Shown: in pieces, positions 1-64,000 of the stretch
How the letters are laid out: each line of letters starts with the position of its first letter
Position numbering within the stretch: the first letter of the stretch is position 1
Assembly: GCA_002269645.1 (NCBI GenBank)
Contig: NIVC01000353.1
Coordinates: forward strand, 496,001-560,000
Reading direction: 5' to 3'
Length of the DNA stretch: 64,000 nt
Source: Macrostomum lignano
Taxonomy: Eukaryota
Notes under the pieces: model-generated
What the model was told of the DNA's origin: nothing
The model's input: the letters and a program-made list of their open reading frames with translations, nothing else
The model's database searches: none
Program-made: the position numbers and the translations under genes

Positions 1-204
1 GAGGCCTCTTGGCTGCGCTATGCTTTTTCCAGTAGTTCTTTTTCGTCCCACCAGATTGTTGCTGCCTGTTTGGCAAAGCACCAATTTGAAAACTTTTTCC
101 GCGAGGAATTTTTTTCTTCACAGAACAGTCGTTCGTTTTAGATTGACAGGACAGAATCAATCCCGCATCTGTCTGATAATGTCGCTCATGTTATACACAA
201 TGTC

Positions 205-700
205 ACACATTTCAGACACAACCTCACACCTGTTAGACACAACCTCACACCTGTTAGACACAACCTCACACCTGTTAGACACAACCTTACACCTGTTAGA
301 CACAACCTCACACCTGTTAGACACAACCTCACACATGTTAGACCCAACCTCACACCTGTTAGGCACAACCTCACACCTGTTAGACACAACCTCACACCTG
401 TTGGACACAACCTCACACCTGTTAGGCACAACCTCACACCTGTTAGACACAACCTCACACCTGTTAGACACAACCTCACACCTGTTAGACACAACCTCAC
501 ACCTGTTGGACACAACCTCACACCTGTTAGGCACAACCTCACACCTGTTAGGCACAACCTCACACCTGTTAGACACAACCTCACATCTGATAGGCACAAC
601 CTCACACCTTGTTAGACACAACCTTACACATGTTAGGCACAACCTCACACCTGTTAGACACAACCTCACACCTGTTATACGCGATGTCACACCCGTTAGA
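205..700. repeat. 21-bp minisatellite (CACAACCTCACACCTGTTAGA)n
   Basis: Unit read directly; 7-aa periodic artefact ORFs (DTTSHLL). Confidence 0.97.
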
Positions 701-786
701 CACATTATTATTTAAAATCTGTCACCCAGTAACAGTTATCACTTCACGACAGGCAATATAAAAATGTACATTTTCGTTCAACTTAC

Positions 787-959
787 AGTGTCCAAGATGT
801 GAAACAGCGACATTCCAACACTGGTGTCCACCGGACTCGAATCCCTGCGAACCGGCCGGCTAGTGGTGTCGTATCCCCTGAGCAGTCGCTGCTTGAGCAT
901 GTACTCAACCGATGCGTTGATGTGTAACTGGCGGTCTTCGGTTAGCGAGTAGGCTAGGC
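787..959 (-). CDS. Internal exon of a Cys-loop ligand-gated ion channel (nAChR-like), start of extracellular domain; rest of gene not located
   Basis: aacgcAG acceptor and GTAAGT donor; LAYSLTEDRQLHINASVEYMLKQRLLRGYDTTSRPVRRDSSPVDTSVGMSLFHILDT fits the LL..Y....RPV......V.....L.QI.DV pattern of Cys-loop receptors. Confidence 0.8.
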
Positions 960-1179
960 CTGCGTTTAATCAGCAAGATTTCATATCCATATATTTTATA
1001 TTCCACAGCGTTCTCCTCCAACGAGACTATAGGGCATAGCATGGAAAATGGTGAACTAACTGGGCGTGTCAAATTAGGCGTCCTTGAGATACTAGATCCG
1101 GTGTCTGAGAGACTTTCTATTTAGTGACCTTGAGGAGTGAAGGTGTCAGTCACTAAAGTGCAACACTGGGTGTCCATTG

Positions 1180-1480
1180 GACGTCTCTGAGGTGCAACAT
1201 TGGGTGTCTCTGAGGTGCAACATTCGGTGTCTCTAAGGTGCAACATTCGGTGTCTTTGAGGTGCAACATTGGGCGTCTCTGAGGTGCAACATTCGGTGTC
1301 TCTGAGGTGCAACATTCGGTGTCTTTGAGGTGCAACATTGGGCGTCTCTGAGGTGCAACATTCGGTGTCTCTGAGGTGCAACATTCGGTGTCTTTGAGGT
1401 GCAACATTGGGCGTCCTTGAGGTGCAAAATTGAATGTCCTTGAGGTGCGAAATTGGGTATCCTTGAGGTGCAGCACTGGA
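1180..1480. repeat. 23-bp minisatellite (CTCTGAGGTGCAACATTCGGTGT)n
   Basis: Unit read directly. Confidence 0.95.
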
Positions 1481-2002
1481 TGCCTTGAGAAGCTATATAA
1501 CGAACTCAATACTGACGCTCGCTGAAATCCCATTGACGCCCTTAGTCGCTCCTCTTCAACTTAAAAATCCGGTTGACTCATTATTCTCACATTTGTTAAA
1601 GCATACAGCGAAGGATTTTTACTCCTAGAAATCTCAACTCAACGCAGCCCAGCTCAGAACGGGATTTCAATGTACAGTGACGGAATTCATAGAAGCGTAG
1701 CTAATTCTCACCTCGCAATCAAATAAGTCCCGATCGTCTCTACCGATTATTATCGAAATCCTACTTGACAAAAAAGGGCTTTACAAAAATCCCCACCCAA
1801 ATCCTGGCAGCGAACGGGTGGGATCCAGATTTCTTTTCCCGGGAATCGAGGATTCTTGGGATTAGGGCAAGGGGGCGGAGCACCCCAAATATCCCTACAA
1901 AAACTAAATGAAAAAAGCAACCATGCTCACTGGAGGACAGGAGCTCCACTTTTGCCAAACTCTTGGATGTGACATTCTCTGGTCTTAGGAGACGGGGAGT
2001 AA

Positions 2003-2950
2003 GGGCGCCCACCTAAGAGACAGTGGCGCCCACCTAAGAGACAGTGGCGCCAACCTAAGAGACAGTGGCGCCAACCTAAGAGACAGTGGCGCCAACCTAA
2101 GAGACAGTGAGACAGTGGCGCCAACCTAAGAGACAGTGGCGCCAACCTAAGAGACAGTGGCTCCAACCTAAGAGACAGTGGCGCCAACCTAAGAGACAGT
2201 GGCGCCAACCTAAGAGACAGTGGCGCCAACCTAAGAGACAGTGGCGCCAACCTAAGAGACAGTGGCGCCAACCTAAGAGACAGTGGCGCCAACCTAAGAG
2301 ACAGTGGCGCCAACCTAAGAGACAGTGGCGCCAACCTAAGAGACAGTGGCGCCAACCTAAGAGACAGTGGCGCCAACCTAAGAGACAGTGGCGCCAACCT
2401 AAGAGATAGTGGCGCCAACCTAAGAGACAGTGGCGCCAACCTAAGAGACAGTGGCGCCAACCTAAGAGACAGTGGCGCCAACCTAAGAGACAGTGGCTCC
2501 AACCTAAGAGACAGTGGCGCCAACCTAAGAGACAGTGGCTCCAGCCTAAGAGACAGTGGCGCCAACCTAAGAGACAGTGGCGCCAACCTAAGAGACAGTG
2601 GCGCCAACCTAAGAGACAGTGGCGCCAACCTAAGAGACAGTGGCGCCAACCTAAGAGACAGTGGCGCCCACCTAAGAGACAGTGGCGCCAACCTAAGAGA
2701 CAGTGGCGCCAACCTAAGAGACAGTGGCGCCAACCTAAGAGACAGTGGCGCCCACCTAAGAGACAGTGGCGCCAACCGAAGAGAGACAGTGGCGCCAATT
2801 CCTAAGAGACAGTGGCGCCAATTCCTAAGAGACAGTGGCGCCAACCTAAGAGACAGTGGCTCCAATTCCTAAGAGACAGTGAGACAGTGGCGCCAACCTA
2901 AGAGACAGTCAGACAGTGGCGCCCATCTACCCAAAAGACAGGGGCGCCGA
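2003..2950 (+). repeat. 21-bp minisatellite (AAGAGACAGTGGCGCCAACCT)n, about 40 copies
   Basis: Unit read directly; same family at 37083 (reverse) and 42240. Confidence 0.97.
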
Positions 2951-3829
2951 ACTTACATTGGGTTCTGAAAAACAAAGCTTTGATTATTATACGATATCTC
3001 GCTAAAGACGATACTAAACCAGGGGCTTCTAAAAGCTGAGCTCTAACCTATGCTGACTCCCCCTCTGCTGACTTTCTGTAGCCAAGGGGAAGCCAAATTG
3101 GAAATTTTTAATGGAATTTTGACGGAAGTTGTGCTCAGGATAGCATTTGAGTCCGAAATTCCTCTTTCCCACTCGCTCTCTCACTGACTCCCTAGAGTCG
3201 CTGGGTCGGTTCATTCCCATTTTAAGCTTGCTGTTTTACCGTAGGTCACCAATACATCAATTCGTTGTTGAAGCCAATTCTGACCTACTCGATATGCAAA
3301 GCAGTCAAGCAAAACCTATTGAAGCTATGTTAGCATAGCTTCGTTTATAATTTAGTGCCTATGAATAAATTAATAAAACCAGCAGTTGCTTGGGACTCTT
3401 GAGAAATTCTCCAACTAGTCCGAGCACATTCTCGGGAGAAGGTTATTAATGAAGAAAAGGCTCCCGTCTTTTATCTTCGGCCATAGACTACTTCAGAAAA
3501 CTATCGTTCCCTGGACGGCTTCCTGCAGTTGGAAGTCCGGGTCTTTTATTCCCCATTTGGGCCTGGCCATAGACTATAGGAACATGTTGATTTAGCCTGA
3601 CGCAATAAAACTTTGTCTATTGTAGAAAGTCTCCACACCTCCATCTACGTCAAAGTAGCTTATTTATTGGTTTGCTTTTTATTTCCTTACGAAGGCTGAC
3701 TGTCTCAAATATATACGAAGTACTTCATGGGGCAAGATGAACTTTCGAGGACACCTCAATAATACAGCGTTCGGCTTGAGTTCTAATTGAGTTTAAAGAA
3801 AATTGTATTAATTTTATGTCTGTACTTTT

Positions 3830-4380
3830 CAATACCTGTCTGTACTCTTCTATACCTGTCTCTACTCTTCTATTCCTGTCTCTACTCATCCCTACCTGTC
3901 CCTACCCTTCTATACCTGTCTGTACTCTTCTATACCTGTCTGTACTCTTCTATACCTGTCTCTACCCTTCTATACCTGTCTGTACTCTTCTATACCTGTC
4001 TGTACTCTTCTATACCTGTCTGTACTCTTCTATACCTGTCTATACTCTTCTATACCTGTCTGTACTCTTCTATACCTGTCTGTACTCTTCTATACCTGTC
4101 TGTACTCTTCTATACCTGTCTGTACTCATCTATACCTGTCCGTACTCATCTATACCTGTCTCTACTCCTCTATACCTGTCTCTACTCATCTATACCTGTC
4201 TCTACTCATCTATACCTGTCCCTACCCTTCTATACCTGTCTGTACTCTTCTATACCTGTCCCTACCCTTCTATATCTGTCTGTACTCTTCTATACCTGTC
4301 CCTACCCTTCTATACCTGTCTGTACTCTTCTATACCTGTCCCTACCCTTCTATACCTGTCTGTACTCTTCTATACCTGCC
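3830..4380. repeat. 20-bp minisatellite (TATACCTGTCTGTACTCTTC)n
   Basis: Unit read directly; same family at 14488. Confidence 0.97.
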
Positions 4381-4559
4381 TCTATAAGCTTAAACAGCCT
4401 ATTGCTATTAAATTTAGACAGAAAATTGTTTGCTAGGAACCATTATAGCAATTTAATTTCTTTGTCAAAGTACACAATAGTTGACCGGAAGTTCGACTCT
4501 TTCGAGCAATCAAAACGCGACGCCGCTCTGGCCACAACTGGCTAGCGCATTCTATATGC

Positions 4560-4990
4560 CTAGGAATTAGTTTAAGTCTACTAATAACAAGTAAGCGGCG
4601 TGCGTGCTCATGCAGACTCGAGGGACTGCGCCAAGCAAGTGCTGAGGCCTTTCGCGCAGTGGAAACTCGTGCATAGTTGCGTGCGCTCCCAAGCCAGTCC
4701 GCTCTCTCCTCTTACCCCTTGCTAGCTACTTCTCAACTGCCTTGGCTCTACCTAGACTTTACTTTACTCCGGAAGCCGACTGACTCAATTCAGCCAGCCA
4801 GTCAGTCAGCCGGTTCCCGAGGGGCGACAAGCGGAGAGCAGAGGAAGTGAGACGGGCAGGCAGAAGACAGACTAAGCTAAAGGCTGCTTCTGTAGAGAAT
4901 AAGTAACTCGATAATAAAACTCGGCTTCTTCTCCAGCCAAGACAGGAGTTGTGGCTGAAATCCCAACAGTTTGGGAGCTTGGGATTAAAA
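4560..4990 (+). mobile_element. Possible LTR remnant with degenerate primer-binding site
   Basis: AATAAA at about 4912, ends CCCAACA, followed by TGGGAGCTTGGGAT loosely like a tRNA-Pro PBS; no matching 5' TGTTGGG or TSD found. Confidence 0.2.
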
Positions 4991-5147
4991 TAAGCCCAAA
5001 GCGGTTCTGATCGAGGCGTGAAATCTTGGAATTGGTGAATGGCTTCACACGCCACCAAGTCTGCTCCTGACAGGCAGAAATCCAAAAAATAATCATATTT
5101 CTTCAACTAATTTCAAATTCTGTTGTGGCTAATTCTTTAGCAAATTG

Positions 5148-6742
5148 TGTTTGTGGCGCCGAAAGTCATTGTTTTGTGGCGCCGAAAATCATTGTTTTTG
5201 TGGCGCCAAAAATCAGTGGTTTTGTGGCTCCGAAAAATCGTTGTGTTTGTGGCACCGAAATCTGTGTGTTTGTGGCGCTGAAACTCTGTGTGTTTGTGGC
5301 GCCGAAATCTGTGTGTTTGTGGCGCCGAAATTTGTGTGTTTGTGGCGCCGAAATCTGTGTGTTTGTGGCGCTGAAACTCTGTGTGTTTGTTTGTGGCTCC
5401 GAAATCTGTGTGTTTGTGGCGCTGAAACTCTGTGTATTTGTGGCGCCGAAATCTGTGTGTTTGTGGCGCCGAAATCTGTGTGTTTGTGGCGCCGAAATCT
5501 GTGTGTTTGTGGCGCCGAAATTTGTGTGTTTGTGGCGCTGAAACTCTGTATGTTTGTTTGTGGCGCCGAAATCTGTGTGTTTGTAGCGCTGAAACTCTGT
5601 GTGTTTGTGGCACCGAAAGTCATTGTTTTCTGGCGCCGAAAATCATTGTTTTTGTGGCGCCAAAAATCAGTGGTTTTGTGGCTCCGAAAAATCGTTGTGT
5701 TTGTGGCGCCGAAATCTGTGTGTTTGTGGCGCTGAAACTCTGTGTGTTTGTGGCGCCGAAATCTGTGTGTTTGTGGCGCCGAAATTTGTGTGTTTGTGGC
5801 GCCGAAATCTGTGTGTTTGTGGCGCTGAAACTCTGTGTGTTTGTTTGTGGCTCCGAAATCTGTGTGTTTGTGGCGCTGAAACTCTGTGTGTTTGTGGCGC
5901 CGAAATCTGTGTGTTTGTGGCGCCGAAATCTGTGTGTTTGTGGCGCCGAAATCTGTGTGTTTGTGGCGCCGAAATTTGTGTGTTTGTGGCGCTGAAACTC
6001 TGTATGTTTGTTTGTGGCGCCGAAATCTGTGTGTTTGTAGCGCTGAAACTCTGTGTGTTTGTGGCACCGAAAGTCATTGTTTTCTGGCGCCGAAAATCAT
6101 TGTTTTTGTGGCGCCAAAAATCAGTGGTTTTGTGGCTCCGAAAAATCGTTGTGTTTGTGGCGCCGAAATCTGTGTGTTTGTGGCGCTGAAACTCTGTGTG
6201 TTTGTGGCGCCGAAATCTGTGTGTTTGTGGCGCCGAAATTTGTGTGTTTGTGGCGCCGAAATCTGTGTGTTTGTGGCGCTGAAACTCTGTGTGTTTGTTT
6301 GTGGCTCCGAAATCTGTGTGTTTGTGGCGCTGAAACTCTGTGTGTTTGTGGCGCCGAAATCTGTGTGTTTGTGGCGCCGAAATCTGTGTGTTTGTGGCGC
6401 CGAAATCTGTGTGTTTGTGGCACCGAAATCTGTGTGTTTGTGGCGCCGAAATCTGTGTGTTTGTGGCGCCGAAATCTGTGTGTTTGTGGCGCCGAAATTT
6501 GTGTGTTTGTGGCGCTGAAACTCTGTATGTTTGTTTGTGGCACCGAAATCTGTGTGTTTGTGGCGCCGAAATCTGTGTGTTTGTGGCGCCGAAATCTGTG
6601 TGTTTGTGGCGCCGAAATCTGTGTGTTTGTGGCGCTGAAACTCTGTGTGTTTGTGGCACCGAAACTCTGTGTGTTTGTTTGTGGCGCTGAAAATCTGTGT
6701 GTTTGTGGCACCGAAACTCTGTGTTTAATTTGTGGCGCCAAA
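5148..6742. repeat. 23-bp minisatellite (GTGGCGCCGAAATCTGTGTGTTT)n with 454-bp higher-order repeat
   Basis: Near-identical variant blocks recur at 5145, 5599 and 6053. Confidence 0.95.
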
Positions 6743-7500
6743 AATCAGCTTTCACTTTTAACTGAACCAAAATGAATTCTCATTTTGTGGTCGAGAAAAT
6801 CCGTTTTTGCCCTGGCATGAAACTAATTTAATAAGAAGTGCTAAATGGCCCAATATCCATTTATAACTACATAACTGCATGAAGGCTACATATAAGACTT
6901 TAGTAAAACAGCTCAAATGAACATCTGGGAAATTCTGCGCGCGATTGAATTATTTTCTTTACAGACGAACTGTCAATCACTTCTGAAACATATAATATGT
7001 GTGGAAAACTGAAGTAAAATAGAAGGGCGCTACAAGGGTATTCTCGGTTGAGACCAGTAAGGAATGTACAAGTATGTCGTATCGCTATAGTGAATTTATT
7101 GGCCTCCCAGCTCCTTTCCAAAAAATCGAGTCCATCTTCCTTTCTAATTGCAATTTTCTTCGCAAAATTGGTTGGAAACTAAAAATAATTCCAGTCTGTA
7201 TAAAACTACAAAGCAATTTATAACGAGACGAGACTTACACTTCAACGCGGATGCAATAAATAAAATCCAGCAAATGAGGATTAAGGGCCGAACTAATATG
7301 CTGGTCATTTTGTTGATTAATTCAATCGATATTCAAATTACTAGGCTACGATTGTCTACTTTGTGAAAGATTTTCTGGCTGAATAAAAATTCAGCCTTTT
7401 TAGCGGCTTGAAACATAGGAACTCCAGAGCCAATAGAAGAGGGGAGCCCGCAGTGCGCCCAACCATTCAAGGGCTTGTAAGATCAGTGCCGTTTTGATTG

Positions 7501-7995
7501 GGAGCGGAGTGACACCTGTTAGACAGGAATGTATCACCTGTTAGACAGGAGTGTATCACCTGTTAGACAGGAGTGTATCACCTGTTAGACAGGAGTGTAT
7601 CACCTGTTAGACAGAAGTGTATTACCTGTTAGACAGGAGTGTATCACCTGTTAGACAGAAGTGTATCACCTGTTAGACAGGAATGGCACCTGTTAGACAG
7701 GATTGTTACCTGTTAGACAGGAATGTCACCTGTTAGACTGGATTATGTCAACCTTTAGACAGGAGCGGAGTGACACCTGTTAGAGAGGAGTGTATCACCT
7801 GTTAGAGAGGAGTGTATCACCTGTTAGACAGGAGTGTATCACCTGTTAGAGAGGAGTGTATCACCTGTTAGACAGAAGTGTATCACCTGTTAGACAGGAT
7901 TGTTACCTGTTAGACAGGAGTGTATCACCTGTTAGACAGGAGTGTATCACCTGTTAGACAGAAATGTATCACCTGTGTGAGCTGTTAGACAGGAG
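7501..7995. repeat. 22-bp minisatellite (CACCTGTTAGACAGGAGTGTAT)n
   Basis: Unit read directly. Confidence 0.95.
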
Positions 7996-8599
7996 CGTCG
8001 CATGATATAGCAGAAATCAAAAGTTTATCTATACACTCGGATTTCCTGAAGGCTTGAAGCAACTTGCTTTTGGTAATCCAGCAAGTACCATGCAGTATGC
8101 GTCAGAGAGCTAAATATGTTTTTAATAATATTCTCTCTCACCCTTACCTACCCTGTATTATTAGCACAATCTACTCAGCCTAGTCGGTAATAACAAGAAT
8201 GTCACGAATTTTCCTTATACACAAGTATTACGAATAGACGTAACACTTGCATGAACCAAGGCATATTAGAAAGCAGACTTTGAAATGGGAGATCGCGGAA
8301 ACCAAAACAACACTGCTTGCCACTTGACTCGACTGTTTATTGATTGCATAGAAACTTCACAAAAAGAGTAACTAGAGTGATTAGGAAGATTACTGGATTA
8401 TTAATTAGCTTGTTTAGCTGCGATCTAGCTTTTAGCTAGGTTTAACAAAATAACAACTACGGCAACAATTCTTATAGAAACGATACTGGCACAACTTCTG
8501 AAAACCGATTCAATAACACAATACGAGCTTACCTTGGTTTCGCTTGAACAACAGCAAGTTTGAAGCTAATGCTGATAAATAGAGGGAAAACAAACAGAA

Positions 8600-8793
<194 letters not shown>

Positions 8794-8927
8794 CAGAAAC
8801 AAACAATTTATTGACATTAACAAATTAGAATTTAAACACGGGCTGCTTTTATAACAGAAGCCAACATTAAACACAAGAAAAGTTTCATTCCGTTGATGAG
8901 TTCAACATCGGTCCTTGAATCATTCAT

Positions 8928-8997
8928 TCATTCATTGACCATACTTTGCTCCTGGTGCTGGTGCTGCTGCTGCTGTTGCTCGATCTCCTGTTCCATC

Positions 8998-9032
<35 letters not shown>

Positions 9033-11930
9033 TTGAGCAGTCTCATTATCTATCGCAGCTGTCACAGCGTAGTAAGCTTCGGTGGCATCGCCAGTGGACA
9101 GAGCGGAGGCGATGGCCAGACCAGCCGACTGGCCATGATAGTGGTCGTACAGCTGCTGGTACTGCGGATAATAGTACTGCTGCTGCTGCTGCTGCTGCTG
9201 TTGAAAAGCAAATGCATTAGCGGGATGATGATAGGCGGCCAATTGGTACTGCGAATCTGGCGTATGTAACGCCATTGGAATCTGTTGATATTGCTGCTGC
9301 TGTTGCTGCTGCTGCTGCGAGTCAAAGCTGCCGCCGCCGTAGCCAACCATCTGCTGGTAAATTTGCATAGCTTGATCGTGCTGCTGCTGCTGCTGCTGAT
9401 GCAATAGCAGAGCCTGCAGCTGAGCATCTGAGCTGTCAACCATTTGCATTTGCATTTGCTGCTGTTGTTGCTGCTGCTCTAAGTCGCCTGAAATGCATTT
9501 AATTAGACAGTAGATATCTCACCCGAATAAAAAAAGCGTACAATACTACTTTTAGTAACATAAAAATATAAATTAAGAACTCAGCATAGCATCAGTTTTC
9601 GGACACTCCTATCTTAACCGATAAGCAGCCTTTACTGCCACCCCAATGTCTTACTGATAAGCAGCCACTCAAATATCTTACTGATAAGCAGCCACTCAAA
9701 TATCTTACTGATAAGCCGCCACTCCAGTATGTTACTGATAAGCCGCCACCCCAATATCTTACTGATAAGCCGCCACTCCAGTATGTTACTGATAAGCCGC
9801 CACTCCAGTATGTTACTGATAAGCCGCCACTCCAGTATGTTACTGATAAGCCGCCACCCCAATATCTTACTGATAAGCCGCCACCCCAATATCTTACTTA
9901 CAGGTATAAGCCGCCACCCCAATATCTTACTTACAGGTATAAGCCGCCACCCCAATATCTTACTTACAGGTATAAGCCGCCACCCCAATATCTTACTTAC
10001 AGGTATAAGCCGCCACTCCAATGTCTTACTGATAAGCCGCCACTCCAATGTCTTACTGATAAGCCGCCACTCCAATGTCTTACTGATAAGCCGCCACTCC
10101 AATGTCTTACTGATAAGCCGCCACTCCAATGTCTTACTGATAAGCCGCCACTCCAATGTCTTACTGATAAGCCGCCACTCCAATGTCTTACTGATAAGCC
10201 GCCACTCCAATGTCTTACTGATAAGCCGCCACTCCAATGTCTTACTGATAAGCCGCCACTCCAATGTCTTACTGATAAGCCGCCACTCCAATGTCTTACT
10301 GATAAGCCGCCACTCCAATGTCTTACTGATAAGCCGCCACTCCAATGTCTTACTGATAAGCCGCCACTCCAATGTCTTACTGATAAGCCGCCACTCCATT
10401 ATCTTACTGATAAGCCGCCACTCCAGTATGTTACTGATAAGCCGCCATACTGCTAGTGGAACTAGCAGTTGGGAATTCCCTACTGACAATTTTTTGCCGC
10501 GCCGAAACGGAGAAACACAGGCACACAAAATTTAAGAACACGGGCTAACTTTTTGCTGCACACCTTCTTAAACAAGAAGGAAGTCACAAGCTTACAGAAC
10601 GTCGAAATATTTAACAATTCTGCCAGAAGTTCGGATTTTTCTCATAATCCCATATACCCTTATGCGCCGATCAGTACTGTGCCTCAATGCAGCCTTGCCA
10701 AGCCTCCAAATTTCATCAGCACGCGAAATGTGTCTGTATCAGCCTTGACTTCGTTGGTCACTAGCCTTTACCCAGGCGAAGCTTCTAGACCTTTAACAGG
10801 TGGCACCAGGTGACTATGGACACCATGTTGCGAATTTTTCTAGTTTCACTGATCAAGCCTGGACAGTGGGCAAACCAAAACTGCTGGAAATCCTCAGTTA
10901 TTCTCTCAAGTATAATAAGCCGTCAAGTTCTTGAGACAGTAACTCTCAAGAAATTATTTCGTCACTAATCCGACGCTGTAGGCACCTTCAGCAGGTGGCA
11001 CCGGGCCCACGGGACTATCAACGATATTTTTCAAATTTTTTACGTCGATAGCAAGTAAAGTCAAGAAAATGTTACTATTCCAATAAAAACAAATTCGTCC
11101 CTATGTATATATACAATAATTTATGTCGCGTATACGGTACTATACTATCACTAGATATGAGCTCTGACACACCAACACGTCCAACCGATGCACTCATGCA
11201 CGCTCACCAAACGCATCCGGCTCTGTCGCTGTGGCTGCAGAATTCTGCTGTCTTCCACTGGTCTTCGATTTTTTTCCTACTTTCTTTCCGCCGCCAGCCT
11301 TCGACTTGCTGATCTTCTGCTGCTGTTGCCGATGCGGAGCAGCTGCAGTCTTCTTGTTCGACTGTCGATCCGTTGAAGAAGTCGCAGCTACCGACGAAGC
11401 GCCAGCGGTTGCAGCGTTTGTCATTGACGAGCCGCAGTGCCGTTTCTTCTCGTGCTGCGCCTTGGCGCTAGCGTTGCGACAAACATAGTCGCAATAGTTG
11501 CATTTGAACCTGGCGCAGTCGGTGTGCTTCAAACCTTCGTGCCGGCTGGCAAATATTCGATTGCAACGGCGGCACTCGAACATTGGCCTCGGTCGACCCT
11601 CGCGGTCTCGGGTGGTCACCACCGTGAGACTGTCGGCAATGGTCTCTCGGCCGGACAGGTGACTCATGTAGCTGCTGGGCTCCGGCTCGTTGTCGACGCG
11701 CAGATCGAGGCGAAGGCAGCAGATCAGAGCCGACGGGGTGATCAGTTTGGCGCGTTGGTGAACCGCACTCTGCTGATAGGCTTGATCCTGCTGCTGCATG
11801 AATCGCATCTGAAATGCCAGCGTGACGGACAGTACGTAAAAGACTGTCTGTATGTCCAATTATAAGCTACTAAAAGCGGAACTACCGACAGACGGACAGA
11901 CAAACAGGCAGGTAGGAAAGCAAGGCGAGC

Positions 11931-11967
<37 letters not shown>

Positions 11968-12006
11968 GGTAGACAGATAGACAGACAGACAGACAGACAG
12001 GTAGAC

Positions 12007-12073
<67 letters not shown>

Positions 12074-12078
12074 TAGAC

Positions 12079-12175
<97 letters not shown>

Positions 12176-13512
12176 GTCAGGCAGACAGACAGACAGCCAG
12201 ACAGACAGGCTACAGACAGAGGAATATAATTTGTTTTAATGATATAGACAGAAGGACAAATTGATAGAATTCCCTGAGCTCCAAACTTCAAATCCTCGAA
12301 ACAATATCGATCACTTTCCAATGCAAAGCCAAAAATTCGCAAGCTCAAAATTTCACGACGTCGAGAAGTCTTGCCTGTCACTTCCGCTAGCTTTCAACTT
12401 GAACGAATTCTAACGCAGTTTAGGTGACCCAGTCAGTGGACAGATCAGTATGTACTGTATGCACTGAACTCATGAGATGCGCATTATGACAAATAGAAAT
12501 TAAGCATCACTTGTATATAGCGGCTACTTACCGCATTTAAATGCACATCTACAATGTGCTGAGCCATCGCCTCGATCTCGCCGAACACTTGGCCGCACAA
12601 TCCGCACTCGAACTGGCTAAACTGACCCTGGCCGACAATGCAGGCGCTCGGAGCTTTTGACAGATTTGGGGCTCTGCCGGTTTCCGATTTGGACACGACT
12701 GAGGCGGCGGCTGTGAAGTCGTCATTAGCCACAGTTGTTGGCGCTGCTGCCTCAACGGTGCTAAGCACTGCAGTTCGATCTGTCTCCAGATTCACCAAGT
12801 TAATGGTTTGTTTTACTCCAACATCTGCTGCAACCTGTGCATTTACACTGCTGCTGGACTGATTGACAGATTGGATGCTGAACGCTTCTTGACCGGAGAT
12901 GCCTCCTGGATGCGGTTGTCGCTGCAGCTGATCTTGTTGTATAGCCATCAACTGTTCACGAAATGAAGCCTGCTCGTTGTCGGTTGACCAATACTTCAGT
13001 TCGTGCTGATTCGTTTGGAACATCATGCTGCTAGCTTGATCATTAGAGATTGAGAAGACTGCATCACTATCAGCTATAGAAACTGGGTGACTATCTGTAT
13101 TCCGTCCACACTCCACACCACAGCCGCCTCTATTAGCTGACTGAAAGCTACCGTCAAAGTAGACACCGCCACCTTCGGCAGCGCTGGATGGTGCGGGAAT
13201 ATCAGCTAAAGTATCTGCAGTCGTAGTCGCTTGAATCGTTGCAGAATTTGTCAGCTCCTCTTTGAGAGAGTTGAAATCAGCGGCAGCTGGATTGGCCGCA
13301 TCATTTTTAGACGATTCAGAAATTGAATTGTGTCTCTGAGTTTCGTCCTTTCGAGTTAGAAATGCGCTGCTAACGTCAGCAAAGTAGCTGCGATGCTGCG
13401 CTGTAGATTCAGTTTGCTGCTCTGGCGGTTGCTGCTGCTGATACTGCATCATATTGCCTTCAAAAGTACCGGATTCCGGCTCCTGGTGCTGGACATGCGA
13501 ATTCGAGTTCAT
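8928..13512 (-). CDS. C2H2 zinc-finger protein with poly-Q tracts, about 713 aa; exons 13512-12532, 11808-11208, 9487-8928
   Basis: Intron phases 0 and 1 match across canonical GTAAGT/GTGAGC and TTTCAG sites; three C2H2-type fingers (CGLC..H..VH; CRRC..H; CNYC..H...H); minus-strand AATAAA at about 8805; in-frame alternative acceptor at 11847 possible. Confidence 0.85.
9645..10447. repeat. 27-bp (33-bp variant) minisatellite (CCGCCACTCCAATGTCTTACTGATAAG)n in zinc-finger intron 2
   Basis: Unit read directly. Confidence 0.96.
11931..12212. repeat. (GACA)n microsatellite in zinc-finger intron 1
   Basis: Read directly. Confidence 0.97.
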
Positions 13513-13699
13513 TTTATATGTTAGCGAATAGCAGACTTCTAAATCTAATAAGACGAGAATTAACCCTGAGACGTTCGCTAAAAGACTTAACAAACGCAAT
13601 AAATAAAGAAACAAGAGAAAATTCAATCGATGCAAGGAATAGGTCTATGGCCTAGGTCTAGGTCTAGGTTGTTTCCGTTTTTTTATAACCTCATAATCC

Positions 13700-13835
13700 T
13701 GCTTGCTTGCTTTGCTGGCTTTCGATTGGTCACTGCAGGCCGGGACTGGGGGTCTAGGCTTTGGGTTTGGGGTGGCTCTTCGCACTAAGGCTTTGGGGGG
13801 TTCGGGCTTCGGGGTTGAGGGGTGGAGGGGGTTTC
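13700..13835. promoter_or_regulatory. G-rich candidate promoter segment between the divergent zinc-finger and claudin-like genes
   Basis: Reverse CCAAT (ATTGG 13725-13729) and five G-runs at 13795-13831 fitting the G-quadruplex consensus. Confidence 0.4.
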
Positions 13836-14487
13836 TTCGCGTACGAAAGTTAAAGGACACATCCGATCGATCGATATTTTCTTCCCGCACCAAACCCCAC
13901 GGAACTGACAGACAGGCCCTCCTCACATCGTCAGCCAACCAACCCAGCCTTAGGAATTAAGAGTATTAGGAAAGAAGGCTTTAGACTAATTCCAGATAAA
14001 CAAACAGCAGCTGCCAGCTGCCCATCACAGATCACAGAAATAATCTAGACAAAAGATAAAGAATAATTATTTAGTTTGTAATCAGTTGGCCAGCTTTGTA
14101 CAAGGGTGGCGCCATGAAATTTACTCCGAGTTTCTTCTTATGCATTTCCTTATTTGGATAATAAGTGACAATAATAAGTGTATTTAAACAACGAAACACA
14201 CTAATCTTTCTGTTTCTTATTTCTTTCTTCCCTTTCCAAAGAAGCCATCTGATTCCGGTTTGAAGTCTCAGTAGGGGGGTGTTATTAGAGACTGAGCTTC
14301 CTTCATTGCAGTTCCCCCTCAATTATAATTTAGGATATACTTATTGTTATTCGCCTAATAACACGCTTGCTCGTGACTAAGCATTCAATTCTTCCCGGTG
14401 AATTTTTTATGATGAACAGGTGAGTGAAATATTATGCGTAATCCATGCTCGACTTAACGAGCTGTGCAAAGCGGATGAAGGAACACC

Positions 14488-15290
14488 CTGTCTCTACTCC
14501 TACTCCTCTATACCTATCACTACTCATCTATACCTGTCTTTACTCATCTATACCTGTCCGTACTCTACTATACCTGTCTGTACTCTTCTATACCTGTCTG
14601 TACTATTCTATACCTGTCTTTACTTATCTATACCTGTCCGTACTCTACTATACCTGTCTGTACTCTTTTATACCTGTCTGTACTATTCTATACCTGTCTT
14701 TACTTATCTATACCTGTCTGTACTCTTCTATACCTGTCTGTACTATTCTATACCTGTCTTTACTTATCTATACCTGTCTCTACTCATCTATACCTGTCCG
14801 TACTCTACTATACCTGTCTGTACTCATCTATACTTGTCTCTACTCATCTATACCTGTCCGTACTCTTCTATACCTGTCTGTACTATTCTATACCTGTCTT
14901 TACTGTTCTATACCTGTCTTTACTTATCTATACCTGTCCGTACTCTACTATACCTGTCTGTACTCTACTATACCTGTCTGTACTCTTCTATACCTGTCTG
15001 TACTCTTCTATACCTGTCTGTACTATTCTATACCTGTCTGTACTATTCTATACCTGTCTTTACTTATCTATACCTGTCCGTACTCTTCTATACCTGTCTG
15101 TACTCATCTATACCTGTCTGTACTCATCTATACCTGTCTGTACTCTTCTATACCTGTCTATACTGTTCTATACCTGTCTATACTGTTCTATACCTGTCTG
15201 TACTCTTCTATACCTGTCTGTACTCTTCTATACCTGTCTGTACTCATCTATACCTGTCTGTACTCATCTATACCTGTCTATACTCTGTAT
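14488..15290. repeat. 20-bp minisatellite (TATACCTGTCTGTACTCTTC)n
   Basis: Same family and orientation as 3830-4380; follows a candidate 5'UTR donor AG|GTGAGT at 14420. Confidence 0.97.
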
Positions 15291-16011
15291 ATGTCTGTAT
15301 CTATTGTTACACAAATTTCAGAAAATTTGTTTCCACATAATCAATGCTTATTTTTAAGCCTTTACGAGTAGAAACGTTTCCATTCTAACCTCTTCTTTTC
15401 TCTCGTCTACAGTATTATTTGATCCATGAAAACGTATCGAGTATTAGGCGTTGACTGTTCACTGTTCTCACTACTTCTTTCCCACCCCCATTTTCTAATC
15501 CCCCTAAGTATACGGTACGACCGGACACATGGTTTTCAAGCTAAAGCGCGTGCATATCCTTGATCGGTTTTACCACATACAGCCCCTCTTTCTGATCGCC
15601 AATAATCGATATTAAGCGAATGTCGCTGAGCCGTGTCCCAGTTGGCTGGTGAGGCTCAAGGGTGAGCGGGGGGTGAGCAGAGAATGAAATCAAGCGGGAC
15701 AGCGGCTGAACTTGGAGAGGGGGAGAGGGTGGCAAACAGAGGGAAGAATTTTTGCTTTGGTCCCTTTTCTGATCTCTCCGAAGCCTGCTAATCCGTCCCG
15801 GACAGAGACAGTCTCAAGCAGTGGCTGACTAGCAGTTCAAAAAAGGAAGCTTTTAATATTAGGAGGGCGACTCTTCGGCGAGACTTGCATGACGATTTCT
15901 GGAGCTCCGTCTGCTGCTCAAAAACTTCAAATTTTAGCTTTGATTGGTAATTGCTGAATAAGCTGCAGTCGGATTAAACTCGTACAGGAGCTCTAAGGTG
16001 AGCGCTTCTTC

Positions 16012-16400
<389 letters not shown>

Positions 16401-16408
16401 ATCTAGCA

Positions 16409-19400
16409 ATGCAGAGGCCAACGGCAGCAAACGGCTCTGGACCTCCGCCGGGGTTCTTCGCATCCACCAGTCCTGGCGGTGGCAACTTCACCCTGGCCGC
16501 ACCGTCAGCCAGCAGCAGCTCGGCAGCCGGTCAGGCCCGCCTGCCGAGAACCTACGTGGAGCCGTCGGTGAGGCCGCAGGCTTGGCGCCAGGAGGAGGTT
16601 GGCGCTGGTCTCGTCAACGGGAATTCCGCGTGGTTGCGGTGGTCGCGAGAGAGAAGAGCTTCGGTATGGCGTTGGGATATTGGAAGTAATTGAGGCTTAC
16701 AATAATAGTTTGCTATCTATATTTTAGTAGAAAACAGTCCAGTGCAGTGCTGTAAATGGCAGGCGATGACAGCATAAAGCAGTAGCTAGTAATACAAAAC
16801 ACCAAACTACAATATTATATAACATCAGTTTATATTAGATTACTGGAAACTACTGTACATTATAATACATAACAGTAGATAACAATAGATAACAGTTGAT
16901 AACAGTGGCTAACAGTGGATAACAGTAGATGACAGTGGATAACAGTGGATAACAGTAGATGACAGTGGATAGCAGTAGATACAGTAGATAACAGTAGATA
17001 ACAGTGGCTAACAGTAGATACAGTAGGTAACAGTAGATACAGTAGATAACAGTAGATAACAGTAGATAACAGTAGATAACAGTAGATAACAGTAGATACA
17101 GTAGATAACAGTAGATAGCAGTAGATGCAGTAGATAACAGTAGATAACAGTAGATAACAGTAGATAACAGTAGATAGCAGTAGATGCAGTAGATAACAGT
17201 AGATAACAGTAGATACAGTAGATAACAGTAGATAGCAGTAGATGCAGTAGATAACAGTAGATAGCAGTAGATACAGTAGATAACAGTAGATAGCAGTAGA
17301 TGCAGTAGATAACAGTAGATAACAGTAGATAACAGTAGATGCAGTAGATAACAGTAGATAACAGTAGATAACAGTAGATGCAGTAGATAACAGTAGATAA
17401 CAGTAGATAGCAGTAGATAACAGTAGATAACAGTAGATACAGTAGATAACAGTAGATAGCAGTAGATGCAGTAGATAACAGTAGATAGCAGTAGATACAG
17501 TAGATAACAGTAGATAGCAGTAGATGCAGTAGATAACAGTAGATAACAGTAGATAACAGTAGATGCAGTAGATAACAGTAGATAACAGTAGATAACAGTA
17601 GATGCAGTAGATAACAGTAGATAACAGTAGATAGCAGTAGATAACAGTAGATAACAGTAGATACAATAGATAACAGTAAATGATAGCAGATAACAGTAAA
17701 CAGTTTTTTTTTATACCGCTGACAACGTTTTTCAACGCTGACAGTACGGCAAGTTAAGTAGTATTGGCTGCGGTTAGTCCGCAGGGAGCAAGTGTTAAGT
17801 TAAGCGGGTTTTCGCTCACTCTGCTAAACATGTTACAGATTGTTCGCCAAAGTCAGCGTAAAGCTCGCGACTCAATCACGGCTATTCGAGAGCTGCCACC
17901 TCCGCTTAACGGTCGGCCCAACAGCGATCCCTTGGTTGCTACAGGCGACGGCTACGGTGGGGAATCGCTGCTCCCTTCGACACTGCCACCGCCGCGCCAG
18001 CGACAGCAGCCGATGCAACCGGCACAGAGGGGAGGCCAGCGTCGTCGAGGTCGACACCAGGTGACGGAGACGGACTTGACGATGAACCAGTGGAGCCGCC
18101 TGTTGGCCTTCTGGCAGCATCCGGTGTTTAATAGGGCTCGCATAGTTGCCATGCTGTGCGTTGGTGCCGCTTTGGTTGTCGGCGTTACCTCAGTGAGCTG
18201 TCGGGCCTGGTCGACCCACCGGATGTCGGGTGAGCATCTCAGGTCATGGAGACTGTCATCTCAGGTCATAAAGACTGTCATATCAGGTCATAGAGACAGT
18301 TATCTCAGGTCATAGAGACTGTCATCTCAGTTCATAGAGACTGTCATCTCAGGTCATAAAGACTGTCATATCAGGTCATAGAGACAGTTATCTCAGGTCA
18401 TAGAGACTGTCATCTCAGTTCATAGAGACTGTCATCTCAGGTCATGGAGACTGTCATCTCAGGTCATAGAGACTGTCATCTCAGTTCATAGAGACTGTCA
18501 TCTCAGGTCATAGAGACTGTCATCTCAGGTCATAGAGACTGTCATCTCAGGTCATGGAGACTGTCATCTCAGGTCATGGAGACTGTCATCTCAGGTCATA
18601 GAGACTGTCATCTCAGGTCATAGAGACTGTCATCTCAGGTCATTGAGACTGTCATCTCAGGTCATGGAGACTGTCATCTCAGGTCATGGAGACTGTCATC
18701 TCAGGTCATAGAGACTGTCATCTCAGGTCATAGATATAGTCATTTTAGGTCATGGAGACAGTCATCTCAGGTCATAGAGACCGTCATCTCAGGTCATAGA
18801 GACTGTCTTCTCAGATCATCGAGACTGTCATCTCAGGTCGTAGAGACTGTCATCTCAGGTCATAAGTTCCTGCATTCTATAAAGCATCCAAATTTTGAAG
18901 AGTCTAAGTGCAATTTTTTTACAAAAAATATCTGTAGACAATGTCACTTTGGCGGCATCGGGACTCTGGGACACGTGCTTTACGGCAAACGACACCTGTA
19001 TCAGTGCGTTCGATTTGCCAACCACAAACAGCGATGCTTCTGGTGAGTAGCTGCCGCTTTGGTTTGAAAGTTTTGGTCCAGTTTGAAAAGCTAGTTCAAG
19101 ACAGTGACGCAATCAGTTCAAGACAGTGACGCAATCAGTTCAAGACAGTGACGCAATCAGTTCAAGACAGTGACGCAATCGTTTCAAGATAGTGACGGAA
19201 TCAGTTCAAGACAGTGACGATGCAATCAGTTCAAGACAGTGACGCAATCAGTTCAAGATAGAATCAATACAGCTGAAGATAGGACATATTAAGCACTCTC
19301 TAACAATCATATTTGACAAAAAACTTGCAGACTGGCAAAAGTCGGTGGCCTTCCTACTGGTTTCCTCGGTACTTTTAACTGTCATTGGTTCGGTCGTAGC

Positions 19401-19819
19401 CCTGTGTGGATTCTGGGTCAGCTACCTGCCAAGAAAGATTTACTACTTTCATTCCTCCGGAGAAATTTTCTTCGTATGCGGTGAGCACTCATAGATCTAA
19501 CTGTATTAAGATTTTTCAATGTTGGTTCAAGACTGTATCGTTATCACATACACGTATTACAGCCATGCTGTCCACCATTTCGGCTGTAATTTATCCTTAT
19601 TCGCTGCAAAGATTTCTACTGCATTCGATTGTTTATGGCTACGGATATTTTCTGGGCTGGGCCACGTCCGGGTTGCAGTGTCTGGCCGCGTTCTGCATGA
19701 TGCTGGATTTGCTGGTTCGAGAGTCAAGCAGGCCGCTGCCCTGCGCCAAGTTCTGCTGCTGCTGCGCCTGCTGTAGAGAGGAGACCGACCGTGGAATAGG
19801 CAGGCCCTTGATGGCGTAG
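16409..19819 (+). CDS. Claudin/PMP22/EMP-family four-TM protein, about 353 aa; exons 16409-16567, 17839-18229, 18938-19042, 19331-19480, 19563-19819
   Basis: All four intron phases agree (0,1,1,1); W...GLWDTC......C loop signature, four hydrophobic segments, YGYGYFLGW in TM4, Cys-rich tail; first coding exon least certain. Confidence 0.85.
16870..17700. repeat. 10-bp (AACAGTAGAT)n satellite with 9-bp variants, in claudin-like intron
   Basis: Read directly. Confidence 0.96.
18236..18862 (+). repeat. 22-bp minisatellite (GAGACTGTCATCTCAGGTCATA)n starting just after the splice donor
   Basis: Read directly. Confidence 0.96.
19093..19260. repeat. 22-bp minisatellite (GTTCAAGACAGTGACGCAATCA)n
   Basis: About 7 copies in claudin-like intron 3. 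Confidence 0.93.
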
Positions 19820-19854
19820 GATTGCTCTTGAAGCTCGATTGGTTGGAATTATCG

Positions 19855-20365
19855 AGGGGTGAGGTGGCTGCCACAAGGGGGTTGGAATTAAGGGGTTTGA
19901 CGCAGTGAGGTGGCTGCCACGGGGGGGGGTAGAAATTGAGGGGTTTGACGCAGGGAGTGGGGTGGCTGCCACGGGGTAAAAATTGAGGGGTTTGACGCAG
20001 GGAGTGAGGTGGCTGCCACGGGGGTAGAAATTGAGGGGTTTGACGCAGGGAGTGGGGTGGCTGCCACGAGGGGTAGAAGTTGAGGGGTTGAGGCAGAGAT
20101 TGAGGTGGCTTCCACGGGGGGGGGTAGAAATTTAGGGGTTTGAGGCAGGGAGTGAGGTGGCTGCCACGGGGGTAGAAACTGAGGGCTTTGAGGTAGGGAG
20201 TAAGGTGGCTGCCACGGGGGTAGAAACTGAGGGGTTTGACGCAGGGAGTGGGGTGGCTGCCACGAGGGGTAGAAGTTGAGGGGTTGAGGCAGAGAGTGAG
20301 GTGGCTTCCACGGGGGTAGAAACTGAGGGGGTTGAGGCAAGGAGTGAGTTTGGTGCCACGGGGTG
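19855..20365. repeat. G-rich minisatellite of about 48 bp, just 3' of the claudin-like stop
   Basis: Unit GTGGCTGCCACGGGGGTAGAAATTGAGGGGTTTGACGCAGGGAGTGGG. Confidence 0.92.
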
Positions 20366-21046
20366 TAAAAATGGGGGTTGGGGCAGGCATTGAAGTTATT
20401 TTGAGAACGGTAGAGATTTCAGAAAATCGAGAGAGTCATTTGATGGACTGTGCAACTTCGCTTCACTTTCAGTGACAAGTCATCGCATCCGTATCTAATC
20501 CATTCACACACTATTGGTTTTCGGCTTTGTGAACGTTTATAATGTTTTTGAAGTTGTTTTATTTTTTAAAAAATATCATTTAAATTAAAACTCTATTGTG
20601 ACATAGCTCGTAAAATGCGCTGGCTACTTACAGTAGACAATTAACATGTTTAAATATATTTTTCTACACAAATCTTGTACATACAGGTACGTGCAAAAAT
20701 GTCATTAGAAATCTTATTTTTAACGAATCTTAACTGGGTCTTATCGTTTTATTAAAATTAGGACCCAATGCAGTGCAGCATAGCTAGCTAGGAGGACAGG
20801 AATCCAGGGTGAAGAGAAAAAATATCTATAAAAACTTGGTCACTTGGCAGTCGTCTGACTTTCTTATAATCGATAAAAAATGCTTCGCTAGCATAGAGAG
20901 CCTAAAATTTGACCTGTTAGGATTGAACAGTCTGCTTTTTTAATCTTGACGATTCGAGGACAGCCTAGTATGGCGGGCAACAGGCATTCGCCGCCACATC
21001 GCAGAAGCTGGACTCCAGCAATCAGAGTATTCTTTTGCAAAGACGA

Positions 21047-23046
21047 ATGGCTGCGTTTGGCACTGCCGAGCCGGATTCAAACGAGGGCGACTGCTTGGTT
21101 CAGTAAGCAGTTTGAAAACTATTAATAGACAGTTTAAAAGTTATTTCTGATCACCATTCCCTAATTAAGTATCTGCATAATTAACTCTCCCTAATTAAGT
21201 ATCTGCATAATTAACTCTCCCTAATTAAAGATCTGCATAATTAACTCTCTCCCTAATTAACGATCGGCATAATTAACTCTCTCCCTAATTAACGATCGGC
21301 ATAATTAACTCTCCCTAATTAACGATCTGCATGATTAACACTCTCCCTAATTAACGATCTGCATGAGTAAAACTCTCCCTAATTAACGATCTGCATAATT
21401 AACTCTCCCTAATTAACGATCTGCATAATTAGCACCCTCCCTAATTAACGATCTGCATAATTATAATTAGCACCCTCCCTAATTAACTATCTGCATAATT
21501 AACTCTCCCTAATTAACGATCTGCGTAATTAAAAATCTCTCAAATTAACGATATTGCGTAATTAAAACTCCCCCTAATTAACGATATTGAATAATTAACA
21601 CTCCTAAAATCTTCGCATTCCAAAACGCTATTAAGGAATTCCAATAATTTAAAACATCCAGACTGACTGAAGACCGGCCACTGTCAACAGTCTCAGTGGC
21701 TCTGAGCGGCAGCTCAATAAACACCAATCGTCGCCGACAATTAGCGATGCTCCCGGCCGCTTGCAGCCATTGCGGTGAATCCTTTGATGTTTCCGACAAA
21801 GTGCTGAAAGCTGGCGGTAGCGAGGCTTGGCATGAATGGTGCTTGAAGTGAGTGGAGTGTATAATAGCATAATTTATTTATTGATATGTATAATTTATTG
21901 CCGACAACATAGCTTGTATATACAGATGTTTATAATCAATTTTTTAGCGCCAGAGCAGAGATGCACAAATTATTTAATTTGAGTCATAAAGAGTTGTATA
22001 AACTATTTAGTCGCAACAAAGGTGTATAATAAATTTATTAGCTCCAAAACGGAGGTGTATAAATCAATTAGCTAGCGCCAAACAGAGGTGTATAAATCAA
22101 TTAGCTAGCGCCAAACAGAGGTGTATAAATCAATTAGCTAGCGCCAAACAGAGGTGTATAAATGAATTAATTATCGCCCGAACAGAGGCATATACTAAAA
22201 AATAAATTCGATCACACCCTACTACTGACTTTATTAGTAGTATAAACCTGCGTTAAAATATAAAAAAATTCATGTGGTCAGCAGTAATTTCTCTTGTTGA
22301 CAATTTGCGTTGCCATAACTTGTAGCACCATTGTGCAGAAGGCAAGTATAGCTGAGTACAACTTTATTTCATGGAAAATAAGCAGTACAAAACATTGCAA
22401 TCTCTTCTGTCTTACAAGAGTGCTTCATCTAATTCTTTTTTCCTCATTCTGTCGGTTATAGTTTTAGCAATCTACTTTGCAAAAAAATATTAATTATGCT
22501 TTAAACTTATGCGCAGTTGCTTTATTAATTGTTGGTCTCGACCCTCGAGTACCCCAACCCCTCAGATGTGCTTGCTGGTTGGCTGGCTCTCTGCTCTCCT
22601 AGAAGAAGCAGAGACTCATGCGCGCATTTAAAAGCAGGTCTTCTTGCTTTGTGTGGCAGTTCAGTTAGAAAAATTATTAATTATTATCCTTAGAAAAAAT
22701 GCTGTCAGTTACGTACAGTTTAGTAACCACAGTCCAGTGCTGCGACCAGCTGGCCTTGAGCTGCATCAATATTGATGGCGATGGAGCCAAAGAGGCTGGC
22801 AAGACTCCTCACTCAGCGGGTGTGCTGGCCACGCCAAGACGATCTACAGCAGTCGATGCGGGCCGATTGACTCGGTCGGAGACTCACCCGCTCAGGCAGC
22901 GGCTGTGTCGGGTGTGCCGAGCCGTGTCTCTCGGCTCCCTGACTGCCCTGCGATGCCGGCACTGCGGCAAACCAGTGGACACCGACTCGATGGCTGGGGC
23001 TGTCAGCCACGCTGGCGATGTGTGGCATCGGAGATGCTTCGTGTGA
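21047..23046 (+). CDS. LIM-domain exons (21047-21102, 21662-21847, about 22719-23041); 5' part of the PINCH-like gene or a separate LIM gene
   Basis: CSHCGESFDVSDKVLKAGGSEAWHEWCL and CRHCGKPVDTDSMAGAVSHAGDVWHRRCFV are LIM first halves; exon1-exon2 phase 2 agrees; later joins uncertain. Confidence 0.6.
21155..21600. repeat. 30-bp minisatellite (CTCCCTAATTAACGATCTGCATAATTAACT)n
   Basis: Read directly; intronic. Confidence 0.93.
22050..22190. repeat. 33-bp minisatellite (GAGGTGTATAAATCAATTAGCTAGCGCCAAACA), about 4 copies
   Basis: Read directly. Confidence 0.9.
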
Positions 23047-23049
23047 GAG

Positions 23050-23405
23050 GCCGGGTGGGAAAGTCGGAGGGTGAGAGGAGGGTGAGAGGAGAGTGAGAGG
23101 AGGGTGAGAGGAGGGAGAGGGGAGGGAGCGAGGAGGGTGAGAGGAGGGTGAGAGGAGGGAGTAGAATGAGAAGAGGGAGTGAGAGGGAGAGAGGAGGAAG
23201 TGAGACGGAGAGAGGAGGGACAGAGTGAGAGTAGGGAGTGAGAGGGAGAGAGGAGGGAGGAGAGTGAGAGGAGGGAGTGAGAGGGAGAGAGGAGGGAGTG
23301 AGAGGGAGAGAGGAGGGAGAGAGTGAGAGTAGGGAGAGAGAGAGAGAGAGAGAGGAGGGAGGAGAGTGAGAGTCGGGAGAGAGAGGGAGAGAGGAGGGCG
23401 AGAGA
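23050..23405. repeat. GA-rich low-complexity tandem repeat
   Basis: Read directly. Confidence 0.9.
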
Positions 23406-24309
23406 AGAGCAGTTCAATTCTACCACAAACTCGAGTTCATAGTCTGAATTTTTTTTCACTTTCCCGCTCTGACGGATGAGACCAAAGAGCTCTGCAGTGC
23501 TGTTGCACTTTTCCAAACGGTACAAACAAAGTAGGTACAGGAGAATCCCAAGCTTTGGTTGCAGCTGCAGAATTGAAGATAAACTTTGAAGCCGTGTTAT
23601 CGCTCTGTGCCAGGAGATTCTGAGTCAATCAATCTTCCGCCATCTCGATCGAAGCATTGAACCGTTTTTGAACAGCGACCGGCGAGCGATAAGTTCAAAA
23701 GTACATCGAAAGTGTGGCTTAAACAGAAAAGAATAAAACAAATAAGCCAAGTTCGCTACAATAAAATTATGAATTATGTGCAAATTTGTTATTGCGCGCT
23801 TGTGCAGGTCTGTTCATGAGCGTCTGTGCTTGTGCGCTTATAACAGTGCGCGCTTATAATGGTGCGCGCTTATAATGGTGCGCGCTTATAATATTTCGCG
23901 CTTAAAATAGTGCGCGCTTAAAAAAGAGCGCGCTCATAGCCCTTATCAAACATTTCTTCTCATATTTAAGATTTTTAGGTGTCCCATATGATAAAACTTT
24001 ATGCCATAGTTATCTTTGACTCTGCATGGGAAGAAAAAATGATAGATTATTCCTGGTTATTCCTGGTTACAGTTGATTGATTAATCGACAGATGAATAGT
24101 TGATATAGTAAGTATAGCTATTCTGTAGTTAGGATTGCAATATCTGCATAAGCGACTCTAGGCTAGCTGCAATCAATGAGGTTCTGTGTGGGCTTCCCTT
24201 TCCGGCAACTGCTTCCATAAATCTTGGGTTACTGTCTGCTTTTGTCTGCCCGGTCTCTTGTGTGTCTTCTGACCCGCCTCTCCTTCCATATTTCCTTTCT
24301 TACCATGTC

Positions 24310-25188
24310 TCTGCCTCTCCCTCCCTCCCTTTCCCTCTCTCTGCCTCTCCCTCCCTCCCTTTCCCTCTCTCTGACACTCCCTCCCCCCTTTCCCTCTCTC
24401 TGGCACTCCCTCCCTCCCTTTCCCTCTCTCTGCCTCTCCCTCCCCCCTTTCCCTCTCTCTGACACTCCCTCCCTCCCTTTCCCTCTCTCTGCCTCTCCCT
24501 CCCTCCCTTTCCCTCTCTCTGCCTCTCCCTCCCTCCCTTTCCCTCTCTCTGCCTCTCCCTCCCTCCCTTTCCCTCTCTCTGGCACTCCCTCCCCCCTTTC
24601 CCTCTCTCTGGTACTCCCTCCCTCCCTTTCCCTCTCTCTGCCTCTCCCTCCCCCCTTTCCCTCTCTCTGACACTCCCTCCCTCCCTTTCCCTCTCTCTGC
24701 CTCTCCCTCCCCCCTTTCCCTCTCTCTGACACTCCCTCCCTCCCTTTCCCTCTCTCTGCCTCTCCCTCCCTCCCTTTCCCTCTCTCTGCCTCTCCCTCCC
24801 TCCCTTTCCCTCTCTCTGCCTCTCCCTCCCTCCCTTTCCCTCTCTCTGCCTCTCCCTCCCTCCCTTTCCCTCTCTCTGCCTCTCCCTCCCTCCCTTTCCC
24901 TCTCTCTGCCTCTCCCTCCCTCCCTTTCCCTCTCTCTGACACTCCCTCCCTCCCTTTCCCTCTCTCTGACACTCCCTCCCTCCCTTTCCCTCTCTCTGCC
25001 TCTCCCTCCCTCCCTTTCCCTCTCTCTGACACTCCCTCCCTCCCTTTCCCTCTCTCTGCCTCTCCCTCCCCCCTTTCCCTCTCTCTGCCTCTCTCCTTCC
25101 CCTACCTCTCCCTGTTCCTCTCTTCCTCTATCCTTCTCTCCCTCTCTCCATCCCTCTCCCTCTCTATTTCTCTCCTTCTCTTCCCATC

Positions 25189-25238
<50 letters not shown>
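24310..25238. repeat. 30-bp polypyrimidine minisatellite (CTCCCTCCCTCCCTTTCCCTCTCTCTGCCT)n plus (CT)n
   Basis: Read directly. Confidence 0.96.
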
Positions 25239-25240
<2 letters not shown>

Positions 25241-25569
25241 CGTCCCGCTCCTTCCGTTAACAGAAACATTGGCGGTGAATTTTAGCAGTACCTTTACCAA
25301 GTTAGTCATGTCCCACGGCCAGCCTCTGCAACTTATATACGCCAATATTCCTCTTCCACACAGTCCAACGCACCTCCGTCCTCTCCCGATATCTGTCATT
25401 TTTTCACGAAAAACTATCCATCTGATATTCTGTATATTCACACCGCATTCAGTTGGTGTAATTAATATGTCAATCATTTCTTCATTCTATGAGTCTGCTT
25501 AGCAATATACTCAATGTATGAGTATGTACAATCATTTTCGTATATCAGAGTATTATTTGCCTTCCCACA

Positions 25570-26200
<631 letters not shown>

Positions 26201-26694
26201 CTCAAAGAGGCAACACATTCAACACTCGGAAGCAAGCAAAAATCCAATTCATAGACTGCGAGACCGCCGCTGTCCTTGTTTGCATTCTGACAGCAATTAT
26301 AATTTGCTTTGCTCGCTGATTACGCAACAGCTGTGATATTTGCTAAACGCGGCTTCGCTTTGTGCGAATTCCTAATTAGAAACCTTTGGGTAGGTTGGGT
26401 TAAGGCTCGTCCAACGGTGGCCCCAGCGTGCCCTGGAAACCACTTAATAGAAACCACTTAAAGCTGTCAATGTTTTCATGCCCTATGGCGCTTTATGGTT
26501 AAACGAGTTTATTAATTATGAATATTGCGCTCATACAGAATATCTGGCAAGAATTTCATCACCTTAAATATTCAGGTGTGCCCAGTGCTTCAGGCCGTTT
26601 AAGAATGGTCTGTTCTACGAGGTGAGTTGGTAACTTAGCGATTAAGGTAACAATAATAGAAGGATTCATAGAGAAAACTCTTCTGAGTATAATT

Positions 26695-27065
26695 TGGTAG
26701 AGTGAAAATGGTAGAGTGACAATGGTAGACTGACAATGGTAGAGTGACAATGGTAGAGTGATAATTGTAGTGACAATGGTAGACCGACAATGGTGGACTG
26801 ACAATGGTGGACTGACAATGGTGGGCTGACAATGGTAGAGTGACAATGGTAGAGTGACAATGGTAGAGTGACAATGACAGTGAGAACGGCAGAAGAGTGA
26901 CAATGGTAGAGTGAAGATAGTAGAGTGACAATGGTAGAGTGAGTATAGTCGAGTGACAATGGTAGAGTGGCAATAGTAGAGGGACAATAGTAGAGTGACA
27001 ATGGTAGAGTGACAATGGTAGACTGACAATGGTAGAGTGACAATGGTAGAGTGACAATGGCAGAG
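26695..27065. repeat. 14-bp minisatellite (GAGTGACAATGGTA)n
   Basis: Read directly. Confidence 0.93.
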
Positions 27066-27499
27066 TAACAGTTTCAGTGTGATAAGATGGCACAGCGATG
27101 TCAGGATCAAAGATTTCTGTAGCCAAAATTCATGAAAAAATGATTACAAAAGCTATTAGTATATCTGGATTTAGAAATTTTACCAGTTAACTACGAGTAT
27201 AAACTGCATTTTTCACGCATAGTTCGACCGCTTTCTACCTCATCCAAGAGTCTTCCACTGGAGTTAATTGGCTTGAAAAACTTAGCAGAAACGGATAAAG
27301 TAAAAACTGATTCAAGCAAAAATGCGAAGGAAAAAAACCGGCTGAAGTTCTGCTCATAAATAATTTCCGCTTTTTCAGTTCGACGGGCGAATGTTTTGCG
27401 AGCACGACTTTCACGTCTTGTTCAAGCCCTGCTGCGCAAAATGCGGTGAGTTGCGGCGAAGTTTCACTTACTTGTAGAGACACTGCTGACTGCACTTTT

Positions 27500-28430
<931 letters not shown>

Positions 28431-29289
28431 CGATCTCTGCATGGAGACCAAATCCGAAGCCCATTCCAGTGCAATCAATGGCTATGGGGGAACAATGAAT
28501 TAATGAATTGGCCGCAGACCAGGCAACCAAAGCTACGAGAGCAAACACTTGGCGGGTTCTTCATAGGCGAGGCATTTTATCCAGCTAAAAATAGAACCAC
28601 TTCTACATGTGTGCTTGCAAAACCTAACGAGATACTCGTATGCGACACAAAAGCGAGGCATGATGGTAAAATACCTCATAGCAATCATAATAATTACTAT
28701 GAGCGTATATTACCTGTAATCAGTATAGCATGTGAAACTCTATACCCTGCTGTGTGTGGGAGAGACTCAAGAACGTGCTTAGCGTGCAATTGTTGAGCGC
28801 AAAAAAGTGAGTGAAGAAATAAGCAAGCTGAGAACAAAGAAAAGAAAAAGCTTGTTCTACTTTATGTCAGATTCTCATCAATTTTCGTGGGAGTTCTCTG
28901 TTGCTGGAATATTCTTTGATCACGACTAAATTGCATTTTACACTGATTATCGTATAAAACCATATGCATGCGAGCGTAGGGGGAAACAATTAAAATCAAT
29001 TCGATTGATCACTCCCTTAGTAAATCAGAGATACTACTTACAATTTAGCGTAGGATTACAGTATTTTGACTTCATTTACGTGTCATTGCAAAATCCAATA
29101 GTAATTTCCGCTCAATAGGCTTAAAGTATGAGCTTATAAGTACGCTTAACAGTTATCTGCATTGCATACACTGAGAGTGGTCCATTTGGTGTTATGAACT
29201 GATAAAAAAGTTAAAAGTACAAGCGAAATTATACATCAGCTTCCTATGTCCTTATTGTACCGATTGTCTCATTTCGTTTCCCAATGCCA

Positions 29290-29710
29290 ACTCCGACATC
29301 CCACCCCTACACCGACACCCACCCCTACTCCGACACCCACCCCTACTCCGACACCCACCCCTACTCCGACACCCACCCCTACTCCGACACCCACCCCTAC
29401 TCCGACACCCACCCCTACTCCGACACCCACCCCTACTCCGACACCCACCCCTACTCCGACACCCACCCCTACTCCGACACCCACCCCTACTCCGACACCC
29501 ACCCCTACTCCGACACCCACCCCTACTCCGACACCTACACCCAACTCCGACACCCCACCCCAACTCCGACACCCGCCCCTACTCCGACACCCACCCCTAC
29601 TCTGACACCTACGCCCAACTCCGACACCCACCCCTACCCCACCCACCCCTTCTCCGACACCCACCCCTACTCCGACACCCACCCCCAACTCCGAACCCAC
29701 CCCAACTCCA
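29290..29710. repeat. 18-bp minisatellite (CCGACACCCACCCCTACT)n
   Basis: Read directly. Confidence 0.95.
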
Positions 29711-29717
29711 CACACAG

Positions 29718-32283
29718 GAGACTACATCGTAGGTACGGTAGTCCGAGCCCTGCATGCCTCCTGGCACCCCACCTGCTTCGCTTGCCACCGTTGCGGCCGC
29801 GTTCTTGCCGACGCCTTCGTGAAAAGTCTCGGTCGAGCTTTGTGCCGGGAGTGCAACCTCGAAGAACGGATGCAATCCACTGTTCGCTATCTTTGCAATC
29901 GGTAAGTAGCCTTAGACAGATATCCGTGACAAGCTATTGCTTCAGAATTTAGCTCCGTTTAAGAAGTTCGTTGGGAACAGTAGTTTTTATTATTAGAATT
30001 ACTTTAGGGACTCCTTAAAGTTTGATTATATTTTTAGAAACTCGCGAGCACTTTTAGCAGCTTTTCTTCTATTTTTAGAAGCACGCGGGCACTCCTCGCA
30101 GGTTTTATTCTATTTTTAGAATTTCGCGGGCACTCCTAACAGTGTTCTTCTATTTTTATAATTTAGCGGCATTCCTAGCAGGTTTCTTCTATTTTTAGAA
30201 TCACGCGGGCACTCCTAGCAGGTTTCTTCTATTTTTAGAATCACGCGGGCACTCCTAGCAGGTTTCTTCTATTTTTAGAATCGCGTGAGAAAACCCTTGA
30301 AATTTACTCTATTTTAAATACAGTGCTATCGTAACACTAAAAACAAACCTTCCAGATGCAAAGACTTCGTTGACGAGGCCGAACTTCTGCGCTACCGTGG
30401 TGACAATTATCACGCTTATCACTTCGCTTGCACCACCTGTCGAATCGAGCTGACAGCCGAGGCACGAGAGAAAGACGACCGACTTTATTGCATCCGCTGC
30501 TTCGACAAGCTCGGCATTCCCGTGTGCGCCAGGTGCCGCCGACCCATCGATCAGGAGCGCGTTGTGCGGGCCCTCGGCCGGGCCTGGCATGTGGAACACT
30601 TCGTCTGCGCCGCCTGCGAAAAACCCTTCAACGGGACGCGCTACTTCGAGCGTCGGGGTCTGGCTTACTGCGAGACACATTTTCACCAACTATTCGGTCA
30701 GCTGTGCTTTCTGTGCGGCGACAGCATCAGCAAGGAGTGCGTGCAGACCTGCGGCAAGAGCTGGTGCAGGGCGCACTTCCGCTGCACCGTCTGCGACAGG
30801 GAGATGGATCAGAAGTGAGCTTGGGGCTCGGGTCTGACAGCTTGCACTTGTCTCTAAAAGGTGACATCCGTCTGTCAGGTGACATCCGTGTGTCTATCGA
30901 CATCCGTGTGTCTGTCAGGTGATATCCGTGTGTCTGTCAGGTGATATCCGTGTGTCTATCAGGTGACACCCGTGTGTTTATCAGGTGATATCCATGTGTC
31001 TATTAGGTGACATCCGTGTGTCTATCAGGTGATTTCCGTGTGTTTATCAGGTGACTATCAGGTGACACCCGTGTGTTTATCAGGTGATATCCATGTGTCT
31101 ATTAGGTGACATCCGTGTGTCTATCAGGTGATTTCCGTGTGTTTATCAGGTGACTATCAGGTGACACCCGTGTGTTTATCAGGTGATATCCATGTGTCTA
31201 TCAGATGACATCCGTGTGTCTATCAGGTGATATCCGTGTGTTTATCAGGTGACTATCAGGTGACATCCGTGTATCTATCAGGTGACACCCGTGTGTTTAT
31301 CAGGTGATATCCATGTGTCTATCAGGTGACATCCGTGTGTCTATCAGGTGACATCCGTGTGTTTATCAGGTGACACCCGTGTGTTTATCAGGTGATATCC
31401 ATGTGTCTATCAGGTTACATCCGTGTGTCTATCAGGTGACACCCGTGTGTTTATCAGGTGATATCCGTGTGTCTATCAGGTGATATCCGTGTGTCTATCA
31501 GGTGACACCCGTGTGTTTATCAGGTGATATCTATGTGTCTATCAGGTGACATCCGTGTGTCTATCAGGTGACATCCGTGTGTCTATCAGGTGATATCCGT
31601 GTGTCTAACAGGTGATATCCGTGTGTCTATCAGGTGACACCCGTGTGTTTATCAGGTGATATCTATGTGTCTATCAGGTGACATCCGTGTGTCTATCAGG
31701 TGACATCCGTGTGTCTATCAGGTGATATCCGTGTGTCTAACAGGTAATTGATTACACCTGCCCCAATGGCCAGATGTGCAACCGACAGCTCAGCTGCAGT
31801 TATTGCGCGGCGCATCTGAAGGCTGCGTACGGCTGTTCAGTCCAAGGACTGGGGGGGTCGCCACAAACACCCTCAATTACCCCAGCTAATGCTGGCACCC
31901 ATTTTACCGCTGGGTGAACTGAAGCAGTGTAGATTTAAGTGTCTTGCTCAAGGACACAAATAGTTCCAGTGAGAATGGGAATCGAACTCCCGACCTTCAA
32001 GTCGTGAGTCCGACAACCACTAGGCTACAACCCTTAGTTTTTGCCTAAAAATGATATTCACGTGTGTCTAACAGACGTAAAGGATGTAATATGAGTCGTG
32101 AACTACAATAGTACATAGCGAATGAACTCACGTCGCAGCAACACCAATCCCCATGGAAACAAAAATCCTTCCAGAAGCAAATTCTATGAATACGACCTGA
32201 AGCCGGTGTGCAAACGATGCTACCAGAAATTTCCTACCGAGCTGAGGAAACGATTGGCCAAGATTCACAAGCAGACTCGGTAG
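29718..32283 (+). CDS. LIMS: PINCH/LIMS (UNC-97-like) LIM adaptor, LIM2-LIM5 and C-terminus; exons 29718-29901, 30356-30814, 32175-32283
   Basis: Phase-2 joins agree; [58 protein letters not shown] and [26 protein letters not shown] follow PINCH closely; AATAAA at about 32365. Confidence 0.92.
30040..30285. repeat. 40-bp minisatellite (GGTTTCTTCTATTTTTAGAATCACGCGGGCACTCCTAGCA)n
   Basis: Read directly; intronic. Confidence 0.9.
30860..31745. repeat. 22-bp minisatellite (GTGTGTCTATCAGGTGACATCC)n
   Basis: Read directly; in the last PINCH intron. Confidence 0.96.
31745..32033 (-). mobile_element. tRNA-headed SINE
   Basis: A-box-like TAGCCTAGTGG and B-box GTTCGATTCC, then GTGTCCTTGAGCAAGACACTT...TTCACCCAGCGGTAAAATGGGTGCC, typical of conserved central domains of metazoan SINEs; second head copy at 37001. 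Confidence 0.75.
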
Positions 32284-32589
32284 ATCTGCATCAGACACGA
32301 CCCCTTTACTGAAACTACTGAAAGTAAAATTAATGCAAATTTCAATTGAATGATTTAGAAATTTAATAAAGTTTGATTTACTGTAAACTTTTGCTTACCT
32401 TTTGTTTACTAGCTTCCGCGATTGACCATGATAGTTTTAGATTTTAATTTCAATAAACTATACTGTAATATAATGTTGCACTATATATAGCCAGTGCTAA
32501 AATGTTTCGTAACTTCATTACACACATTGAGCATCAAATTTTACACTTGGTACTGCGATTGGACTTGATTTTTATGATGAGGTTAGAAG

Positions 32590-33010
32590 AGTGGAGATCA
32601 GAGTGAATGAGGGAGGAATTAGGGGTGGATATCAGAGTGAATGAAGGAGGAATTGGGGGCGGAGGTCAGAGTGAATGAGGGAGGAATTGGGGCGGAGATC
32701 AGAGTGAATGAGGGAGGAATTGGGGCGGAGATCAGAGTGAATGAGGGAGGAATCGGGGCGGAGATCAGAGTGAATGAGAGAGGAATTGGGGGCGGAGATC
32801 AGAGTGAATGAGGGAGGAATTGGGGCGGAGATCAGAGTGAATGAGGGAGGAATTGGGGCGGAGATCAGAGTGAATGAAGGAGGAATTGGGGCGGAGGTCA
32901 GAGTGAATGAAGGAGAAAGGGGCGGAGATCGGAGTGAATGAGGGAAGAATTAGAGGCGGAGATCAGAGTGAATGAAGGAGGAATTAAGGTCGGAGATCAG
33001 AGTGAATGAA
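32590..33010. repeat. 33-bp minisatellite (GGAGATCAGAGTGAATGAGGGAGGAATTGGGGC)n
   Basis: Read directly. Confidence 0.94.
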
Positions 33011-33794
33011 GGACTGAGGAAGGGTTGGAGATGAAGGGGATAAAAAACAGTTGGAACGAAAGAGCAGTGGAACCCGGGGTACACGAGCAAGCTTTTATAT
33101 CCTAAATTACAACTGAATCGCAAGATATACTACTTCAAAGTAAAGTATACGCATATTGTTTTTATTTGTGCTTGACTTGCTCTTTTCAACTTGTCGCTAT
33201 TGGCTCTAGTGAGTGGAGTGAGGGATACGTGCTCTGCTCTCCTGGCGCGGCCTCTGGGGCTTTTGGTCTTGGCAATTAAAAACAACAACGAACGCCAGTC
33301 GAAATAATGCGTTCTTGGTCTGGCCCGTGAATATGGGCTTAGGGTAAGGTTAAATGTAAATGAAGCGACGAGAACAGAGAAGGGCCAAGAGAGACAGGCC
33401 GGCAGAGTGGACGGTCAAGAGGGGTTTATAGCTCGTATACCAGAGCGTAACTGCATGGATACTGGGGCACAGAGAGCGAGACAGGGCTGTAGAGAGTGAG
33501 TGTAGGACGACTATATTCAAAGGAAACGGTTGCCACTATACAGTAATAGAGTGCTTCGTCTACAGCCTACAGGAGACACAATCTCAGATGGGAGAGAGAG
33601 AGGGAGCGAGGACTATATATAACTGATAATTTGCTGCTCCCTGCTAAATTAAATAAATATAGAAGCAAAGCGGTGGACACACGCAATTCAGAGCTGCGGT
33701 GAAAGACAAGAAAACTGTGTTAGCCTTCCCCAATGCGATAATGACTTAGTGCTGTAGAACTTGTCTCGACTAAAAAAATACGAAACAGAACGCC

Positions 33795-34751
33795 ATGCAG
33801 AACGGCAACAATTGCTTGTACAATCCGCGGTACAGCGACTGTCTAAAAGAGATGCTACTCCAGTCTCTGCTACTAGGAGACCAGTCTCAGCGCCTGTTTG
33901 ACAGACACGGCTGTCAAGGTCCGATAGTATCCGATGACAGCGGCTTGTCAGCGATTGACGGCAGCCAGCTGGTAGCGATGCGAACTGGCTGGGACAACTG
34001 CTCGGGTCCGTATCCAGCGTTTCGAGTTGAACATCGAGCTACAGCTGGCCCGCTGCTGACACAGAAGAATCTGCTGACCGTAATGCGGGCTCGGCGTCTG
34101 GGACCGCTTCGAGTGCGAGCGGGGGCGCCTGCGGCGGCAGCTACCCCAGCAGAGCAATCGCCTGCGCCAACATCGAGCCGGCTCGAAGTCCAGACGCCTC
34201 CGCCAGACAGTTGCGCGACCTATCGGGATCGCAAGGACCAGCAGAGATTTGTTGCAGCTTCGTCAATTGCCAGCCTGCGTCGATCACTGCCGATTCTTCC
34301 GCCAACCGTCGCATCGTCTGTTGACAGCGTCGAGCGCGACGGCCCAGTAGTTCTTCGCAAGCAGCTCACTGATCGAAACGGTTCGGCGCTAATGCTGGAG
34401 ACAGATGTCGCTTCTTCAACGGCTACCCACGTCCATGTTGGTCCCGTAAACATTATCGAACCGGACGAGCTCAGTCTGTCCTTCAATTACAATCGATTCC
34501 GCGAACGATTGTCCCGTTGGGAAGCGGCGGCCGAGGCGGCGGTTGTTGCCGCTTCCCCAATTTCCAGCGCCGAGCTGCTGCGTCTGTCGCACCGACAACC
34601 GGCGCCCGGGCTGCAGATTCGATCAGTGGTCGTCTCGGACCGATCCGTCGCTGCCTCAGTGCCTTCGTCAACGGGTGGTGGCGGAAGCCGCAGCGGCGGT
34701 GGCATCAAAAGTCGTCGTCCAAGGCAGGTCAAGAGCAATCAGCGCAGATGA
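33795..34751 (+). CDS. Intronless 318-aa hypothetical protein, no recognised domain
   Basis: Non-repetitive GC-rich ATG ORF with composition like neighbouring exons; TATATAA at about 33614. Confidence 0.6.
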   Translation: MQNGNNCLYNPRYSDCLKEMLLQSLLLGDQSQRLFDRHGCQGPIVSDDSGLSAIDGSQLVAMRTGWDNCSGPYPAFRVEHRATAGPLLTQKNLLTVMRARRLGPLRVRAGAPAAAATPAEQSPAPTSSRLEVQTPPPDSCATYRDRKDQQRFVAASSIASLRRSLPILPPTVASSVDSVERDGPVVLRKQLTDRNGSALMLETDVASSTATHVHVGPVNIIEPDELSLSFNYNRFRERLSRWEAAAEAAVVAASPISSAELLRLSHRQPAPGLQIRSVVVSDRSVAASVPSSTGGGGSRSGGGIKSRRPRQVKSNQRR

Positions 34752-35389
34752 TCGACTGATATTTGTCAAAGCATGTATTTTCTAGATCTTTCTCTTCCGT
34801 CTTACGTTGCCTTAATATGCCTCATACAGGTATTTCTCCTTGTCGCTCATTAAAGTGCCCTTTCTACCCTGTGCTTCCATCCATGTGGTGCCCCTTCTAC
34901 TCTGTCCTTAACTCTTTCATTCTTCATCATCCTTCCATGCTACCTTTCTTATTGTAATGATATTTCGTATTCTGATGATAACGTATAAGTAGTATTTAAG
35001 CGCGTTCTTTCCATTGTCTCTCAAGCCAGAGATTTTAACAAAGCGCTTACTGCAGCTTTGCCAATTTTGGTTGCCATTGGTTACCATCAGTAAATTACCA
35101 AGCAAGTGCATTTACATGTATATTAATTATTACTATTAGTTAACTGCCTGTATAACTCAAAAAATTTTAATTTATGTACACGTAGCACCGTACAACGTAT
35201 TAAATAAACAGAAAAGTAAGCATTCAATTTCGAATTAATTACGAAATACTAAGTAAAGTAAAGCTTTTGAAACTATACAAATTATATACTTTAACTTTTT
35301 GTCTGTCATTTCATTTAATTTTGACAAATATTTTCAAATTTATTTTTGAAACAGGTGAAATGACCAAATAATACTTTTTAAATCTTAGC

Positions 35390-36100
35390 TTATAGGTTCT
35401 GAGCGGAAGAGGGCGACCTTCAGGCTGTCGGTGGCGAACCGGCAGTTGAAAAGCGGAGAAGGTGGGAGGCCCGCGACGCCATGTAGCTGCTTGTGGTTGT
35501 TGACAATGGCATCCGGGTCAGTGACCAAGGACGCCCAGATACTGGAACTGGTTGCACGGGGCGATTGGTGTTGCCGTCCGGTAGAAACAGTGGTGGAGAA
35601 CTGGCAATGCCAACATGCAGCACCTGTCTTGCCGTGGTTGATGTGGAGTCCCACGAGCTTCCCCTCTGCGCAGCTTCGGGGCTGCAGCAGGTCAACGCCA
35701 TGTCGTCGGCGTTGGCGAGGCACCACTTTATAGCCGTCTTCGTCACACAGAGCCAGCCGCATGACGTAGTCGATCAGGATGACAAATAGAAACGGGGATA
35801 AGGTGTCGCCTTGCAGGACCCCGGACGGAGGTGGTGGCAAATTCAGATGTAGGGCCGTGGTCAGTCTGAACATAAGCCTTGGACGAGCTGTGGAGGTCCA
35901 TGATCGCCTGGACTAGCAGCTGAGGAACTCCATCTCCATGTTGCTGAAGGAGCCAGGCAATGGCCGCCCGGATGACAGAGTCAATTTCAAAAGCTTTGCA
36001 GAAATCTACGAGCGTACAAAGGCAATTGACACCGCCTTTGGCGAGTCTCGCAGAGTGTCAACGTCAAGGACTCGAGGATGCACCCAATCCGAGCGACTTG
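35390..36100 (-). pseudogene. Decayed non-LTR retrotransposon reverse-transcriptase fragment (RTE-like)
   Basis: VDFCKAF..DSV, GVLQGDTLSPFLFVILIDYVMR, ADDMAL and GLHINHGKT motifs split across frames. Confidence 0.85.
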
Positions 36101-36306
36101 TAAAAATCAAGGTAGGCGGCAATGGCAATCATACTTTGATTAGCTTAGCTTGGACCTTAGACCTTAGACATTTTAATCTAATGGATGTAGAATGCTTAGA
36201 GCAAAAATAGATACAGTGGCAATGTTGTTTTATTCTTGCGGACTCCGCATTACCTGCACTTGGACTATCAAATGTAAAACCGCCCAACTGTACTCCTACG
36301 TGTAAC

Positions 36307-36378
36307 TCCTCGATAGTATAGTGGTCAGTATCTCCGCCTGTCACGTGGAAGGCCCGGGTTCGATTCCCGGTCGGGGAG
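36307..36378 (+). tRNA. trnD-GTC: tRNA-Asp(GTC)
   Basis: 72 nt; close match to eukaryotic tRNA-Asp; anticodon arm TCCGC-CTGTCAC-GTGGA; GTTCGATTC T-loop; T5 terminator at about 36383. Confidence 0.95.
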
Positions 36379-37000
36379 AAACTTTTTCGTTAAAAATTCT
36401 CCGTAAGGTAACCTTTGTTCGAAGTAATTTTTTCTCTCAGCCTCTTTTGCGTCTTAAAAACTTGAATCATTTTAATCTCCCTGTTTCATTGCTTACAAAG
36501 CAACACAGCAAGCCCCTCATTCTGTTAAATTTGTAATCTAACATTTTAAAAGAACGATATGTATTGTATAAAACGTAATAAGGCATATTTTATTTAATGA
36601 TTAATAGTCGATTAATAGTTCATTTTTAACTCTTATTAGCACAATTTTAGCATAGATTAATTAGATAGCTGTTATTAAATCAACTTTAACAATTTTGGCT
36701 TTCGGGATAAACTATATCAACTATTAAATGAAAAATAAAATAATACAAATTGCAATTGAAAGCGTATATAAAAATTCACAAGCAAACCGATCAACGCATT
36801 TTATGCAAGTAAATCAAGTAGTATATTAGAAGTTTTAGTTTATTTTAAGTACATCAGCAAAAGGCACAGCTATATTTCCGCGAGGTCACACTAATTTAAA
36901 CGCCAGCTTATTAGGAAAAGCCGTTCAAGCTGTTTATAGCTGTAGTTTTTTAATTTATGCGGATTAAAACATTCATTGTGTATTTAAGCCGATATTTGAG

Positions 37001-37087
37001 GGGTTGTAGCCTTAGTGTTTAGAGCGTCGGACTCACCACTGAAAGGTCTGGGGTTCGATTCTCGACCCTCTCGGAACAATTTATGTC
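37001..37087 (+). mobile_element. SINE tRNA-like head, cut off where the 21-bp array begins
   Basis: GGGTTGTAGCC..GTCGGACTCAC..GAAGGTC..GTTCGATTC..GGAAC.ATTT.TGTC matches the 5' part of the SINE at 32033; anticodon arm poorly paired. Confidence 0.7.
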
Positions 37088-37745
37088 ACTGTCTCTTAGT
37101 CTGGCGCCACTGTCTCTAAGGTTGGCACCCCTGTCTCTTAAGTTGGCGCCACTGTCTCTTAAGTTGGCGCCACTGTCTCTTAAGTTGGCGCCACTGTCTC
37201 TTAAGTTGGCGCCACTGTCTCTTAAGTTGGCGCCACTGTCTCTTAAGTTGGCGCCACTGTCTCTTAGTCTGGCGCCACTGTCTCTTAGGTTGGCGCCACT
37301 GTCTCTTAGGTTGGCGCCACTGTCTGTTAAGTTGGCGCCACTGTCTCTTAAGTTGGCGCCACTGTCTCTTAATCTGGCGCCACTGTCTCTTAGTCTGGCG
37401 CCACTGTCTCTTAGGCTGGCGCCACTGTCTCTTAGGTTGGTGCCCCTGTCTCTTAGGCTGGTGCCCCTGTCTCTTAGGCTGGCGCCTCTGTCTCTTAGGC
37501 TGGCGCCCCTGTCTCTTAGTCTGGCGCCACTGTCTCTTAGTCTGGCACCACTGTCTCTTAGGTTGGCGCCACTGTCTGTGAGGTTGGCGCCACTGTCTCT
37601 TAAGTTGGCGCCACTGTCTCTTAGGTTGGCGCCCTGTCTCTTAGTCTGGCGCCACTGTCTCTTAGGTTGGCGTCACTGTCTGTGAGGTTGGCGCCACTGA
37701 TCTTAGGCTGGCGCCCCTGTCTCTTAGGCTGGCGCCACTGTCTGC
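37083..37745 (-). repeat. 21-bp minisatellite, same family as 2003-2950, reverse orientation
   Basis: TTGGCGCCACTGTCTCTTAAG/G units. Confidence 0.96.
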
Positions 37746-37879
37746 GAGGTGAAATTCTGTATAATTATATCGGTCGTCTCGATAATGAATATTCGGCATT
37801 GAAATCATATTGTTACAAGAAACATTCTGACTCAGCTGATGAATCCCCCATCCTATGGAAGTACAAGTTCTATACTCAT

Positions 37880-40800
37880 TTAAACCTCTCCATCGTCAAA
37901 TAATAACAAATCGGTTTTGCCGGCCACCACCGTCGGAACCGCCGACGGCCTCTCCGGTGCTCGTCGTTTCGGCGGCTGTCGTTGAACTTGAGCAGCTGAT
38001 GGTCCTGCGGAATTCCTGTCAGCTGATGCTGTATTATCAATATTTACACTTCCACTACTGTCAACTGCAGTATTATTGCGCGTCTGCTGCGTCAGCCTCC
38101 TACGCCGTAGTTCCAGCCGCTCTTGGCCAATCTGCCGACGCCTGTCGGGGTCGCTGATGCGCCACTGGTAGGCGCATTGGCAGGCGAGAGTGGCCGCGGC
38201 CAGCAGGGCCAGGGCCAGGCCGGAGGCGAGCGCTGCACCAGCCAGTCTGCCTGATAGGCGAGTGACGGGTTCGCGGCACGGGCCGGAGTCCGGCTGATGG
38301 GTGGCAGGGGGCTGCGGAGTTGTTATATGCGCACGTTGGAGTTCGGGGAATTTTGTGGGAGATTACAATATAAACAGGAATCTGTTGGGAAATTTGGTGA
38401 GGAATCAAGCAGGGGAATTTGTAGAAATCAGAAGGAAATCCATAGGAAATCTGTAGGAAATCAATTGGGGCATCTGTTAGGGGGAATCCGTTAGGGGAAT
38501 CCGTTAGGGGAATCCGTTATGGGGAATCCGTTAGGGGAATCCGTTAGGGGAATCTGTTGGGGAATCCGTTAGGGGAATCCGTTAGGGGAATTCGTTAGGG
38601 GAATCCGTTAGGGGAATCCGTTAGGGGAATTCGTTAGAGGAATCCGTTAGGGGAATCCGTTTGGGGAATCCGTTTGAGGGATCCGTTTAGTGGAGACAGT
38701 TGGGAGAATCCATTTGAAGAATACGTTAGGGGAATCCATTGGGAAATCCATTCGAGGGATTCGCTGGGGGAATCCGTTTAGTAACCGTAAGGGTGAAGGC
38801 ATTTATTAGGAAATTCATTGAAAAATCAGACTTAGGAATTAGCATGTTTCTGCGTTTCATCAAGCGTGAAAATGTGCTTCTCAAGAATATTTAATATCCG
38901 AAGTCAGAAAAGTAAGGAAAAATCAGGAGGAGGCCAGAAGAGTCAGGGAACGGATCCCCTAACGGATTCCCCAACATATTCCCCAAACGGATTCCCCAAA
39001 CGGATTTCCCTAACGGATTCCCCTAACGAATTCCCCTAACGGATTCCCCTAACGGATTCCCCAACATATTCCCCAAATAGTCAGGGGGAATCACGAGGGG
39101 GCCAGAAGAGTCAGGGGGAATCAGGAGGAGGCCACAAGAGTCAGGGGGAATCACGAGGAGGCCACAAGAGTCAGGGACAATCACGAGGAGGCCAGAAGAG
39201 TCGGGGAGAATCAGGAAGAGGCCACAAGAGTCAGGGGGAATCACGAGAAGGCCACAAGAGTCAGGGGGAATCAGGAGGAGGCCAGAAGAGTCAGGGGGAA
39301 TCACGAGGAGGCCACAAGAGTCAGGGGAATCACGAGGAGGCCACAAGAGTCAGGGGAATCACGAGGAGGCCACAAGAGTCAGGGGAAATCACGAGGAGGC
39401 CACAAGAGTCAGGGGGAATCACGAGGAGGCCACAAGAGTCAGGGGAAATCACGAGGAGGCCACAAGAGTCAGGGGGAATCAGGAGGAGGCCAGAAGATGA
39501 GTCAAAGTTGATGAAAACAACTTGAAGAAAAAAGCAATAAAAACACCCAGAAGCAAACTCAGAAGCAAACTCAGAAGCAGCTCACCAAGTTCTTTTGAGT
39601 CACAGCAGGCGTAACAACCGATCCATTGCCATCCTTGTCTCCAAGGACTCCAGCGGCGCCAGCAGAAGGCGATTGCGGACACACCGACCGATGCGCCGTG
39701 GTGAAATTCCATCCGCTACAGTTCAATTCCGTTTGCAGACGGTCCACCAGCCAATCTGTGCGACAGTCGCGTACAAGCTGAAAGTTGCGTTCAACGACTC
39801 GCAGAGCAGAGTCGCGACCGGCAAAACAGGCGGCACCGAGGAACAGGGAGGTCCCGGCAAGGAGCAGCAAGGCGCCCAGGTGTAGCAGAGTCGCTTGGAC
39901 TCGGCCGGTGCGCAGCGAAGTCCAGCCGAATATGCCCGCCAGGGCCAGTAGCAGAGGCAGGAGGAGAGCCACCGAGCTGGCCTGTGACGGTGATGGGGTT
40001 GAAGGTTTGGGTATGATGGAGATAGGGAGAGAAGGGACGGAAAGGAGACAGAGAAGTTGAGGAGGCAGACAAAGGAGAGATATAAGTGGAGAGTAAAGGA
40101 GAAAAAGGAGAGAGAAATGGAGAGAGACAGACAAAAGAGAGAGATAAGTAGAGAATGATGGAGAGAAGGGAGAGAGAGAAGTGAAGAAGGAGCTGTAGAC
40201 AAAGGAGAGAGAAGTGGAGAGGGATGGAGACAAAGGAGAGAGAAGTGGAGAGGGATGGAGACAAAGGAGATATAAGTGGAGAGGGATGGAGACAAAAGAG
40301 AGAGAAGTGGAGAGGGAGAGAGACAAAGGAGAGAGAAGTGGAGAGGGATGGAGACAAAGGAGAGAGAAGTGGAGAGGGAGAGAGACAAAGGAGAGAGAAG
40401 TGGAGAGGGATGGAGACAAAGGAGAGAGAAGTGGAGAGGGATGGAGACAAAGGAGAGAGAAGTGGAGAGGGATGGAGACAAAGGAGAGAGAAGTGGAGAG
40501 GGATGGAGACAAAGGAGAGAGAAGTGGAGAGGGATGGAGACAAAAGAGAGAGAAGTGGAGGGATGGAGACAAAGGAGAGAGAAGTGGAGGGATGGAGACA
40601 AAGGAGAGAGAAGTGGAGGGATGGAGACAAAGGAGAGAGAAGTGGAGGGATGGAGACAAAGGAGAGAGAAGTGGAGAGGGAGAGAGACAAAGGAGAGAGA
40701 AGTGGAGAGGGAGAGAGACAAAGGAGATATAAGTGGAGAGGGATGGAGACAAAGGAGAGAGAAGTGGAGAGGGATGGAGACAAAGGAGAGAGAAGTGGAG

Positions 40801-41685
40801 AGGGATGGAGACAAAGGAGAGAGAAGTGGAGAGGGATGGAGACAAAGGAGATAGAAGTGGAGAGGGAGAGAGACAAAGGAGAGAGAAGTGGAGAGGGAGA
40901 GAGACAAAGGAGAGAGAAGTGGAGAGGGATGGAGACAAAGGAGAGAGAAGTGGAGAGGGATGGAGACAAAGGAGAGAGAAGTGGAGAGGGATGGAGACAA
41001 AGGAGATAGAAGTGGAGAGGGATGGAGACAAAATAGAGAGAAGTGGAGAGGGATGGAGAAAAAAGAGAGAGAAGTGGAGAGGGAGAGAGACAAAGGAGAG
41101 AGACAAAGGAGAGAGAAGTGGAGAGGGAGAGAGACAAAGGAGAGAGACAAAGGAGAGAGAAGTGGAGAGGGAGAGAGACAAAGGAGAGAGACAAAGGAGA
41201 GAGAAGTGGAGAGGGATGGAGACAAAGGAGAGAGAAGTGGAGAGGGAGAGAGACAAAGGAGAGAGACAAAGGAGAGAGAAGTGGAGAGGGAGAGAGACAA
41301 AGGAGAGAGACAAAGGAGAGAGAAGTGGAGAGGGATGGAGACAAAAGAGAGAGAAGTGGGTAGGGATGGAGACAAAGGAGAGAGAAGTGGAGAGGGAGGG
41401 TAATGGGAGAGAGAGATGTACAGCTCGAACCTGTGCAACATAGGAAACTCAACAAAAATTAGGAGAGGTTAGATGATAACAGCATTCGTAACAAAACAGA
41501 GCCACGGTACCCCCCCCCCCCCTCAGCCTCACCTGAGCAAAGCTGAGACCTGAAGGCTGGCAGCAATGGAAATGATGTCCGGGACTAAAGGTGAGGACAG
41601 CGTACAGGACCAGCAGACAGGCGGATCCCAGCACGAACAGGCTGCTGGACAATAGCAGACAATTTGACAATCGTTTGATTGACAT
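37880..41685 (-). CDS. Divergent tetraspanin-like protein, about 320 aa; exons 41685-41533, 39981-39586, 38293-37880
   Basis: Phase-0 joins at GTGAGG/GTGAGC donors and CAG acceptors; four TM segments; large loop LQTELNCSGW (CCG-equivalent) with four Cys; long basic tail. Confidence 0.8.
38475..39075. repeat. Inverted pair of 13-bp (GGGGAATCCGTTA)n arrays with a spacer of about 175 bp
   Basis: Left arm 38475-38775 and right arm 38950-39075 (CGGATTCCCCTAA)n are reverse complements. Confidence 0.88.
39080..39495. repeat. 30-bp minisatellite (GAGTCAGGGGGAATCACGAGGAGGCCACAA)n
   Basis: Read directly. Confidence 0.94.
40020..41410. repeat. 31-bp purine-rich minisatellite (GGAGACAAAGGAGAGAGAAGTGGAGAGGGAT)n filling tetraspanin intron 1
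   Basis: Read directly. Confidence 0.96.
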
Positions 41686-42239
41686 CTTCCCCTGTTTCTA
41701 TTCAATTAAGAAATTGAAATGCTATTGCGGTTGAATTTCGGCAAGCATTTTCTTGAGCTGCTCGCAGTAAAGCTACCAGGTATTTGGTTGTGGAAATGGT
41801 TTGTCACCCTATTGAATGCATGCAGTGTGGGCCTATGCATAATATATAAACATATTGCACTGCAAGTCCTTATCTACAATCTTACATAGCAGTCGTGGCG
41901 CCATGGGTAAGAGAGTTGCCAACATGCGTTGCAAATAGGCCTTAAATGTACACGTCTGCCGCGACCAGGAAATTGAAAATCTTTTTTGCGCAATTTGCGT
42001 GTTTTAGGCTTGAATTAATTGTACGTTTAAGCTCGTGCATACAGTGCTTTGGCCTTGAGAGTTTCGTCACGTGTTTTGCAGAAGAAGAGCGCTGCTTTCT
42101 TTCTGGGCAATAAGTGCTTTATGCCGAAACTGAAACTGCCTGATTATACAGTTTTATCTGGGACTTTCCACAAGACTGATTTAAGTAATTTTAGTAGCTT
42201 CTGATTGTAACTTGAAATGAAACTATATAGCAATTAAAT

Positions 42240-44742
42240 ATAAGACAGTGGCGCCATAATAGTAGACAGTGGCGCCATAATAAGAGACAGTAGCGCCAAC
42301 CTACATGTAAGAGACAGTGGCGCCAACATACATGTAAGAGACAGTGACGCCATAATAAGAGACAGTGGCGCCAACCTACATGAAAGAGACAGTGGCGCAA
42401 ACCTACATGTAAGAGACAGTGGCGCCATAATAAGAGACAGTGGCGCCAACATACATGTAAGAGACAGTGGCGCCATAATAAGAGACAGTGGCGCCAACCT
42501 ACATGTAAGAGACAGTGGCGCCATAAGAAGAGACAGTGGCGCCAACCTACATGTAAGAGACAGTGGCGCCATAATAAGAGACAGTGGCGCCAACCTACAT
42601 GTAAGAGACAGTGGCGCCATAATAAGAGACAGTGGCGCCAACCTACATGTAAGAGACAGTGGCGCCATAAGAAGAGACAGTGGCGCCAACCTACATGTAA
42701 GAGACAGTGGCGCCATAATAAGAGACAGTGGCGCCAACCTACATGTAAGAGACAGTGGCGCCATAATAAGAGACAGTGGCGCCAACCTACATGTAAGAGA
42801 CAGTGGCGCAAACCTACATGTAAGAGACAGTGGCGCCAACCTACATGTAAGAGACAGTGGCGCCAACATACATGTAAGAGACAGTGGCGCCATAATAAGA
42901 GACAGTGGCGCCAACCTACATGTAAGAGACAGTGGCGCAAACCTACATGTAAGAGACAGTGGCGCCAACATACATGTAAGAGACAGTGGCGCAAACCTAC
43001 ATGTAAGAGACAGTGGCGCCAACCTACATGTAAGAGACAGTGGCGCCAACATACATGTAAGAGACAGTGACGCCAACCTACATGTAAGAGACAGTGGCGC
43101 AAACCTACATGTAAGAGACAGTGGCGCAAACCTACATGTAAGAGACAGTGACGCCATAATAAGAGACAGTGGCGCCAACCTACATGTAAGAGACAGTGGC
43201 GCCAACCTACATGTAAGAGACAGTGGCGCCAACCTACATGTAAGAGACAGTGGCGCCAACCTACATGTAAGAGACAGTGACGCCAACCTACATGTAAGAG
43301 ACAGTGGCGCCAACCTACATGTAAGAGACAGTGGCGCCAACCTACATGTAAGAGACAGTGGCGCCAACATACATGTAAGAGACAGTGGCGCCATAATAAG
43401 AGACAGTGGCGCCAACCTACATGTAAGAGACAGTGGCGCAAACCTACATGTAAGAGACAGTGGCGCCAACCTACACGTAAGAGACAGTGGCGCCAACCTA
43501 CATGTAAGAGACAGTGGCGCCATCCTACATGTAAGAGACAGTGGCGCCAACATACATGTAAGAGACAGTGACGCCATAATAAGAGACAGTGGCGCCAACC
43601 TACATGTAAGAGACAGTGGCGCCAACCTACATGTAAGAGACAGTGGCGCAAACCTACATGTAAGAGACAGTGGCGCCAACATACATACATGTAAGAGACA
43701 GTGACGCCAACCTACATGTAAGAGACAGTGGCGCCATAATAAGAGACAGTGGCGCCAACCTACATGTAAGAGACAGTGGCGCCATAAGAAGAGACAGTGG
43801 CGCCAACCTACATGTAAGAGACAGTGGCGCCATAATAAGAGACAGTGGCGCCAACCTACATGTAAGAGACAGTGGCGCCATAATAAGAGACAGTGGCGCC
43901 AACCTACATGTAAGAGACAGTGGCGCCAACCTACATGTAAGAGACAGTGGCGCCAACCTACATGTAAGAGACAGTGGCGCAAACCTACATGTAAGAGACA
44001 GTGGCGCCAACCTACATGTAAGAGACAGTGGCGCCAACATACATGTAAGAGACAGTGGCGCCATAATAAGAGACAGTGGCGCCAACCTACATGTAAGAGA
44101 CAGTGGCGCAAACCTACATGTAAGAGACAGTGGCGCCAACCTACATGTAAGAGACAGTGGCGCCAACATACATGTAAGAGACAGTGGCGCCATAATAAGA
44201 GACAGTGGCGCCAACCTACATGTAAGAGACAGTGGCGCAAACCTACATGTAAGAGACAGTGGCGCCATAATAAGAGACAGTGGCGCCAACCTACATGTAA
44301 GAGACAGTGGCGCAAACCTACATGTAAGAGACAGTGGCGCCAACCTACAGGTAAGAGACAGTGGCGCTAACATACATGTAAGAGACAGTGGCGCCATAAT
44401 AAGAGACAGTGGCGCCAACCTACATGTAAGAGACAGTGGCGCAAACCTACATGTAAGAGACAGTGGCGCTAACATACATGTAAGAGACAGTGGCGCCAAC
44501 CTACATGTAAGAGACAGTGGCGCCAACCTACATGTAAGAGACAGTGGCGCCAACCTACATGTAAGAGACAGTGGCGCCAACCTACATGTAAGAGACAGTG
44601 GCGCCAACCTACATGTAAGAGACAGTGGCGCAAACCTACATGTAAGAGACAGTGGCGCAAACCTACATGTAAGAGACAGTGGCACCAACCTACATGTAAG
44701 AGACAGTGGCGCCAACCTACATGAAAGAGACAGTGGCGCCAA
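42240..44742 (+). repeat. 2.5-kb composite minisatellite of 27-bp (AAGAGACAGTGGCGCCAACCTACATGT) and 21-bp (AAGAGACAGTGGCGCCATAAT) units
   Basis: Read directly; shares the AAGAGACAGTGGCGCC core with arrays at 2003 and 37083. Confidence 0.97.
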
Positions 44743-44769
44743 ATTTTTGTACTAATGTACTAATTTAAT

Positions 44770-44892
44770 TGGCCTACTGGGGGAATTGCTGAAATGTCAA
44801 GGCTTACTGGGGAATTGCTGAGATGTCAAGGCTTACTGGGGGAATTGCTGAGATGTCAAGGCTTACTGGGGGAATTTCTGAGATGTCAAGGC
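44770..44892. repeat. 30-bp repeat (GCTGAGATGTCAAGGCTTACTGGGGGAATT), about 4 copies
   Basis: Read directly. Confidence 0.9.
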
Positions 44893-45319
44893 AAATATAT
44901 ATAGGATTCACAGAAATAATTTTTCGCTCTTGCTTATTGGGCGCCCCGAAGGGAGGCACTAGATTGCAATTTCTGTACTAATTTAATTTGGCCGAGCTAC
45001 TCAGAAACTTTGGCTGACGAGAACTGTTTGTATAAAAAATAGCGCACATTATATTGAATCGGTTAAATAATTGAAACTCGATATTAATAAATCTTCTACG
45101 CGTGAATGGTCAGATTTGTGGAAGTTTCACGCAATTCAAATTGTTTTGTATCGTTGTCATGTATTTGAAAAGGAAAGGCAGATCAATAAAGACATCTAAA
45201 TCTGAAAATTGCTAATAGTTGCTTACTAAAAACAGTTAACTTGGCATGAAAATTAGTAACTGCAAACTCGTGGAGTGCCTCAGCTCTCTGCCTAAAGCTA
45301 GTTGAAAACCCTCCTACAG

Positions 45320-47496
45320 TTAAAGCTTCTTCCAAGCCTCAACTTCTTCTTGCGTGCCCTCCGGCGGCAGCTGCACTTCGAATCGAAACGGTTCACCAGT
45401 CCGTAGCTGCGGATTCACGTACCATCGACCATTGACTCCGTCAACAAAGCAGTCAAGATGAGGCAGCTCAAGCAGTTTAGGCAGAGATCGCACCAGAAAA
45501 TAGCTCAAGCAGGATGTGTCCACCGCTGCACTGGACTGGGTCAGGTTGACAATCATTTCTCGACGCTCGTAAACGTGTGGATGCATTTCCTGTTAAAGAT
45601 AAATAAATGAGTTCAGAACATTAGTAAATGACAACTAAGTAACTTATACTCCGCAACATTGAAAAGTCGCCACTCTTTGCCCCAGACGCGTCCATCGCTG
45701 TGTTTGGGGTTCGGGTTCGGCCACCCGGTTTTTCGGGGTTTTCAGGGCCTTGCACAAATATCTCTTTTAAGTTAGCTTTCAGCCAGTTTTGCGGGAGCAC
45801 GAGATTTACCCGCAGGTTTTCCCACCAAGGTTTTCCCGCAGGGGTTTCCAGTCGGAACTTCAAGTCAAATCTAGTCTGCAGACTATACTAGACTAGATTA
45901 GAACTAGACTAGACTGGATTAGAACTAGACTAGACTAGATTAGAACTAGACTAGACTAGATTAGAACTAGACTAGACTGGATTAGAACTAGACTAGACTA
46001 GATTAGAACTAGACTAGACTAGATTAGAACTAGACTAGACTGGATTAGAACTAGACTAGACTAGATTAGAACTAGACTAGACTAGATTAGAACTAGACTA
46101 GACTAGATTAGAACTAGACTATACTAGATTAGAACTAGACTAGACTGGATTAGAACTAGACTAGACTAGATTAGAACTAGACTAGACTGGATTAGAACTA
46201 GACTAGACTAGATTAGAACTAGACTATACTAGATTAGAACTAGACTAGACTAGATTAGAACTAGACTAGACTAGATTAGAACTAGAATATACTAGATTAG
46301 AACTAGACTAGACTAGATTAGAACTAGACTAGACTAGATTAGAACTAGACTAGACTAGATTAGAACTAGACTAGACTAGATTAGAACTAGACTATACTAG
46401 ATAAGAACTTGACTAGACTTGATTAGAACCAGACTAGACTAGATTAAAACTATACTACGAGTAGATTAGAACTAGACTATACTAGATAAGAACTTGACTA
46501 GACTTGATTAGAACTAGACTAGACTAGATTAGAACTAGACTAGACTAGATTAGAACTAGACTAGACTAGATTAGAACTAGACTAGACTAGATTAGAACTA
46601 GACTATACTAGATAAGAACTTGACTAGACTTGATTAGAACCAGACTAGACTAGATTAAAACTATACTACGAGTAGATTAGAACTAGACTATACTAGATAA
46701 GAACTTGACTAGACTTGATTAGAACCAGACTAGACTAGATTAAAACTATACTACGAGTAGATTAGAACTAGACTATAGTAGATTAGAACTAAACTATACT
46801 AGATTAGAACTAGACTAGACTAGATTAGAACTAGACTAGACTAGCTTAGAACTAGACTAGACTAGATAATAACTTGACTAGACTTGATTAGAACCAGACT
46901 AGACTAGATTAAAACTATACTAGATTAGAACTAGACTAGACTGGATTAGAACTAGACTATACTAGATTAGAACAAGACTATACTAGATTAGAACTAGACT
47001 AGACTGGACTAGATTAGACTAGACTAGATTAGAACTAGACTAGACTAGACTAGACTAGACTAGACTAGACTAAAATAAAGATTGAGGTGTTTTTTCGTTG
47101 GTTTGCTGCGCACGTTTTTGTCTGCCTGCCGAGCTATGACTCGAATGGACTAAAAATTATCACCCGTCAAAAGCGCTTCATGACTTTTCATTTGAGTGTC
47201 CAAGTATTATTTTCGACGATTCTTATCAAAGATCTTTTATTTGAACCTAGACTTACCAGATGATCCAGGTTCTTCAACTGCTCAGAGTTGACACTGTAGA
47301 CCTCCCCAGTAACCCGGTGACCCTGACCGGCATAGGGAAGCAAGAATGGAATATTATACCGACTGGCAATCACCAGAGGATAAGGCTCCTTAGTAACCGC
47401 GGTTCCAATAAATTCGGCGTCGGTTAACAGGCGATGATTAAAATTATCGCGCTTCAGTGTGCCATACACGAATACCAGATGCTTGTCCGAGGACAT
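45320..47496 (-). CDS. GGACT: Gamma-glutamylamine cyclotransferase-like paralogue 1, 169 aa; exons 47496-47257, 45589-45320
   Basis: VFVYGTLKR..NH, EPYPLVIASRYNIPFLL, VTGEVY; phase-0 join LDHL|EMHPHVYERR restores the catalytic Glu motif. Confidence 0.92.
45885..47072. repeat. 21-bp unit built from ACTAG pentamers (ACTAGACTAGACTAGATTAGA)n in the GGACT-1 intron
   Basis: Read directly. Confidence 0.96.
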
Positions 47497-47667
47497 TGTG
47501 CAGGAGACAGTTAGAAGTTCTCTAGATAAGGCATGCAAGTGCATGTTGTTAATGATATCAGAAATTTTAACCTTGACTTATGCACAGGTTCGTTTAAAAG
47601 ATTACAAAATTCTCCATCTTAAGGTAATTTAGCAAGTGATTCAGTGAAGATTTTAGGCTGTGAATAT

Positions 47668-47830
47668 TCTAGACTGTGAAGGTTCTAGATTGTGAAGATT
47701 CTAGATTGTAAAGAATCTAGATTGTGAAGATTCTAGATTGTGAAGATTATAGATTGTGAAGATTCTAGATTGTGAAGATTATAGATTGTGAAGATTATAG
47801 ATTGTGAAGATTCTAGATTGTGAAGATTCT
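47668..47830. repeat. 16-bp minisatellite (TTCTAGATTGTGAAGA)n
   Basis: Read directly. Confidence 0.92.
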
Positions 47831-48221
47831 TGAATTAATTCTACCATTAGGAAGAAGTTAATGAACATGCTTTTTTCAACCAAGCAACTAGCTTTTCTCC
47901 ACTTTAAGTAGTTAAACCGTTTATTTTGCAAACAAAACTTCAACGATGTAAAAACATTCTTCGATATAATTGCAGCGGTAGAAATCGTATGTTAATATGA
48001 AAAAATAGCACAAATCTGATTTACAAGAATAACACAGATATTTAGAATATCAGAATTTACATGTTCCGATTCTAGGCTGAGCATCTGAATACTACAAAAG
48101 CAATGATACCCAGTTTGATGTGGAAGTAGCTTGATATAAACTTGTGTTGAAAAAATTCGATTCAAACTTTAAAACAGGAAATGTTTGCTGTATAATATTG
48201 ACTGGGATTTTAGATGACTGA

Positions 48222-48582
48222 TAGGGCGCCAAATGAAGACAGTTGGGGGCGCTAAATGAAGACAGTTGGGGGCGCCAAATGAAGACAGTTGGGGGCGCCA
48301 AATGAAGACAGTTGGGGGCGCCAAATGAAGACAGTTGGGGGCGCCAAATGAAGACAGTTAGGGGCGCCAAATGAAGACACTTAAGGGTGTCAAATGAAGA
48401 CAGTTGGGGGTGCCAAATGATGACACTTGGGGGCGCCAAATGAAGACAGTTGGGGGCGCCAAATGAAGACAGTTGGGGGTGCCAAATGAAGACAGTTGGG
48501 GGTGCCAAATGAAGACAGTTGGGGCGCCAAATGAAGACAGGGGCGCCAAATGATGACACTTAGGGGCGCCAAATGAAGACAG
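48222..48582. repeat. 23-bp minisatellite (GGCGCCAAATGAAGACAGTTGGG)n in the probable GGACT-2 3'UTR
   Basis: Read directly; nearest minus-strand AATAAA is at about 47918. Confidence 0.94.
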
Positions 48583-48640
48583 GAGCCCCTTTTGCATGGC
48601 AAAAGGAACAAAAACAAACAAAAATCCCAACCAAAAGACG

Positions 48641-49120
48641 TCAGGAAGATGCAGGTTCTTTCCCAGGGTCGCATCCTTTAGGATGCTGCATTTGAGCCAT
48701 GATCTCTTGACGCCGGTTGATGGCGCTGGGGCCAATGATTCTGGGCATGAACGGCAGACCCAGGACGCCGTCGTAATACCTGAGAAAATAAGTAAGACGT
48801 GGCTGTTATCTTGCTGTGCCATCCCGGGATATATTTGCCACTCTCTCTCTCCCTTTCACCATTTTCTCTCCTTCTCAACATACTCTCCCTCTCGCCCCTC
48901 TCTCCCTCTCGCCACTCTCTCCCTCTCGCCACTCTCTCCCTCTCGCCACTCTCTCCCTCTCGCCACTCTCTCCCTCTCGCCACTCTCTCCCTCTCGCCAC
49001 TCTCTCTCCCTCTCACCACTCTCTCCCTCTCGCCCCTCTCTCCCTCTCGCCACTCTCTCCCTCTCGCCACTCTCTCCCTCTCGCCAGTCTCTCTCCCTCT
49101 CACCAGTCTCTCTCCCTCTA

Positions 49121-49217
<97 letters not shown>

Positions 49218-51043
49218 CTCTCTCTCCCTCTCACCACTCTCTCTCCCTCTCACCATTCCCTCTCCCTCTCACCCCTCTCTCTTCCTCTTACCACTCACTC
49301 TCCCTCTGACCACTCCCTCTCCCTATCACCACTCCCTCTACCTTTCACCACTCTCACCACTCTCTCTACCTTTCACCACTCTCACCACTCACTCTACCTC
49401 TCATACCTCACACCACTCTCTTTCCCTCTCGCCACTCTCTCTTCCTCTCACCATTCCCTCTCCCTCTCACCCCTCTCTCTTCCTCTCACCACTCACTCTC
49501 CCTCTCACCACTTTCTCTCCCTCTCACCATTCCCTCTCCCTCTCACCACTCACTCCACCTCTCACCACTCACTCTCCCTCTCACCACTTTCTCTCTCTCC
49601 CTCTCACCACTTTCTCTCTCTCCCTCTCGCCACTCTTTCTCTCCCTCTCACCACTCACTCTCCCTCTCACCATTCCCTCTCCCTCTCACCCCTCTCTCTT
49701 CCTCTCACCACTCACTCTCCCTCTCACCACTCACTCTCCCTCTCACCACTCACTCTCCCTCTCACCACTCACTCTCCCTCTCACCCCTCTCTCTTCCTCT
49801 CACCACTCACTCTCCCTCTCACCACTCACTCTGCCTCTCACCACTCTTTCTGTCCCTCTCACCACTCTTTCTGTCCCTCTCGCCACTCTTTCTCTCCCTC
49901 TCACCACTTTCTCTCCCTCTCACCACTCACTCTACCTCTCACCACTCCCTCTCCCTCTCACCACTCACTCCACCTCTCACCACTCTCTCTCCCTCTCACC
50001 ACTCTCTCTCCCTCTCACCACTCACTCCACCTCTCACCACTCACTCTCCCTCTCACCACTCACTCTGCCTCTCACCACTCACTCTGCCTCTCACCACTCA
50101 CTCTGCCTCTCACCACTCACTCTGCCTCTCACCACTCCCTCTCCCTCTCACCACTCACTCCACCTCTCACCACTCTCTCTCCCTCTCACCACTCTCTCTC
50201 CCTCTCACCACTCACTCCACCTCTCACCACTCACTCTCCCTCTCACCACTCACTCTCCCTCTCACCACTCACTCTGCCTCTCACCACTCACTCTGCCTCT
50301 CACCACTCACTCTGCCTCTCACCACTCACTCTGCCTCTCACCACTCACTCTGCCTCTCACCACTCACTCTCCCTCTCACCACTCACTCTGCCTCTCACCA
50401 CTCACTCTCCCTCTCACCTCTTTCTCTCCTTCTCATCACTCTCTCTCTCTCTCCCTCTCATCACGACTCTGTCTTTCACACCCTGGCCACTCTATATCCA
50501 ATAGATTTCTCATTCTCACTCCATCACCACTTTATTTTTCTTCCACTGGCAGATTGACTCAATCCTCAATCTAACGCCAAACCAAGCCTGAACTGACCTG
50601 GGCACAGTGGGCAGCAACAACAGGTGCTCCCTAGGTCTCTGCAGAAAATAGCAATCACACTCGATAGATCCTGAACCGCCAATGCCAGCCCCGAACTCAG
50701 ACTCTGCTCCAGGAGTTTTAGCCAATTCAATGAGTTCAACGACAATTTTAGCCCGTCTGTACTGCTCAGGGTGTCCTTCGAATTCGTCAACTCTAGTCGA
50801 GTCTCGGACAGCGTACAACTCGCCCTGCACTCGATGACCCCTACCCGGATAGTCCAACAGAGCTGGTATGTTATACTCTGACGCAATCACTAACGGATAG
50901 GGCTTCACGGTTTTTGCAGTGCCCAATAATTTAGCGCCGATTTGTTGCATTCTGAATCCGTTCGGCAGGTCGGATTTCAATGTGCCATAGGTGAATATTA
51001 TTAGAGGCTGATGCTGTTGCGGCTGTTGTTGTTGCGTTTCCAT
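48641..51043 (-). CDS. GGACT: Gamma-glutamylamine cyclotransferase-like paralogue 2, 194 aa; exons 51043-50598, 48779-48641
   Basis: IFTYGTLKS, KPYPLVIASEYNIPALL, VQGELY, VDEFEGHPEQYRR; phase-2 join PR|YYDG via GTCAGT and TTCTCAG. Confidence 0.9.
48840..50460. repeat. 17-19-bp CT/CA-rich minisatellite (CTCTCACCACTCACTCTCC)n plus (CT)n in the GGACT-2 intron
   Basis: Read directly. Confidence 0.95.
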
Positions 51044-51167
51044 GGAGACAGATTGTATGTGTTAATCAGAAAATGCGATTTCAAAAAGTTTTTGGGGATT
51101 TTTTAAGTAGTCGCTTTGCTGACAAATTCAGGATTAGAAAGTGCATTCTCCAGGTCTGTGTGGTGCC

Positions 51168-52366
51168 TCAGTTCTCTATGGCCACTTCAGGAGTTCTCTA
51201 TGGCCACTTCAGGAGGTCTCTATGGCCACTTCAGGAGTTCTCTATGGCCACTTCAGGAGTTCTCTATGGCCACTTCAGGAGGTCTCTATGGCCACTTCAG
51301 GAGTTCTCTATGGCCACTTCAGGAGTTCTCTATGGCCACTTCAGGAGTTCTCTATGGCCACTTCAGGAGGTCTCTATGGCCACTTCAGGAGTTCTCTATG
51401 GCCACTTCAGGAGTTCTCTATGGCCACTTCAGGAGGTCTCTATGGCCACTTCAGGAGTTCTCTATGGCCACTTCAGGAGTTCTCTATGGCCACTTCAGGA
51501 GGTCTCTATGGCCACTTCAGGAGTTCTCTATGGCCACTTCAGGAGTTCTCTATGGCCACTTCAGGAGTTCTCTATGGTCACTTCAGGAGTTCTCTATGGC
51601 CACTTCAGGAGTTCTCTATGGTCACTTCAGGAGTTCTCTATGGTCACTTTAGGTGTTTTCTATGGTCACTTCAGGAGTTCTCTATAGTCACTTCAGGAGT
51701 TCTCTATGGTCACTTCAGGAGTTCTCTATGGCCACTTCAGGAGTTCTCTATGGCCACTTCAGGAGTTCTCTATGGTCACTTCAGGAGTTCTCTATAGTCA
51801 CTTCAGGAGTTCTCTATGGTCACTTCAGGAGTTCTCTATGGCCACTTCAGGAGTTCTCTATGGCCACTTCAGGAGTTCTCTATGGTCACTTCAGGAGTTC
51901 TCTATAGTCACTTCAGGAGTTCTCTATGGCCACTTCAGGAGTTCTCTATGGTCACTTCAGGAGTTCTCTATGGCCACTTCATGAGTTCTCTATGGTCACT
52001 TCAGGAGTTCTCTATGGTCACTTCAGGTGTTTTCTATGGTCACTTTAGGAGTTTTCTATGGTCACTTCAGGAGTTCTCTATGGTCACTTTAGGAGTTTTC
52101 TATGGTCACTTTAGGAGTTTTCTATGGTCACTTTAGGAGTTTTCTATGATCACTTCAGGAGGTCTCTATGGCCACTTCAGGAGGTCTCTAATGATCACTT
52201 CAGGAGGTCTCTAATGGTCACTTCAGGAGGTCTCTATGGCCACTTCAGGAGGTCTCTAATGGTCACTTCAGGAGGTCTCTAATGGCCACTTCAGGAGGTC
52301 TCTAATGGCCACTTTAGGAGGTCTCTAATGGTCACTTCAGGGGGTCTCTAATGGCCACTTCAGGAG
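51168..52366. repeat. 22-bp minisatellite (CTCTATGGCCACTTCAGGAGTT)n between DAW1 and GGACT-2
   Basis: Read directly; variants change along the array. Confidence 0.97.
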
Positions 52367-53256
52367 ATGTTTATTGCTGCTTAAGGTCTCTGCGAAGGCT
52401 TACACAAGAGCGAGTTTTTTGTATTGCATTTCAAGCACAATATAGGGGTTAAATAATAGAACATTTGCCTCATATAACTGTTATAATTTATTGCCAAGCA
52501 AGTCACTATAGCCAACATAGGTAACATATATATTTGTATTTCAGGTCCTCACAATAACAAAAAAAGTTTAAGCGGCAGAGTTATATTAAAAGCCACTATT
52601 AAAGAAGAAAAAATGAAATTAAAGCAAGGCACAAGAAATCAAACAAAAATTCCTAAATAAATTTGTTCACAGCATTGGACGGAACCCAAAATCCTTCGTT
52701 ATTGTGTTATCAATAAAATCTTCTAAAAAAATTCTAAGACGAAAAATGGAATAAATAAAGATTAAGTAATTACAATAAAGGCCACAATTATTATCATTAG
52801 AGTAGTTTAGCTGTTGTAAACTTAATAAAGAGGAAAATTTCAGTGAAAAGTACAGATAATTGAAGTGAAATCGAATTGAATTTAGCGATACAAATTGGTG
52901 CTTAAACTGATAAGCCAAATAGTTAAAATCATAATTTATTTTAGTTTTCCACAATTGACTACAATAAAGAATAACTAAAGAACAACGTTAATAAAACTTT
53001 GTAATTTATCTTGTTTTAATTTCCAAATCAATTCCGGAAAAAAACTACTTTACAGTAAAACACTAAAGATTAAAACAAAAAATGCTCTCCATTGACTTCG
53101 CTACTATCTCTATTAGATTTATAGGCGAGCGAGCGAGCGTTAAAACTACTATTAGTAGCGAAAAAGCAAATTGTTACTATAATTTAGGAAATTACTTTAA
53201 AACACGTAAATAATATTGAATTGAATTAAATTTCAGTCCCAAAACACACAGGACCA

Positions 53257-56200
53257 TCACTTCCACACCCGGCAGGTGTTGTCCTTGCTGCCAGTAATAA
53301 TCGTATTGCCTTCGTAGTTGAAAGCGCAGCTAAATATTTCGTCAGTGTGTCCCTCCAGAGCTTGAGTCTGCTTACCGGTCTCGCAGTCCCACAGTCTGGC
53401 AGTTTTATCAGCTGACGCAGTCAGCAGCCTGGTGCCCTGCGGATTGAAGCACACCTTGCTGACTTCGCCTTCGTGGCCTTCAAGTTTGCATAGCAACCGG
53501 AAGCTGCCGCGGATGTCCCAGCAGCGGCCGGTGGCATCCGCGCTGGCCGAGGCGAGGCGGTGACCGGGCAAGTCGAAGGCCACGTCCAGCACCTCGTCCT
53601 CGTGACCGCCCAGGGTCTGCATGACTCGGCCTTGGCGGACGTCCCACACCTGACATTTGGGGGTGAGATGGAAGTAGGATTTGAGGATAAGAAAGGAAGT
53701 GAGATAGAGGTGAGATTGGAGATGAAGATGAAGGTGAGATTTGAGGTGGGTTGGAAGTGAGATTGGAGATTAGATAGGAGATGAAATGCAGGTAAGATTG
53801 GAGATGAGATGCAGGTGAGATTGGAGCTGAGATGCAGGTGAGATTGGATATGAGATGCAGGTGAGATTGGATATGAGATGCAGGTGAGATTGGAGATGAG
53901 ATGCAGGTGAGGTTAGAGATGAGAAGCAGAAAAGATTTTGGGTAAGACGGGAGGTGCGATTTTTTAAGTTTAGAGATACGATGCAGATGAGATTTGGGTT
54001 GACATAAAGTTGAGATTGGAGATGAGATGGAGGTGAGATTAGATATGAGATTGAGATACGATTGGAGATGAGATGCAGATAAGATTTGGAGTGAGACGGG
54101 GGTGAGATTGGCGATAAGATGGAGGTGAGATTTGGGTGAGATTGGAGATGAGATATAGGTGAGAGTGGAGAAGAGATTGGAGGTGAGATTGGAGATGAAA
54201 TGGGGTGATATTGGAGATGAGATGGAGGTGAGATTGGAGATGAGATGGAGATGAGATTTGGAGTGAGACGGAGGTGAGATTGGCGATGAGATGGAGGTGA
54301 GATTGGAGATGAGATGGAGGTGAGATTTGGGTGAGATTGGAGATGAGATATAGGTGAGATTGGAGAAGAGAATCTCGGAGGTGAGATTGAAGATGAGATG
54401 GAGGTGAGATTGGAAATGAAATGCGGGATGAGATTTAGAATTGATTTACCTTTGTTGCCCACCTGTCCGCTATATGACCCCTATCCCTCACAGCAGCCCC
54501 CACATCGAACATGTGGAACTCACCTTGACTTTCTTATCCATAGACGCGGTAGCAACCAGAGTGGCATCCCAGTTGAACACGGCGGCGGAGATCTCAGCTG
54601 TATGACTGACCAACTGTTGAGTTCGTTTGCCGCTGCGCGAGTCCCACAGGCAGACTGTGTGATCAAAACTAGCCGTTAGAACGTCCGAACCTTGCTGACT
54701 AAACTGCATGCCGATCACTTCGGCTGTGTGCCCGTTCAATGTGCACAGCTCCACCCCGGTCTCAACGTCCCACAGCTTAGCTTGGGTATCCATTGAGCCA
54801 GTGCCCAGCATAGTAGAGGTGGGATTAAACTGCAGAGTGACAATCTCGGCCGTGTGACCGCGAAACGTGTGATGCAGTGTGCCCCTCTCGGCAGACCACA
54901 GTTTGGCAGTTTTATCAAAACTACCAGTGCCAATCTTGTCAGAGTAGGGCAGGTTGAAGGCGATGGCGTAAACTACATTGCGATGACCTTCTAGTGTGAA
55001 TTTCTCCTCGCCAGATCCGGTGTCCCACACTTTGCAGGTTCGATCGTAGGAGCCGGTGATGAACTCCGTGCCGTTCTTGTTGAAGGCTACGTTTGTCAAT
55101 GGCAGGATGTGGGCTCGCAGCACCTGGACATTGCGGTTGGAAAAATTGATTGTAGGTTGAATTGTTTGCTTTCGGTGTTTAGCTTCTAATAAGATGGATT
55201 GGCTCAGATTAATGCAAAAGTGTCTGCCATTCTGTCTGCCTTCTGTCCGCCATTGTGTCTGTCTTCTGTCTGCCATTGTGTCTGCCTTCTGTCTGCCATT
55301 GTGTCTGTCTTCTGTCTGCCTTCTGTCTGCCTTCTGTCCGCCATTGTGTCTGTCTTCTGTCTGCCATTGTGTCTGCCATTGTGTCTGTCTTCTGTCTGTC
55401 TTCTGTCTGCCTTCTGTCTGCCTTCTGTCTGCCATTGTGTCTGCCTTCTGTCTGTCATTGTGTCTGTCTTCTGTCTGCACCATTGTGTCTGCCTTCTGTC
55501 TGACATTGTGTCTGCCTTCTGTCTGCCATTGTGTCTGCCTTCTGTCTGTCATTGTGTCTGTCTTCTGTCTGCCTTCTGTCTGCCATTGTGTCTGCCTTCT
55601 GTCTGCCATTCTGTCTGCCATTGTGTCTGTCTTCTGTCTGCCATTGTGACTGACTTCTGTCTGCCATTGTGTCTGTCTTCTGTTTGCCATTGTGTCTGTC
55701 TTCTGTTTGCCATTGTGTCTGTCTTCTGTCTGACATTGTGTCTGTCTTCTGTCTGACATTGTGTCTGCCTTCTGTCTATCATTGTGTCTGTCTTGAAGGG
55801 GTATCAGCCGCCAGCCGGCCTCACCTTGAACAGGGAGAACTGGCTGTCATAGACCTCGGCCAGTTTTTTCTGCAGTTTGCCAACCAACTCGCGCAGCTGA
55901 GGAACCCGCTTGTCCGTGATGAGCGGCTCCTTGCGGACAATCTCCTCTATGATGCTGTCTACATTGGAACTGAAACAAAAGAATAATGAAATTGATATAT
56001 TTTAGTAATTATTCTGCAGGCAAAAAAGTTAAAATTGGTACTCACTGAGGCGTTAGATCGAGCAAATCAAGCGCTTTGGTTTTCAGCTGACCACCTTGTT
56101 CATATTCAAGAATAATTCCTACAAAACCGGATTTTTTATGTAAGTTAAATATTATCTAAACTTAAACAAGTAGTCATAACATGCAGACTTGCAAAGAAAT

Positions 56201-59200
56201 ATTTTATCATAAATAGATTAATCAGGTAGAAATGGAAAAGTATGTGGCATTTTGGAAAATTGGTTATTTTAGGGCAATGGTCGCCAAGGGAACAAAGAAG
56301 AGGAGGACCAGAGGAGAGGAGAGAGGAGGAAGAGAAGAGGAGAGGAGAGAGGAGGAAGAGAAGAGGAGAGGAAAGAGGAGGAAGAGAAGAGGAGAGGAAA
56401 GAGGAGGAAGAGAAGAGGAGAGGAAAGAGGAGGAAGAGAAGAGGAGAGGAAAGAGGAGGAAGAGAAGAGGAGAGGAAAGAGGAGGAAGAGAAGAGGAGAG
56501 GAAAGAGGAGGAAGAGAAGAGGAGAGGAAAGAGGAGGAAGAGAAGAGGAGAGGAGAGAGGAGGAAGAGAAGAGGAGAGGAAAGAGGAGGAAGAGAAGAGG
56601 AGAGGAAAGAGGAGGAAGAGAAGAGGAGAGGAAAGAGGAGGAAGAGAAGAGGAGAGGAGAGAGGAGGAAGAGAAGAGGAGAGGAAAGAGGAGGAAGAGAA
56701 GAGGAGAGGAAAGAGGAGGAAGAGAAGAGGAGAGGAAAGAGGAGGAAGAGAAGAGGAGAGGAAAGAGGAGGAAGAGAAGAGGAGAGGAGAGAGGAGGAAG
56801 AGAAGAGGAGAGGAAAGAGGAGGAAGAGAAGAGGAGAGGAAAGAGGAGGAAGAGAAGAGGAGAGGAAAGAGGAGGAAGAGAAGAGGAGAGGAGAGAGGAG
56901 GAAGAGAAGAGGAGAGGAGAGAGGAGGAAGAGAAGAGGAGAGGAGAGAGGAGGAAGAGAAGAGGAGAGGAGAGAGGAGGAAGAGAAGAGGAGAGGAGAGA
57001 GGAGGAAGAGAAGAGGAGAGAAAAGAGGAGGAAGAGAAGAGGAGAGGAAAGAGGAGGAAGAGAAGAGGAGAGGAGAGAGGAGGAAGAGAAGAGGAGAGGA
57101 AAGAGGAGGAAGAGAAGAGGAGAGGAGAGAGGAGGGAAGGGAGGGGAGGAAGGAGAGGAAAGAGGGAAGGGAGGGGAGGAAGGAGAGGAGAGAGGAGGGA
57201 AGGGAGGGGAGGAAGGAGAGGAAAGAGGGAAGGGAGGGGAGGAAGGAGAGGAGAGAGGAGGGAAGGGAGGGGAGGAAGGAGAGGAAAGAGGAGGGAAGGG
57301 AGGGGAGGAAGGAGAGGAGAGAGGAGGGAAGGGAGGGGAGGAAGGAGAGGAGAGAGGAGGGAAGGGAGGGGAGGAAGGAGAGGAAAAGAAGAGGAGAAGA
57401 GAAGAGAAAGGTGATCGAAGAGATCTAAGAAGAGACAAAAACACAGAGGCCCACATTTCTATATTGAAGTTTCAAAGAACACGAGGGCCAGATAGAGAGG
57501 CTTTGCGGGCCACATGTGGTCCATGGGCTGGAGTTTGCCAGCCAGTGTTTTAGGAGGATTCATTAGGTTATTAGATTAGTGTCTTAGAATTTCCAAATAC
57601 TAACCATGTATATAGCAAATAGTATTGCACTTGTAGAAAATTTGCATATTGGCAATCAAAATGATACTAATCTATGGTAATAATAGTATAAAAATATAGT
57701 CTATATTAACCATTGTTCTAAATCAAACAGTAGCGCAACCAGAAATTTTTCAAGGGGGGGGGCGGATTCTGAGGGTAAAGTCCCGGGAGGGGGGGCGGCG
57801 GAGGGGTGGCTCTGTTTTTGGCGAAAATTCGCTTGGTCCCCCTTTGATTTTTTTTCGGTCCCCCGCCTAAGGGGGGGGGCGACCGCCCCCCCCCCGCCCC
57901 CCCCCTGGTTGCGCCACTGAAATCAAACAAAGTGCTTACAAATTTTTGCTTCATTGCATGTATATAATTAAAACAAAACTATGTAATAATTCATTTTGTT
58001 TTAACAAATAAAAAATAGAACATAGTGTGGTGTTTTAAATAGCCATAAATTTTCCTAGCTTAAAAAAGCTTCTTTAGCTGGTGCCAATTGCAGTTTCTTT
58101 ATTTAATTTATTTTGTTTTTTCTTACTTTTTTTCTAAAAATTAGCATTGTGAATCCATGTGTCATAAACTTGATTTTTAATGCTCCATTTTTCTTAAAGC
58201 CTCCTAGGCTCCTAAAGCCCTAAAGCCTTCTAAAGCCTTACTACTCAATCTGAGCACAATGTGCCTGCAATTTCTCAACAACCGCTGCCTTTTTTAAGAC
58301 ATGCCATGTGTTATCCCATCCTAAATTTCCTTATTTATGAGCCAAAATCTACATCCCCTAAAACTCTTAACTTTTTAAATACAAACATCTCAGTCATGAA
58401 TCCTTTAATTCTTATTTATCCCTAAATTTTTCTTTTCATTTATGAGCCACAATACCAATACTCAAATATTGACTTACTCAAAATCTTTGCCCTTATATCA
58501 AAGTGATTATTTGGTATTCAAATTATCAAGTTTCCAATTCTGATTTGAACTATATATTTGGAATGCTTCTAGGAAAGGTATCCACACGTTTTGGTGCCTA
58601 TGCTTTTCGGTGCCTGGCATCTTGGTGCCCCAGTTTCCCCAGTTTGCTTTCCAGTGCCTAAATTATAAAGTGGAATTGGTCACAAAAAAATAGAAAGGTG
58701 AGCCCTAATAATTAGCAATAAGTGCTTTGCAATACTTCTTTCAATAAGGTGTTTCCATTATTCTTCCTTTTGTTAAGCTGACCTGCTGTTTTAATTTTAA
58801 AGAAAGTCTCTCATTTCCTCTAAATTTTGTCTCCACTCAATTTCCCAAGAAAAACTTGATCATGCATGTGACTAAAGAAATCAATACTAAAATGGATTTG
58901 TCACACTTCATAATTTCTATCAAAATTATACATGTAACATAGTTGATAGATTTCATCTTTACCTAACTAAGTCTTCTTAATCTTAACATGCATGCTAAGT
59001 GCAGCCTTGTATATACAGGATATAGCAAATGCTTGCAATTAAATCAAATGGATTTTTTAAGTTTAAGAAACACATCAGTTTAACAAAATGGGTACTTCTT
59101 TCTTTAGGAAGAAAAAAAATTTTGTCAAGTATTTATTATATTTATCATCAGATTACTTTTTTATTACAAGTATTTAGGCATCATAAACTGAGACACCAAA

Positions 59201-60002
59201 AACCAAACTGGGGCACCAAAATGCTGGGCACCAAAAAGCACATCACCAAAAAGCATGGAAACACTAGGGAATAGTCCAATTGGAGCATATAATACATGCC
59301 TGATATAGCATCCCTTGTAGGATGCTCGGCATGCAAATTGTTTTATGCTTCGTGCACTTGGCCCACAAAGTGTGTGATGCTTGGCATGCATACATGGACT
59401 TGAGAATTTATTTCAATAAGGTGTTAAAGGTTATATAAAGAAAACAGTTGCCACTATAAATTTGTGCAAAATGATATTGTTTGGATCATCAAAAAAAGAT
59501 ATAATGAAAATTAACACTACTTTTTGGACAGCCCTTCTAAAAAATTAAATACCAAAAGGGTTACTATAACTTTAAAATGCTTAACTCATTAAGTGACATT
59601 ACATATGTATGGCTCAATACAAGCCATTTCCCATATTTTGAAAGTTAAGCTCAATATTATGATTCTTTTGTTATTTTAAACCGCGATTATCAGATATTTT
59701 GCATAACTAGCTAAGCAACATATTGTCATGGTAGGCCTACCGCCTAAAATCAATCAACTCACTGACATTAACAATAACATATCGTAGTCAAACTTGGTAA
59801 AATGTGCAAATTTTTGTAAGTACTATAATTACTAGCTAAACATATTAGTAGACTAAATAAAAACAGCATTAATAATTGCCTACACATTATTAGACAGATA
59901 AGGAGCGAGACCTCTGTGCCAGAAAATAATCTATCAGATAAGCGATGATTCAAAAAACGTACCTGGAGGGAAATATCTCAAAAGAAACCTTTTAAGTTTC
60001 AT
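53257..60002 (-). CDS. DAW1: Dynein assembly factor with WD40 repeats (DAW1/WDR69/ODA16), 416 aa; exons 60002-59963, 56118-56046, 55969-55825, 55123-54524, 53649-53257
   Basis: [13 protein letters not shown]|[47 protein letters not shown] and [13 protein letters not shown] match DAW1; all phases consistent (1251 nt). Confidence 0.97.
53660..54430. repeat. 23-bp minisatellite (GAGATGAGATGCAGGTGAGATTG)n in DAW1 intron 4
   Basis: Read directly; degenerate. Confidence 0.92.
55215..55795. repeat. 23-bp minisatellite (CTGCCATTGTGTCTGTCTTCTGT)n in DAW1 intron 3
   Basis: Read directly. Confidence 0.94.
56295..57410. repeat. 26-bp pure-purine minisatellite (GAGGAGGAAGAGAAGAGGAGAGGAAA)n in DAW1 intron 1
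   Basis: Read directly. Confidence 0.96.
57728..57919. mobile_element. hAT-type MITE, 192 bp
   Basis: 15-bp TIRs CAGTAGCGCAACCAG / CTGGTTGCGCCACTG (1 mismatch); exact 8-bp TSD AAATCAAA at 57720-57727 and 57920-57927. Confidence 0.9.
58580..59260. mobile_element. Non-autonomous inverted-repeat element with TTGGTGCC sub-repeats
   Basis: 58580-58663 is the reverse complement of 59172-59260 (AAACTGGGGCACCAA.ATGC..GGCACC.AAAAGCA); AT-rich interior; no TSD identified. Confidence 0.65.
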
Positions 60003-61484
60003 TTTATAGATTTCAACGCCGCAGAAAGTAGAAAATGAAATACAATTACTAGTCAACCTCCACTACTACAATACAACAGAGTCTTTTCCGCCTACAGCTA
60101 GCGCTATACTTACCCTGTTGCACTAAAAAAATTCTTTCTGAATGCGCTGTTCAAAATTTACAGACTCATTTTTACTTTATTATCAAAGCGTTTAAAAGTA
60201 AACGTTTATAGAAGGCTTTATTAAAAAACTTTTCTAAAAGCAGAAACACAAAATACTATCGTTATTTGCTGCAAAAAAATTACATTTGTTAAAATCGAAT
60301 TTATAATTACGGTTTTAATTGCCTCGATGTCGATTTCGACGTACATGTACTTTGATAATTGATACATTTTATTAAGTTGACTTAAAATATTAGCGATGTT
60401 ACCACCGGAGAGAAATTGGGAAAGGAGACTGCCAATGCCAGTGTTTTGTCCCTCGCGCCCCACCCATCACCTAACAGCAGTCATTCATTCCACTAACAGT
60501 CCACTAACAGTCCACTAACAGTTCCCTAACAGTCAGTCATTCCACTGCAGGAAAAATACGCGACTAGACCATGGGTCCACGGTGGCATGGACTCGACTAG
60601 TCATGGCTCCATGGACTCGAGAAATCTGAGCAATTTTCGTTTCATTTTAATTTCGGCGCTATTATTAAATTTAATATAGCTCTATACTATAGAAGGGGCT
60701 TAGCACCTGCTAACTAGTGTCTTTGCTGTCATTCTCGAAGTCATAGCCGATTGATGAAGAGATACTGCTGGGACTTGATCGCATTGCATGGCCATGCAGG
60801 GACAGAGGGGACTTGTGCAGGGGTAGTCAGCGAGCCTATGGGTACCTATATGTATGTACTATTACATGTACATGTACATGGATAAATAAGAAAGATTGTG
60901 ATGAGGACGCACCTTTTTTTAATCTTAGAACCGCACATTTTGCTTCGATGCGCTTTTCCCCTGCTGTCAGTAGGCTAGCTTAGGAATTTCTCTCCATTCT
61001 CTCATCTAGGCTAAGTTCTATACTATTTTATGCTATTACTATTAGTTATGTTAGAAACTCAATGTACTTCTCTTAGGATTCTAATTTTGGATTTTTTACG
61101 CACATTTGAAGGTCAGACTGTCTGGGTTTGAGATGGATTGACCTCAAACAGTCTAGACAGGCGACACTAAGTCTGGAAGGAACGTTTTCAACCTCGTTCT
61201 TAACCCCAGATTTGTGGCTTTTTTTACTGTTTTCGAGGATTTATGGCCGTCTAGCTGTCACTTTTGGCTCCAGCTTGTCTGGGTCAAAGAGATCTTTCCA
61301 GCTTTCTCCCCACTCGCTCTGTTGCTTTCTCCTTTGATTTATGGGCGTTTTGCTGTCACTTTTGGCGCCAGGATGTCTAGACAAGTGACATTTATTATGT
61401 TTTGCTTATGATTTATGACCGCACCTGTCAACTTCCCTGGGGTCTGAAGGCCACCTGGTGGGGTAGGTTTTGAGGTCTTGAGCT

Positions 61485-61625
61485 CAGCCAATCAGAGTCG
61501 ACCTAACTGCCTCCGGCTCGACCAATCAGAAATTTCGGCGCCTATTTTAACAAAAGCTCTCAGCCAATCAGTAAATTCGGCGTGCGGTATAACAAATCGG
61601 CCGCGCGCGCGAGAGCTATAAAAGG
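61485..61625 (+). promoter_or_regulatory. Pol II promoter-like module: three CCAATCAG boxes and TATAAAA
   Basis: CCAAT at 61488, 61522 and 61564; TTCGGCG after boxes 2 and 3; TATAAAA at 61617-61623. Confidence 0.6.
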
Positions 61626-62522
61626 CGGCAACTCGACCCGCGCTCGAGTAACCGGCTGCTTTCCCGACCCTTCGAGTGTTTCCGGACTTGCTGGTATCTT
61701 GTTCTGGCTGCCCCTTCGGCATCTGAGCCCCCTTCCCCCGGCAGCTTCAGCTTCAGCAGCTAAGTTTTCCCTCGGGAGGCGTCACCAGTCTTTCCCGGCC
61801 GCGAACCGAAAGCAGCACCGACCTTCGGCAAGTAAAGAGTAGCGGCGGCGATCGTCAGTCAAGATCAGCAGCAGCATCCCGTCTGAGCGCTTCGGTCTCT
61901 GTGGATTCCTTGGCTACCGGCAGATAGGTCCTCTGATTGGTTTGGTGAGAGGCTCTCCTTGACCCGCTTAACTGGGTGCACCCTTTGACTGACCCCTCCC
62001 TAGGTGATAAGGATTTGCGCTTTTGCTTACTTGCTTTTGTGTGCCAATCTCGAGGCAGAAGTGTCAGTTAATATTAAAAGTAGCAATTTGCTCTAACTCA
62101 ATCTAAAGTGTTTAGGATTGCGGATTAAGTGAGAAAGTTAAATCTGGAAGTTAAAGACTTAGCGTTTTCTTTCTTTTTCGCAATGCCAGCTGAGATGAGC
62201 GGCTAAATCTAGAGGCAGAGGTCACGGTGGACCGGAAGCGGCACAGTTCCCAGTCAATCAGACAATCTAAGAAATCATTATGTTAAGCATGCACATTAAG
62301 TGCCAGACTGGCGCTTTGGCGCGGTCACAGGCAGTTAAGCGGCTAAAGTAAGTTAAATATTAGTCTAACGATCTCCGAAAGTGACAATGCATCTACATCA
62401 TCGCTATCCGTCGACGTGTTAACACATTTAGTGCCAAAAGCGTGCAGTTACGTGTACTTATACATGTACACGTATAGGATATTCCTAAGCTAGTGAGAAA
62501 TTCCTAAGCCAGCCTACTGAGA

Positions 62523-62569
62523 ATTTCATTACCAAATTCCCAGATCTTCTGGGAATTTGGTAATGAAAT
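62523..62569. other. Perfect 22-bp hairpin with a 3-nt loop
   Basis: ATTTCATTACCAAATTCCCAGA-TCT-TCTGGGAATTTGGTAATGAAAT. Confidence 0.9.
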
Positions 62570-64000
62570 AGTACATTTAGTAGTGTATGAAGGCTCGCCA
62601 GCGCAAGAACCCCCTGCAGAAGTCCTCTCTGTCCCTGCATGGCCAATGCGATCTTAGTCCCAGAAGCGTCCCTTCTATTCGGCTATGACTTCGAGATTTA
62701 GAAAGCTAAAAGGCACTATATGGCAGGTGAGTGCAGTGCCCCTCTAGTCGGAAGTCCGATTTCGATAGCTCCGGTTTGGTGAGCCGGGGCGCACGGACTG
62801 GTGGCAGCGAGTTATTTGACCCGCGGGTTAGCTAATTTCTACCTTTCAAATTCTCCCTGCTTGTCTCTCGCTGTCTTCTCCTAGCTATAGGACCTTGCTG
62901 CTCGCCCACAATCTAGCTACCATGGGGCTGACCATCTGACAGGAGTGAGAGGCCAGAGCTCTTAGTGATTCATTTCTGAGTTCTGAGGCCCGAAGCTACA
63001 GGCTTAAAAAGGCCGAACCCATCAATTGTACCAAGGACCACTCCTTGGATTGTACTTCTAGTCTTCAACGTGTTAACCAGCCTCGATTTCGTAGCGCTGA
63101 TGATAGACCAACTCGAACTTTAGAGATCGCATGATTCATTAACCGAGCCGCTTGGCAAATCTATAGAGTGGCATTCGCTAACTGATTTGATAGACTGGTC
63201 GACTGAGAACTGCCTTGCCGTTGGTCCACTGTGACCGGCGCCTGCTAATTTAGCTCCTCATCTGAGCCATCAGCAAAAAATGAATAAAACTGATAAAATA
63301 ACTGTCAGATTTTTAACTTTCTCACTAAAACACTTCGCACTTCAAATTGAATTGGAGTAGTTAGACTACTAACAGTATTATTGAATCATTTCTGCCTCAA
63401 ATACAGCACTGCTTAGCAAAATAAGCAAAAGTGTGCGCCTAATCCAGCTACTGAAATAGAGGACAGATAAGAAATCACCCAATCACCCAAGTGTAGGTAG
63501 CTCCTCAGTAGCTCCTCCCAACCAATCAGAAACTCAAGAGCCGGAGTTTCACAGTGATTCACAGTGACCGAATCGGATTAGTGCCTTCCCAGCTGTAGGC
63601 CTGGGATGATGTCGTCGCGGTCTTCGCAGGTAATCAGCAGATTATGAACTTAGCTTCGATGATGTCGACTGGGGAAGACGTCCTTGATGATGAGGGGAGA
63701 TTTCGCAATCCGAGGATCAAGAAACAACGGTCGAACTAACGCAACTCGAAGGAATCGAGGTACCGGAGGCCGGAGCGGTTTAAGTTAGCGCCAACTGCAC
63801 CGCAGTTTGTTAAAATGGAACACATCGACGCTGATTGGTGGAGCCGATTTGTTAGAACTGATGCCGAATTCTTTTATTGGTACGTGGAGCCTGTTGCCAC
63901 CCGTGATCAAAAGATCACACCAGTTCTCTCGGGATCACAAAAATACGCCAGGTGCTCACATAAATCACTCAAAATGGCTACGTTATGATTTATGGGTTTT

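What the first reader, a model, noticed from the sequence alone, without database searches (positions are those of the whole stretch)
2003..57919. Commonest minisatellite unit looks like a tandemised hAT-MITE terminal inverted repeat
Seen: arrays at 2003-2950, 37083-37745 and 42240-44742 (about 4 kb in total, both orientations) repeat CAGTGGCGC(C/A)AACC plus a short spacer. The MITE at 57728-57919 (8-bp TSD) has the TIR CAGTGGCGCAACCAG. The first array ends in CAGGGGCGCC, another hAT-like end. Known: hAT transposases bind CAG-initiated TIRs. Inference: these arrays are amplified transposon ends, either left by repeated or abortive transposition or acting as transposase decoy or binding arrays; this would explain how one unit disperses.
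Basis: partly seen in the sequence, partly recalled or inferred. Interest (0 to 1): 0.7.

Follow-up and report, generated by a model that had tools for sequence, protein, structure and literature searches.

The report
Minisatellite family resembling a transposon tip
Three tandem-repeat arrays share a short motif with the end of a nearby small hAT-type transposon, but nothing else ties them to transposition, so this is an ordinary minisatellite family that may once have been seeded from a transposon end.

Summary
Arrays at 2004-2950 (+), 37083-37745 (-) and 42240-44742 (+) repeat CAGTGGCGC(C/A)AACC plus a spacer: 42, 29 and 97 units, about 4.1 kb. The element at 57728-57919 has an exact 8-bp duplication (AAATCAAA) and 15-nt inverted ends, CAGTAGCGCAACCAG / CAGTGGCGCAACCAG.

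The likeness to the tip is short: 9 nt, a 1-nt indel, then 4 nt. It beats chance (p about 0.003-0.007). A fourth array, at 19093-19258, matches the whole 15-nt end at 13/15.

- No array flank resembles the element's interior, another array's flank or any transposon end.
- No array has 8-bp duplications.
- No hAT transposase gene lies in the window.

The arrays share the whole 21-nt unit, spacer included. They therefore descend from one ready-made unit, not from repeated or abortive transposition at each site. Other, non-tip-like families in this window (43% tandem repeat) also recur at several sites.

Best reading: an ordinary minisatellite family grown by slippage and unequal exchange. The odds are about even that its founding unit came from a hAT-type end. 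No copies outside the window could be found. This would be a known kind of thing; interest is low to moderate.

The parts
2004..2950 (+). Array 1: 42 units of the 21-nt unit CAGTGGCGCCAACCTAAGAGA, with degenerate edge units (the last reads CAGGGGCGCCGAAC)
   Evidence: TRF; sequence; unit census
37083..37745 (-). Array 2: 29 units with the same 21-nt consensus, on the reverse strand. It has more variant units (AACTT, AGACT, AGCCT) and some GGTGCC/GGCACC cores. Its low-coordinate end abuts a tRNA-like fragment.
   Evidence: TRF; sequence
42240..44742 (+). Array 3: 97 units. The 27-nt unit is the 21-nt unit plus CATGTA; it is interspersed with the 21-nt unit CAGTGGCGCCATAATAAGAGA. Shows a higher-order pattern (period 129).
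   Evidence: TRF; sequence
41876..41935 (+). Degenerate relic of about 2.5 units (CAGTCGTGGCGCCATGGGTAAGAGAGTTGCCAACATGCGT), 300 bp to the left of array 3
   Evidence: Sequence. Read by eye; TAAGAGA lies within 4 nt of one of only four TGGCGCCA sites in unique sequence.
19093..19258 (+). Separate 22-nt array (7.4 units) whose unit contains CAGTGACGCAATCAG, 13/15 ungapped to the element's end
   Evidence: Only 0.016% of real unique 15-mers match this array as well.
48224..48582 (+). 23-nt array GAAGACAGTTGGGGGCGCCAAAT, with variants CAGGGGCGCCAAAT. Possibly a distant relative of the family.
   Evidence: nhmmer with the family unit gives only E = 0.02-0.04.
57720..57927 (.). hAT-type miniature element at 57728-57919, shown with its 8-bp target-site duplications AAATCAAA. 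It has 15-nt inverted ends and a G/C-run interior that is itself partly self-complementary.
   Evidence: Its interior has no other copy in the window.

Best explanation
The three arrays are one ordinary minisatellite family. All descend from a single founding 21-nt unit. They grew and are kept uniform by replication slippage, unequal exchange and gene conversion. They reached three sites as ready-made repeat seeds, without transposase, as several other families in this repeat-dense region have done. They are not present-day transposon ends.

The 13-14 nt that the unit shares with the tip of the hAT-type element at 57728-57919 is a real, better-than-chance likeness. I put the odds at about 45% that the founding unit was copied once from a hAT-type end plus about 7 adjoining bases. 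Otherwise the likeness is a coincidence.

Shown: the anatomy of the arrays, the whole-unit homology between them, the absence of transposon hallmarks at their edges, and the statistics of the likeness.

Inferred: the growth mechanism, the route of dispersal, and the origin of the founding unit.
For: - Head-to-tail units with interspersed variants and a higher-order pattern, typical of unequal exchange.
- Degenerate edge units and a decayed 2.5-unit relic nearby.
- Identical 21-nt consensus in arrays 1 and 2. Array 3 differs by one 6-nt insertion, so the homology covers the spacer as well as the tip-like part.
- No flank similarity between arrays or to the element.
- No 8-bp duplications at the arrays.
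- The window-wide scan for duplication plus inverted end finds only the small element.
- No solo units elsewhere in the window.
- No transposase reading frame.
- 43% of the window consists of 44 arrays. Other families recur at several sites in both orientations without flank homology.
- For the possible seeding: likeness p about 0.003-0.007, and a second array with 13/15 identity to the whole end.
Against: - The likeness to the tip is stronger than expected for unrelated sequence. Against this family alone, 1 of 5000 shuffles match it. A purely ordinary origin therefore leaves a coincidence unexplained.
- Only 64 kb could be examined. Composite copies (element plus array) could exist elsewhere in the genome.
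- How a repeat seed moves to a new site without flanks is not shown.
- Arrays 1 (+) and 2 (-) face each other with the same consensus, 34 kb apart. This could hint at a very large composite element, though no shared duplication was found.
Confidence: 0.7

Rival explanations
1. One reading: the arrays are amplified hAT ends made at each site by repeated or abortive transposition, and being a transposon end is what lets the unit disperse.
For: The tip likeness beats chance. A second array matches the whole 15-nt end at 13/15. hAT-derived elements whose long ends are built of tandem repeats, and satellites derived from inverted ends (Xstir from Xmix, Tetris), are documented (PMC12368964; PMC9659126).
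Against: - The arrays share the non-tip spacer TAAGAGA, so they were not made independently at each site.
- No 8-bp duplications, no element interior and no second end at any array.
- The arrays do not begin at the CAG tip.
- The conserved core AAGAGACAGTGGCGCCA runs 6 nt outside the tip, while the inner tip positions vary most.
- Families with no likeness to the tip disperse equally well.
Confidence: 0.1
2. The arrays are cargo of some other mobile element whose ends were not recognised here (for example a rolling-circle element or an element with long decayed ends). That element spread them.
For: Tandem repeats carried inside small transposons and Helitron-type elements are common in some animals (PMC12628747; PMC9659126). 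Array 2 abuts a tRNA-like dispersed fragment that has a second copy at 31954-32033. A 9-nt inverted match brackets array 3.
Against: The 400-nt flanks of the three arrays share nothing. Self-comparison of the masked window shows no repeat family next to more than one array. The 9-nt inverted match is AT-rich and was not tested for significance.
Confidence: 0.1
3. The shared motif is functional. The arrays are multi-site binding platforms or sinks for a hAT transposase, a domesticated relative, or another protein that reads the palindrome TGGCGCCA. They are kept for that reason.
For: The core CAGTGGCGCC is 91-100% conserved per position in array 1 and mostly 96-100% in array 3, where position 10 falls to 77%. 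It contains an 8-nt perfect palindrome. That palindrome occurs four times in 36 kb of unique sequence, against about 0.5 expected by simple arithmetic. The CpG in the core is mostly intact.
Against: High unit identity is what gene conversion gives without any selection. The equally conserved TAAGAGA has no counterpart in the element. In the best-studied hAT transposase (Hermes), binding depends on short subterminal AAG(T/C) sites as well as the tip; the older GTGGC proposal was withdrawn (PMC10368747). There are no binding data of any kind.
Confidence: 0.05
4. Kinship runs the other way. The small element was born when two inverted satellite-like units happened to bracket a G/C-rich stretch and were mobilised by a hAT transposase.
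For: The element's ends are only 15 nt long and equal the repeat core at 13-14 positions. Arrays of the family occur in both orientations, so inverted unit pairs exist.
Against: The ends lack the extra C of the main family. No unit spacer sequence lies next to them. The direction cannot be told from one copy.
Confidence: 0.05

Closest known systems
Satellites derived from transposon inverted ends: Xstir from the Xmix element in Xenopus, and TIR-220 arrays from Tetris in Drosophila virilis (PMC9659126 table 1; PMC12628747 section 4)
   Same: A tandem repeat unit resembles the inverted end of a small non-autonomous DNA transposon in the same genome.
   Different: In those cases the unit covers a long stretch of the element. 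Three forms are seen: element, array, and composite of both. Here the shared stretch is 13-15 nt, the unit is 21-27 nt, and no composite form is present in the window.
Atlantic cod gadMor-hAT-1784 / hAT-8043: hAT-derived elements whose 600-bp ends are made of 167-169-bp tandem repeats, plus related simple-repeat derivatives (PMC12368964)
   Same: hAT-type non-autonomous elements linked to tandem arrays, found in a genome dense in tandem repeats.
   Different: The cod arrays map onto a defined element consensus and keep the inverted-arm architecture. Here no element consensus around the arrays can be built, and the units are eight times shorter.
Ordinary minisatellite (VNTR) families with shared cores, and satellite 'libraries'
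   Same: Units of 20-30 nt, interspersed variants, a higher-order pattern, degenerate edges, several loci sharing one unit, and neighbouring families that share short cores (AGACA in 11 of 34 families).
   Different: The unit carries a better-than-chance likeness to a transposon tip, which most minisatellites do not.

Membership tests
hAT superfamily, non-autonomous miniature element (the element at 57728-57919) | 8-bp target-site duplication | tested here: met
   AAATCAAA lies on both sides. The one-mismatch scan found no such structure in 10 shuffled windows.
hAT superfamily, non-autonomous miniature element (the element at 57728-57919) | Short inverted ends beginning YARNG (own knowledge of the superfamily) | tested here: met
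   15-nt ends begin CAGTA / CAGTG, 14/15 between arms.
hAT superfamily, non-autonomous miniature element (the element at 57728-57919) | Target-site consensus nTnnnnAn (own knowledge) | tested here: inconclusive
   AAATCAAA has the A at position 7 but not the T at position 2. One copy cannot decide.
hAT superfamily, non-autonomous miniature element (the element at 57728-57919) | A matching autonomous element encoding a hAT transposase with the same ends | not testable with these tools
   No transposase reading frame in the window.
Tandem repeats derived from a transposon inverted end | Unit homologous to the inverted end | tested here: inconclusive
   The main family shares 9 nt, a 1-nt indel, then 4 nt. 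The 19093 array matches at 13/15. p is about 0.003-0.007 after allowing for all arrays. The match is too short to prove descent.
Tandem repeats derived from a transposon inverted end | Composite or intermediate copies: an array attached to the rest of the element | tested here: not met
   No flank matches the element's interior or flanks. The AAATTTTT match at array 3 is not significant. This covers three arrays only.
Tandem repeats derived from a transposon inverted end | Target-site duplications around array-bearing copies | tested here: not met
   No shared 8-mers at the array edges, nor between the outer edges of arrays 1 and 2.
Tandem repeats derived from a transposon inverted end | Genome-wide co-occurrence of element and array, and lineage-specific appearance | not testable with these tools
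   Scans of metagenome, prokaryote-genome and viral collections found no copy. The translated-repeat search was empty.
Ordinary minisatellite family | Head-to-tail units of 10-100 nt with variant interspersion or a higher-order pattern | tested here: met
Ordinary minisatellite family | Length polymorphism between individuals | not testable with these tools
   Only one sequence is available.
Transposase-binding or decoy array | Demonstrated binding of the cognate transposase to the unit | not testable with these tools
   No protein and no binding data. Hermes recognition relies on subterminal AAG(T/C) sites as well as the tip (PMC10368747).

The most novel reading that the evidence does not exclude
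The arrays are tandemised hAT ends that still engage a hAT transposase or a domesticated relative. They would act as sinks that damp transposition, or as pairs of facing ends (array 1 + and array 2 -, 34 kb apart) that permit alternative transposition and large local rearrangements in this repeat-dense region.
Probability: 0.06. Interest if true: 0.6.

Novelty: new member of a known kind. Interest (0 to 1): 0.25.

Why it matters
If the founding unit really came from a hAT end, this would be one more example of a transposon end seeding a satellite, and an unusually small one: a unit made of tip plus about 7 bases. That process is already documented in frogs, flies, bivalves and cod. It would help explain where some of the very many minisatellite families in this genome come from.

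It would not change how satellites or hAT elements are thought to work, unless transposase binding to the arrays were shown.

The negative results matter for the scan. A short likeness to a transposon tip, without duplications, attached element sequence or composite copies, is not evidence that an array was made or moved by transposition.

Tried and rejected
1. LTR end plus primer-binding site. I read ACA|G|TGGCGCC as a possible LTR end followed by the complement of a tRNA 3' end. No LTR structure exists in the window, and the only tRNA gene there (Asp) does not match. Dropped.

2. The Hermes/hobo GTGGC subterminal motif as a reason for transposase binding. The proposal was re-evaluated in favour of AAG(T/C) (PMC10368747). 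Dropped.

3. Array 3 continuing into the element's interior. AAATTTTT is shared with the left subterminus of the element, but 1.3% of random 30-nt windows do as well and five flanks were tested. Not significant.

4. Arrays 1 and 2 as the two arms of one 35-kb composite element. The orientation fits, but there is no shared duplication and no flank homology.

5. Array 2 as the tail of a tRNA-derived SINE. A tRNA-like fragment abuts it and has a second copy at 31954-32033, but that copy carries no such array.

6. A superfamily joining this family to the 19093, 48224 and 5146 arrays. Whole-unit alignment does not exceed shuffled controls, and nhmmer gives E = 0.02-0.4. Only the core is shared.

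7. External copies.
- The metagenome scan gave two bacterial contigs with a chance two-copy repeat.
- The prokaryote-genome and viral scans were empty.
- The protein search with the translated repeat (LAPLSLR)n was empty.
- The exact-protein look-up of the GGACT-like reading frame was empty.
- The sequence strings appear in no relevant paper: the single hit was an unrelated cancer paper.

8. Naming the organism. The best DAW1 match is only 67-77% identical, so neither the source genome nor a close relative is within reach.

9. An E2F-like reading of GGCGCCAAA. This came from memory only and cannot be tested here. Not pursued.
Full report
**What the window is.** The window comes from a eukaryote and carries genes.
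- Two exons of a dynein assembly factor (DAW1/WDR69) lie at 53257-53649 and about 54488-55200 on the minus strand. Their best database matches are only 67-77% identical, so neither the species nor a close relative is within reach.
- There is also a GGACT-like reading frame (50516-51043), a zinc-finger reading frame and a tRNA-Asp gene.
- The striking feature is repeat density. 44 tandem arrays, about 34 unit families, cover 27.5 kb, or 43% of the window.

**The observation.**
- Splitting them at the CAGTGGCGC core gives 42, 29 and 97 units.
- Arrays 1 and 2 have the identical consensus CAGTGGCGCCAACCTAAGAGA.
- Array 3 mixes CAGTGGCGCCAACCTACATGTAAGAGA (the same unit with CATGTA inserted) with CAGTGGCGCCATAATAAGAGA, in a higher-order pattern.
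- The C/A variant is real.
- CAGGGGCGCC at the end of array 1 is a degenerate last unit, not another transposon end.

The small element at 57728-57919 is well defined. It has exact AAATCAAA duplications and 15-nt inverted ends that begin CAGTG. A scan of the whole window for such structures found this as the only convincing one (one mismatch; the two other hits have 2-3 mismatches and no transposon-like tip), and none in 10 shuffled windows. An 8-bp duplication plus a CAG-type short end is the signature of the hAT superfamily (own knowledge). No transposase gene is present in the window to confirm it.

**Is the likeness more than chance?** The alignment is CAGTGGCG-CAACC against CAGTGGCGCCAACC. 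The A-variant shares 11 consecutive bases.

| Null model | Result |
|---|---|
| Composition-matched shuffles of the end, against 38 unit consensus sequences | 6 of 2000 reach the observed score; 7 of 2000 reach the anchored 9-mer |
| Same, keeping CAG fixed | Similar result |
| Real 15-mers from unique sequence, against every variant in every array: first 9 bases found in some array | 5.0% |
| Same: within 2 mismatches of some array 15-mer | 2.3% |
| Same: both criteria, as the end does | 0.7% |
| Shuffles against this family alone | 1 of 5000 |

The 22-nt array at 19093-19258 contains CAGTGACGCAATCAG, which is 13/15 ungapped over the full end. Only 0.016% of real 15-mers match that array as well. 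This second array shares the core with the first family, so it is not fully independent evidence.

For scale, exact 10-12-nt matches between other units and arbitrary unique sequence are common in the window. What is special is only that this match falls on the tip.

- Flanks. 400 nt on each side of each array were compared with each other, with the element and its flanks, and with the whole window. Nothing matched except neighbouring arrays and a tRNA-like fragment beside array 2.
- Duplications. No 8-mer is shared across any array, nor between the outer edges of the inward-facing arrays 1 and 2.
- Continuation into the element. AAATTTTT follows both the last unit of array 3 and the left end of the element. 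However, 1.3% of random windows do as well and five flanks were tested.
- Solo or seed units. None were found outside the arrays, apart from a decayed relic of about 2.5 units at 41876-41935.

**What the units themselves say.** The arrays are homologous over the entire unit, including TAAGAGA, which lies outside the supposed tip.
- Within arrays TAAGAGA is 89-100% conserved.
- Variation is concentrated at positions 10-14, the inner part of the tip-like stretch.
- The conserved core is AAGAGACAGTGGCGCCA. It straddles the tip rather than coinciding with the end.
- The arrays do not begin at the CAG.

Independent tandemisation of an end at three sites would give three different spacers, so the arrays must descend from one ready-made unit. 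That removes 'repeated or abortive transposition' as the way these arrays were made. It leaves at most a single seeding event.

**Dispersal.** Recurrence at several sites, in either orientation and without flank homology, is general in this window.
- The unit TGTCTGTACTCTTCTATACC forms arrays at 3817 and 14501.
- GGGGAATCCGTTA occurs inverted at 38467 and 38949.
- The families at 189, 7506 and 30870 are related to each other above shuffled controls.

None of these resembles the tip, so being a transposon end is not needed to explain dispersal. AGACA, which overlaps the CAG of the unit, occurs in 11 of 34 families (1.8% of shuffles reach this count). (AGAC)n microsatellites are also nearby.

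**Outside the window.** No copy of the array or the element was found.
- The metagenome scan gave only two bacterial contigs with a chance two-copy repeat.
- The prokaryote-genome and viral collections gave nothing.
- The search with the translated repeat was empty.
- No relevant paper contains the sequence strings.

The decisive genome-wide census could therefore not be done.

**Most likely explanation.** This is an ordinary minisatellite family that grew by slippage, unequal exchange and conversion from one founding unit, and spread as repeat seeds without transposase (confidence about 0.7). Whether the founding unit was itself copied from a hAT-type end is about an even bet.

Rivals, all weakly supported or not testable here:
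- Formation or spread that depends on transposition (0.1).
- Cargo of an unrecognised element (0.1).
- Functional binding arrays (0.05).
- The reverse direction of descent (0.05).

**Comparison with what is known.** Satellites derived from inverted ends or from small transposons are well documented: Xstir/Xmix, Tetris, bivalve elements, and cod hAT-derived elements whose ends are built of tandem repeats (PMC9659126, PMC12628747, PMC12368964). Those cases rest on long homology and on composite copies, and both are lacking here. For hAT transposases, recognition involves subterminal sites beyond the tip (PMC10368747), so an array of tips is not obviously a good binding platform.

**Verdict.** This is a known kind of phenomenon, of low to moderate interest.

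Noticed in passing
window 1-64000: 43% of the window (27.5 kb) consists of 44 tandem arrays from about 34 unit families, mostly with 20-30-nt units, plus long (AGAC)n, (CAGA)n, (TCTA)n and (TAGA)n tracts. They are interleaved with real exons. The arrays create many long spurious reading frames.
   Followed up: partly
units of the arrays at 189, 1175, 2004, 3817, 7506, 9637, 19093, 30870, 40067, 48224 and 55221: AGACA/TGTCT occurs in 11 of 34 unit families (only 1.8% of shuffles give any 5-mer that count), and AGACAG in 6. This may be a shared minisatellite core, or ancestry from (AGAC)n tracts.
   Followed up: partly
3817-4378 and 14501-15286; 38467-38778 and 38949-39074; 189-704, 7506-7976 and 30870-31745: Other unit families also recur at several sites: the same strand 10 kb apart, an inverted pair 170 bp apart, and three related families. 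None has flank homology.
   Followed up: partly
14107, 16583, 41896, 61363: The 8-nt palindrome TGGCGCCA occurs four times in 36 kb of unique sequence, against about 0.5 expected by simple arithmetic. Two sites share TTGGCGCCAGGA and two share TGGCGCCATG.
   Followed up: no
58578-59262: An inverted-repeat structure of about 685 bp with 59-nt arms (81% identical). Each arm carries three spaced copies of TTGGTGCC, which would be TTGGCGCC after CpG decay. No clear tips or duplications were found.
   Followed up: no
60704-60823 and 62611-62729: Arms of about 120 nt (79% identical) bracket about 1.8 kb. This may be another DNA transposon remnant.
   Followed up: no
37001-37086 and 31954-32033; tRNA-Asp at 36306-36379: A tRNA-like fragment with an intact T-arm, not called as a tRNA, abuts array 2. 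It has a 77% identical second copy, so it is probably a tRNA-derived SINE. A genuine tRNA-Asp(GTC) gene lies 700 bp upstream.
   Followed up: partly
53257-53649 (-), about 54488-55200 (-), 50516-51043 (-), 35385-35873 (-): DAW1/WDR69 exons with minisatellites in the sequence between and beside them, a GGACT-like reading frame, and a reading frame with a reverse-transcriptase-like motif (by eye; no Pfam hit at E <= 0.01).
   Followed up: partly
44745-44775 and 44965-44995: A direct repeat of about 25 nt (TTGTACTAATTTAATTGGCC) brackets the small array at 44771-44892, just to the right of array 3.
   Followed up: no
L001 365-404, L002 193-232: Two bacterial metagenome contigs carry a perfect two-copy 20-nt repeat, CCAGACAGTGGCGCCACCGG. 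It contains the same 14-nt core as the window's unit. I take this as coincidence.
   Followed up: partly
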